Shown here piece by piece: positions 1 through 32,000 of a stretch of DNA of 32,000 nt. A program made the translations under genes and the position numbers. This stretch comes from an uncultured archaeon. Lineage in GTDB: Archaea; Asgardarchaeota; Jordiarchaeia; Jordiarchaeales; Jordiarchaeaceae. The DNA lies in contig CAZECW010000126.1 of assembly GCA_964510585.1 (NCBI GenBank), positions 1-32,000 on the forward strand, given 5' to 3'. Under the pieces are notes generated by a model. That model was given only the letters and a program-made list of their open reading frames with translations, ran no database searches and was not told the origin of the DNA. Position 1 is the first letter of the stretch. The number at the start of each line of letters is the position of its first letter.

Positions 1-150
1 TCTGGTCTTGTTTTTTCGGCGGGGTTTTCCCCAGCGGTGGTGGGGGAGGGTTATGCTTTGTTCTCTTCTGGTGTGGGTTATTATCAGGATGGTCAGTAAA
101 ACATAAATGGGTAGAATGAGAATAACAGTTTGGAGTGTTGCCTCTATCAT
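1..150 (-). CDS. Partial small membrane protein (runs off left edge)
   Basis: Hand translation from ATG at 150: MIEATLQTVILILPIYVLLTILIITHTRREQ..., open to position 1. Hydrophobic N-terminal helix, weak SD-like AGTGAT upstream, divergent from DP2. Confidence 0.4.
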   Translation of the reverse strand, partial: MIEATLQTVILILPIYVLLTILIITHTRREQSITLPHHRWGKPRRKNKTR

Positions 151-341
151 TTTTATCACTATTATTACTTACGATGAAGCAACACTCCAACCTTTCGGTT
201 AAAATTGCACAAAAGACTTTTTACGCCCTCAACCATAGACATAAATGTAAGTTTTAATGTTTTATAGTTAAAAGTGACATGTTGGTATTGTAAAAATTGT
301 TTTAATTAAAAATGCATTATTTTTTGAGTGGAGATGCACTA

Positions 342-3300
342 ATGATGAACGCCAGTAAAGAGATGCTAGAATATTTTAAGACGATAGAAACTAGTTTTGA
401 CAATTTATACAATATTGTAAGGGAGGCACGTGGCAAGGGATTTGACCCTTCTATTGAGCCTGAGATTTTGACTGCAAAAGATGTTGCTGCAAGAGTTGAG
501 GGGTTGATTGGACTTAAGGGCGTAGCAGACCGTATAAGAGAATTAAGCACAAAAATGGCTAGAGATGAAGTAGCTTTTAAAATCGCAGAAGAAGTGGTCT
601 ATAGAAAGATTGGGAATATAAATAATGACGAAGAAGTTGCAGATAAGGCCATTCGTTTGGCATTAGCTTTATTAACTGAGGGGGTTACCGCAGCCCCAAT
701 TGAGGGAATAGCAGATGTTAGGATTAAAAGGAATCCTGATAATACTGAGTATCTAGCAATCTATTTTGCTGGACCTATTAGATCCGCCGGGGGAACAGAA
801 CAAGCAAAGACTGTTCTAGTGGCGGATTTTGTAAGGAGGCTTCTTCACTTAGATAGGTATAAACCTACAGATGACGAAATTGAACGCTTTGTAGAAGAGG
901 TTGATTTATATGAGCATAGAGTAACTCACCTACAATATCCTTCAACCCCCGATATGATAAGAAGGGTCTTGAAAAATCTTCCAGTCGAGGTAACAGGTGA
1001 ACCCACTGACACAATAGAGGTTTCAGGTCATCGAAATCTCCCAAGAATTGAGACAAATCAGTTAAGAGGCGGGGCTATTCTTGTACTAAATGATGGTTTA
1101 ATTGGCAAAGCTTCAAAAATTAAAAAAATTGTAGATCGTATGGGCTTCGAAGGATGGGAATGGCTATCAGAGTCTAAAGAGAAAAAAGAGAAGTTGGAAG
1201 TAAAGCCCAGCGCAACCTATCTGGCAGACGTTATTGCTGGCAGACCAGTTTTTGGAGAACCCTCAGCTACTGGTAGTTTTCGGCTCAGATACGGTCGTTC
1301 TAGAAACACAGGACTTTCAGCAGTAGGTATTAACCCTGCAACTATGATTGTTTTAGACGAATTCTTAGCTCCAGGGACGCACATTCGCACAGAAAGACCC
1401 GGTAAGGGCGCAATAGTTTTACCTGTGGACAGTATTGAAGGGCCTATTGTGAAGACATTGGACGGTTCGGTCGTAAAGATTAATACAGTAAAGGAAGCCA
1501 TGGAGGTTGCTAAAAAAATAGATAAAATTTTGTTTCTAGGAGATCTTCTAGTAGCGTTTGGAGAGTTTTTGGAAAATAATCATCCCTTAGTTCCCTCTGC
1601 CTACTGTGAAGAATGGTGGATTCAAGAACTCAAGAAAAAAATCAGTGAAAAATTTGGCGAAGATATTCAGGGTGCTTCTAGTTTTATAGGCGTTAACAAA
1701 GAACGTTTAGAACGTATGATCGAAGACCCGTTTTATTTCAAACCAACTGCCAAAGAGGCGTTAAACATTAGTGAGGCGCTGGGGGTACCCCTTCATCCTG
1801 AATACACATATTATTGGCATGATATACATGCTGATGAAGCCATAGAACTTCAGAAATGGTTAGAAAAAGTGGAGGTAAACGAAAAGGGTGAAATTGCTTC
1901 AAAAGCACCGAAAGGCATCAAAGAAATTTTGGAGAGGCTCGGTGTTCCCCACAAGTTTAAAGATAATAAAATCATTATCTCTGAGCACACTCCAGTTTTA
2001 ATGAGATGCCTATCGAAAAATAAGGTGGGGCAAAAAATTTCATTCTACCAATTTGGGGAGGGAATGAGTGGTCTTGATGTGGTGAAATCGCTCTGTGATA
2101 TACCTATAAGAGAAAGAGCCCCAATTTATGTTGGGGCAAGAATGGGGAGACCAGAAAAGGCTAAAGAAAGAATGCTTTCCCCTCCGGTGCATGTTTTGTT
2201 TCCAGTTGGATTGGAAGGAGGAAGTACGAGAAACATAGTTAAAGCGGCAGAGAAGGGAGTAATCTCTATTGAGGTGGCTAAAAGGGTCTGTCCTGAATGT
2301 GAAACCGTAACTTTCAATACCTTTTGTCCTTCCTGTAAAAAGGAAACCTTGTCGATAAACACTTGCTTGCAGTGCGGTTTTTCTCAAAATGTGGCGGCTT
2401 GCCCTAAATGCGGGGGGAAAATGCTACCATACGAAACTAGAAAAATAAATATTAAAGATGAACTCCAAAAAGCTATGAGAAGAATTGGAGAAGAGAAGGT
2501 CACCGAAGTAAAGGGCGTTCGGGGATTAATCAGTGAAGCAAAAATTCCAGAACCCCTAGAAAAGGGTATCCTCCGAGCCAAATACGACCTATATGTTTAC
2601 AAAGATGGTACAGTGAGATTTGATGCCACCGATGCTCCGCTTACTCATTTCACACCTAAGGAAATATCGGTGCCAGTAGAAAAACTACGCAGACTGGGTT
2701 ACACCCATGATTATAAAGGAATGCCTTTGGAGAATGAAAACCAAATAGTAGAGTTAAAACCTCAAGATGTAATAATTTCGGAGAACTGTGCCAATTATCT
2801 TGTAAGGGTAGCTAACTTTATAGACGATCTCCTAACTAAATTCTACATGATGCCAGCGTACTATCAAATAAAGAGCCTTGGAGATCTTGTTGGCCACCTT
2901 ATAATAGGTCTCGCCCCACATACGTCAGTAGGTATTGTTGGGCGTATCATCGGGTTTACAAAAGCGCAAGTTTGTTATGCACACCCGTACTGGCATGCCG
3001 CAAAAAGAAGAAACTGTGACGGGGACGAAGATTCTATAATGCTCGCATTAGATCCCTTATTGAACTTCTCTAAACTATTTGTGCCCAAAAAGAGGGGGGG
3101 AATGATGGACACTCCCCTAGTTATATCGGTGCATTTGGATCCTCAGGAGGTAGACAGTGAGTCACATAATATGGACATAATGGCACAGTACCCCCTAGAA
3201 TTTTATGAGAAAACTCTAAATTATGAGGATCCGAAAAACAATGAGAAATTAATAGATATAATTGCACACAGGCTCGGTAAGCCGGAACAGTATGAAAATT

Positions 3301-3767
3301 TCAAATTTACCCATCCAACCAGAGAAATATTTCAGGGCCCCCTAAAATCAAAGTATAAGGAACTCAACACTATGCTGGAAAAGGTAGAAGCTCAGTTGGA
3401 ACTATCAAACAAGATAAGAGCATCGAACGCAAAGATGGTCGCCATTAAAATAACTCAAAAACATTTTATCCGTGACATTGCAGGCAACTTAAAAGCGTTT
3501 TCCACACAAAAAAGTCGATGCCTAAATTGTAACAAAAAGTATAGGCGTCCCCCTCTTCAAGGAAAATGTACATCCTGCGGGGGAAAGCTGGTTTTAACAG
3601 TACATCAAGCAGGAATAGAAAAGTACCTTCCCTTTGCATTATCAATTGCGGATAGATTTGATTTGCCACCATATATAAAACAGAGATTAAACCTGCTGAA
3701 GCAAAACATTGGTTTAATATTTGAAGAGGAAAAGGTTAAACAAGCAAAGCTGAGTGAATTCTGCTAA
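342..3767 (+). CDS. polC: DNA polymerase D large subunit DP2
   Basis: Motifs YFAGPIRSAGGT, RLRYGRSRNTG, catalytic AKRRNCDGDED, Cys4 zinc fingers. ORF track starts at 312; ATG 342 follows an SD-like GGAG. No intein at RRN/CDGDED. Confidence 0.98.
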   Translation: MMNASKEMLEYFKTIETSFDNLYNIVREARGKGFDPSIEPEILTAKDVAARVEGLIGLKGVADRIRELSTKMARDEVAFKIAEEVVYRKIGNINNDEEVADKAIRLALALLTEGVTAAPIEGIADVRIKRNPDNTEYLAIYFAGPIRSAGGTEQAKTVLVADFVRRLLHLDRYKPTDDEIERFVEEVDLYEHRVTHLQYPSTPDMIRRVLKNLPVEVTGEPTDTIEVSGHRNLPRIETNQLRGGAILVLNDGLIGKASKIKKIVDRMGFEGWEWLSESKEKKEKLEVKPSATYLADVIAGRPVFGEPSATGSFRLRYGRSRNTGLSAVGINPATMIVLDEFLAPGTHIRTERPGKGAIVLPVDSIEGPIVKTLDGSVVKINTVKEAMEVAKKIDKILFLGDLLVAFGEFLENNHPLVPSAYCEEWWIQELKKKISEKFGEDIQGASSFIGVNKERLERMIEDPFYFKPTAKEALNISEALGVPLHPEYTYYWHDIHADEAIELQKWLEKVEVNEKGEIASKAPKGIKEILERLGVPHKFKDNKIIISEHTPVLMRCLSKNKVGQKISFYQFGEGMSGLDVVKSLCDIPIRERAPIYVGARMGRPEKAKERMLSPPVHVLFPVGLEGGSTRNIVKAAEKGVISIEVAKRVCPECETVTFNTFCPSCKKETLSINTCLQCGFSQNVAACPKCGGKMLPYETRKINIKDELQKAMRRIGEEKVTEVKGVRGLISEAKIPEPLEKGILRAKYDLYVYKDGTVRFDATDAPLTHFTPKEISVPVEKLRRLGYTHDYKGMPLENENQIVELKPQDVIISENCANYLVRVANFIDDLLTKFYMMPAYYQIKSLGDLVGHLIIGLAPHTSVGIVGRIIGFTKAQVCYAHPYWHAAKRRNCDGDEDSIMLALDPLLNFSKLFVPKKRGGMMDTPLVISVHLDPQEVDSESHNMDIMAQYPLEFYEKTLNYEDPKNNEKLIDIIAHRLGKPEQYENFKFTHPTREIFQGPLKSKYKELNTMLEKVEAQLELSNKIRASNAKMVAIKITQKHFIRDIAGNLKAFSTQKSRCLNCNKKYRRPPLQGKCTSCGGKLVLTVHQAGIEKYLPFALSIADRFDLPPYIKQRLNLLKQNIGLIFEEEKVKQAKLSEFC

Positions 3768-3842
3768 TTATTTAACTGATTCTGAAAAATATAGCCAGGA
3801 GAAAAATTATGGTAAATCCTAATAGGATATGAGAGGGTAAAA

Positions 3843-4118
3843 ATGTCTCCTATCTGGAGAAAAAAGGTGTATGAAGCTAAGGCTATTTTAAGAAAAAAGC
3901 GAAATGTTACACCAGGGATTGAAACTAGGACATTAATACTTGAGCTGATTAAACGCGAACCAAAAACAACCAGTGAAATAGCAAAAGAACTAAACATGTC
4001 ATATTCAAGGGTGCTGCTACAGCTAAGGAATATGACAAGAGAAGGCATCGTGGGAAAGACCGAGCAAAAACCAAGCCAATGGTACTTAACTGGGCAGGGG
4101 CAACAAGTCTTACTATAA
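3843..4118 (+). CDS. Small winged helix-turn-helix protein (ArsR/TrmB-like)
   Basis: ILELIKREPKTTSEIAKELNMSYSRVLLQLRNM is an HTH pattern, followed by a wing with conserved-looking W. Confidence 0.75.
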   Translation: MSPIWRKKVYEAKAILRKKRNVTPGIETRTLILELIKREPKTTSEIAKELNMSYSRVLLQLRNMTREGIVGKTEQKPSQWYLTGQGQQVLL

Positions 4119-4564
4119 CTTAATTCTCTTCTCCTTTTAGTCGATGAAAGATTCCAAACCAATCTCGAATAAGTTCAACATTACCCAATCAATATATACG
4201 AAATCAAATTTAGGACATGGATGCAAAATTTGAGCCATAAAAAAAGATCATAACCTATTATTATCCTTTTTTTGGGGAAGAGTTTATGGGATTTTTATCC
4301 CGCAAAAGTGCTACTAAAAAAGAAAAGAGCCTTAAGCATCTCCCGCTCATTCATTCCTAGTTTGATTAAAAACTAAAAGTATAGCTACCTAAACCTGAAG
4401 AATATGGTGACGCCTAAAATAAGCATAATTGGCTTATCCCCTTTTTATGACAGCACTTTCTACACAAAGGTTATCCCCAAAAATATGATCTAATAAATTT
4501 CCTCTTGAGAGCAAAACTAAAAAATAGGTGTTTACACTTAATGATACTGCAGATTACAAAGATT

Positions 4565-4661
4565 GGGCGCATGGTCTAGCGGTTATGACACCGCGTTCAC
4601 ACCGCGGTAAATCCTTTTTTGGGGAGCCGAATCCCCGGTTCGAATCCGGGTGCGCCCACCA
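4565..4661 (+). tRNA. tRNA-Val(CAC), 21-nt intron at 46/47 (4611-4631), CCA encoded
   Basis: Acceptor GGGCGCA/TGCGCCC, anticodon arm CCGCG-TTCACAC-CGCGG, T arm CCCGG-TTCGAAT-CCGGG. BHB helix CGGT/GCCG with bulges AA|A and AA|T. Spliced length 76 nt. Confidence 0.93.
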
Positions 4662-4969
4662 TAAACTCTTTATAAATCGTTAAATATTTAAGAAAACATT
4701 TGAGTTTAATAAAATGACGGCTAAAATGTCCCTTTAGTTTTAGGGTAACTTTTGTAGCTGCAAGTTGGAGGAAGTGTTTTCCCCTCTTTTTAACATCTTT
4801 TTTACAAAAAGGTGGAGAAGTAGTTTTGGAGGAAGGCAAAAAACATTAACCTCAAAATAAGCTATCCCGCCTCCTAAATGATTTTGTTTAAACAATGGGT
4901 TTGCTTGTCCAATTTTTGAAATAAATTTATATTTGGGACTTAAAACAATAAGTTGATGGAGGTTAAATT

Positions 4970-5167
4970 TTGCCGAAGGAAATATTTGACACTGAGAAAT
5001 TCGTTGAATTATCCGAAAATGCTACTGAGTGTCGTATGAAAGTTTTAGGTGACAATGAAGTTAAATTTAAACTCAGAACTAATAAGTATCTTTACACTTT
5101 AAAAGTTGATAAAAAGAAGGCTGAAGAATTAAGAGGCAAAATTAAGTGCCCCATTACTGAGCTTTAG
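4970..5167 (+). CDS. rpl38e: Ribosomal protein eL38
   Basis: MPKEI...VKFKLRTNKYLYTLKV is the eL38 signature. TTG start after GGAGGT. Confidence 0.92.
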   Translation: MPKEIFDTEKFVELSENATECRMKVLGDNEVKFKLRTNKYLYTLKVDKKKAEELRGKIKCPITEL

Positions 5168-5184
5168 AAGCATATTCCCCACAG

Positions 5185-5736
5185 TTATACCTCTAGACTT
5201 TTGATTTTTTCGTTAATTTTAGATTGGCACTTCTCACAAAAATTTTTGCTTTTTCTATCAGTGTCCAGTATGTGATTTGAAAAATGCATCACGCACCGGG
5301 GGTTTGGGCAGTGATTCAAAAAGAAGGTATGTCCTAATTCATGAACTGCTTCTTTTGTACAACGTTCAATAAAGATTTTTTCGTCCTTGGCTTGCCCATA
5401 GAATTCAGATCTGAGCCTATGGATGGATATTACGCATACATTGCCTTCCAAAGTGGCTTGGCCAAATATAAAATTAAGCCCCTTTGTGTAAAGGTCTACC
5501 GGTGTTATTCCCAGAATTTTGGAGTTTTTATTAGTAGCATAAATTTTTAAGGCTTCCAAAAAATGTGAAGAATTGTACTGTTGTCTGGAGAAATTATAAG
5601 CCTCCTTAGGGATGGGGAGTATACCAGAAATTTCGACTCGCAAAGGATAGAATATGACACTTAGTTCTTCTCTTAGCCTTTCAAGCAGATTACTCTCAAT
5701 TTCCCCAATTTTTACAAGAACTATTCTAGGTTTCAA
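5185..5736 (-). CDS. amzA: Archaemetzincin Zn-metalloprotease
   Basis: LNFIFGQA, KEAVHELGH, HCPNPRCVMHFSN...D...FCEKC. Confidence 0.92.
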   Translation of the reverse strand: MKPRIVLVKIGEIESNLLERLREELSVIFYPLRVEISGILPIPKEAYNFSRQQYNSSHFLEALKIYATNKNSKILGITPVDLYTKGLNFIFGQATLEGNVCVISIHRLRSEFYGQAKDEKIFIERCTKEAVHELGHTFFLNHCPNPRCVMHFSNHILDTDRKSKNFCEKCQSKINEKIKSLEV

Positions 5737-6214
5737 GTTTTTATCCTCAATGAAACTAATTAAATAAAATAAATAAAAGTATTATGATAATTATTCTACT
5801 TATTAATTTAAATTGCGTTGATTTACCTTTTTGTCATTCCAGTGGTTGAGAGCGGTCCTTAGTTCTGAAATGATGGAACCCTAAAAATAATAGTAAAAAA
5901 CTGATATGAGCTGAAAATCCGATTAATTTTTCACGAGTCAATGCTTTAAACCTCACGAAATGGTCGTAAAAGGTTTTTGGCGCCACTTGTGTGTAGAAGC
6001 TTTTTCTCGTCAGTTTGCAGCTTTCTAAAAGCCCTTATCCTTCTTCTTGCTCAGATGAGTCCGTTTTGTGGCTTTTATGGGAGGGGAGCTTCTCAAGAAA
6101 CCAGCTACCATAAAGATAACCAAGACCCGAAAATCAGAGTTTTTATGTTTCACAAAATTTTATTAAAAGGTTAAGCCACTATTTTTTTAACCATAAACAA
6201 AATGGGGTTCCACG

Positions 6215-6508
6215 TTGTCAAAAGAGCTTCTACAAAACCTCATCAATAGGAAGATATTAAACGAATTTGGAAAGAAGGTTGGGCAAGTATTAGATTTAAT
6301 AATTGATAAGAAAAGTGGCAAGATACAAGCAGTTGTAGCAAAGGTAGACAAGTCCGAAGAAATCCTACAAAAATTAACAAAAGACGAAAAGGGGAATACT
6401 TATATCCCGTTTTCAGTAATTTCTATTATTAAAAACGATTTTCAGATAGACGAGAAGAAGTTGAGATTAATTATTCTAAAAAAGAAAACAGCTTGGCAAG
6501 AATCGTAA
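6215..6508 (+). CDS. PRC-barrel domain protein
   Basis: LINRKILNEFGKKVGQVLDLIIDKKSGKI and IPFSVISII match the PRC-barrel pattern. TTG start. Confidence 0.8.
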   Translation: MSKELLQNLINRKILNEFGKKVGQVLDLIIDKKSGKIQAVVAKVDKSEEILQKLTKDEKGNTYIPFSVISIIKNDFQIDEKKLRLIILKKKTAWQES

Positions 6509-6583
6509 AAACCTTTTTTTCCAACCAATTACCCAACAATATTTTCGTGGAGAATAAATACCATACTACGAGAATTTTAAGAG

Positions 6584-7954
6584 ATGACTATGATTGCACA
6601 AGGAAAAATAAAATCGGTAGTGGACAGAAAATACAGGCCGAGAAGGGAGAGAAAAGAAAAAGATGCAATTAATACCCTCAAAGAAGAGCTCGTGGAGTTC
6701 ATGCTCGCAAATGATCAGCAAATACTGGAAGATTACAAAAAATTACAAAGTCAACTAGACTCTCTGGATGGGATAAGGGAAAAGCAATTCTGGCAGCATC
6801 TTCAAGAAGCTTTGAAAACTTTTAAACTGGATGAACCACAAAAAGCGGGCAAAATTCTTGAAATAGTTAAAAGTCTACTTCAAAGTTACACTATAAGACT
6901 GAATTCCAGCGATGTTAAAATACTCGAAGCAATTTATCAGCAACCACTTCTAACACTAGAGGGCATATGTTCAGTTACTAAACTTAGCTGGGGGACAGTT
7001 CAAAAAAGATATAACCAACTAGCGGGCAGCCAAGTTTACAAAACAGTAGCAGTCCCCAATTATGACAAATTAGGACTTGCACCAATAATAGTGCTTACCT
7101 CGGACAGTGAAAGAGAAATATCCAGTCCATATCTAACATCAATTCAAATAAATAACGGTTGGTGTAGCACCAATAGATTATGGGAGATGTTAATACCTAA
7201 ATCAAATCTCCAAGAATTTGCAAAAATCATCTTAAGACATTTGCAAAACTCACGAATATTTGAAAGATCATTCTTACTCCATAATGTTAACTTCACTTAC
7301 TTTGATTGTGGCAGCAGAAGCTGGAATATTAATTGGTCCCAATGGCAACTAGAACTAGAAAAAGAGGAAACTGTCAAGGTTATTTTAAACAATGAAAACT
7401 ACCACAGAAAACAGAGAATCAAAAGAATGGACTTGAAAATTCTACACTTTTTGACACAAAATCTTAGAAGGGAACAAAGAGAAATCGCCCAAGCCCTAAA
7501 TACCAGTGAATCAAAGGTATCCCTCTGCAAAAAAAATTTATACAATGACAAATACTTCACTCCCGTTTTGCAACTCACAAATAGAGCGGGGTTAACCGAA
7601 AACCTTCTCATTATATTAAAGGAAAAAATCCAAGAAATACCCTCTGCCTTCTTGAGACTCCCTCAAACAACAATTTATGAACTAACTGAATATAGCAGCA
7701 AAACAAAACAAACTGTAATTCAAACCCAACTTCCACCCGGTTCAAAAACAAGAATCAAAGAAATCCTAGAAAGAAAAAACCCCGACACCCAATTCTCAAA
7801 CTACACAATTCGAATAGAAAGCTTTCCCGAAACAATCACAGAGGCTTTCGATGATAAGAACCAAAATTGGATGTGGGGCCCCTCAACTCTCAAAATATAC
7901 CACAAAATCAATCGAAACCTAGAATCCCCCTATTATCAAATCCCGAAAATTTGA
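6584..7954 (+). CDS. Protein with two AsnC-like winged-HTH modules, putative regulator
   Basis: 456-aa ORF with two HTH-like segments: DVKILEAIYQQPLLTLEGICSVTKLSWGTV and DLKILHFLTQNLRREQREIAQALNTSESKV. Confidence 0.7.
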   Translation: MTMIAQGKIKSVVDRKYRPRRERKEKDAINTLKEELVEFMLANDQQILEDYKKLQSQLDSLDGIREKQFWQHLQEALKTFKLDEPQKAGKILEIVKSLLQSYTIRLNSSDVKILEAIYQQPLLTLEGICSVTKLSWGTVQKRYNQLAGSQVYKTVAVPNYDKLGLAPIIVLTSDSEREISSPYLTSIQINNGWCSTNRLWEMLIPKSNLQEFAKIILRHLQNSRIFERSFLLHNVNFTYFDCGSRSWNINWSQWQLELEKEETVKVILNNENYHRKQRIKRMDLKILHFLTQNLRREQREIAQALNTSESKVSLCKKNLYNDKYFTPVLQLTNRAGLTENLLIILKEKIQEIPSAFLRLPQTTIYELTEYSSKTKQTVIQTQLPPGSKTRIKEILERKNPDTQFSNYTIRIESFPETITEAFDDKNQNWMWGPSTLKIYHKINRNLESPYYQIPKI

Positions 7955-7996
7955 GCATCACATTTTTTTAAAGATTCTCGTCAACAAGTTTGTCGA

Positions 7997-9007
7997 TCAA
8001 CTCAGTTTAGCCCCAAGAGCATCCCACAACTGTTCCCTAACCAAAATTCCCACATTAACCTTTTCTCCCCCCCTTCTTACCAATATTCTCCTGCTTGGAG
8101 TAACCCGCCCAATTATAGTAGGGATACTTCCAACAGACCTAATAGCATCCAAAGCCTCAGCCTCCCCCCCAGGTCTGACGGTAACCAATAAAACTCCACT
8201 GGAAATTAAACACAAAGGATTTATTCTCAAAAGGGAACATATGTCCCGCGTCTCTTCTGCAACCGGAACCAATTCCTCCTCAATCCTAAAACCTACATTC
8301 GAAGCCTTAGCCATCTCAACTAAACCCCCCAGCAAGCCCCCTTCAGTTGGATCATGCATTGAGGTTACGACTCCAGTTTCATTAACAGCCAAAGCTTCTT
8401 TCACAACACTCAGACTAGAAAAGAAAGACTTTGCCTTTAACAGAAGTTTTTTATTTAAAAATTCACTCAAATCCTCGAAACGATCTGTAGCAAGAATCGC
8501 AGCCCCCTCCAAACCTGCGTGTTTAGTCATAATTATAACGTCATCAGCTCGCGCCCCACTTGTTAACACTAACCTCTCCTTAGTGGTTTCGCCAAACATG
8601 GTCCCACAAAGCAGAGCATTTTCCAAGTAAGGTACTACCTCAGTGTGCCCACCAACAACACAAACTCCTACCTCGCGGGCGGCCTCGTCTATATCCCTAC
8701 AAATCTTCTTCAGAAAACCGGTATCAGCTCCATTAGGTAATAGAATAGTCGAAGTGAAGAATTGTGGTACAGCACCTCTCACTGCCACATCGTTTGCATT
8801 TACATGAACTGCATACCACCCCATTCTGCTCTGAGTGCCAGTAATGGGGTCTGCGCCCACAACTAATAACTTTTCTCCAAAATCAATAACTGCTGCGTCT
8901 TGACCCACAGCAGGGCCACAAATCACCCTACCACAATTAACACCACCGTAGGGGAAAACAATCTTCTCTAACAAATTGTTGGGAACCTTGCCAATGGGCA
9001 GTTTCAT
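7997..9007 (-). CDS. AIR synthase-related (PurM/HypE/ThiL fold) protein
   Basis: GQDAAV, DPITG, VNANDVA, GGHTEV, MHDPTEGGL motifs. Confidence 0.9.
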   Translation of the reverse strand: MKLPIGKVPNNLLEKIVFPYGGVNCGRVICGPAVGQDAAVIDFGEKLLVVGADPITGTQSRMGWYAVHVNANDVAVRGAVPQFFTSTILLPNGADTGFLKKICRDIDEAAREVGVCVVGGHTEVVPYLENALLCGTMFGETTKERLVLTSGARADDVIIMTKHAGLEGAAILATDRFEDLSEFLNKKLLLKAKSFFSSLSVVKEALAVNETGVVTSMHDPTEGGLLGGLVEMAKASNVGFRIEEELVPVAEETRDICSLLRINPLCLISSGVLLVTVRPGGEAEALDAIRSVGSIPTIIGRVTPSRRILVRRGGEKVNVGILVREQLWDALGAKLS

Positions 9008-9132
9008 AAAACCACCAGTTCAAACCTAAAGAAACTAATTACTAAAACGAAGAAACAAGTCAATACTTAAACCTGAGGGTTGCCTAACAAACAGTGGCCA
9101 AAAAATGAGAATAGAGAAATAAGGGTAAAAAC

Positions 9133-9197
9133 GCAAACTCAACACTCAAGATCGTCGTCATCTTTTAGTCGGAGGGGTCAGATTCATCATCGTTTGC
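9133..9197 (-). ncRNA. Box C/D guide sRNA candidate
   Basis: Terminal stem GCAAAC/GTTTGC, box C ATGATGA (9190-9184), D' CTAA, C' ATGACGA, box D TTGA (9142-9139), guides of 15 and 12 nt. TATA TTTAATAA about 24 nt upstream. Confidence 0.8.
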
Positions 9198-9221
9198 ACA
9201 TATTACATATACCCTTTTTGC

Positions 9222-9229
9222 TTATTAAA
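9222..9229 (-). promoter_or_regulatory. TATA box for the C/D sRNA
   Basis: TTTAATAA on the minus strand; archaeal spacing puts the start near 9198. Confidence 0.55.
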
Positions 9230-9266
9230 TAGTATCTCTTCCTCACCAATAGTTTTCTATGGCTGG

Positions 9267-10208
9267 TTAGGAATGGATACTATAAAGTTTAGCTGCCGCC
9301 TTGCCCATTATTATTTCTATTTCTTTTGGGCTGAACTCTATTCCTGTAGGTGATTTGGGGGTCTTTACCGCATTCACCCAGTCTTTGAGGGGCATTAGTA
9401 CGTTAAGCATAGAACCGTCAGTTCCAAACAGAACTCTCCAGGGCCCAATTAGATCAATGGCCATTCTTAATGGGTACCAAAGATAATCGGGGTTGCTAGT
9501 ATAGAGGGGTTGCCATCCCGAGAAATCCAAATAAATGTTTGGTTTCATAGTAGCAATGTCTACCGCTTCCCTCCACCAGCCATGCCCCATGTGCGCAATA
9601 ATTATTTTGAGTTCTGGGAAGTCAGCGGCAATGGTGTCAATGTATTTAGGCTGCGAATACTTTACCGCCATGGGGGCTGGCTCATTCCCAGAGTGAATCA
9701 ATACCGGCACACCATATTCTTGAGCCCGTTCATAAATAGGATAACAAATAGGATCGTCTGGATAAAACCCTGCAGTTGGATGTATTTTTAATCCCTTCAT
9801 TCCCCACTCTTCAATACCTTTTTCAAATAATCTTAAAGCATCCCTTCTTCGAGGATCAATCCCAAAAAGAGAAAGTAGGCGGTTGGGATATCTTTCAGTA
9901 GCCTCAGCATAAATTCTATTCTTCTCCTCCATAGTTAAACAAGCCCCAGATGCTTTTGGATACTTGAGCCAGAAGTCAAGAGGAAGAAGTATAGCTTTAT
10001 CAACACCCGCCTCATTCATCGCCGCCACCAATTTATCACCTGTCCTGTCACTCAGGATACCCAAAAAATACTTGTAAAGCTCCACAGGATCGGAATACTC
10101 ACCAGTCTCCTTACCAAAAAGGGCAGACGCGACTCGAGCACAACCCACAAAAAATTCTTCGGGGTCAGAACCTTCAAAAAACAAGTGAACATGACTATCA
10201 ACAATCAA
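9267..10208 (-). CDS. Amidohydrolase family protein (amidohydro_2 type)
   Basis: IVDSHVH (DxHxH), GLKIHP, IHSG, IIAHMGH, VLFGTDG. TTG start. Confidence 0.9.
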   Translation of the reverse strand: MIVDSHVHLFFEGSDPEEFFVGCARVASALFGKETGEYSDPVELYKYFLGILSDRTGDKLVAAMNEAGVDKAILLPLDFWLKYPKASGACLTMEEKNRIYAEATERYPNRLLSLFGIDPRRRDALRLFEKGIEEWGMKGLKIHPTAGFYPDDPICYPIYERAQEYGVPVLIHSGNEPAPMAVKYSQPKYIDTIAADFPELKIIIAHMGHGWWREAVDIATMKPNIYLDFSGWQPLYTSNPDYLWYPLRMAIDLIGPWRVLFGTDGSMLNVLMPLKDWVNAVKTPKSPTGIEFSPKEIEIIMGKAAAKLYSIHS

Positions 10209-10357
10209 AAACCATCACCACCAAAGTCACATCAAACAGTATCCCAATACAAATATGAAATAATAACGTTATTCACAAAACTCCCTAAAAAACTAACGTA
10301 AAAAATTCCTTACAGCCCAAATTAATCATAAATATAAATAGTTAGAAGGGATTGGAC

Positions 10358-10485
10358 TGCGGCTGCCGGGAATTTCGAAAAAGGGGGGCCCTCTTTTTTT
10401 CGAACCCGGGTTACTGGCTTGGGAGGCCAATGTCCTAGACCAGAATGTCCAATAGTTACCCATACTATTTCTGGACTACAGCCGC
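10358..10485 (-). tRNA. tRNA-Gly(CCC), introns at 15/16 (10445-10470) and 59/60 (10372-10398), CCA not encoded
   Basis: Acceptor GCGGCTG/CAGCCGC, anticodon arm TTGGC-CTCCCAA-GCCAG. BHB helices GTCC/GGAC and TTCG/CGAA. Spliced product (75 nt) matches the architecture of the Gly(TCC) gene in this window. Confidence 0.92.
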
Positions 10486-10572
10486 TCATTGTTGTTTTGA
10501 ACTTGGTTTCATAAATTTTTTTTGGTATTCCTTTTGCATTTGCGAGAGTGACTTGTATGGCTTCAAAAATTG

Positions 10573-10599
10573 AAAAAGAGGGCTATTATTGCCCTCTTT
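10573..10599 (-). terminator. Hairpin plus T-run, possible terminator downstream of EF-2
   Basis: Minus strand AAAGAGGGC-AATAATA-GCCCTCTTT followed by TT: 9-bp perfect stem about 160 nt after the EF-2 stop. Confidence 0.35.
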
Positions 10600-10760
10600 A
10601 TGGCGAACGCCGAGCACCTAACTAACCTGAAACAAATCACATTCCCTAAAAAATACATAACCAAGCAGATCTACATAAGCTAGGTCCTTTTCTTGGTTTA
10701 ATAAAGAAACAAAACGTTCTGGTTGTTTCAGCTTTTTATTACCTTTATGAAAATAGGGGT

Positions 10761-12962
10761 TTAGAGTGTGTCTATGTATTCTGAAGCTTCTGGTGGTTCT
10801 GGTTTAAGTCCTTTTCTCTTGCGGATTTCTGCTATTACTTCTTTCGCTAAGCTTTTCGGTAATGCTTCCCATCTTGTGAATTGTGTTTGCCAGAAGGCTC
10901 TTCCGGAGGTTTTCGAACGCATGTCGTTAGCTAGTCCAAATGTTTCTCTAACTGGTATTTCTCCCGTTATGAAGGTTAGTGGGCCCTTCTGCTGCACATC
11001 GATTACGCGGCCTCGTCTCTGTGATAGTATGCCTGAAACCGTGCCTATGTAATCCTGGGGAATAGTGATTTGGATTTTGTAAATGGGTTCCAATAATGTG
11101 GGTTCGTCGCTTAGAAACGCGCCCCATATTGCCCTTCTAGTCATGGGCATTATTTGGGCTGGGCCTCTGTGAATGGGGTCTTCGTGGAGCTGGCAGTCTG
11201 TTATGTTAATTCTTATACCTCTTATTGGTTCCTCGGCTAACGGGCCTGCCTCAGTAGCCCACCTGGCTCCTGCTATCATGGTGTCTTTAACTTCTCTCAA
11301 ATATTGAACTCCTTTAGTTTGGTCTACAATTATGTTCACGTGTTCATCTATCGCCCATACGTTTCTTGCGTCCTTAGCATCCCAACCAGCCTTTTCTCTC
11401 AGAATTTTGGTTCTAGTAGCTGCGTCCTGATATTCAGATATTTCCCCATTGACTATAAGATCAATGGTCTCTTGGTTAAGCGGTTCTACAGTTATCCAAA
11501 CTCTACTATGCTTGTTAGGGCTTTTACCCAGTATTGGACCAGCAGGACTGGTGACTGTTTCGCGATAAACAACTATGGGCTGGGAGGTCACTACATCCAC
11601 CGCTGACTGTATTTCCTTCACTGAGATTTCAAGATGAAGTTCACCCATTCCCGACAACAGGTACTCGCCAGTTTCTTGATTAATAGTAGTCACAAGGTTG
11701 GGGTCTTGAATGGACAATTTTTGCATCAGGTCAATGAGCTTCGGTAAGTCCTTAGGATGTTTCGGCTCAACAGCTATCGTGATTACAGGTTCTGAAACAT
11801 ACTTGATTTTTTCAAAAGGAACCATCTGATCTTTTATGCTTTCACTAACCACTGTTTCACCAGCCCTAGCAATGTCCAAACCCAATAAAGCTGCTATGTT
11901 GCCTGCTGGGATGGTGTCCACAATTTCTCGTCGAGCACCCATGTAAATACTCGTCTGTTGCACACGGTAACCTTTCTTACCCATAAGAAGATAGACATTG
12001 TCCCCTTCACTTATAGTTCCAGAAAAAACTCTTCCAGTTGAAACAATTCCCGCATGTGGATCCACAACAACTTTATTGAGACATATCACAGTCGGTGCAT
12101 TTTCATCACAGGCCTTCATAGCTTTTCCAATTTCGCTCTCTGGATCACCAAGCCAAATCTTGGGAATTCGATAAGGCTGAGCCTCTAAGGGGTTAGGCAA
12201 GTGGTTCACAAACATATCCAAAATTGCTGAGTGTACAGGAAGTATCTCCTTCAAATCTTCAAAATGCTCATTACTATAATACGCAACAATATCACTGAAC
12301 TTTAACCCCTTCTCCTGCATCTGAGGGATGGTAAAACCCCAACCGTGAAGCGCAGAACCAAAAGCAACAGAACCCGCTGCAGGATTCACCTTCCACTTAT
12401 CCTTAAACTCCTTTTCCCCATAAGTATCTATGAGCCCATTGAAATCCCTTATTATCCTATTAAGCTTCTCCTGCACCTGAGGAGCATCCAACTTAAGCTC
12501 CCGAATCAAACGATCAATCTTGTTAATAAAAAGCACAGGTTTAACCCTTTCCCCTAATGCCTGCCTAGTCACCGTCTCTGTCTGAACCATCACCTCCTCA
12601 ACAGCATCAACCACCACAAGCGCACCATCAATAGCACGAAGCGCCCGCGTAACATTACCAGTAAAATCAACATGGCCCGGTGTATCAATAAGGTTGATGA
12701 CGTATGATTTCCCCTCGATATCGTGTAGGAGGGAAATGTTTGCAGCCTTTATTGTTATGCCTCTTTTCTGTTCTTCTTCCAAGTAGTCTAGTGCCCTTGC
12801 TTCTCCTGCGATGCTGGGAGATAGTAACCCTGCCTCTGCCAATAATGAGTCGGAAAGAGTTGTTTTACCGTGGTCAATGTGTGCAATTATTCCCGTATTT
12901 CTTATGTGTTCCTTGTCTCTCATTAGCTTCAATATTTCCTCGGTTTGTTTGAATCTTGGCAT
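10761..12962 (-). CDS. fusA: Translation elongation factor 2 (aEF-2)
   Basis: AHIDHGKTT, RGITI, DTPGH, NKID, GSAL, GMGELHLE; diphthamide loop HEDPIHRGPAQ intact. ATG 12962 follows SD GAGGTG (ORF track uses GTG 12971). Confidence 0.98.
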   Translation of the reverse strand: MPRFKQTEEILKLMRDKEHIRNTGIIAHIDHGKTTLSDSLLAEAGLLSPSIAGEARALDYLEEEQKRGITIKAANISLLHDIEGKSYVINLIDTPGHVDFTGNVTRALRAIDGALVVVDAVEEVMVQTETVTRQALGERVKPVLFINKIDRLIRELKLDAPQVQEKLNRIIRDFNGLIDTYGEKEFKDKWKVNPAAGSVAFGSALHGWGFTIPQMQEKGLKFSDIVAYYSNEHFEDLKEILPVHSAILDMFVNHLPNPLEAQPYRIPKIWLGDPESEIGKAMKACDENAPTVICLNKVVVDPHAGIVSTGRVFSGTISEGDNVYLLMGKKGYRVQQTSIYMGARREIVDTIPAGNIAALLGLDIARAGETVVSESIKDQMVPFEKIKYVSEPVITIAVEPKHPKDLPKLIDLMQKLSIQDPNLVTTINQETGEYLLSGMGELHLEISVKEIQSAVDVVTSQPIVVYRETVTSPAGPILGKSPNKHSRVWITVEPLNQETIDLIVNGEISEYQDAATRTKILREKAGWDAKDARNVWAIDEHVNIIVDQTKGVQYLREVKDTMIAGARWATEAGPLAEEPIRGIRINITDCQLHEDPIHRGPAQIMPMTRRAIWGAFLSDEPTLLEPIYKIQITIPQDYIGTVSGILSQRRGRVIDVQQKGPLTFITGEIPVRETFGLANDMRSKTSGRAFWQTQFTRWEALPKSLAKEVIAEIRKRKGLKPEPPEASEYIDTL

Positions 12963-13477
12963 TACTAACACCTCATAGCGTTGAGCGTCTTGGCATTCTA
13001 AGCGTAGTGAGTTATACTAAAGATTTTTGTGGAATTCTACATTTTTTATAAATATCCTTAGAAACCCAATTATGGTAAGCAACGCCTAGAAAAATGCCTC
13101 ATATTTTTATTTCATAACACCTAAAATAGTAATAGCTTCCCGATTTATGTTTTACTCATTTATATTTTTTGCTAATGGGATTGCCGATAGCACGAACATT
13201 TACTCAACTCTTCCTAGAGATTTTCCTGAGTACCTTTTGGCATAAAGGAACAGATATGCATTTTTAGTGTCTAGTTGGGTGTTTGTATTTTTGTTTATGG
13301 GTTGTATATAAAATCGGGTTATACGTTAGTTTGCAAATAAGTCTCAATAGAAGAGTTAAAAGAACTTCTACATATAAAGGCACGACTATTAAATTGGGTT
13401 AAGAAAATGTTGAAAAACTTTTTATACTGTGCCTCGCTCTTCAACTCATCTAATTCAGTACATTGGAGGAGTTCTCA

Positions 13478-13816
13478 GTGACTGCAGTGTCGCTAGAGGT
13501 ACGGTGTGAGGTTGAACAGGCCGGCGAGTACCAAAAATATGAATACCTTGTATATGATATCTATGGAATTGGGGTTATTGGTTACGGAGTTGTTTACCAA
13601 AAAGGAAATAACGCGGAGATAAAGATTATAAACGTTGACCGCTTCCACAGAGGAGAAGGCATCGGAAGTTCATTGCTTCAGAGGATAATTAGTGATCATT
13701 CGGAGAGAACCATCTATGTAAGGACCTTTGAATCGCTTGTTCCTTGGTACGAGAAATTTGGCTTCAAACTATACTCCGAACCATTATTATTAGTGAGACC
13801 TTCATCTGTGGTTTAG
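13478..13816 (+). CDS. GNAT family N-acetyltransferase
   Basis: VDRFHRGEGIGSSLL (acetyl-CoA motif A) and WYEKFGF. GTG 13478 lies 8 nt after GGAGG. Confidence 0.85.
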   Translation: MTAVSLEVRCEVEQAGEYQKYEYLVYDIYGIGVIGYGVVYQKGNNAEIKIINVDRFHRGEGIGSSLLQRIISDHSERTIYVRTFESLVPWYEKFGFKLYSEPLLLVRPSSVV

Positions 13817-14184
13817 AATGGGCCACCACACTCTCCCATAGAAGAAGTAAGAAAGTGTATAGGGCTATTTTAGTGGGTCTTTACCAGTAAAAAATCAGGT
13901 ACAAGACCTTCCCCCTTTTCTTTTATTTTGTCCCATTTATTACATATTTTTGGCGAATATCTTTTTCCAAATTCTGCTTCCTTTAAACTATATTTCCCGA
14001 AAACCCAGCTAGAAAGGGCCTCCCTCAACTTGCTAATTTTTTAGAAACCGGGGAGATGTGGACAAAGTACAACCTATTTTTTAATCTTCTTTAAATTGAA
14101 GGTGATTCTGGGTTCTCCTCCTTCTTTTTTTGCATTTTTCAAAACTATATTTTTCGCTGGGCTTATTTAAGATGTGTTCAGGTA

Positions 14185-14778
14185 TTATTCTGATTCGCAG
14201 ACTCCTTCTTTTGCCAATCGGGAAAGTTCTTCTCGTCCTTGTATGAACCCTCGGGCGATTAGGGTGTCTTTTTCTTTTAGTTTGAATGAATCGGGCGGGT
14301 TATAGTACCATTTCTTGCCCCTACGGACTGCTATTATTCGCATCCCTATTTTATCATCCAGTGCAGCTTTTCCTATCGTCTTATTTACGAGGGGGGAATC
14401 CTTATTGAGGCAAACTCGGGTTATTGTTTCCTCTGCCTGCTCAAAAACCAGTTTCAAAACTGGGTGGGGCTCAATACCTCTCAGAACTATGTCTGCTATG
14501 TATGCTGCGGCGTCAGCTATATTTTCTGATGCTACTCCAATTCTGATTAATCCCAGCTTTGTTTGTGGATTAATTAATTCGTCTTTAATATTCAGAACAG
14601 CTAGTTCAAAATCTACGTGTAATTTATCAAAAAACTTTTCCAGATTGGAAAGCTCCTCCGCTATTTCTTTGCTGTTAAAGAGAAGGGCAGAGTAGGCCAA
14701 ATCCACCATCAGTTCCGAGGTGTTCTTCATCTCAACCAACATATCCTCTATCGATTTTAACCTCTGTTCAGACTTCAT
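14185..14778 (-). CDS. PhoU plus TrkA-C domain protein (paralog 2)
   Basis: EMKNTSELMVDLAYSAL, ENIADAA, and TrkA-C IGMRIIAVRRG...D.LIARG. Confidence 0.88.
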   Translation of the reverse strand: MKSEQRLKSIEDMLVEMKNTSELMVDLAYSALLFNSKEIAEELSNLEKFFDKLHVDFELAVLNIKDELINPQTKLGLIRIGVASENIADAAAYIADIVLRGIEPHPVLKLVFEQAEETITRVCLNKDSPLVNKTIGKAALDDKIGMRIIAVRRGKKWYYNPPDSFKLKEKDTLIARGFIQGREELSRLAKEGVCESE

Positions 14779-14780
14779 TT

Positions 14781-15389
14781 TTACTCTTCCCCTCCCAATA
14801 ATTTACCCGCCGCAAGAGCTTTAAACCTTTCAATACCCACATCTGAACCCCGGGCTATTACCACATCACCGGGCTCCAACATAAATTTCTCATCAGGATT
14901 AATAATTAACCTTTTCCCACGCCTAAGCGCTATAATATCCACACCCACACGGTCAACCCTACCAAGCATATCTAATGTTTTATTAACAATCGAGGAATTT
15001 TCAGAAACCTTAACACGCGCCAAACGTTCTTCAGCCTTAACAAAAGCACTTATCACCAGTCGAGGATCAGCCCCACGAAGTATCGTTGCCGCAATGTCCC
15101 CAGCAGCATCAGAAATTTTATCTGTCGCTGAGGCAACCTTCATAATACCCACAATCTGCTCCGCATCGTTCTTGTCCCTCACAGCAAGAGCCGCATTCAT
15201 AAGAAGCAGATAGCTGAGCGAATCTATTCGCTCCTCCAGCTCCAGGACTTCCTCTACCAATTCAGAATCATTAAACATTATAGCGGAATAAGCCAAATCA
15301 ATCATTAACTCAGAAATATCCTTCATCTCGGTAAGAAGTTCCCTCACACTCAGTGGCTTATACTCTATCTCTTCCTCTTCATCTGCCAC
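14781..15389 (-). CDS. PhoU plus TrkA-C domain protein (paralog 1)
   Basis: EMKDISELMIDLAYSA, DKISDAAGDIA, and VGVDIIALRRG...GDVVIARG. Confidence 0.88.
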   Translation of the reverse strand: MADEEEEIEYKPLSVRELLTEMKDISELMIDLAYSAIMFNDSELVEEVLELEERIDSLSYLLLMNAALAVRDKNDAEQIVGIMKVASATDKISDAAGDIAATILRGADPRLVISAFVKAEERLARVKVSENSSIVNKTLDMLGRVDRVGVDIIALRRGKRLIINPDEKFMLEPGDVVIARGSDVGIERFKALAAGKLLGGEE

Positions 15390-15786
15390 TAGTTAATCCT
15401 CCTACAAAATGACAAAACAACAATACAACCACTTGAAGCCAATTTTATTTATTGCAGTCTCACGTATAAAAACAAGTAACAACAAAATAAAAGTTTCCTC
15501 AAAACACTCAAGAATGCCTTTACCTGTTTTAGAAAATCATTCGGCACTAACCCAAATACATACTATACAACAATTTTAGAATTATTCCTCATAATTATCA
15601 AATAAAGTGAAATTATCACAAAAATAGTAAAATAGCCGATTTTCACCCTCAAACTAGAAAGAAAAATTAAAAGGCGCTTATCACCCCTTCACTGTATAGA
15701 ACTGTTAAATGATGAATCAAGCCCAATACATTACTCTTCAAAAAACGCATCACTCTCCAATAAATTTTTTATTAGGTGATTTCGCG

Positions 15787-16965
15787 ATGACCATAGTTTC
15801 AATAGTAAAAACCAATGGAAATGTTGAAGAAGGCGTCAGAAAAGCGGTAGAATTAGCAGGCGGCATCGACATAGAACCTGGCGCAAACATCCTCATAAAA
15901 CCCAACCTCAGCTGCGCCAAACCATCAGGAAGCGGCCTAGTCACAAGCGTCGAAGTCATCTCCGCTATGGTAAGACTGGTAAAAGAGATGGGAGGCAAAC
16001 CCCTAGTCGGAGACCTACCAATCGCCGGCTGGGACCCAAAGGAAACATACAAAGTAACCGGAGTCAAAAAAGCAACAGAAGATGCCGGCGGACAATTCAT
16101 CGACTTCAGCAAAGATCAACCCGTAACCATACAAATCCCAGATGCCGTAAAACTAAAAAGCGTAAAGCTAGTACGCACCGCACTCATCGCCGACGCCATA
16201 ATCTCCCTACCCGTCCTCAAAGCACATTTCTTCACAGGACTAACATTATGCATCAAAAACCTAAAAGGACTCACACTACAGGACCAAAGAACAAAAATGC
16301 ATGTCCTAGGCCTATACGACCCTATAATTGACCTCTTTTCAGCTCTGAAAAGCAAGGTGATATTTGGATTAGTAGACGGCACGGTGGGCTGCGAATCAAT
16401 AAGACCCTCCGGACCATACTACGGCCCCACCGAAGGAAAACCCATAAAACTTGATACCCTCATAGCAGGAAAGGACATCGTGGCAGTCGACAGTGTAGCG
16501 GCAGTAACTGCAGGAATAAAGCCCAAAAGCATGAAACTACTCCAAATCGCCTATGAGAGGGGACTAGGAGAAATAGAAGACATAGAAGTAAGAGGAGAAA
16601 AAATAAAGCCCCAAAAACTGAAACAAACCCTATTTGGGCGAGTCATGGGCAGTCTAAACAGCCTGTGGACGTCCAAAATTGCCAACCCCATAACTCACCC
16701 CCTAGTAAAGCGCCTTTTTGGACCACAGGTGCAAAGTCTACGATCCGTTGAAAAAGAACTCCAAGAAGTCGTTCCCAGCAAAATAGTGCTAGCCGGCAAA
16801 TGTGACAATTGCGGAATATGCGTCAAGAGCTGCAGCATAGGCAACATAAAACTGGGCAAAAACGGACCAATAATAGGCGATAAATGCTTGGTGTGCTTAA
16901 TATGCGTTGAAGCATGCCCTCTAAATGCTTTGGCGGTTAAAAGGGTTGAGGAGGTTTCAGCTTAG
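15787..16965 (+). CDS. DUF362 protein with C-terminal 2x[4Fe-4S] ferredoxin domain
   Basis: ILIKPNL, ISLPVLKAH, LCIKNLKG, DIVAVDS, CDNCGICVKSC, CLVCLICVEACP. ATG 15787 after AGGTGAT. Confidence 0.9.
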   Translation: MTIVSIVKTNGNVEEGVRKAVELAGGIDIEPGANILIKPNLSCAKPSGSGLVTSVEVISAMVRLVKEMGGKPLVGDLPIAGWDPKETYKVTGVKKATEDAGGQFIDFSKDQPVTIQIPDAVKLKSVKLVRTALIADAIISLPVLKAHFFTGLTLCIKNLKGLTLQDQRTKMHVLGLYDPIIDLFSALKSKVIFGLVDGTVGCESIRPSGPYYGPTEGKPIKLDTLIAGKDIVAVDSVAAVTAGIKPKSMKLLQIAYERGLGEIEDIEVRGEKIKPQKLKQTLFGRVMGSLNSLWTSKIANPITHPLVKRLFGPQVQSLRSVEKELQEVVPSKIVLAGKCDNCGICVKSCSIGNIKLGKNGPIIGDKCLVCLICVEACPLNALAVKRVEEVSA

Positions 16966-18363
16966 TAGCCAGTTGGGTTTTCCTAGATAGTATTTTGTTA
17001 AAAATTCGGCGAAGTCCGGATTTTGGAGGTAGATGTTGGATATTTCTGTGTTTAGGAGGATTTCGAATTTTTGGGAGATTTTTTCTGCGATGTATTTTCC
17101 GAGGCCTAGTGTTTTTATTTTGTTGCGGATTTCGTGGTCTAGTAGTTTGTCGGCTCTAGTGTGTTGGCGTAGGAGTTCTACTATCCATTTTCCATTTTCT
17201 ATTCGGGGTCCGGATACTGTTTTGTCTGATTTGGTGTGTTTTTTTAGGAAGGGGGGTTGGCCGATGCTTCCGGGTGGGGGGCCTAGATGTTTGTATGTTT
17301 TGGGGATTGTTATGCTTTCAAACTCTAGTATTAGGATTGTTTTTTCTTCTCCGGACCAGGCGTCTTTGTTGATTATTTTGAAGTCTTTGGATTCTAGGAA
17401 GTTTTTGAGGGCGTCGAGGGATTTGTAGATTTGGCCCCATAGGGTGTCTGGTGGGATTTTGGGTGTTTCGAATGTTAGGAATAGGGTGTCGGTTCCTTTT
17501 TTGTCGTGGAGGTTTTGGAGTTCTTCAGGGCTGAAGGGTTTGATTTTGTTTGGGAAAAAGAAGGTTTCTCGTGGTTCTTCTAGGAAGGCTTTTGATGCTG
17601 CTTTGAATTCTCCGATTTTTTGTTTGGTTAGTGCTGCGGAGACATTTCTTTTGGGGTCTACTGGGTCAATTACCACTAGTGGTTCGGAAAAAATTTTTTT
17701 AATTTCTTTGGTGTTGGTGTAGTGGTTTTCTATGTCTATGATGTGTTGTGGTTTCCATTTGATGCATTCCTCGAGGAGGCGTGGGAAGGATGAGTAGTGC
17801 ATCATCAAGATTTCGCACAGGTATCCAGAAAATCCTCCAATTCTTATTTCGGCACCATAGGCATTTATTCCCATTAGGAATTGTTTCAGAAGTCTTACTT
17901 CTCTTTTTAAAGATTCGTTAAGATTTTTTTTGATATAGGCGGTGTGGAGTGGGGTTCTGTCAACTGAGGAGACTAGTTCCGTGGCGTCGCTGATCTCGAA
18001 GCTGGGAACGAAATCAACTTGGAACTCCTCTATTTCGGCACGCAGGTATGGGTGTTCGGCATATTTCTCCTCGCCTTTTCCTCCTGTTACTTTTCGCGCA
18101 ATTTTTAATCCTAATTCTCCGATCTCTTTATAGGTGTAGGTTCTCGGAAAAACCATGAAAATATCGATGTCTGGATTTGTTTTTATCCAGGTGTCCTTTG
18201 CTATGGAACCTACAAGTAAGGGATTGACGGTGATGTTTAGATTCACCGCTTCTTCCCTCACCCTTCTAATTAACTCTTGGGATAGGCGTTCTACTTTCAT
18301 TCTATCTTCTGTTGAAGGTGTAATTTTCTTGGATACCTTTTCGCACACTGTTTCTAAATCCAA
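16957..18363 (-). CDS. cca: CCA-adding enzyme (class I)
   Basis: GSIAKDTW...DIDIF, AEHPY, VDFVP, VDRTPLH, GGFSGYLCE, DPVDPKRNV. TTG 18363 after GGGGAT. Confidence 0.97.
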   Translation of the reverse strand: MDLETVCEKVSKKITPSTEDRMKVERLSQELIRRVREEAVNLNITVNPLLVGSIAKDTWIKTNPDIDIFMVFPRTYTYKEIGELGLKIARKVTGGKGEEKYAEHPYLRAEIEEFQVDFVPSFEISDATELVSSVDRTPLHTAYIKKNLNESLKREVRLLKQFLMGINAYGAEIRIGGFSGYLCEILMMHYSSFPRLLEECIKWKPQHIIDIENHYTNTKEIKKIFSEPLVVIDPVDPKRNVSAALTKQKIGEFKAASKAFLEEPRETFFFPNKIKPFSPEELQNLHDKKGTDTLFLTFETPKIPPDTLWGQIYKSLDALKNFLESKDFKIINKDAWSGEEKTILILEFESITIPKTYKHLGPPPGSIGQPPFLKKHTKSDKTVSGPRIENGKWIVELLRQHTRADKLLDHEIRNKIKTLGLGKYIAEKISQKFEILLNTEISNIYLQNPDFAEFLTKYYLGKPNWLLS

Positions 18364-18409
18364 AGTTCGATCCCCAAAAATACACGATACCAATTATAGA
18401 TATTTAGAC

Positions 18410-18967
18410 TTAAGGTACACTTCTTAGTGTACTGTATTTGGGTCCTTTCGGGGTGAGTTTGCTTTCCTTTAAACGAATGGAGTTTACTGTCATGGTTCCG
18501 ATTTCTAGAGATGAAAGGTTGGAAATTAATTTGGCTAGCTTGTCTTTATTATGTACACTTTTCACCCTGGCAATGGTTGCATGTGGGGTGTATTCTCTCC
18601 CTTCGGGTTTAAATTTGAGCTTTCTAATCTGTGTTTCTAAATCGTTGTATATGCGAATAATCTCCTCTTTACCTTTCCGGGCTCCTACCCAAATATTATT
18701 TATTCTGGATAAACTGGGAAAGCAGCCTACTCCATAGAGTTCAAGTTCTATGGGTGTGAATTCAATGCTCTTCATACCTTCGTAAACTTTATCGACCATT
18801 GCAGGACTGATATTATCCAGAAATCTGAGCGTAAAGTGAAGATTTTCTGGTTCCACGAGTTTTAGCTTGGCACCTGTTTTTGCTAGCTCCTGTTGGATAT
18901 CGAGAATTTTTTGAACTAAATTATTATCTTCGATGTCAATCGCTATGAATGCTCTAATGCCTTCCAG
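18410..18967 (-). CDS. thpR: RNA 2',3'-cyclic phosphodiesterase (2H family), probable CTG start
   Basis: Two HxT motifs (LHFTL, PHAT). N-terminal IRAFIAID lies in frame upstream of the GTG used by the ORF track. In-frame TAG at 18982-18980; CTG 18967 is 8 nt after AGGAGG. Confidence 0.92.
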   Translation of the reverse strand: MEGIRAFIAIDIEDNNLVQKILDIQQELAKTGAKLKLVEPENLHFTLRFLDNISPAMVDKVYEGMKSIEFTPIELELYGVGCFPSLSRINNIWVGARKGKEEIIRIYNDLETQIRKLKFKPEGREYTPHATIARVKSVHNKDKLAKLISNLSSLEIGTMTVNSIRLKESKLTPKGPKYSTLRSVP

Positions 18968-27894: not shown

Positions 27895-28020
27895 GGGCTC
27901 ATAGCTCAGTGGAAGATTCCCAAAAAAGGAAGCCAAGAGCGCCTGGTTTGCAGCCAGGAGGCCGCGGGTTCAAAACCACAGAGAAAAACTCAAAAGGTGA
28001 AACTCCCGCTGAGTCCACCA
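27895..28020 (+). tRNA. tRNA-Ala(TGC), introns at 22/23 (27916-27937) and 59/60 (27975-28003), CCA encoded
   Basis: Acceptor GGGCTCA/TGAGTCC with G3.T70, anticodon arm CCTGG-TTTGCAG-CCAGG. BHB helices TGGA/GCCA (relaxed) and TTCA/TGAA. Spliced length 75 nt. Confidence 0.9.
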
Positions 28021-28154
28021 ACCCCACCACAAAAAAACACGAAACAAACACCACCCCCCACCAAAAACCCTACAACTACCCCAACCCTCACCTTCAAAAA
28101 CCCTACACGAAAAACTTAATTATCTCAAAACAACACAAAAGTTAACACCAAAAA

Positions 28155-28230
28155 GGGCGAGTAGTCTAGCGGCTATGACACCGCCTTGACGTGGCGGAGG
28201 TCGCAGGTTCAAATCCTGCCTCGCCCACCA
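28155..28230 (+). tRNA. tRNA-Val(GAC), intronless, CCA encoded
   Basis: GGGCGAG/CTCGCCC, CCGCC-TTGACGT-GGCGG, GCAGG-TTCAAAT-CCTGC. Confidence 0.97.
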
Positions 28231-28252
28231 CCCCTTCAGAAAAAACAAAAGA

Positions 28253-28260
28253 TTTAATAA
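28253..28260 (+). promoter_or_regulatory. TATA box for tRNA-Phe
   Basis: AAAAGA followed by TTTAATAA; predicted start about 28283-28285. Confidence 0.55.
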
Positions 28261-28311
28261 GTTGTGAAAAAAACTTGTTTTTGCCGTCGTCCAAATTCTC
28301 CCAGGATAGGT

Positions 28312-28472
28312 GCCGTCGTAACTATTCACAAAGAATAGCGACAAGCTTAGCCCGGGAGAGCGTCGGATGCTGCCAGAATCCCTGACAGAAGACGAAACTG
28401 AAGATCCGATTGTCGCTGGATGCTGCCAGAATCACTGACAGAAGGCGACTTCAAATCCGGCCGACGGCACCA
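28312..28472 (+). tRNA. tRNA-Phe(GAA), introns at 9/10 (28321-28344), 30/31 (28367-28396), 53/54 (28420-28449), CCA encoded
   Basis: Spliced: GCCGTCG TA GCTT AGCCCGGGA GAGC G TCGGA CTGAAGA TCCGA TTGTC GCTGG TTCAAAT CCGGC CGACGGC ACCA (77 nt). BHB helices GTCG/CGAC, CGTC/GACG, CGCT/GGCG. Confidence 0.92.
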
Positions 28473-28597
28473 CACAATAAACCCCACCTTGAACCTCCTT
28501 TTCACAAACTCGATAGCACTAGTTTCAATCATAACTAGGCTCACTTTGAAAATTTCCTGTCTCCACCCTCATTCTTACAGTTTAGTAAAAGTAGGTT

Positions 28598-28705
28598 TGG
28601 TGCGGCTGCCGGGAGTCTCGGATAAAGGCTGCTCTCCTTCCTCATTCGAACCCGGGTAACGAGCTTGGAAGGCTCGGGTCCTAAACCAGGCTAGACTACA
28701 GCCGC
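28598..28705 (-). tRNA. tRNA-Gly(TCC), 30-nt intron at 59/60 (28615-28644), CCA encoded
   Basis: GCGGCTG/CAGCCGC, CGAGC-CTTCCAA-GCTCG. BHB helix TTCG/CGAG with bulges AA|T and AC|T. Spliced length 78 nt. Confidence 0.93.
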
Positions 28706-28794
28706 ACCTTTTGATATTTTGCGTCTTGTACTAATACTTAAATTTTTCCTCGGACTGGTTAGTTATACTGTTTTTGGGTGGGTTTGTTTGTGTT

Positions 28795-29148
28795 TTAGGT
28801 GATGTTGAGGTAGATGGTTCGTGTTGTTTGGAGTATTTTTTCTTCTTTTGTTGTTTCTATTCTCATTTGTAGTCCGCCGAATGATGCGTGGTAGATGTGT
28901 TTGTCTTCTGTTTTTGTTCTTCGGCTAATTTTTCCTTCTAGGGCGATTTTGGTGTTTTTTGTTTCTAGGGGCTTGTCGCTGATTTGAATGTAGACTTTGT
29001 CATTTTCTTTTATGGGTGTTAGTTCTTTGGGGAGTTCTATTGTGATGTTTAGCTGTTCTTCTTCGGAGGTTAGTTGGTACTTTTGTATTTTGTTCAGGTC
29101 TGTGGTTTCTATTTTTGTGACGATTAGTTCGGATTTGATGTCTGCCAT
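28795..29148 (-). CDS. rpoG: RNA polymerase subunit G (Rpo8/Rpb8 homolog)
   Basis: HASFGGLQMRI matches the Rpb8 SFGGLLM motif. 117 aa from ATG 29148 after GGTGA. The upstream extension in the ORF track overlaps the next gene and is spurious. Confidence 0.85.
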   Translation of the reverse strand: MADIKSELIVTKIETTDLNKIQKYQLTSEEEQLNITIELPKELTPIKENDKVYIQISDKPLETKNTKIALEGKISRRTKTEDKHIYHASFGGLQMRIETTKEEKILQTTRTIYLNIT

Positions 29149-29234
29149 TTTTATGTCACCTCTCTTAGGGGCTTCTGTTTTTAAAATATGTGACCTATTT
29201 GGACTTTTTATAATGTGTTTACTGCCTTTTTGTT

Positions 29235-29573
29235 TTATGTTGGTATGATGGCTACTCCTGCTATGCTTAATGCTCCGCCTAATATTACTGCTGCAGTCCA
29301 CCAGAAGAAGTAGTGTTTCCAGGCGTCTGGGTTTTCTTCGACTAGTTTGTTTGTGCCCCAGGATAGGCCCCAGAAGTATAGTGACATTATTAGTAGGGTG
29401 GAGGTTTCTGAGTTTAGGCCCACTCCCTCGATTAGCATCATTGCTGCTAGGATGGCTATTAGGGTGGCTAGTGATCCCCAGCCGGTCCATTCTAAAACTG
29501 TTTTGAAGCGTTCGCGTGGGAGGTGTTCTGTGAGTTCGTCTTCTTCTTGGTCTCCTGTTTCCTTTTTGGTCAT
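29235..29573 (-). CDS. Small membrane protein (about 3 TM helices), unknown function
   Basis: Acidic N-terminus followed by three hydrophobic segments; co-oriented with rpoG. Confidence 0.7.
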   Translation of the reverse strand: MTKKETGDQEEDELTEHLPRERFKTVLEWTGWGSLATLIAILAAMMLIEGVGLNSETSTLLIMSLYFWGLSWGTNKLVEENPDAWKHYFFWWTAAVILGGALSIAGVAIIPT

Positions 29574-29669
29574 TGTTATTCCTCGAGACTGGGTGGGTAA
29601 TGTTTGTATTAAAATTTTTCTTCTGTTCTTGTTATTATTGGTTTTTGTTATTGTGTTTTTGGTTGTTTT

Positions 29670-30908
29670 TTATGTTTCGGTTGTGTTGGATGCGATGATT
29701 TTTATATTGTTTCCTGTTAATTTATCTATTTTTTGTTCTAGTTTTTTGATGTGGCTTTCTATGCGGTTGGTGCTTTTTTGGTGTTCTGCCTCGATTCTGG
29801 ATATTTCTGTGTTTAGGTCTTCTCTTTTTTGGTTGAGTTCTTCCATTATGGTTTCAAGATGTTTCTGTTTCTGTGTTAATCCCTTCTCATTTATGCGTAT
29901 TGTCAGTTTGTCTTTTTCGGAGGCTAACTCTTCATATTTCTTTTTGAGGGGTGGTAAGGTGTCCTCTTTAAAGATTCTGCTGATTTGTTCCATTGCCTTT
30001 TTTTGTCTGCTGCCTTTGAGGTCTAACATTTCGGCTGCTAGAATCTCGTTTAGTCGGGTGAGGAGGGATTTTAGTTGGGAGCAGTTTTGGTCTTCGGAGA
30101 GGAAGGTGTTTAGGGGGGTGTCTAGATAGTTTCTTAAAGTTTGTCTCTGTTCTCCGCTGATGCTAACTGTTCCGTCGGCAACGAGTTTTTCCAGTTTTCT
30201 GAATGGTTTCTCTAGGGAGCGTAGCTCTCTCAGTATGGTTTCCTCTACCTGCTTTAATTCCTTTTCTACATCTGTTATGTTTCTCACAAGGGCGGCTTCT
30301 TTAATCTCTTTTAGTTCGCTGTGCTTCGCTTCTTTGTCTTTTTCGAATTTGGTGAGAGTTTCGGATAGTTTTGATTTCTGTTGCAGGAGTTCTTTTGCAA
30401 TTTTTTGTTCTTTTTGTATTTCTTCAATTATACTAAAAATTGAGTAGTAATCCTTAATGTGGAGATGTTTTTTTGCTAGTAGCTTTTGCAGTTCTTGGTA
30501 TTCTCCACCCAACTTTTTCAGGTAAATATCTATTTCCGCGATTTCTGCCTTGTAATGGGGGGCCATTTTGGGCACCCATTTCTGACCATGCTCAGTAATT
30601 GTTTTTAGAACCTTCTCCAGATTGTATTGCAGGGTTTCCAAATTATTGTAGGTTATTTCGTTTGGAATCCCAAAATTTTCAATTAGGGGAGTCACTTTTT
30701 CCACGAAGCGGTTGGCAGCTTTCATTGCGAGTTCGCTTATTCCCCTCTCATCCTTGCTTCCTAAGCGTTGGAAGGCGTCTTTTAAATCATTTATGAGTTC
30801 AGCGATTTTGTCGCGAGATTTCTGTCCGTCTCGCTTAAATGCTTCCAATTTTTTACCCAAATTATCCTGCAACCAATTAGGTAACCTATCTAATTGCACC
30901 TCTTTCAT
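29670..30908 (-). CDS. Long coiled-coil protein, unknown function
   Basis: 412 aa, E/K/L-rich heptad character, SD GGAGGGT, no recognisable ATPase motifs. Confidence 0.75.
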   Translation of the reverse strand: MKEVQLDRLPNWLQDNLGKKLEAFKRDGQKSRDKIAELINDLKDAFQRLGSKDERGISELAMKAANRFVEKVTPLIENFGIPNEITYNNLETLQYNLEKVLKTITEHGQKWVPKMAPHYKAEIAEIDIYLKKLGGEYQELQKLLAKKHLHIKDYYSIFSIIEEIQKEQKIAKELLQQKSKLSETLTKFEKDKEAKHSELKEIKEAALVRNITDVEKELKQVEETILRELRSLEKPFRKLEKLVADGTVSISGEQRQTLRNYLDTPLNTFLSEDQNCSQLKSLLTRLNEILAAEMLDLKGSRQKKAMEQISRIFKEDTLPPLKKKYEELASEKDKLTIRINEKGLTQKQKHLETIMEELNQKREDLNTEISRIEAEHQKSTNRIESHIKKLEQKIDKLTGNNIKIIASNTTET

Positions 30909-31292
30909 TGAGAAACCCTCCGGTCGCCCACTGATAATATAATTGTTTCAACCTATGACTGTGTAACAAGTCTGCCTAATTATGTGTTAGCCCTTTTTCT
31001 ACTGCTATTTGTCTTATGGATTTAACTTTAAATTAATTGTAATAAGGATGAAAAGGGTTTTTATTTTTTTATTCTGTTTTACTCCCTAAAACCTTATTGG
31101 AAGGGGCATAACTAACTAAATACGCTAAGGTTACATTAGAGGGGTTGCTTTGGTTCTCCCTGCGGCTGGGGTTGGGGGCTATCTCGCCAATATTTTTGTA
31201 AAAATCTGCCGTGAGGGGTGAAAATATAATAGGGTGGAGGTGGTTTAAGATGTAAAAAAGAAATAAAAATTTTAATTTTTGGAGGATTGTGA

Positions 31293-32000
31293 ATGGCTTG
31301 GGATGTGGTTATTGTAGGTGGCGGTGTTGCTGGTTTGTCTGCGGGTGCTATCCTTGCGAAGGATGGATTTAAAACGCTGGTTTTGGAGGAGAAACTCAGA
31401 GTTGGAGGGAGGGGTAATTCCTTCGAATATAAGAAGGGGTACATTGTTGACTTTGGGATTCATGCTTTGAGGCTTGCAGATAAGGGTGCTGCTGCCAGGG
31501 TTTTTGAGCGGATCGGTGAAAAGTTGGAGATTGTTGAACCTGAGATACAAAAATTGTATTACAAGGATAGTTGGACAGATTTACCCCTGTCTGTTAATAA
31601 GCTTTCAACAACACCTATATTCACCCAAAGGGATAAGGAAGAGTTAGGACCGGCGCTTACACAGATGTTAACGCTTAAGCCAGAAGAGTATTATGATGTT
31701 CCTGTTGAGAAATGGTCGGAAGAAAATGTGAAGAGTGACAATCTTAAATGGTTTTTAAAAGAAATTTTAACCAAACTACTTTTGGTTGCTGCGGATATGG
31801 CGGTGACATCCACTGGGGAACTTTTCGATCTGGTTCAAGTATTTGTCAAAACTGGTAAAGGGGCAGGGTACGCTGTAGGCGGGTGGAAGACAATACTGGA
31901 TAGGCTAACTGAAACCGTAGAGGCTAATGGAGAAGTGAGGGTTGGAACTAAGGCGGAAAAAATTATTGTGAAGAATAATGAAGTCAAAGGAGTGTTAACG
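31293..32000 (+). CDS. FAD-dependent oxidoreductase (phytoene desaturase-like), partial at right edge
   Basis: Hand translation MAWDVVIVGGGVAGLSAGAILAKDGFKTLVLEEKLRVGGR...VDFGIH: GxGxxG and GG motifs. SD GGAGG. Confidence 0.9.
   Translation, partial: MAWDVVIVGGGVAGLSAGAILAKDGFKTLVLEEKLRVGGRGNSFEYKKGYIVDFGIHALRLADKGAAARVFERIGEKLEIVEPEIQKLYYKDSWTDLPLSVNKLSTTPIFTQRDKEELGPALTQMLTLKPEEYYDVPVEKWSEENVKSDNLKWFLKEILTKLLLVAADMAVTSTGELFDLVQVFVKTGKGAGYAVGGWKTILDRLTETVEANGEVRVGTKAEKIIVKNNEVKGVLT

Follow-up and report, generated by a model that had tools for sequence, protein, structure and literature searches.

Nearly every tRNA gene of a hot-spring member of the Jordarchaeia appears to be interrupted by short introns of the protein-spliced type, one to four in each, a reading to which a probability of about 0.9 can be given and which had already been published for the lineage. 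The window, by which is meant the whole 32,000-nucleotide stretch of DNA that was analysed, contains eight tRNA genes between positions 4565 and 28705, and seven of them are interrupted by 13 introns of 21-32 nt each (360 nt summed; Table 1). The introns occupy ten distinct positions (9/10, 10/11, 15/16, 22/23, 29/30, 30/31, 45/46, 46/47, 53/54 and 59/60), with no intron at 37/38 in any of the eight window genes. These counts and positions agree exactly with those of the original prediction, which had also placed cca, thpR and endA in the same window of a PolD-encoding archaeon; these three genes and that of the PolD large subunit were recovered in the window by their Pfam domains. Standard detection (ARAGORN; Rfam at the gathering score) returned three of the eight tRNA genes, two more appeared as weak Rfam matches (the initiator tRNA, partially, with 21.8 bits, and Ala-UGC with 19.6 bits), and the remaining three were located by inspecting G+C-rich intergenic islands. 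Neither ARAGORN nor Rfam matched the genes for Gly-CCC and tRNA-Phe. Excision of the introns in silico restored eight clean cloverleaves, and each of the eight spliced sequences was recognised by ARAGORN as a complete tRNA whose anticodon was the one expected.

Table 1. Positions of the tRNA genes, their introns and the accompanying features in the window
Feature	Position	Strand	Introns (length, site; BHB pairing)	Remarks
DNA polymerase D large subunit (DP2)	312..3767	+		Pfam PolC_DP2_N, central and catalytic domains; E-values down to 1e-143
tRNA-Val(CAC)	4565..4658	+	4611-4631 (21 nt, 46/47; core 4/4, 5-bp intron helix)	CCA encoded; Rfam 56.9 bits with insert
tRNA-Gly(CCC)	10358..10485	-	10445-10470 (26 nt, 15/16; core 4/4, 6-bp helix), 10372-10398 (27 nt, 59/60; core 4/4, 5+5 bp)	No encoded CCA
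cca, CCA-adding enzyme	16957..18393	-		Pfam tRNA_NucTransf2, CAA_C, NTP_transf_2
thpR, LigT/ThpR-type 2H phosphoesterase	18410..18979	-		Pfam LigT_PEase, 2_5_RNA_ligase2
EndA-family subunit	19612..20208	+		Pfam tRNA_int_endo_N, tRNA_int_endo
Initiator tRNA-Met(CAU)	23947..24110	-	24071-24100 (30 nt, 10/11), 24036-24065 (30 nt, 15/16), 23991-24019 (29 nt, 29/30)	A1:U72; three G:C pairs in anticodon stem
Upstream copy of initiator 5' acceptor strand	24104..24132	-		TAGCGGGA at 24125-24132, again at true 5' end 24104-24111
tRNA-Ile(GAU)	24286..24392	-	24314-24345 (32 nt, 45/46; core 3/4, 3-bp helix, i.e. relaxed)	Rfam 60.5 bits with insert
tRNA-Ala(UGC)	27895..28017	+	27916-27937 (22 nt, 22/23; core 3/4, 4 bp), 27975-28003 (29 nt, 59/60; core 4/4, 5-bp T stem)	G3:U70; 22/23 intron has equivalent registers back to 27913
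tRNA-Val(GAC)	28155..28227	+		Intron-free, 73 nt; Rfam 68 bits
Degenerate tandem copy of tRNA-Phe exon 1 and start of intron 1	28282..28310	+		Upstream of the gene
tRNA-Phe(GAA)	28312..28469	+	28321-28344 (24 nt, 9/10), 28367-28396 (30 nt, 30/31), 28420-28449 (30 nt, 53/54); core 4/4 in all three	
Paralogous tRNA-Phe introns (30/31, 53/54)	28365..28448	+		31-nt direct repeat 28365-28395 / 28418-28448, 94% identical
tRNA-Gly(UCC)	28601..28705	-	28615-28644 (30 nt, 59/60; core 4/4, 5-bp T stem)	

The organism was placed by elongation factor EF-2, a single marker, which is 100% identical to that of the MAG 'Ca. Jordarchaeia archaeon QZM_A3', 99% identical to that of a 'Ca. Freyarchaeota' MAG and 89% identical to that of the complete Freyarchaeia-1 chromosome, with values of 63-68% against Bathyarchaeia. 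By these identities the window belongs to an Asgard archaeon from a hot spring, in the class named Jordarchaeia, Freyarchaeia or, in GTDB, Jordiarchaeia.

Evidence that the inserts are introns came from a bulge-helix-bulge (BHB) structure, in either its full or its relaxed (HBh') form, whose 4-bp central helix and two 3-nt bulges were found across both splice sites. The central helix is perfect at 10 of the 13 boundaries, or at 11 if the first intron of the initiator tRNA is removed beforehand, whereas a perfect core occurs at 2.1% of 5382 control boundaries displaced by 2-10 nt; the introns of Ile at 45/46 and Ala at 22/23 have three central pairs out of four. In the T-loop introns the T stem serves as outer helix, giving 4+5+2-5 bp. 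Several introns have no outer exon helix, and so the endonuclease would need a relaxed specificity, which is putative for the Asgard EndA.

The same architecture extends to the whole genome, a draft MAG of 217 contigs. Rfam matches above the cut-off numbered only seven in this 96%-complete genome, and our own search located 32 credible tRNA genes (reversed-sequence control, 0) with a median length of 133 nt. Only one gene measures 78 nt or less, the Val-GAC gene of the window, which is the sole uninterrupted tRNA gene found genome-wide; the other 31 of the 32 are interrupted, with a mean of about 2.3 introns per gene in the subset that was parsed. These genome-wide intron counts were made with a parser of our own, which divided one gene or more (Gly-CCC) wrongly. 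That standard tools miss five of the eight window genes, in a genome that is a draft, would be in keeping with interrupted loci that are decaying pseudogenes, with functional compact copies located elsewhere. This is very improbable given that the whole genome yields just one compact tRNA gene and that a complete sister genome is also devoid of compact copies. For Phe, initiator Met and other tRNAs, no genes but the interrupted loci would exist.

Comparison with sister genomes points in the same direction, namely to functional genes with introns. Exon sequence is preserved from one species to another, but the introns diverge, vary together with the exon or are cleanly missing, and six clean differences in intron presence were found within the genus. 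Covariation involves G57 or A57 of the T loop with C or U in the intron (in the Gly-UCC gene of genome G005, the change of G57 to A is matched by C to U), and GTCC with GGAC or GGGC. Both Gly-CCC introns are kept in G002, G003 and G005, with compensatory changes. The Val-CAC intron is cleanly absent from G005 and the 29/30 intron of the initiator tRNA is absent from G005 and G002. Additional introns are present in the Ile-GAU gene of G005 (28 nt, in the anticodon stem, not in the window gene), in Ala-UGC of G002 (53/54) and in tRNA-Phe of G005 (a fourth, at 59/60), this last gene being conserved in G003 and G005; the Val-GAC orthologue in G003 and in related metagenome strains carries a 32-33-nt insertion in the T loop. 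Since the source is a MAG, the inserts might also be imagined as assembly or binning artefacts created by chimeric metagenome joins. The likelihood of this is minimal, because five further assemblies of the genus show the interrupted architecture too, one of them a closed chromosome that long reads have validated (PMC11291895), and independent metagenome contigs run unbroken over the tRNA loci. In the contigs through which public runs with this DNA are available, and which come from a relative of about 94% identity, none of the predicted splices corresponded to a joint.

The two most fragmented genes of the window deserve separate consideration, as tRNA-Phe and the initiator tRNA may be too fragmented for annotators to detect. 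In the initiator tRNA, introns 1 and 2 are separated by a micro-exon of only 5 nt (GGTAG, 24066-24070). The spliced 75-mer is identical at 68 of 75 positions, free of gaps, to a compact orthologue in the sister family. Introns 1 and 3 have all four core pairs, and the fold around intron 1 shows a 3-nt bulge and a 9-bp inner helix. Intron 2 has three core pairs before the removal of intron 1 and four after it, in all four genomes tested; as its full helix is available only after this removal, the order of splicing would be forced. The micro-exon with its conserved, obligatory order may be a new detail. In an all-against-all comparison of 53 introns, the pair at 30/31 and 53/54 of tRNA-Phe was the only outlier, with a score of 25 where shuffled sequences reached 14 at most. 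The exon-pairing strand of each one suits its own exon, GACG with CGTC and GGCG with CGCT, which suggests that one intron may have been copied inside the gene and its exon-pairing strand re-tuned. If true, this copying would represent a rare direct trace of the spread of introns in Asgard archaea.

Both genes are preceded by a copy of their 5' end that is not counted among the 13 introns. In the initiator tRNA, the acceptor-strand copy is identical at 8 of 8 nt, with a spacing of 21 in the repeat search, and is conserved in G001-G005. In tRNA-Phe, the repeat search gave 28 nt with 71% identity at a spacing of 29; its 8-nt acceptor part does not differ between G000, G003 and G005, the spacer carries an indel, and the MFE fold has the copy paired with the intron's 3' end. 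Conserved leader copies of this kind may precede genes in which the BHB of the first intron has to take bases from the acceptor stem, and their role in splicing could be that of placeholder strands. Another explanation is that some of the inserts, chiefly the leader copies and the inserts whose BHB core is imperfect, are not EndA introns but arose by local tandem duplication and are tolerated or removed in another way, by RNase P in the case of the leaders. The tRNA-Phe leader is itself a tandem duplicate of exon 1 and the intron start, 15 nt at the 5' end of the tRNA-Tyr gene of contig C4 are duplicated in tandem, which is not the case in G005, and some Asgard D-arm insertions have been reported to have no canonical motif (bioRxiv 10.64898/2026.10.13.758758). 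Moreover, no BHB should be able to excise the tRNA-Phe leader copy, since the flanks of the two splice sites would be identical in sequence and not palindromic; direct repeats are not expected to form a BHB between them. This evidence concerns the leader copies, however, which lie outside the 13, whereas all 13 inserts are internal to the mature sequence with at least three of four core pairs at the exact boundary, and the explanation by duplication is considered rather unlikely. Taken jointly, the reading that catalogues have missed mechanistic details here, comprising the over-fragmented tRNA-Phe and initiator genes, the micro-exon with its obligatory order, the copying within tRNA-Phe and the leader copies as placeholders, is put forward as tentative and falls somewhat short of even odds.

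The genome also encodes the enzymes that such introns would require, a splicing endonuclease and the ligase RtcB. The gene that the original prediction had called endA does belong to the EndA family, but its catalytic His is absent. Relative to M. jannaschii EndA, Tyr115 and Lys156 are kept and Thr stands at the place of His125, and a 9-residue loop is missing relative to a second paralogue encoded on contig C157 (31% identity between the two). The window protein is probably a non-catalytic, structural, beta-like subunit. The C157 paralogue has the Tyr/His/Lys triad and the loop, which aligns without gaps to that of the catalytic subunit of the Aeropyrum pernix enzyme (3P1Z_B), and is predicted to be the catalytic subunit. 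At the level of sequence, the pair has the composition of an (alpha-beta)2 endonuclease, in which one of two subunits contains the full triad and the substrate loop. RtcB was identified with 578 bits, its gene being split by a 30-nt insert that contains a stop codon. As regards thpR, the reading frame is open from 18979, with no ATG, GTG or TTG before 18856; the stop-to-stop frame comprises 189 aa and contains both H-x-T motifs.

From these elements, cleavage, ligation and splicing order can be inferred as follows. The pre-tRNA would fold locally, so that the four exon bases immediately before the 5' splice site form pairs with the four intron bases immediately before the 3' site; the resulting 4-bp helix between two 3-nt bulges would constitute the BHB, often in the relaxed form that has no outer helix on one side. 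A two-subunit (alpha-beta)2 endonuclease, with the catalytic subunit from contig C157 and the His-less subunit from the window, would cut two bases into each bulge, and RtcB would join the exons. In the initiator tRNA, intron 1 would be spliced before intron 2.

The closest precedent is the lineage itself. Introns, mostly non-canonical, were described in 92-95% of the tRNA genes of Freyarchaeia and Atabeyarchaeia, together with a per-gene intron table for the same-genus genome G005 (Valentin-Alvarado et al., 2024, Nat Commun; PMC11291895). A preprint of 2026 surveyed 90 Asgard genomes and singled out the class Jordarchaeia, with 2.0-2.4 insertions per tRNA gene gained independently of other lineages, in a census that covers only the genes detected by tRNAscan-SE (bioRxiv 10.64898/2026.10.13.758758). 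The original prediction of an independent intron expansion in a PolD-encoding archaeon outside the Thermoproteales is borne out, the organism being Asgard by EF-2 and the independence having been concluded in the literature. The novelty that it implied does not survive these two publications; the lineage is documented, with an intron map similar to that of the window but not identical, and the extreme load reported here is a confirmation of known biology. The window organism and the published genomes share the high proportion of interrupted genes (92-98%), mostly with non-canonical introns at 2.0-2.4 insertions per gene, the dominance of D-arm and T-arm sites and the two EndA paralogues. Freyarchaeia-1 is of the same class and genus; the window organism is another species and comes from a hot spring, whereas the published Freyarchaeia and Atabeyarchaeia come from wetland soil. 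In the G005 table, the patterns of Gly-CCC, Gly-UCC, Ala-UGC and Val-GAC are alike, while Val-CAC has no intron (one in the window) and Ile-GAU has two (one in the window); tRNA-Phe and the initiator tRNA do not figure in it (PMC11291895), although both genes were located in that genome in our comparison. These two genes exemplify the blind spot that the preprint admits, that of genes too disrupted for tRNAscan-SE, and the duplication within tRNA-Phe is relevant to its question of how introns arrive. Their absence from the sister table, the micro-exon with its order, the tRNA-Phe intron paralogues and the His-less endA may be new. What the window contributes is the independently verified intron map of one more species, on a topic that bears on intron gain, on the limits that RNA structure sets to intron persistence and on the reach of protein-only splicing.

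Two further systems are informative. The C157 paralogue aligns end-to-end with the catalytic subunit of the A. pernix (alpha-beta)2 endonuclease (PDB 3P1Z, 3AJV; E 3e-45) and shares its extra loop, termed Crenarchaea-specific in the literature (PMC3241643); unlike in A. pernix, the second subunit here retains both EndA domains together with Tyr and Lys, only the His being lost. The Thermoproteales, an unrelated lineage in contrast with this PolD-encoding Asgard archaeon, also have several non-canonical BHB introns per gene that depend on an (alpha-beta)2 endonuclease, according to Sugahara (2008) and Fujishima (2010) as cited in PMC11291895 and bioRxiv 10.64898/2026.10.13.758758. The load is higher here, with about 2.3 introns per gene in the parsed subset against 1.54 in Pyrobaculum calidifontis. 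Intron families common to different tRNAs amount to 1.5% in Asgard archaea and 28% in Thermoproteales (bioRxiv 10.64898/2026.10.13.758758), and in our own comparison the single paralogous pair that stood out was that of tRNA-Phe. The copying of an intron to a new position with adaptation of its pairing strand, as described for the Thermoproteales, resembles the relationship between the 30/31 and 53/54 introns of this gene.

The window carries eight tRNA genes between positions 4565 and 28705, and seven of them are interrupted by a total of 13 introns. Only three genes (Val-CAC, Ile-GAU and Val-GAC) were found by ARAGORN and by Rfam at its gathering score, and a permissive Rfam scan of the window added just weak partial matches, at 23947-24013 (-) and 27895-27972. 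The other five (Gly-CCC, initiator Met, Ala-UGC, Phe-GAA and Gly-UCC) were recognised by reading the G+C-rich islands between protein genes. The intron map was built by combining the cloverleaf, the orthologues and the register of the BHB (bulge-helix-bulge) motif, in which the 5′ exon ends with four pairing bases plus two bases, the intron ends in the same way at its 3′ side, and the 3′ exon begins with one bulged base. The introns are 21-32 nt long and sum to 360 nt. The map reproduced exactly the eight genes, the 13 introns, the ten intron positions and the empty canonical site 37/38 of the original prediction. The 3′ CCA is encoded in all of these genes except Gly-CCC.

tRNA genes and introns of the window, and upstream copies of the 5′ acceptor strand
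Feature	Location	Strand	Introns	Intron positions
Val-CAC	from 4565		4611-4631	46/47
Gly-CCC			10445-10470; 10372-10398	15/16; 59/60
Initiator Met			24071-24100; 24036-24065; 23991-24019	10/11; 15/16; 29/30
Ile-GAU	24286-24392	-	24314-24345	45/46
Ala-UGC			27916-27937; 27975-28003	22/23; 59/60
Val-GAC	28155-28227		none	
Phe-GAA			28321-28344; 28367-28396; 28420-28449	9/10; 30/31; 53/54
Gly-UCC			28615-28644	59/60
Acceptor-strand copy, Phe	28282-28310			
Acceptor-strand copy, initiator	24125-24132	-		
Acceptor-strand copy, Tyr	contig C4, ~25592-25620	-		

The presence of introns in these genes was confirmed from several directions. After splicing in silico, all eight products were called by ARAGORN as full-length tRNAs with the expected anticodon. 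The 4-bp central helix (core) of the BHB motif is perfect at 10 of the 13 boundaries when read from the genomic sequence, rising to 11 once the first initiator intron is removed, with three of four core pairs formed at each of the Ile 45/46 and Ala 22/23 introns; when boundaries were displaced by 2-10 nt, a perfect core appeared in 2.1% of 5382 cases. In the T-loop introns the outer helix is supplied by the T stem, for a motif score of 4+5+2-5 base pairs. Comparison with five sister genomes of the genus showed that the exons are nearly invariant and that the introns have diverged in sequence and length. Further, exon and intron covary in both Gly genes, where T-loop base 57 is G facing an intron C here and A facing U in G005, a Freyarchaeia sister genome. 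The public runs labelled as metatranscriptomes consist of contigs only, from a relative about 94% identical, and none of their joints matches a predicted splice; RNA support for splicing was thus not found among the public runs matching this DNA.

The architecture of the initiator gene required a choice between two models. In the first, the upstream AGCGGGA copy served as acceptor strand and the gene held inserts of 15 and 65 nt. This model was dropped because placing the 5′ end at the downstream copy fits the compact orthologue without gaps and yields perfect BHB cores in four genomes. The true 5′ end is the downstream AGCGGGA copy, and a 5-nt micro-exon, GGTAG, separates introns 1 and 2. The resulting spliced 75-mer is identical to the compact initiator of the sister family at 68 of 75 positions with no gap. 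The BHB core of intron 1 is perfect in the genome carrying the window (G000) and in the sister genomes G002, G003 and G005, and the minimum free energy fold around this intron has both the 3-nt bulge and an inner helix of 9 bp. The core of intron 2 has three of its four pairs while intron 1 is present and all four once it has been removed, in all four genomes. Because this core is complete only without intron 1, it is reasonable to infer that the splicing order is forced and that intron 1 has to leave ahead of intron 2.

Two introns of tRNA-Phe, at 30/31 and 53/54, form a 31-nt direct repeat (28365-28448) with 94% identity. In an all-against-all comparison of 53 introns of G000 this pair was the only outlier, with a score of 25 where shuffled sequences reached at most 14, and it is also kept in G003 and G005. 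The four exon-pairing bases differ between the two introns, each set matching its own exon site. The pair is the product of an intron duplication within one gene. The identity matrix, drawn from a very small set of six 30-nt sequences, is suggestive of concerted evolution of the two copies. A pair of this kind would go uncounted in searches for intron families that span different tRNA types.

A copy of the 5′ acceptor strand lies just upstream of tRNA-Phe, the initiator tRNA and tRNA-Tyr. The Phe copy is a tandem duplicate, 71% identical, of exon 1 and the start of intron 1 and is kept across the genus; the Tyr copy is a 15-nt tandem duplication that is missing in G005. Both look like short tandem duplications. 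An interpretation of the upstream copies as BHB introns was ruled out, since the same non-palindromic sequence stands on both flanks and no core can form. The core helix of the first intron in Phe and in the initiator draws on acceptor-stem bases 4-7 or 5-8, and so the leader copy might occupy the 3′ acceptor strand during splicing. A putative role of the upstream copies as a placeholder strand is possible on this pairing pattern.

The intron content of these genes varies within the genus, as indicated by six clean presence/absence differences between species. The Val-CAC intron is missing in G005, and the initiator 29/30 intron is missing in both G005 and G002. Additional introns are found in the anticodon stem of Ile-GAU and at 59/60 of Phe, both in G005, and at 53/54 of Ala in G002. 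The Val-GAC gene of G003 (L101) carries a 32-nt T-loop intron, and the same insertion (32-33 nt) occurs in related strains from hot-spring metagenomes (runs X12, X19 and X20). The sole uninterrupted tRNA gene of the window, which is also the only intron-less one located in its genome, is therefore interrupted in a close relative, and this T-loop intron is a recent gain or loss inside the genus.

To what extent the window represents the genome was addressed by a census of G000 (3.78 Mb, 96% complete), in which Rfam gave just seven tRNA matches above cut-off, six of them holding an insert. A dedicated search, which was seeded by T-loop motifs, demanded that the T stem and the 7-bp acceptor stem both be perfect and permitted BHB-supported introns at 59/60 or 53/54, located 32 credible tRNA genes and none in the reversed-sequence control. 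These genes span 73-311 nt (median 133), and only Val-GAC measures 78 nt or less. Fifteen of them have a 59/60 intron, and 23 encode the 3′ CCA. A BHB-driven parser resolved 21 of the 32, which average 2.3 introns each, a rough figure since at least one gene (Gly-CCC) was mis-split. Compact tRNAs in other Asgard genomes were too few for use as a reference set.

The splicing machinery is represented in G000 by two paralogues of the tRNA splicing endonuclease EndA and by the ligase RtcB. The endA proposed for the window is indeed an EndA-family gene (19612-20208), but its catalytic His is replaced: relative to the M. jannaschii enzyme, Tyr115 and Lys156 are kept and Thr stands at His125. The second paralogue, on contig C157 (L121:1468-2046, -), gives an end-to-end alignment with 3P1Z_B, the catalytic subunit of A. 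pernix (E 3e-45). It carries all three residues, Tyr, His and Lys, and contains a 9-residue loop that is missing in the window protein. Non-canonical introns are known to be cut by EndA of the (alpha-beta)2 type (PMC5829648). The two paralogues fit such an (alpha-beta)2 enzyme, in which the window gene would provide the structural subunit. The C157 gene adjoins a four-intron tRNA gene; a hydrogenase maturation protease gene lies two genes from an EndA gene in Atabeyarchaeia-1 too. The rtcB gene has a 30-nt insert (contig C58:3762-3791; L127:363-392) with a TGA stop inside the conserved Pro-Asp-Ala-His motif. Its BHB core is perfect over 4 bp, CCCG with CGGG, and excision of the insert restores ...LPDAHQGYGFPIGG..., so that the mRNA of the splicing ligase would itself need tRNA-type splicing.

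Introns in protein genes of the window were also sought, and a strict BHB scan gave about 65-80 matches per strand against 22-37 in shuffled sequence, too many for picking candidates. The best-looking match, 25 nt at 795-819 inside polD, was rejected as an intron because it sits within an unbroken Pfam domain. Pfam confirmed cca and thpR in the window, and their closeness to endA may be meaningful or coincidental. The frame of thpR/LigT (18410-18979, -) is open for 189 codons including the N-terminal strand RAFIAIDI, with no ATG, GTG or TTG before 18856; candidate starts are a CTG 8 nt after GGAGG and, beyond it, an ATT codon. In an intergenic gap, 9137-9192 (-) weakly matches sR23, an archaeal box C/D sRNA family of Rfam (19 bits, E 1.1).

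The window has genes for the large subunit of PolD and for an RpoG/Rpb8-like protein, and the public runs holding this DNA are hot-spring metagenomes. EF-2 is 100% identical to that of 'Candidatus Jordarchaeia archaeon QZM_A3', 99% to those of other Jordarchaeia/Freyarchaeota MAGs, 89% to that of the closed Freyarchaeia-1 chromosome CP147778 and 63-68% to those of Bathyarchaeia. Introns go unmentioned in the paper naming Jordarchaeia. An analysis of one Freyarchaeia and two Atabeyarchaeia genomes reported introns, often non-canonical, in 92-95% of tRNA genes, with several per gene in more than half of them, and supplied a per-gene table (Valentin-Alvarado et al., 2024; PMC11291895). An October 2026 preprint on 90 Asgard genomes (10.64898/2026.10.13.758758) gives 2.0-2.4 intervening sequences per gene for the two families of this class and infers that gains were many and separate, independent of those in Atabeyarchaeia, with a pattern unlike that of Thermoproteales; it states that its own census covers only genes detected by tRNAscan-SE. 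The independent intron expansion that had been proposed is thus correct in substance but already published for this lineage (PMC11291895; 10.64898/2026.10.13.758758), whose intron-rich tRNA genes are already known. The 38 tRNAs in Supplementary Data 4 of PMC11291895 are without Phe, initiator Met, His, Cys and Glu. G005 nevertheless has orthologues of the window's Phe and initiator genes, at ~1547.6 kb and ~1729.3 kb, so for these two the gaps are detection failures and not true absences. The unlisted Phe and initiator genes, the paralogous Phe introns and the upstream acceptor copies may be new to the literature. By its coordinates the published Freyarchaeia table corresponds to G005, and its map is partly the same and partly different, which, with the lineage already documented, largely removes the claim of novelty. 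The table agrees with the window for Gly-CCC (two introns at the same sites), Gly-UCC (one), Ala-UGC (two) and Val-GAC (none). In contrast, Val-CAC has no intron there and one here, and Ile-GAU has two there and one here.

Follow-up and report, generated by a model that had tools for sequence, protein, structure and literature searches.

Pre-tRNA leaders complementary to the 3' acceptor strand in a Jordarchaeia genome: candidate decoys for the 5' acceptor strand

tRNA genes with introns close to the acceptor stem

The DNA analysed here (the window, 32 kb in all) is contig C126 of a 3.78-Mb metagenome-assembled genome with 41.7% GC (G000). It carries, among others, the genes of tRNA-Phe(GAA) and of the initiator tRNA (tRNA-iMet), both interrupted by introns and both preceded by a second copy of their own 5' acceptor strand (Table 1). 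The genome belongs to the Jordarchaeia/Freyarchaeia group of the Asgard archaea, and its EF-2 gene is 100% identical to that of 'Candidatus Jordarchaeia archaeon QZM_A3' and 89% identical to that of the complete Freyarchaeia chromosome CP147778 (G005). Hot-spring metagenomes contain the DNA of the window. In the Freyarchaeia group, 92–95% of the tRNA genes bear introns (Valentin-Alvarado 2024, PMC11291895).

Over the whole 3.78 Mb of G000, ARAGORN reported 9 tRNAs and Rfam 7–16, and tRNA-Phe, tRNA-iMet and tRNA-Thr(CGT) were missed. An intron-tolerant parser guided by bulge-helix-bulge (BHB) motifs gave about 13 clean tRNAs in G000; it fails on relaxed motifs and returns many low-scoring false parses. 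GC-rich islands were not specific as a tRNA locator (4365 islands in G000). Finally, a seeded intron-tolerant alignment located two tRNA-Glu genes, tRNA-Pro(TGG), tRNA-Ser(GCT), another tRNA-Ser and tRNA-Ala, and did not locate the tRNAs for His, Cys and Leu(CAG). Two other genes of the window lie below the thresholds of both ARAGORN and Rfam, namely a tRNA-Ala(TGC) with two introns (27895–28020, plus strand) and a tRNA-Gly(CCC) that has a T-loop intron but lacks an encoded CCA (about 10343–10432, minus strand). On the 3.58-Mb chromosome of G005, tRNA genes are strongly clustered, 31 of the 38 published ones being packed in about 0.46 Mb (1.43–1.89 Mb).

Table 1. Coordinates of the features discussed. 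Positions are those of the window unless a contig is named.
Feature	Position	Strand	Remarks
tRNA-Phe, TATA-like box TTTAATAA	28253–28260	+	Direct reading; 7/8 columns invariant in five congeneric genomes
tRNA-Phe, 5' acceptor strand as copied in the leader, T + GCCGTCG + T	28282–28290	+	Exact repeat; complements CGACGGC-A
tRNA-Phe, leader spacer, D-arm complement	28291–28311	+	Minimum-free-energy fold: UUCUCCC/GGGAGAG, GG/CC, UAGGU/GCUUA
tRNA-Phe, exon 1 (nt 1–9)	28312–28320	+	G4–G7 (28315–28318), BHB central helix; invariant in five genomes
tRNA-Phe, intron 9/10, 24 nt	28321–28344	+	Hairpin CTATTC/GAATAG, then CGAC (28339–28342), then 3' bulge AA|G
tRNA-Phe, exon 2 (nt 10–30)	28345–28366	+	Parser
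tRNA-Phe, intron 30/31, 30 nt	28367–28396	+	Paralogue of intron 53/54; BHB scan, alignment, parser
tRNA-Phe, exon 3 (nt 31–53)	28397–28419	+	Anticodon GAA; parser
tRNA-Phe, intron 53/54, 30 nt	28420–28449	+	Alignment, parser
tRNA-Phe, exon 4 (nt 54–76)	28450–28472	+	CGACGGC 28462–28468, A73 28469, encoded CCA 28470–28472
tRNA-iMet, TTTAAATA box	24174–24167	-
tRNA-iMet, leader copy TAGCGGGA	24125–24132	-	Invariant in six genomes; pairing with the 3' strand 0.98–0.99
tRNA-iMet gene	23944–24110	-
tRNA-iMet, exon 1	24110–24101	-
tRNA-iMet, intron 10/11	24100–24071	-	Central helix G5–U8 with GUCC
tRNA-iMet, apparent micro-exon GGTAG, 5 nt	24070–24066	-	Conserved
tRNA-iMet, second intron	~24065–24036	-	Tentative boundaries
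tRNA-iMet, intron 29/30	24019–23991	-
tRNA-Tyr locus (L184)	contig C4, ~42951–43211 (plus-strand coordinates)	-
EndA paralogue	19612–20208	+	PF01974
Other EndA paralogue	contig C157		PF01974

The duplicate that the initial annotation had reported in front of tRNA-Phe is genuine. Indeed, TGCCGTCGT occurs at exactly two sites of the window, 28282–28290 and 28311–28319, both on the plus strand, when 0.06 matches are expected from shuffles and two matches were obtained in none of 100 shuffles. The downstream copy corresponds to nt -1 to 8 of the tRNA-Phe(GAA) gene (28312–28472). This gene parses into four exons and three introns (9/10, 30/31 and 53/54), and has orthologues in four congeners and in one metagenomic relative. 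Once spliced, the tRNA is a normal cloverleaf: its acceptor stem has 7 bp, the D, anticodon and T arms are all present, and so are U8, A14, GG, U33 and TTCAAAT. After the acceptor strand the parse reads TA|GCTT.AGCCCGGGA.GAGC|G|TCGGA.CTGAAGA.TCCGA|TTGTC|GCTGG.TTCAAAT.CCGGC, as befits an archaeal tRNA-Phe. The TATA-like box is read directly where it had been annotated, and the usual archaeal spacing would place the transcription start at about 28283 ± 3. From this spacing the whole copy is probably transcribed; the predicted start being its first base, a start 3–4 nt further downstream would truncate it.

In the 9/10 intron, CGAC pairs with G4–G7, as annotated, beside the 6-bp hairpin CTATTC/GAATAG, and a BHB scan gives a 4-bp central helix and an adjacent 6-bp inner helix. 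In G004, the intron has CGAT instead of CGAC and a G-U pair keeps the central helix. Because G4–G7 are needed by both, the acceptor stem and the 9/10 splicing motif are mutually exclusive. The 5' bulge of the motif, UA|A, is clean, and the 3' side AA|G faces G1-C2-C3, yielding a 3x2 internal loop in place of a bulge in the minimum-free-energy fold. The motif departs from canonical hBHBh' motifs in its flanking helices, since its outer helix is offset by the unpaired G1–C3. This outer helix comes from the leader (UAGGU with GCUUA, and further pairs).

Direct reading also bears out the pairings that had been announced: the leader copy is able to form 8 bp with CGACGGCA, and GGT followed by the true 5' strand is able to form 10 bp with CGACGGCACC. 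The 29-nt insert that precedes the second copy does not read as a BHB intron, as annotated. Eleven registers were considered, none has both a central and a flanking helix, and the single register with a 4-bp central helix lacks the flanking one. A BHB at -1/+1, by which the splicing endonuclease would cut off the leader, was likewise rejected, because the four upstream nucleotides that it needs are unconserved (ATAG in G000, CCAG in G001).

The other introns of this gene vary within the genus. Introns 30/31 and 53/54 are near-identical 30-nt paralogues that change together within each genome, both being, for example, CTGCCAGAAT...CTGACAG in G000 and CTGTCAGAG...CTGGCAG in G001, a pattern that points to gene conversion or recurrent copying from one of these introns to the other. 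In G005, tRNA-Phe has one extra T-loop intron. The neighbouring tRNA-Val(GAC) (28155–28230) is intronless in G000 and G005 and has a T-loop intron of about 31 nt in G001, G003 and G004. Hence, introns have been gained or lost within the genus.

On the minus strand, the duplicate annotated for tRNA-iMet is also real, TAGCGGGA being found at 24132–24125 and at 24111–24104. The 29/30 exon junction is fixed, because the iMet genes of G002 and G005 are devoid of that intron. These genes also show the identity of ATCCCGC, which had looked like a copy of the iMet 3' strand carried by an intron and is actually the 3' strand of the D stem plus G26-C27. For the second intron, no clean BHB was found among the registers tried, and its boundaries were set by the conserved micro-exon and a normal D-loop length. 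In the micro-exon region, AAGGTAGAT is invariant in six genomes and both of its flanks are variable.

A third gene, that of tRNA-Thr(CGT), was chosen from the published list by the position of its intron before its leader was inspected, and therefore independently of any search for copies. Its first intron is at 8/9, and it is the only entry of the published G005 table with a first intron before nt 15. Its leader element UGGAGCCUUCGGUGA closely reproduces GCCUCGG, apart from an additional U, and complements CCGGGGC-U-CCA. Its pairing extends to U73-CCA and the 3' strand of the T stem, and amounts to about 15 bp altogether. The outer BHB helix is here adjacent to the bulges, the last three bases of the leader and G1-C2 (U-3 to C2) being paired with G10–A14, and the motif is strict. 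For both iMet and Thr, the predicted transcription start lies several bases upstream of the leader element.

These three leaders bear on another account of the Phe duplicate, in which the upstream copy is the mature 5' end of a leaderless transcript and 29 nt are removed by an unknown route. The predicted start does coincide with G28283, excision of 29 nt would leave one and the same mature tRNA whichever register of the repeat were used, and the copy is conserved like an exon. However, no register forms a BHB, and the 9/10 motif uses the downstream copy, directly adjoined by a perfect 6-bp inner helix. In G001, G003 and G004, nt 8 would turn out as C rather than U unless the cut fell within the seven bases that are invariant in both copies. 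In Thr, the extra U would bulge in the acceptor stem, and conserved transcribed bases precede the copy. In iMet, the predicted start precedes the copy by about 13 nt. We rejected this account, which is very improbable, on position 8 of the three congeners and on the extra U of Thr. The description of the leader as a mere copy also has to be amended. The duplicate is exact in Phe, but the Phe spacer is complementary to the D arm, and the Thr leader, with its extra U, pairs with the CCA end and the T stem.

Occurrence and conservation of the leader elements

The initial annotation had counted the duplicate in two of two tRNAs with acceptor-invading introns and in none of six others. This tally stands inside the window. 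Genome-wide, three tRNAs have both features, about 44 have neither and one, tRNA-Tyr, has the duplicate only, counts that rest on an incomplete tRNA catalogue (at least His and Cys are missing) to which Phe and iMet were added partly via the counted feature. Leader copies and introns that draw on acceptor bases go together genome-wide in G000, and they do so in the complete congeneric genome G005 too.

G000 was scanned for 7-mers that recur within 60 nt and whose complement lies further downstream, in front of NCCA. Nine matches were obtained, against two on the reversed genome, and three of them are the tRNAs for Phe, iMet and Tyr. Nine further G000 tRNAs, whose first intron is at nt 15 or later or which have none, carry no leader copy. 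For G005, the published tRNA table has 38 genes and lacks Phe and iMet; 39 G005 tRNAs were compared here. When the 45-nt leader was paired with the tRNA's own 3' acceptor strand and N73, the duplex energies were -14.3 kcal/mol for Phe, -14.1 for iMet and -10.7 for Thr(CGT), and they ranged from +1.5 to -7.9 kcal/mol for the other 36 published tRNAs. With a 16-nt 3' end, the three reach -17.9 to -21.0 kcal/mol and the rest no better than -11.8. The three strongest leaders are exactly those of the tRNAs with a first intron after nt 9, 10 and 8, and the next first intron is at 15/16.

The leader elements are as conserved as the exons. Among five to six congeneric species, all of their columns are invariant, 8/8 in Phe, 8/8 in iMet and 15/15 in Thr. 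In Phe, these are the first 8 nt of the copy in five genomes, the ninth being T or C. In the same species, the intervals from the TATA box to the copy have 16/22, 17/35 and 6/29 invariant columns for Phe, iMet and Thr, respectively (39/86 in total), introns have 55–74% and trailers 5–43%. Such a contrast, 31/31 in the elements vs. 39/86 in the leader DNA next to them, is strong evidence against a neutral remnant of a tandem duplication, which would have diverged at the rate of the surrounding non-coding DNA. Thus, the observation itself is real, recurrent and under selection. Since both the acceptor and the copy are invariant in the congeners compared, no compensatory changes between them are seen, and the acceptor is invariant in all six congeners and in the metagenomic relative.

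The exception found in the genome-wide tally, tRNA-Tyr, is informative on how such copies arise. In G000 (contig C4, minus strand), a 15-nt insertion, CCCGCAGTAACTTTA, repeats nt 1–12 just upstream of the gene. The resulting 12-nt leader duplicate is present in G000 and G001, without an acceptor-invading intron, and the insertion is absent from G002–G005; from its distribution, this 5'-end duplication is evidently recent. Therefore, 5'-end duplications do arise in this lineage, and the leader copies probably arose as small duplications of the 5' end, of a kind still occurring in it.

The same insertion, in these two genomes only, would suit a purely mutational coupling, in which 5'-end duplications or fragile sites produce both the copy and the intron and the copy hitch-hikes without function. 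In the window, 28282–28310 and 28311–28339 share 20 of 29 positions (11 of 20 if the repeat is left out), a hint that the copy with its spacer and exon 1 with its intron may be two tandem units that have since diverged, and a copy-like element also exists in an intronless relative (see below). We nonetheless hold this explanation to be quite improbable. The contrast in conservation between the elements and the flanking leader DNA speaks against it, and the complementarity of the Thr leader, which reaches the CCA end and the T stem, cannot be produced by duplicating a 5' strand. Moreover, the Tyr copy, which has no intron beside it, has already diverged between its only two carriers.

Natural contrasts to the G000 arrangement were looked for among wider relatives. 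A first pattern search of metagenomes gave no match, and an order-level pattern search for further orthologues gave matches in coding DNA only. A syntenic tRNA-Phe was found on three metagenome contigs (L173, L181 and L183), with tRNA-Val(GAC) upstream and neighbouring proteins that are 66–72% identical. In these genes, the acceptor and the D arm are identical to those of G000 and the 9/10 intron is absent. Their leader is homologous, and the position of the copy reads TGCTGTTGT, that is, with two C-to-T changes. A normal acceptor stem is predicted for them (P = 0.92–0.97). In Atabeyarchaeia, tRNA-Phe has neither the 9/10 intron nor the copy. These contrasts fit the idea that the leader acts as a decoy for the acceptor strand. 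As the intronless relative has a copy-like leader, there was either a loss of the intron or an earlier origin of the copy. This relative also keeps the stretch of the leader complementary to the D arm, so that part of the conservation of the leader is independent of the intron.

Predicted folds and a proposed role for the leader

The Phe precursor, taken from the copy onward, has a minimum free energy of -70.4 kcal/mol (z = -5.0 vs. shuffles). In this fold, the copy is paired with the 3' strand, the spacer with the D-arm exon, and G4–G7 with CGAC. The duplex of the copy with the 3' acceptor strand and N73 is worth -14.4 kcal/mol, with a pairing probability of 0.96–1.00. That of the spacer with the D arm is worth -17.7 kcal/mol, vs. 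-8.2 ± 2.6 for shuffled spacers, 8 of 2000 being as good (p about 0.004). Three genomes have a 5-nt deletion in the spacer and keep the two main D-arm helices. Without the leader, the acceptor stem of the Phe precursor forms and the BHB central helix is absent.

Partition functions were computed at 37 and 65 °C for 15 natural precursors, representing the three tRNAs in four to six species each. With the native leader, leader and 3' strand pair with a probability of 0.77–1.00, the true acceptor stem stays at about 0.00, and the central helix of the BHB reaches 0.59–1.00 in 12 of the 15 precursors. It is weak despite the leader in the other three (0.00 in iMet of G002, 0.04 in Thr of G004, 0.23 in Thr of G005). 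Without the leader, the acceptor stem has a probability of 0.90–0.99 in 14 of the 15, Thr(CGT) of G005 being at 0.16, and the central helix falls to 0.00–0.02. Shuffled leaders give intermediate values. The effect of the leader that had been predicted is thus found in the calculations, where the 3' strand is sequestered and the central helix formed with the leader, and the acceptor stem formed without it.

From these results, we propose that the stretch at 28282–28290 has a function within the 5' leader of pre-tRNA-Phe, where it acts in cis as a decoy for the 5' acceptor strand, a reading to which we give a probability of about 0.55. In the model, the 9/10 BHB could form only if G4–G7 pair with CGAC of the intron and not with C66–C69. 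The leader would be transcribed first, its copy U-GCCGUCG would pair with the 3' acceptor strand and A73, and its spacer with the D-arm exon. This surrogate acceptor helix would close the precursor, leaving the true 5' strand in a BHB arm that the splicing endonuclease can cut, and we infer that the enzyme requires this leader-bound fold. Removal of the intron would take away the extra stability of the fold. Strand exchange would then follow splicing, the true strand capturing the 3' strand in a helix that GGU extends to 10 bp, and RNase P would remove the leader last. The same design would operate in tRNA-iMet, with its 10/11 intron, and in tRNA-Thr(CGT), with its 8/9 intron.

This reading, put forward in the initial annotation as a placeholder strand, is sustained in part. 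The link with the introns, the exon-like conservation and the predicted folds agree with it; the displacement step and the Tyr duplicate without intron do not. Displacement had been expected to be favoured by the longer true helix. In the energy model, the leader-bound fold is still preferred by 2.2–7.4 kcal/mol after intron removal. For Phe, this preference goes from 11.9 to 7.4 kcal/mol when the first intron is removed and to 5.2 when all introns are. Upon splicing, it goes from 10.4 to 4.0 kcal/mol for iMet and hardly changes for Thr (7.0 to 6.7). As two-dimensional energies keep the leader-bound fold, release would have to come from tertiary folding, proteins or capture by RNase P.

A fold that outlasts splicing would also suit a leader that pairs with the 3' end for protection or ordering. 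The leader would then mask the 3' strand and the CCA until splicing is done, instead of helping the endonuclease, an open acceptor stem exposing the 3' end to 3' exonucleases, premature RNase P action, reactions at the CCA end and aminoacylation. The Thr leader, whose 15 or so base pairs include U73-CCA and the 3' strand of the T stem, exceeds what is needed to free nt 3–6, and conservation and association with introns speak for this role as much as for the decoy. Of the single-stranded tail, however, the Phe leader covers only A73 and the iMet leader only A73 and C74. Furthermore, the predicted all-or-none effect on the central helix is directly explained by a decoy. We regard protection as the main role of the leader as unlikely. 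The two roles share one structure and are not mutually exclusive.

The enzymes that the decoy model calls for are largely at hand. G000 has two EndA paralogues (PF01974, at 108 and 80 bits), both encoded by open frames 206 aa long. With two subunits of about 200 aa, the enzyme may well be a heteromer, a form that accepts relaxed BHB motifs. RNase P RNA (RF00373) is detected at 165–173 bits in G001, G003, G004 and G005, and the same search gave no match in G000 or G002. Its presence in four congeners makes an assembly gap the probable reason for its absence from G000, and, together with Pop5, which is present in G000, it indicates that ordinary leader removal is available. As for RNA, the runs that contain this DNA consist of contigs in genomic form and show neither starts nor spliced joints. 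Two of them, labelled "metatranscriptomic", resemble unspliced DNA of a strain like G001, and an RNA-seq run yields a 57-nt contig over 28338–28391.

Significance and relationship to known systems

An intron close to the acceptor stem creates a conflict in folding, as its splicing motif and the helix that closes the tRNA require the same bases. A decoy encoded in the leader would, if true, be a simple RNA-only solution to this conflict. It would fix the order of processing, with splicing before 5' trimming, and would explain why standard finders miss these genes and why Phe and iMet are absent from the published list of the genus. Asgard archaea are the closest known relatives of eukaryotes, and their tRNA genes are unusually intron-rich. 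If the decoy reading is wrong, strictly conserved leader elements still demand another explanation.

At odds a little short of even, we tentatively suggest that these leaders form an undescribed class of cis-acting pre-tRNA leader, in which a surrogate 5' acceptor strand and a complement of the D arm or 3' end hold the 3' end. An intron may then use acceptor bases, 5' maturation by RNase P would wait for splicing, and introns could settle at positions 8–10. The statement of the initial annotation that the mechanism is undescribed agrees with our search, as no cis leader mimicking the 5' acceptor strand was found in the open-access literature, nor any placeholder element described for tRNA splicing. 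Two strands that compete for one partner are familiar from the mutually exclusive helices of attenuator-type elements and from rRNA processing stems. The decoy resembles attenuator-type elements in that a processing step is proposed to tip the balance, a tipping that the present in silico energies do not predict.

BHB introns at non-canonical positions of archaeal tRNAs have been described (Marck and Grosjean, 2003; Sugahara, 2008, as cited in PMC11291895), and the tRNA genes of Freyarchaeia and Atabeyarchaeia have been shown to be rich in introns, with several introns per gene on record for the present genus (PMC11291895; bioRxiv 10.64898/2026.10.13.758758). The introns of G000 are like these in their 4-bp central helix, the endonuclease family and the group of organisms; of the two flanking 3-nt bulges of the published geometry, the 5' one is clean in the 9/10 intron of tRNA-Phe. 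They differ from the published Freyarchaeia list in that tRNA-Phe and tRNA-iMet are absent from it (PMC11291895). Leaders are mentioned neither in that paper nor in the 2026 preprint, where the word "leader" occurs 0 times (bioRxiv 10.64898/2026.10.13.758758).

The nearest parallel lies in the split and permuted tRNAs of Nanoarchaeum, Caldivirga and Cyanidioschyzon, in which leader and trailer pair (PMC4090602, PMC3978253, PMC3218864). In both cases, a sequence outside the tRNA is complementary to a part of the precursor and builds a structure for the splicing endonuclease. In split and permuted tRNAs, the leader and trailer themselves form the BHB and the endonuclease cuts them off. In contrast, the G000 leader forms no BHB of its own (11 registers) and would be removed by RNase P, and it pairs with mature sequence, that is, the 3' acceptor strand and the D arm, where it mimics the acceptor strand.

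Follow-up and report, generated by a model that had tools for sequence, protein, structure and literature searches.

Heavily interrupted tRNA genes are an established trait of Asgard archaea related to the one studied here. In one Freyarchaeia and two Atabeyarchaeia genomes, 92–95% of the tRNA genes were reported to carry introns, which are often non-canonical, and more than half of the genes contain more than one (Valentin-Alvarado et al. 2024, PMC11291895). A census from 2026 counted 2.2 introns per gene and up to five in one, stated that tRNAscan-SE misses 30% of the introns, and found little intron copying, with families counted only across isotypes and at an identity of at least 80% (Goswami et al. 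2026 preprint, 10.64898/2026.10.13.758758). Because this census was built on tRNAscan-SE calls and cross-isotype families, it is blind to a gene that is missed as a whole and to twin introns within a gene. Positions 30/31, 53/54 and 59/60 are standard non-canonical intron sites, and an intron at 3/4 in the Thermoproteales is the extreme case (PMC4090602). Such genes are already published, and the tRNA-Phe(GAA) gene described here belongs to this known kind; new are the lack of a Phe gene in the published table, the twin introns 2 and 3 of the gene, and an intron shared with its tRNA-Val neighbour.

The gene is located in a stretch of 32,000 nt (the window) from the draft genome of an uncultured archaeon, which comprises 3.78 Mb in 217 contigs at 96% completeness and 41.7% G+C (G000). 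A sequence-only reading of the window had proposed a tRNA-Phe(GAA) gene at positions 28312–28472 of the plus strand, interrupted by three introns at tRNA positions 9/10, 30/31 and 53/54 that make up 84 of its 161 nt. Splitting the sequence and joining the exons confirmed these coordinates, with introns of 24, 30 and 30 nt adding up to the proposed count and separating four exons of 9, 22, 23 and 23 nt, as follows:

28312–28320, plus strand: exon 1, tRNA positions 1–9 (from exon joining and the scan described below; identical in 6/6 orthologs)
28321–28344, plus strand: intron 1, 24 nt, at 9/10 (24–27 nt in all six orthologs)
28345–28366, plus strand: exon 2, positions 10–30 with 17a (from exon joining and the ortholog alignment)
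28367–28396, plus strand: intron 2, 30 nt, at 30/31, twin of intron 3 (27/30 nt identical)
28397–28419, plus strand: exon 3, positions 31–53, with the anticodon GAA at 28400–28402 (from exon joining)
28420–28449, plus strand: intron 3, 30 nt, at 53/54 (from its helix and bulges and the ortholog alignment)
28450–28472, plus strand: exon 4, positions 54–73 and an encoded CCA at 28470–28472 (from exon joining)

The 4-bp helix and the 3-nt bulges described in the same reading were found in all three introns. The central helix is perfect in 3/3 cases and pairs exon nucleotides −6 to −3 with intron nucleotides n−5 to n−2 (GTCG/CGAC, CGTC/GACG and CGCT/GGCG for introns 1, 2 and 3, the third including one G-U pair), and both strands of every motif carry a 3-nt bulge, the predicted cut following the second bulge nucleotide. 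Runs of A at the ends of introns 1 and 2 let the boundary slide by one base with the product unchanged; the sites were set at 9/10 and 30/31 because the bulge geometry fixes them. The core of a bulge-helix-bulge intron is therefore present each time, namely a 4-bp helix, two opposed 3-nt bulges and exons joining into a tRNA. The outer and inner flanking helices are relaxed: in intron 1, where G4–G7 are paired with CGAC, the inner helix is a 6-bp hairpin and an adjacent outer helix is missing, intron 2 combines an outer helix of 2 bp with an inner one that is interrupted, and in intron 3 both are offset by a mismatch and the inner one is again interrupted. The sequence-only reading had also called an intron at 9/10 unusually close to the acceptor stem, which was overstated: position 9/10 is not exceptional, because the 3/4 site of the Thermoproteales is known and the intron of tRNA-Thr(CGT) in the published table starts after nucleotide 8 (PMC11291895).

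The joined exons form a sequence of 77 nt including the encoded CCA, which ARAGORN calls as tRNA-Phe(GAA) and whose minimum-energy fold is a cloverleaf, both in agreement with the normal spliced product that had been predicted. The ARAGORN drawing and the fold show stems of 7/4/5/5 bp together with U8, A14, G18-G19, U33 and a T-loop starting with TTCRA. The spliced sequence further carries the anticodon G34-A35-A36 with G37, the discriminator base A73 and G20, which are the Phe identity elements known from yeast tRNA-Phe. The tRNA-Phe(GAA) gene at 28312–28472 is real.

Neither ARAGORN nor the Rfam model RF00005 gave a call on the unspliced 161-nt gene; three other tRNAs in the window were found by both. 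For the whole genome, ARAGORN with its intron option reported only 9 tRNAs, several of them mis-called, and the Rfam model only 7, so most tRNA genes in this genome must be hidden from these programs. Two 'Phe(aaa)' calls of ARAGORN were rejected as other tRNAs forced into the canonical-intron model. A BLAST search of the mature tRNA-Phe against the genome found no second exon chain. In addition, we used a homology-free scan that starts from a list of all bulge-helix-bulge candidates, which number about 1.4 million on each strand. From each TGAAG, either contiguous or made by a candidate splice, it extends in both directions and keeps a solution only if the anticodon, T, D and acceptor stems close, with a maximum of five introns. 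This intron-aware scan yielded no other ARAGORN-valid Phe(GAA) on either strand of the 3.78-Mb genome at up to five introns; solutions with 6–12 'introns' in AT-rich DNA were discarded as artefacts, which ARAGORN rejects. As to whether this is the only Phe tRNA gene, a question raised by the earlier reading, neither BLAST nor the structure-based scan revealed another one. The locus is the only Phe gene detected, and because the genome is a 96%-complete draft, a second copy is possible on unassembled DNA. Two glycine tRNA genes of the window that are missed by ARAGORN and Rfam also surfaced in the scan, and their spliced forms were validated by ARAGORN: Gly(TCC) at 28601–28705 on the minus strand, with one intron, and Gly(CCC) at 10358–10485 on the minus strand, with two.

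It had further been suggested that such a gene could easily be missed by annotation and that the genome would then look Phe-deficient, and this has indeed happened in a sister genome. The same-genus genome G006 is the published complete Freyarchaeia genome, with matching coordinates of tRNA-Val(GAC) at 1547486–1547561 and tRNA-Gly(TCC) at 1548153–1548047 in the published curated table (PMC11291895). Between these two genes, at G006:C1:1547648–1547842, we found a tRNA-Phe ortholog with four introns, which is absent from the table. None of the 38 tRNA genes listed for this complete genome is specific for Phe, Glu, His or Cys (Supplementary Data 4, PMC11291895), and because these four specificities are missing, it is likely that several more tRNA genes are wholly hidden in it. 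In Asgard genomes of this lineage, whole tRNA genes are thus lost from standard and curated annotation, beyond the loss of single introns. Before missing tRNAs, recoding or a given codon capacity are claimed for these closest prokaryotic relatives of eukaryotes, tRNA genes therefore have to be sought by intron-aware methods.

Orthologs of the gene are present in four same-genus genomes and on one 264-kb metagenome contig, directly downstream of tRNA-Val(GAC). The introns at 9/10, 30/31 and 53/54 are kept in 5/5 orthologs, and a fourth intron of 32 nt with a perfect TTCA/TGAA helix is found at 59/60 in G006 and in the metagenome contig. Across the six orthologs, the window's gene included, 73 of the 77 exon columns are invariant, and two of the four variable ones together form pair 27:43 of the anticodon stem, where U:A is replaced by C:G. 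The intron-2 partner of nucleotide 27 shifts in step (A, G, G), giving the pairs U:A, U.G and C:G. In the introns, orthologs differ in as many as 10 of 30 nt, and the 4-bp helix and both 3-nt bulges are intact in 20/20 intron copies. Near-invariant exons together with maintained splice helices are the pattern that would be expected of a working gene with spliceable introns. RNAalifold recorded almost no covariation across the six orthologs, a support that is thin because most structural pairs are invariant.

More distant relatives were compared as well. In Atabeyarchaeia, tRNA-Phe is interrupted at 22/23, 30/31 and 53/54, and a 53/54 intron of tRNA-Phe also occurs in other Asgard families. In the sister family (G001–G005), BLAST did not find a tRNA-Phe, the sole match being the T-arm of the L006 tRNA, and pattern matches for tRNA-Phe were no commoner there than those of a reversed-pattern control. 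The matching locus itself, L006:1398–1526 in G005, is a tRNA gene of 129 nt in which a 17-nt intron lies at 53/54, accompanied by other inserts. A scan of metagenome contigs for the doubly spliced junction revealed no spliced form of the gene.

Introns 2 and 3, which lie 23 nt apart, are identical in 27/30 nt in the window and in 29/30 nt in two orthologs. Within five genomes, they differ from each other at 3, 1, 1, 6 and 5 positions, compared to 1 to 10 differences between orthologous copies. In an alignment of both introns from the window, L002–L005 and L049, the copies cluster by genome in five columns and by position in two. This points to a repeated homogenisation, by which the two introns would have changed together within each genome. 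In Atabeyarchaeia tRNA-Phe, the introns at 30/31 and 53/54 are unrelated to each other. The adjacent tRNA-Val(GAC) gene contains a T-loop insert of 32–33 nt in four relatives, which is absent from the genome studied here and from G006:

L002:1424–1532, minus strand: tRNA-Val(GAC) with insert
L003:1376–1483: tRNA-Val(GAC) with insert
L004:1743–1850, minus strand: tRNA-Val(GAC) with insert
L049:5916–6023, minus strand: tRNA-Val(GAC) with insert
Window 28155–28230: tRNA-Val(GAC) without insert

The splice helix of the Val insert has only 3/4 pairs. Comparing the 59/60 introns of Phe and Val, 20–25 of 32–33 nt match, and 4 of 5000 shuffles were as good. The common change of introns 2 and 3 and the independent presence or absence of an intron of about 32 nt in the T-loops of the adjacent Val(GAC) and Phe(GAA) genes within one genus suggest that introns have been copied. 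We tentatively propose, at somewhat less than an even chance and from comparisons that rest on six related sequences, that Asgard tRNA introns spread and stay alike by short-range copying between nearby splice sites, for which ectopic gene conversion or re-insertion could be the route. If true, this would be a concrete way for tRNA introns to arrive that went unseen in the 2026 census, because only cross-isotype families of at least 80% identity were counted there. The Phe gene and its Val neighbour provide a small and clean natural series on the gain, copying and loss of tRNA-type introns, reaching from three to four introns and including twin introns and an intron shared with the adjacent gene.

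Upstream of exon 1, two further features were assigned:

28253–28260, plus strand: TATA-like box TTTAATAA, read from the sequence, 23 nt upstream of the leader copy of the acceptor strand
28283–28311, plus strand: leader of 29 nt (from alignment and folds)

The TTTAATAA box and its A-rich flank are invariant in the alignment of the five genus-level orthologs, and we infer that the box is the promoter element of the Phe gene itself. The first 7 nt of the leader (28283–28289) repeat the 5' strand of the acceptor stem and read GCCGTCG invariantly in six orthologs, and its nucleotides 28296–28311 are partly complementary to the D-arm exon. By eye, the leader resembles a degenerate 29-nt tandem duplicate of exon 1 and the 5' part of intron 1, with about 19/29 nt identical.

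Folding of the precursor with the leader gave −70.4 kcal/mol (z = −4.9; 0/200 shuffles were as stable), compared to −49.2 kcal/mol (z = −2.2) without it. In the minimum-energy fold including the leader, the leader copy pairs with the 3' acceptor strand, UCUCCC of the leader with GGGAGA of exon 2, and the true G4–G7 with CGAC of intron 1; the consensus fold of the six orthologs repeats all of these pairings. Because the intron-1 helix uses G4–G7, it is incompatible with a closed acceptor stem, and the helices of introns 2 and 3 occupy tRNA nucleotides 25–28 and 48–51. The three splice motifs do not overlap and are therefore able to form together. The intron-2 motif is absent from the minimum-energy fold of the precursor, and a fold constrained to contain all three motifs lies 9 kcal/mol above the minimum when the leader is included and 12 kcal/mol above it when the leader is left out. 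Judging from these folds, the leader probably acts as a stand-in partner for the 3' acceptor strand during splicing.

Splicing of such a precursor needs an endonuclease and a ligase, and genes for both are present in the genome. Two EndA paralogs were detected:

19612–20208 of the window, plus strand: EndA paralog of 198 aa, with His replaced by Thr (Pfam PF01974 and PF02778; alignment to 1a79)
C157:27039–27287: second EndA paralog, which keeps Tyr and His

Compared to EndA of M. jannaschii (1a79), the window paralog has kept Tyr and Arg-Lys and shows Thr at the position of the catalytic His, so it is probably a structural subunit of the splicing endonuclease. The closest similarity of the C157 paralog is to the catalytic subunit of the heterotetrameric enzyme from Aeropyrum pernix. 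The presence of both would fit a two-subunit splicing endonuclease, a type reported to accept relaxed, non-canonical sites (PMC4090602). An RtcB ligase gene is located at G000:C58:3702–5036 (L052) and gave a full-length Pfam match with 578 bits. It contains one in-frame TGA, which may encode selenocysteine or else reflect a small intron or a break.

Overall, we regard it as very probable that the locus is the single functional tRNA-Phe(GAA) gene of this Freyarchaeia-group Asgard archaeon and that its product is spliced from a three-intron precursor. The gene would be transcribed from its own promoter into a precursor of about 190 nt with the 29-nt leader. The archaeal splicing endonuclease, in which a catalytic and a His-less EndA paralog are probably combined in a heterotetramer, would cut both bulges of each of the three motifs, RtcB would join the exons, and RNase P would remove the leader, presumably in this order. 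The splice helices would borrow exon bases of the future acceptor stem, the D/anticodon junction and the T stem, so that the precursor would have to keep a non-cloverleaf fold until it is spliced; meanwhile, the 3' strand is probably held by the acceptor-strand copy in the leader.

The same locus might be read as a decaying pseudogene, a tRNA-Phe gene swamped by insertions that makes no working tRNA. Inserts indeed account for 84 of the 161 nt, the locus is rejected by the standard finders, and no spliced form turned up in the metagenome contigs. However, it is the sole Phe(GAA) candidate in a 96%-complete genome, its exons are nearly invariant while the introns drift, compensating changes keep the splice helices, the promoter box is conserved, and a multi-intron architecture is the norm in the lineage, which makes a pseudogene extremely unlikely. 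That short motifs came together by chance in non-coding DNA may be considered effectively refuted and has a negligible probability: 4-bp helices with bulges are common, as the approximately 1.4 million candidate motifs per strand show, but a valid Phe was obtained at one locus only in 7.6 Mb of searched strand, this locus is conserved in five other genomes or contigs, and the helix and bulges persist in 20/20 intron copies.

A further reading, which we reject, concerns the first exon. The leader copy at 28283–28291 might serve as an alternative exon 1: removal of a bulge-helix-bulge intron of 53 nt (28292–28344) would connect it to exon 2 and result in a second Phe tRNA with C9. The intron-aware scan does give this form as an ARAGORN-valid Phe, and the leader resembles exon 1 and intron 1 as a degenerate 29-nt tandem duplication would. 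Against it, the copy reads GCCGTCGC in three orthologs, which would place a C at the universally conserved U8; the same three orthologs lack 5 nt of the would-be intron, and the scan gives no such solution there. Because the invariance is moreover limited to the 7–8 nt that match the acceptor strand, a use of the copy as an exon is very unlikely. We therefore retain the reading of a three-intron gene beginning at 28312, in which the copy would be part of the leader.

Among the systems known so far, the tRNA genes of the Freyarchaeia and Atabeyarchaeia (PMC11291895; 10.64898/2026.10.13.758758) are closest to the gene described here, as they are from the same lineage and have the same multiple non-canonical introns, with up to five per gene. 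Three introns are likewise found in the tRNA-Phe of the Atabeyarchaeia, and two of these occupy the shared sites 30/31 and 53/54. Unlike the published Freyarchaeia genes, the Phe gene is absent from their table. According to the account given in PMC4090602 of Sugahara 2008 and Fujishima 2010, the Thermoproteales likewise contain up to three bulge-helix-bulge introns per gene, use the sites 30/31, 53/54 and 59/60, carry near-identical introns at different sites, and have a broad-specificity two-subunit endonuclease. Near-identical introns at different positions or in different genes, by which copied families are recognized in the Thermoproteales, were also found here, in introns 2 and 3 and in the 59/60 introns of Phe and Val. 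The Thermoproteales belong to the Thermoproteota, whereas the gene described here is from an Asgard archaeon, and their intron copies are, by the same account, scattered across the genome, whereas those observed here lie within one gene or in adjacent genes and seem to have been homogenised repeatedly. Finally, the canonical 37/38 intron with a strict hBHBh' motif (Marck and Grosjean 2003, as cited in PMC11291895 and PMC4090602) has the same core of a 4-bp helix, two 3-nt bulges and symmetric cuts; in contrast to it, the tRNA-Phe gene has no intron at 37/38, all three of its splice helices draw on nucleotides of the mature stems, and its flanking helices are relaxed.

What the first reader, a model, noticed from the sequence alone, without database searches (positions are those of the whole stretch)
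28367..28449. Twin introns in tRNA-Phe: recent intron copying caught in place
Seen: ATGCTGCCAGAATCCCTGACAGAAGACGAA (30/31) and ATGCTGCCAGAATCACTGACAGAAGGCGAC (53/54) are 27/30 identical. The differences fall in the hairpin loop, the 3' bulge, and one BHB helix base (A vs G) that compensates for the exon partner (T27 vs C50). The target contexts are similar (CGTCGG vs CGCTGG). Established: tRNA intron transposition has been proposed for Thermoproteales. Inference: an intragenic copy event guided by target similarity, followed by compensatory adaptation.
Basis: partly seen in the sequence, partly recalled or inferred. Interest (0 to 1): 0.8.

Follow-up and report, generated by a model that had tools for sequence, protein, structure and literature searches.

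The report
Twin introns in Asgard tRNA-Phe
The only phenylalanine tRNA gene of this Asgard archaeon (Freyarchaeia/Jordiarchaeia) is broken by three tRNA-type introns. Two of them are copies of one another, are shared by all sampled sister species and keep being made alike again, so this is old intron copying followed by repeated homogenisation, not a fresh jump.

Summary
Observation confirmed. Window 28367-28396 and 28420-28449 are 30-nt inserts, 27/30 identical. They sit at tRNA positions 30/31 and 53/54 of a tRNA-Phe(GAA) gene (28312-28472) that also has a 24-nt intron at 9/10. All three fit bulge-helix-bulge (BHB) geometry, and removing them gives a clean cloverleaf. This is the only Phe gene in the genome; ARAGORN and Rfam miss it, and its orthologue is missing from the published tRNA table of the complete Freyarchaeia genome.

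Interpretation partly supported. The two introns are true paralogues, but the copy is not recent or private. The pair sits at the same two sites in four other congeneric species and one metagenome contig. Within the hot-spring clade the two copies of one genome are more alike (1-3 differences) than orthologues between genomes (5). The same loop and stem changes appear in both copies lineage by lineage, which indicates repeated gene conversion.

One related metagenomic lineage has only the 30/31 intron. Rooting could not decide whether 53/54 was gained later or lost there. No other copy exists in this genome.

The kind is known (BHB introns, intron transposition in Thermoproteales, intron-rich Asgard tRNAs). 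The variant, intragenic twins evolving in concert, was not found in the papers I searched.

The parts
28312..28472 (+). tRNA-Phe(GAA) gene with encoded CCA. Four exons (28312-28320, 28345-28366, 28397-28419, 28450-28472) and three introns.
   Evidence: Joining the four exons gives a 77-nt sequence that ARAGORN calls tRNA-Phe(gaa) with a regular cloverleaf. The unspliced gene is invisible to ARAGORN and Rfam. It is the only Phe(GAA) gene found in the genome.
28321..28344 (+). Intron at 9/10, 24 nt.
   Evidence: Central helix GTCG/CGAC pairs 4/4, bulges TA|A and AA|G, 6-bp inner hairpin. Conserved in five species. Absent from the Ga0164310-type metagenome allele.
28367..28396 (+). Twin intron 1, at 30/31, 30 nt.
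   Evidence: Central helix CGTC/GACG pairs 4/4, bulges GG|A and AA|A, inner hairpin. It is 27/30 identical to twin 2. An intron of the same length at the same site is present in every sampled allele of the genus-level group.
28420..28449 (+). Twin intron 2, at 53/54, 30 nt.
   Evidence: Central helix CGCT/GGCG pairs 4/4 (one G.U), bulges GG|A and AC|T. Present in G001, G003, G004, G005 and L053; absent from L052/L054/L055.
28284..28311 (+). Leader that repeats the first 8 nt of the tRNA (GCCGTCGT) and loosely repeats the start of the 9/10 intron. It belongs to the pre-tRNA, not to the twin introns.
   Evidence: Direct repeat D2, 20/28 identical with a period of 29 nt. Conserved in five species. 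A degenerate form is kept in the allele that lacks the 9/10 intron. A TATA-like TTTAATAA at 28253-28260 lies about 24 nt upstream; the transcription start is inferred.
28155..28230 (+). tRNA-Val(GAC), the conserved upstream neighbour.
   Evidence: The same Val-Phe order holds in G005: Val-GAC is listed at 1547486-1547561 in the published table, and the Phe orthologue, with its leader from 1547618, lies just after it. The 3' end of a tRNA also lies upstream of the metagenome alleles.
19921..20181 (+). Catalytic-type domain of one of the two tRNA-splicing endonuclease (EndA) paralogues. Trans-acting machinery, not part of the locus.
   Evidence: PF01974 at 79.9 bits, above the cut-off. The second paralogue is at G000:C157:27039-27287. 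RtcB ligase is at G000:C58.

Best explanation
The locus is the single tRNA-Phe(GAA) gene of a Freyarchaeia/Jordiarchaeia Asgard archaeon. Three bulge-helix-bulge introns interrupt it, at 9/10, 30/31 and 53/54. The two-paralogue EndA endonuclease must cut them out and RtcB must rejoin the exons. The 30/31 and 53/54 introns are paralogues: one intron sequence came to occupy a second site. That was possible because the four exon bases before each site (CGTC and CGCT) can both pair with the same intron 3' segment (GGCG), so one sequence forms a valid splice motif at either place. This happened before the sampled species of the genus diverged. Since then the two copies, 31 nt of direct repeat 53 nt apart, have repeatedly overwritten each other by short-tract gene conversion, which keeps them nearly identical within a genome while they drift between genomes. 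Shown: the anatomy, splice-motif competence, conservation, and the pattern of within-genome similarity. Inferred: actual splicing, DNA-level conversion as the homogenising mechanism, and which site is older.
For: Anatomy: the exon join gives a canonical tRNA-Phe. All introns in all five species have 4/4 central-helix pairs and 3-nt bulges. EndA (two paralogues) and RtcB are encoded. This is the only Phe gene.

Paralogy: 27/30 identity against 0 expected. Atabeyarchaeia introns at the same two sites are unrelated to each other, so the exon context does not force similarity.

Age: twins at the same sites in G001 (SQRJ_82), G003 (RPF2), G004 (QZM_A3), G005 (complete genome CP147778) and L053.

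Concerted evolution: paralogue differences are G000 3, G001 1 and G004 1, against orthologue differences of 5 and 5 for G000-G001 and 2 and 2 for G001-G004. Positions 7, 12 and 19 changed in both copies on the branch to G001/G003/G004. Position 13 changed in both copies of G001 and position 14 in both copies of G004, although their flanks are 97% identical. Several of these sites lie in the hairpin loop, where the splice motif imposes no constraint.
Against: No RNA data, so splicing is inferred. Each intron has only 30 sites and there are six twin-bearing genomes, so the conversion inference rests on roughly seven parallel sites. Positions 7 and 19 are pairing partners, so part of that parallelism could be structural selection. 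In G003, G005 and L053 the paralogues differ at 6, 5 and 9 sites, and position 3 carries an orthologue-specific signal (A in intron 1 of both G005 and L053). Homogenisation is therefore patchy and clearest in one clade. Polarity is unresolved: the allele with only the 30/31 intron is basal in the best rooted tree, but the alternative is not rejected (AU p = 0.45). No copy exists in any other tRNA gene of this genome, so this says nothing about spread between genes.
Confidence: 0.72

Rival explanations
1. One reading: a recent intragenic transposition in this genome or strain, guided by target similarity and followed by one compensatory change.
For: 90% identity of the two copies. Similar targets CGTCGG and CGCTGG. 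A26 pairs with T27 while G26 pairs with C50.
Against: The pair is present at the same sites in four other species whose flanks are 86-91% identical to this genome's or far less, and in a further metagenome lineage. The relatives splice the 30/31 copy with G opposite T27, so no compensation was required.
Confidence: 0.04
2. An old duplication with no exchange between the copies. Both introns are simply conserved by selection, for example for a hairpin or a bound factor, and the parallel changes are independent adaptive substitutions.
For: Positions 7 and 19 pair in the hairpin and change together (C.A to U.G), which selection could drive in both copies. G003, G005 and L053 show sizeable paralogue divergence.
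Against: Parallel identical changes at loop positions 12-16, which have no pairing role. These include two that arose after the split of G001 and G004, whose flanks are 97% identical. Given two differences in one copy, the chance that the other copy shows the same two changes is about 1 in 4000 (my estimate).
Confidence: 0.12
3. Two originally unrelated introns already occupied 30/31 and 53/54, as in Atabeyarchaeia. One was overwritten by the other through microhomology at GG|A and GGCGA, so this is intron replacement rather than gain at an empty site.
For: Atabeyarchaeia tRNA-Phe has introns at exactly these two sites with unrelated sequences. Both ends of all these introns share the exon-dictated motifs. 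Conversion clearly operates later in the lineage.
Against: All other sampled Asgard families lack both introns. The Atabeyarchaeia introns show no significant similarity to the Frey twins (best uncorrected p about 0.02 in 6 tests). One related allele has 30/31 only.
Confidence: 0.1
4. Assembly duplication artefact, or not introns at all.
For: Short direct repeats can arise from misassembly of metagenome bins.
Against: The two copies differ at 3 sites. Removing exactly these inserts restores a perfect tRNA. The structure recurs in five independent assemblies including a curated circular genome validated with long reads.
Confidence: 0.01

Closest known systems
tRNA intron 'transposition' families of Thermoproteales (Fujishima et al. 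2010, as summarised in PMC4090602 and PMC4033280)
   Same: Near-identical BHB intron sequences at different, including non-canonical, tRNA positions within one genome. The splice motif is thought to define where a copy can survive. The mechanism is unknown and presumed to act on DNA.
   Different: There the copies lie in different tRNA species; here both copies lie in one gene and nowhere else in the genome. The host is an Asgard archaeon. The pair is old and shows concerted evolution, which the reviews I read do not describe.
Heavily interrupted tRNA genes of Freyarchaeia and Atabeyarchaeia (Valentin-Alvarado et al. 2024, PMC11291895; Goswami et al. 2026 preprint, 10.64898/2026.10.13.758758)
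   Same: Same lineage and same phenomenon: 92-95% of tRNA genes have introns, many have several, often at non-canonical sites and in the D-arm, and many are missed by tRNAscan-SE.
   Different: The published Freyarchaeia table lists 38 tRNAs and no tRNA-Phe. The preprint's copying test counted only intron families spanning two or more isotypes and found 1.5% at 80% identity, so an intragenic pair falls outside its design.
Concerted evolution of short repeated sequences by gene conversion (general phenomenon, e.g. multicopy tRNA and rRNA genes)
   Same: Paralogues within a genome are more alike than orthologues between genomes, and shared derived states appear in both copies.
   Different: The converted unit is only about 31 nt, lies inside a single essential gene, and is an intron rather than a functional RNA or coding segment.

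Membership tests
Archaeal bulge-helix-bulge (BHB) tRNA introns | A 4-bp central helix flanked by two 3-nt bulges, with each splice site after the second bulge base | tested here: met
   All three introns here, and every orthologue in four other species, give 4/4 central pairs with the expected bulges.
Archaeal bulge-helix-bulge (BHB) tRNA introns | Removal yields a canonical, functional-looking tRNA | tested here: met
   The 77-nt exon join is called tRNA-Phe(gaa) with a regular cloverleaf and encoded CCA.
Archaeal bulge-helix-bulge (BHB) tRNA introns | The genome encodes the splicing endonuclease and the RtcB ligase | tested here: met
   Two PF01974 ORFs and one PF01139 ORF, all above the curated cut-offs.
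Archaeal bulge-helix-bulge (BHB) tRNA introns | Splicing observed in RNA | not testable with these tools
   No transcript data available here.
Transposed tRNA intron family (sensu Fujishima 2010) | Highly similar intron sequences at different positions within one genome | tested here: met
   27/30 identity between 30/31 and 53/54; 0 matches expected by chance.
Transposed tRNA intron family (sensu Fujishima 2010) | Copies found in different tRNA species | tested here: not met
   No further copy in the 3.78-Mb genome, by pattern with 3 mismatches or by blastn-short.
Transposed tRNA intron family (sensu Fujishima 2010) | Gain is recent: the copy is absent from close relatives | tested here: inconclusive
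   Present in all five sampled species with an assembled locus and in L053. Absent from one related metagenome lineage whose position, basal or secondary loss, is unresolved.
Concerted evolution by gene conversion | Within-genome paralogues more similar than between-genome orthologues | tested here: met
   Paralogue differences of 1-3 against orthologue differences of 5 in the hot-spring clade. Not met in G003, G005 and L053.
Concerted evolution by gene conversion | The same derived states in both copies, lineage by lineage | tested here: met
   Positions 7, 12, 13, 14, 16 and 19.
Concerted evolution by gene conversion | Direct evidence of conversion tracts (chimeric alleles in populations) | not testable with these tools
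   Needs read-level or population data.

The most novel reading that the evidence does not exclude
The twin introns are the footprint of a still-active copy-and-paste process for BHB introns in Asgard archaea. An intron sequence (as DNA, or as an excised RNA re-inserted and copied back) can be installed at any site whose upstream four bases pair with its 3' end. Such a process would explain how the archaea closest to eukaryotes came to carry more than two introns per tRNA gene, and a mini-intron in rtcB. tRNA-Phe is simply the one place where donor and recipient are close enough for the relationship to stay visible through continued conversion.
Probability: 0.2. Interest if true: 0.8.

Novelty: new variant of a known kind. 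Interest (0 to 1): 0.55.

Why it matters
How introns enter tRNA genes in the intron-rich Asgard lineages is an open question. The most recent census found no general route and, by design, did not count copies within one isotype. This locus shows that in these organisms one BHB intron sequence can occupy two sites, and that sequence is still being transferred between the sites. That gives a concrete, comparable system of six twin-bearing genomes and one single-intron allele for testing DNA-level against RNA-level copying. The work also recovers a tRNA-Phe gene that standard tools miss and that is absent from the published tRNA list of the complete Freyarchaeia genome.

Tried and rejected
1. Further copies of either twin or of the 9/10 intron in the own genome: none beyond 13-16-nt chance matches.

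2. A genome-wide scan for other local direct repeats (22 nt or more, 85% or more, 20-200 nt apart). It returned CRISPR arrays and protein repeats; the Phe pair was the only tRNA-type case.

3. tRNA-Phe in the sister family (f2, presumably Jordiarchaeaceae; G006-G010). It was not found with three patterns (exon 3, the anticodon region, and T-arm plus acceptor). All hits were other tRNAs or coding sequence, so the nearest outgroup state is unknown. G002 (same genus) has no assembled Phe locus; its contig ends in the neighbouring gene.

4. Homology of the Atabeyarchaeia 30/31 and 53/54 introns to the Frey twins: not significant. The single 30/31 intron of the Ga0164310 lineage resembles the twins only weakly in its core (p about 0.06). 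I treat it as orthologous on the basis of position and length, not sequence.

5. Rooting the genus. The 425-aa neighbour gene has no f2 homologue. The FAD-oxidoreductase neighbour is missing from G005 and G002. A three-protein concatenate rooted with f2 leaves two rootings standing.

6. A flanking 9-bp inverted repeat (28262-28270 / 28499-28507) as a possible leader-trailer helix: not conserved in relatives, so treated as chance.

7. A C/D-box guide-RNA reading of the introns. The CTGA in the hairpin is not conserved (CTGG in relatives) and 30 nt is too short.

8. The two ARAGORN 'tRNA-Phe(aaa)' calls elsewhere are miscalls. One (C104) is tRNA-Thr(TGT) with a D-arm intron; the other (C140) I did not identify, but it is not a Phe(GAA) gene.

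Full report
**What is there.** The sequence at 28312-28472 is not seen as a tRNA by ARAGORN or by the Rfam tRNA model; both find only the neighbouring tRNA-Val(GAC) at 28155-28230. Read by hand, the stretch has a 7-bp acceptor stem (GCCGTCG/CGACGGC) followed by A and CCA, a D-arm, a CTGAAGA anticodon loop and a TTCAAAT T-loop, interrupted three times. Joining 28312-28320, 28345-28366, 28397-28419 and 28450-28472 gives 77 nt that ARAGORN calls tRNA-Phe(gaa) with a regular cloverleaf. The gene therefore has introns at 9/10 (24 nt), 30/31 (30 nt) and 53/54 (30 nt).

**The observation.** The 30/31 and 53/54 introns match at 27 of 30 positions. The repeat finder reports them, with the exonic GG before each, as a 31-nt repeat 53 nt apart. 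A degenerate pattern of the pair has 0 matches in shuffled windows. With up to three mismatches it hits only these two places in the whole 3.78-Mb assembly.

**They behave as BHB introns.** The archaeal rule is four exon bases pairing with intron bases n-5 to n-2, a 3-nt bulge on each side, and a cut after the second bulge base. By this rule all three introns give 4/4 central pairs: GTCG/CGAC, CGTC/GACG and CGCT/GGCG. Each has an inner hairpin. The genome encodes two EndA-family ORFs, one of them in this window at 19921-20181, and an RtcB ligase. BLAST with the mature sequence finds no second Phe gene. ARAGORN finds only nine tRNAs in the whole genome, and its two 'Phe(aaa)' calls are other tRNAs with introns. 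This gene must therefore be spliced to supply tRNA-Phe. That is an inference; no RNA data were available.

**Whose genome.** An exact-pattern scan of the species-representative genomes returned the intron pair only in MAGs named Candidatus Jordarchaeia (RPF2, QZM_A3) and Candidatus Freyarchaeota (SQRJ_82 and the complete chromosome CP147778). The host is thus an Asgard archaeon, not a member of the Thermoproteales. In this lineage 92-95% of tRNA genes are reported to carry introns, often several and at non-canonical positions (PMC11291895). A 2026 preprint puts the average above two per gene and reports that tRNAscan-SE misses about 30% of them. The published tRNA table for the complete Freyarchaeia genome lists 38 tRNAs, including Val-GAC at 1547486-1547561 and Gly-TCC at 1548047-1548153. 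It lists no tRNA-Phe. The orthologue of the gene studied here lies between those two entries.

**Not recent.** The same gene with both twins at the same two sites is present in G001 (SQRJ_82), G003 (RPF2), G004 (QZM_A3) and G005 (SRVP19 complete genome), and in metagenome contig L053. Flanking DNA is 86-91% identical between this genome and G001/G003/G004, 97% between G001 and G004, and about 70% or unalignable against G005. The duplication therefore predates the divergence of these species. That rules out a private, recent event and an assembly artefact.

**Concerted evolution.**
- If the copies had evolved independently since that old duplication, the two introns of one genome should differ at least as much as orthologues do between distant species. 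They do not.
- Paralogues differ at 3 sites (this genome), 1 (G001) and 1 (G004). Orthologues differ at 5 and 5 sites between this genome and G001, and at 2 and 2 between G001 and G004.
- Site by site, positions 7, 12 and 19 carry one state in both copies of this genome and G005, and another state in both copies of G001 and G004.
- Position 13 is C in both copies of G001 only. Position 14 is T in both copies of G004. Position 16 is T in both copies of G005.
- Positions 12-15 lie in the hairpin loop, where the splice motif gives no reason for parallel change.
- For G001 against G004 alone, given two differences in one intron, the chance that the other intron shows the same two changes is about 1/435 x 1/9 (my estimate).
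- The simplest reading is repeated short-tract gene conversion between the two 31-nt repeats. The only difference that is fixed across the hot-spring clade is the last intron base (A versus C), which would mark the edge of the tract.
- Homogenisation is patchy. G003, G005 and L053 show 6, 5 and 9 paralogue differences, and position 3 is A in intron 1 of both G005 and L053, an orthologue-type signal.

**Why one sequence works at two sites.** The exon bases before the two sites are CGTC and CGCT. The intron segment GGCG pairs with both, using one G.U each time. Target similarity is best seen as the condition that lets a copy be spliced, not as proof of guided insertion.

**Not convergence.** Three Atabeyarchaeia genomes also carry introns at 30/31 and 53/54 of tRNA-Phe, in almost the same exon contexts. 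Their two introns are unrelated to each other and not significantly similar to the Frey twins. The other Asgard families in which the exon-3 pattern located a tRNA-Phe have neither intron, although most of those alleles have a D-arm intron.

**A single-intron allele, and polarity.**
- A scan of metagenome contigs with the exon-3 sequence found three contigs with an identical Phe locus (Ga0164310, Ga0164311, Ga0164318).
- In these the Phe gene keeps the Val-Phe synteny and the leader. It has a 30-nt intron at 30/31 and a 32-nt intron at 59/60, and none at 9/10 or 53/54.
- G005 and L053 carry all four introns. The hot-spring clade lacks 59/60.
- A neighbour-gene tree groups the single-intron lineage with G002, G005 and L053 when midpoint-rooted.
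- A three-protein concatenate rooted with the sister family puts it basal. The alternative is only 1.4 log-likelihood units worse and is not rejected (AU p = 0.45).
- So either 53/54 (and 9/10) were gained after this lineage split off, with 30/31 as donor, or they were precisely lost there. I put this at roughly 55:45.
- Either way, gains and losses of individual introns within this one gene are documented across close relatives.

**Relation to what is known.**
- Similar introns at different positions of different tRNAs in Thermoproteales were interpreted as large-scale intron transposition. The mechanism is unknown and presumed to act on DNA, with the BHB motif defining possible targets (PMC4090602, PMC4033280).
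- The 2026 Asgard preprint applied that test and found almost no shared families. It counted only families spanning two or more isotypes, which excludes this pair by design.
- A search for tRNA intron, concerted evolution and archaea returned nothing describing such a case.
- I therefore class this as a new variant of a known kind: intragenic twin BHB introns evolving in concert.

**Consequences (inference).** Because the twins are direct repeats flanking the anticodon-bearing exon 3, two hazards follow. Recombination between them would delete exon 3. Cross-pairing of the 5' half of intron 1 with the 3' half of intron 2 would create a splice motif that skips exon 3. Both outcomes would be lethal for a single-copy gene, so the arrangement is presumably held by selection and by local folding kinetics.

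**Limits.** Each intron has thirty sites and only six twin-bearing genomes are available. There are no RNA or read-level data. The outgroup state is unknown because tRNA-Phe was not located in the sister family, and the rooting is unresolved.

Noticed in passing
L007:1641-1740 (G005 = CP147778, tRNA-Phe at about 1547648-1547842); also L053 and L052/L054/L055: The Phe orthologue of the complete Freyarchaeia genome has a fourth BHB intron (32 nt, at 59/60 in the T-loop; central helix TTCA/TGAA, 9-11-bp hairpin). A homologous intron is present in two metagenome lineages and absent from the hot-spring clade, so it was lost or gained within the genus. Reviews of the Thermoproteales cite three introns per tRNA as the maximum.
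   Followed up: partly
Published Supplementary Data 4 of PMC11291895 versus G005:C1:1547618-1547842: The published table of 38 tRNAs for the complete Freyarchaeia genome contains no tRNA-Phe (nor His, Cys or Glu). The Phe gene lies between the listed Val-GAC and Gly-TCC genes. In the present genome ARAGORN recognises only 9 tRNAs.
   Followed up: yes
G000:C58:3762-3791 (outside the window); L084-L089: The rtcB (RNA-splicing ligase) gene carries a 30-nt BHB-type insert with an in-frame TGA inside the PD|AHQGYG motif (central helix CCCG/CGGG, bulges AC|A and AA|G). Removing it restores LPDAHQGYGFPIGG. A 29-30-nt insert sits at the same site in all six genomes of the genus, with covarying hairpin arms. 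Earlier scan notes report rtcB mini-introns in DPANN and Hadarchaeota; here one occurs in an Asgard lineage. It shares an in-register 8-mer (AGAATCAC, positions 9-16) with Phe twin 2, but the two introns do not co-vary across species.
   Followed up: partly
window 28284-28311: The leader repeats the first 8 nt of the tRNA and loosely repeats the start of the 9/10 intron (20/28, period 29). The copy is kept in the metagenome allele that has no 9/10 intron, in degenerate form (GCTGTTG) that can still pair 7/7 with the 3' acceptor strand through two G.U pairs. This bears on the 'stand-in acceptor strand' reading noted elsewhere in the scan: the copy does not strictly co-occur with the intron.
   Followed up: partly
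L008, L011, L018 (Atabeyarchaeia G021, G031, G041): Atabeyarchaeia tRNA-Phe has introns at exactly the same two non-canonical sites (30/31 and 53/54) plus a D-arm intron, with sequences unrelated to the Frey ones. This means shared permissive sites, ancient common introns, or transfer between lineages that co-occur in the same wetland soil.
   Followed up: partly
window 23944-24110 (minus strand): The initiator tRNA-Met has two 30-nt introns with the same 1+23+4+2 layout as the Phe twins. The first matches Phe twin 1 at only 14/30 positions (ATG start, AATC at 11-14, AAG at 23-25), which is not convincing evidence of common descent.
   Followed up: partly
L068 (G003:C27:10700-11833), orthologue of window 31293-32000+: The FAD-dependent oxidoreductase gene that starts at window 31293 (430 aa, 97% identical in G001 and G004) is a decayed pseudogene with 12 stop codons in G003. 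G005 and G002 have no close orthologue, yet the Ga0164310 lineage has one at 85-87% identity.
   Followed up: no
G000 contigs C136, C130, C210, C167 (repeat CTTGCAAAAAGAGTTCCTCAGAAACGAGGATTGAAAG) and C73, C16, C134 (a second repeat family): CRISPR-like arrays surfaced in the genome-wide local-repeat scan.
   Followed up: no
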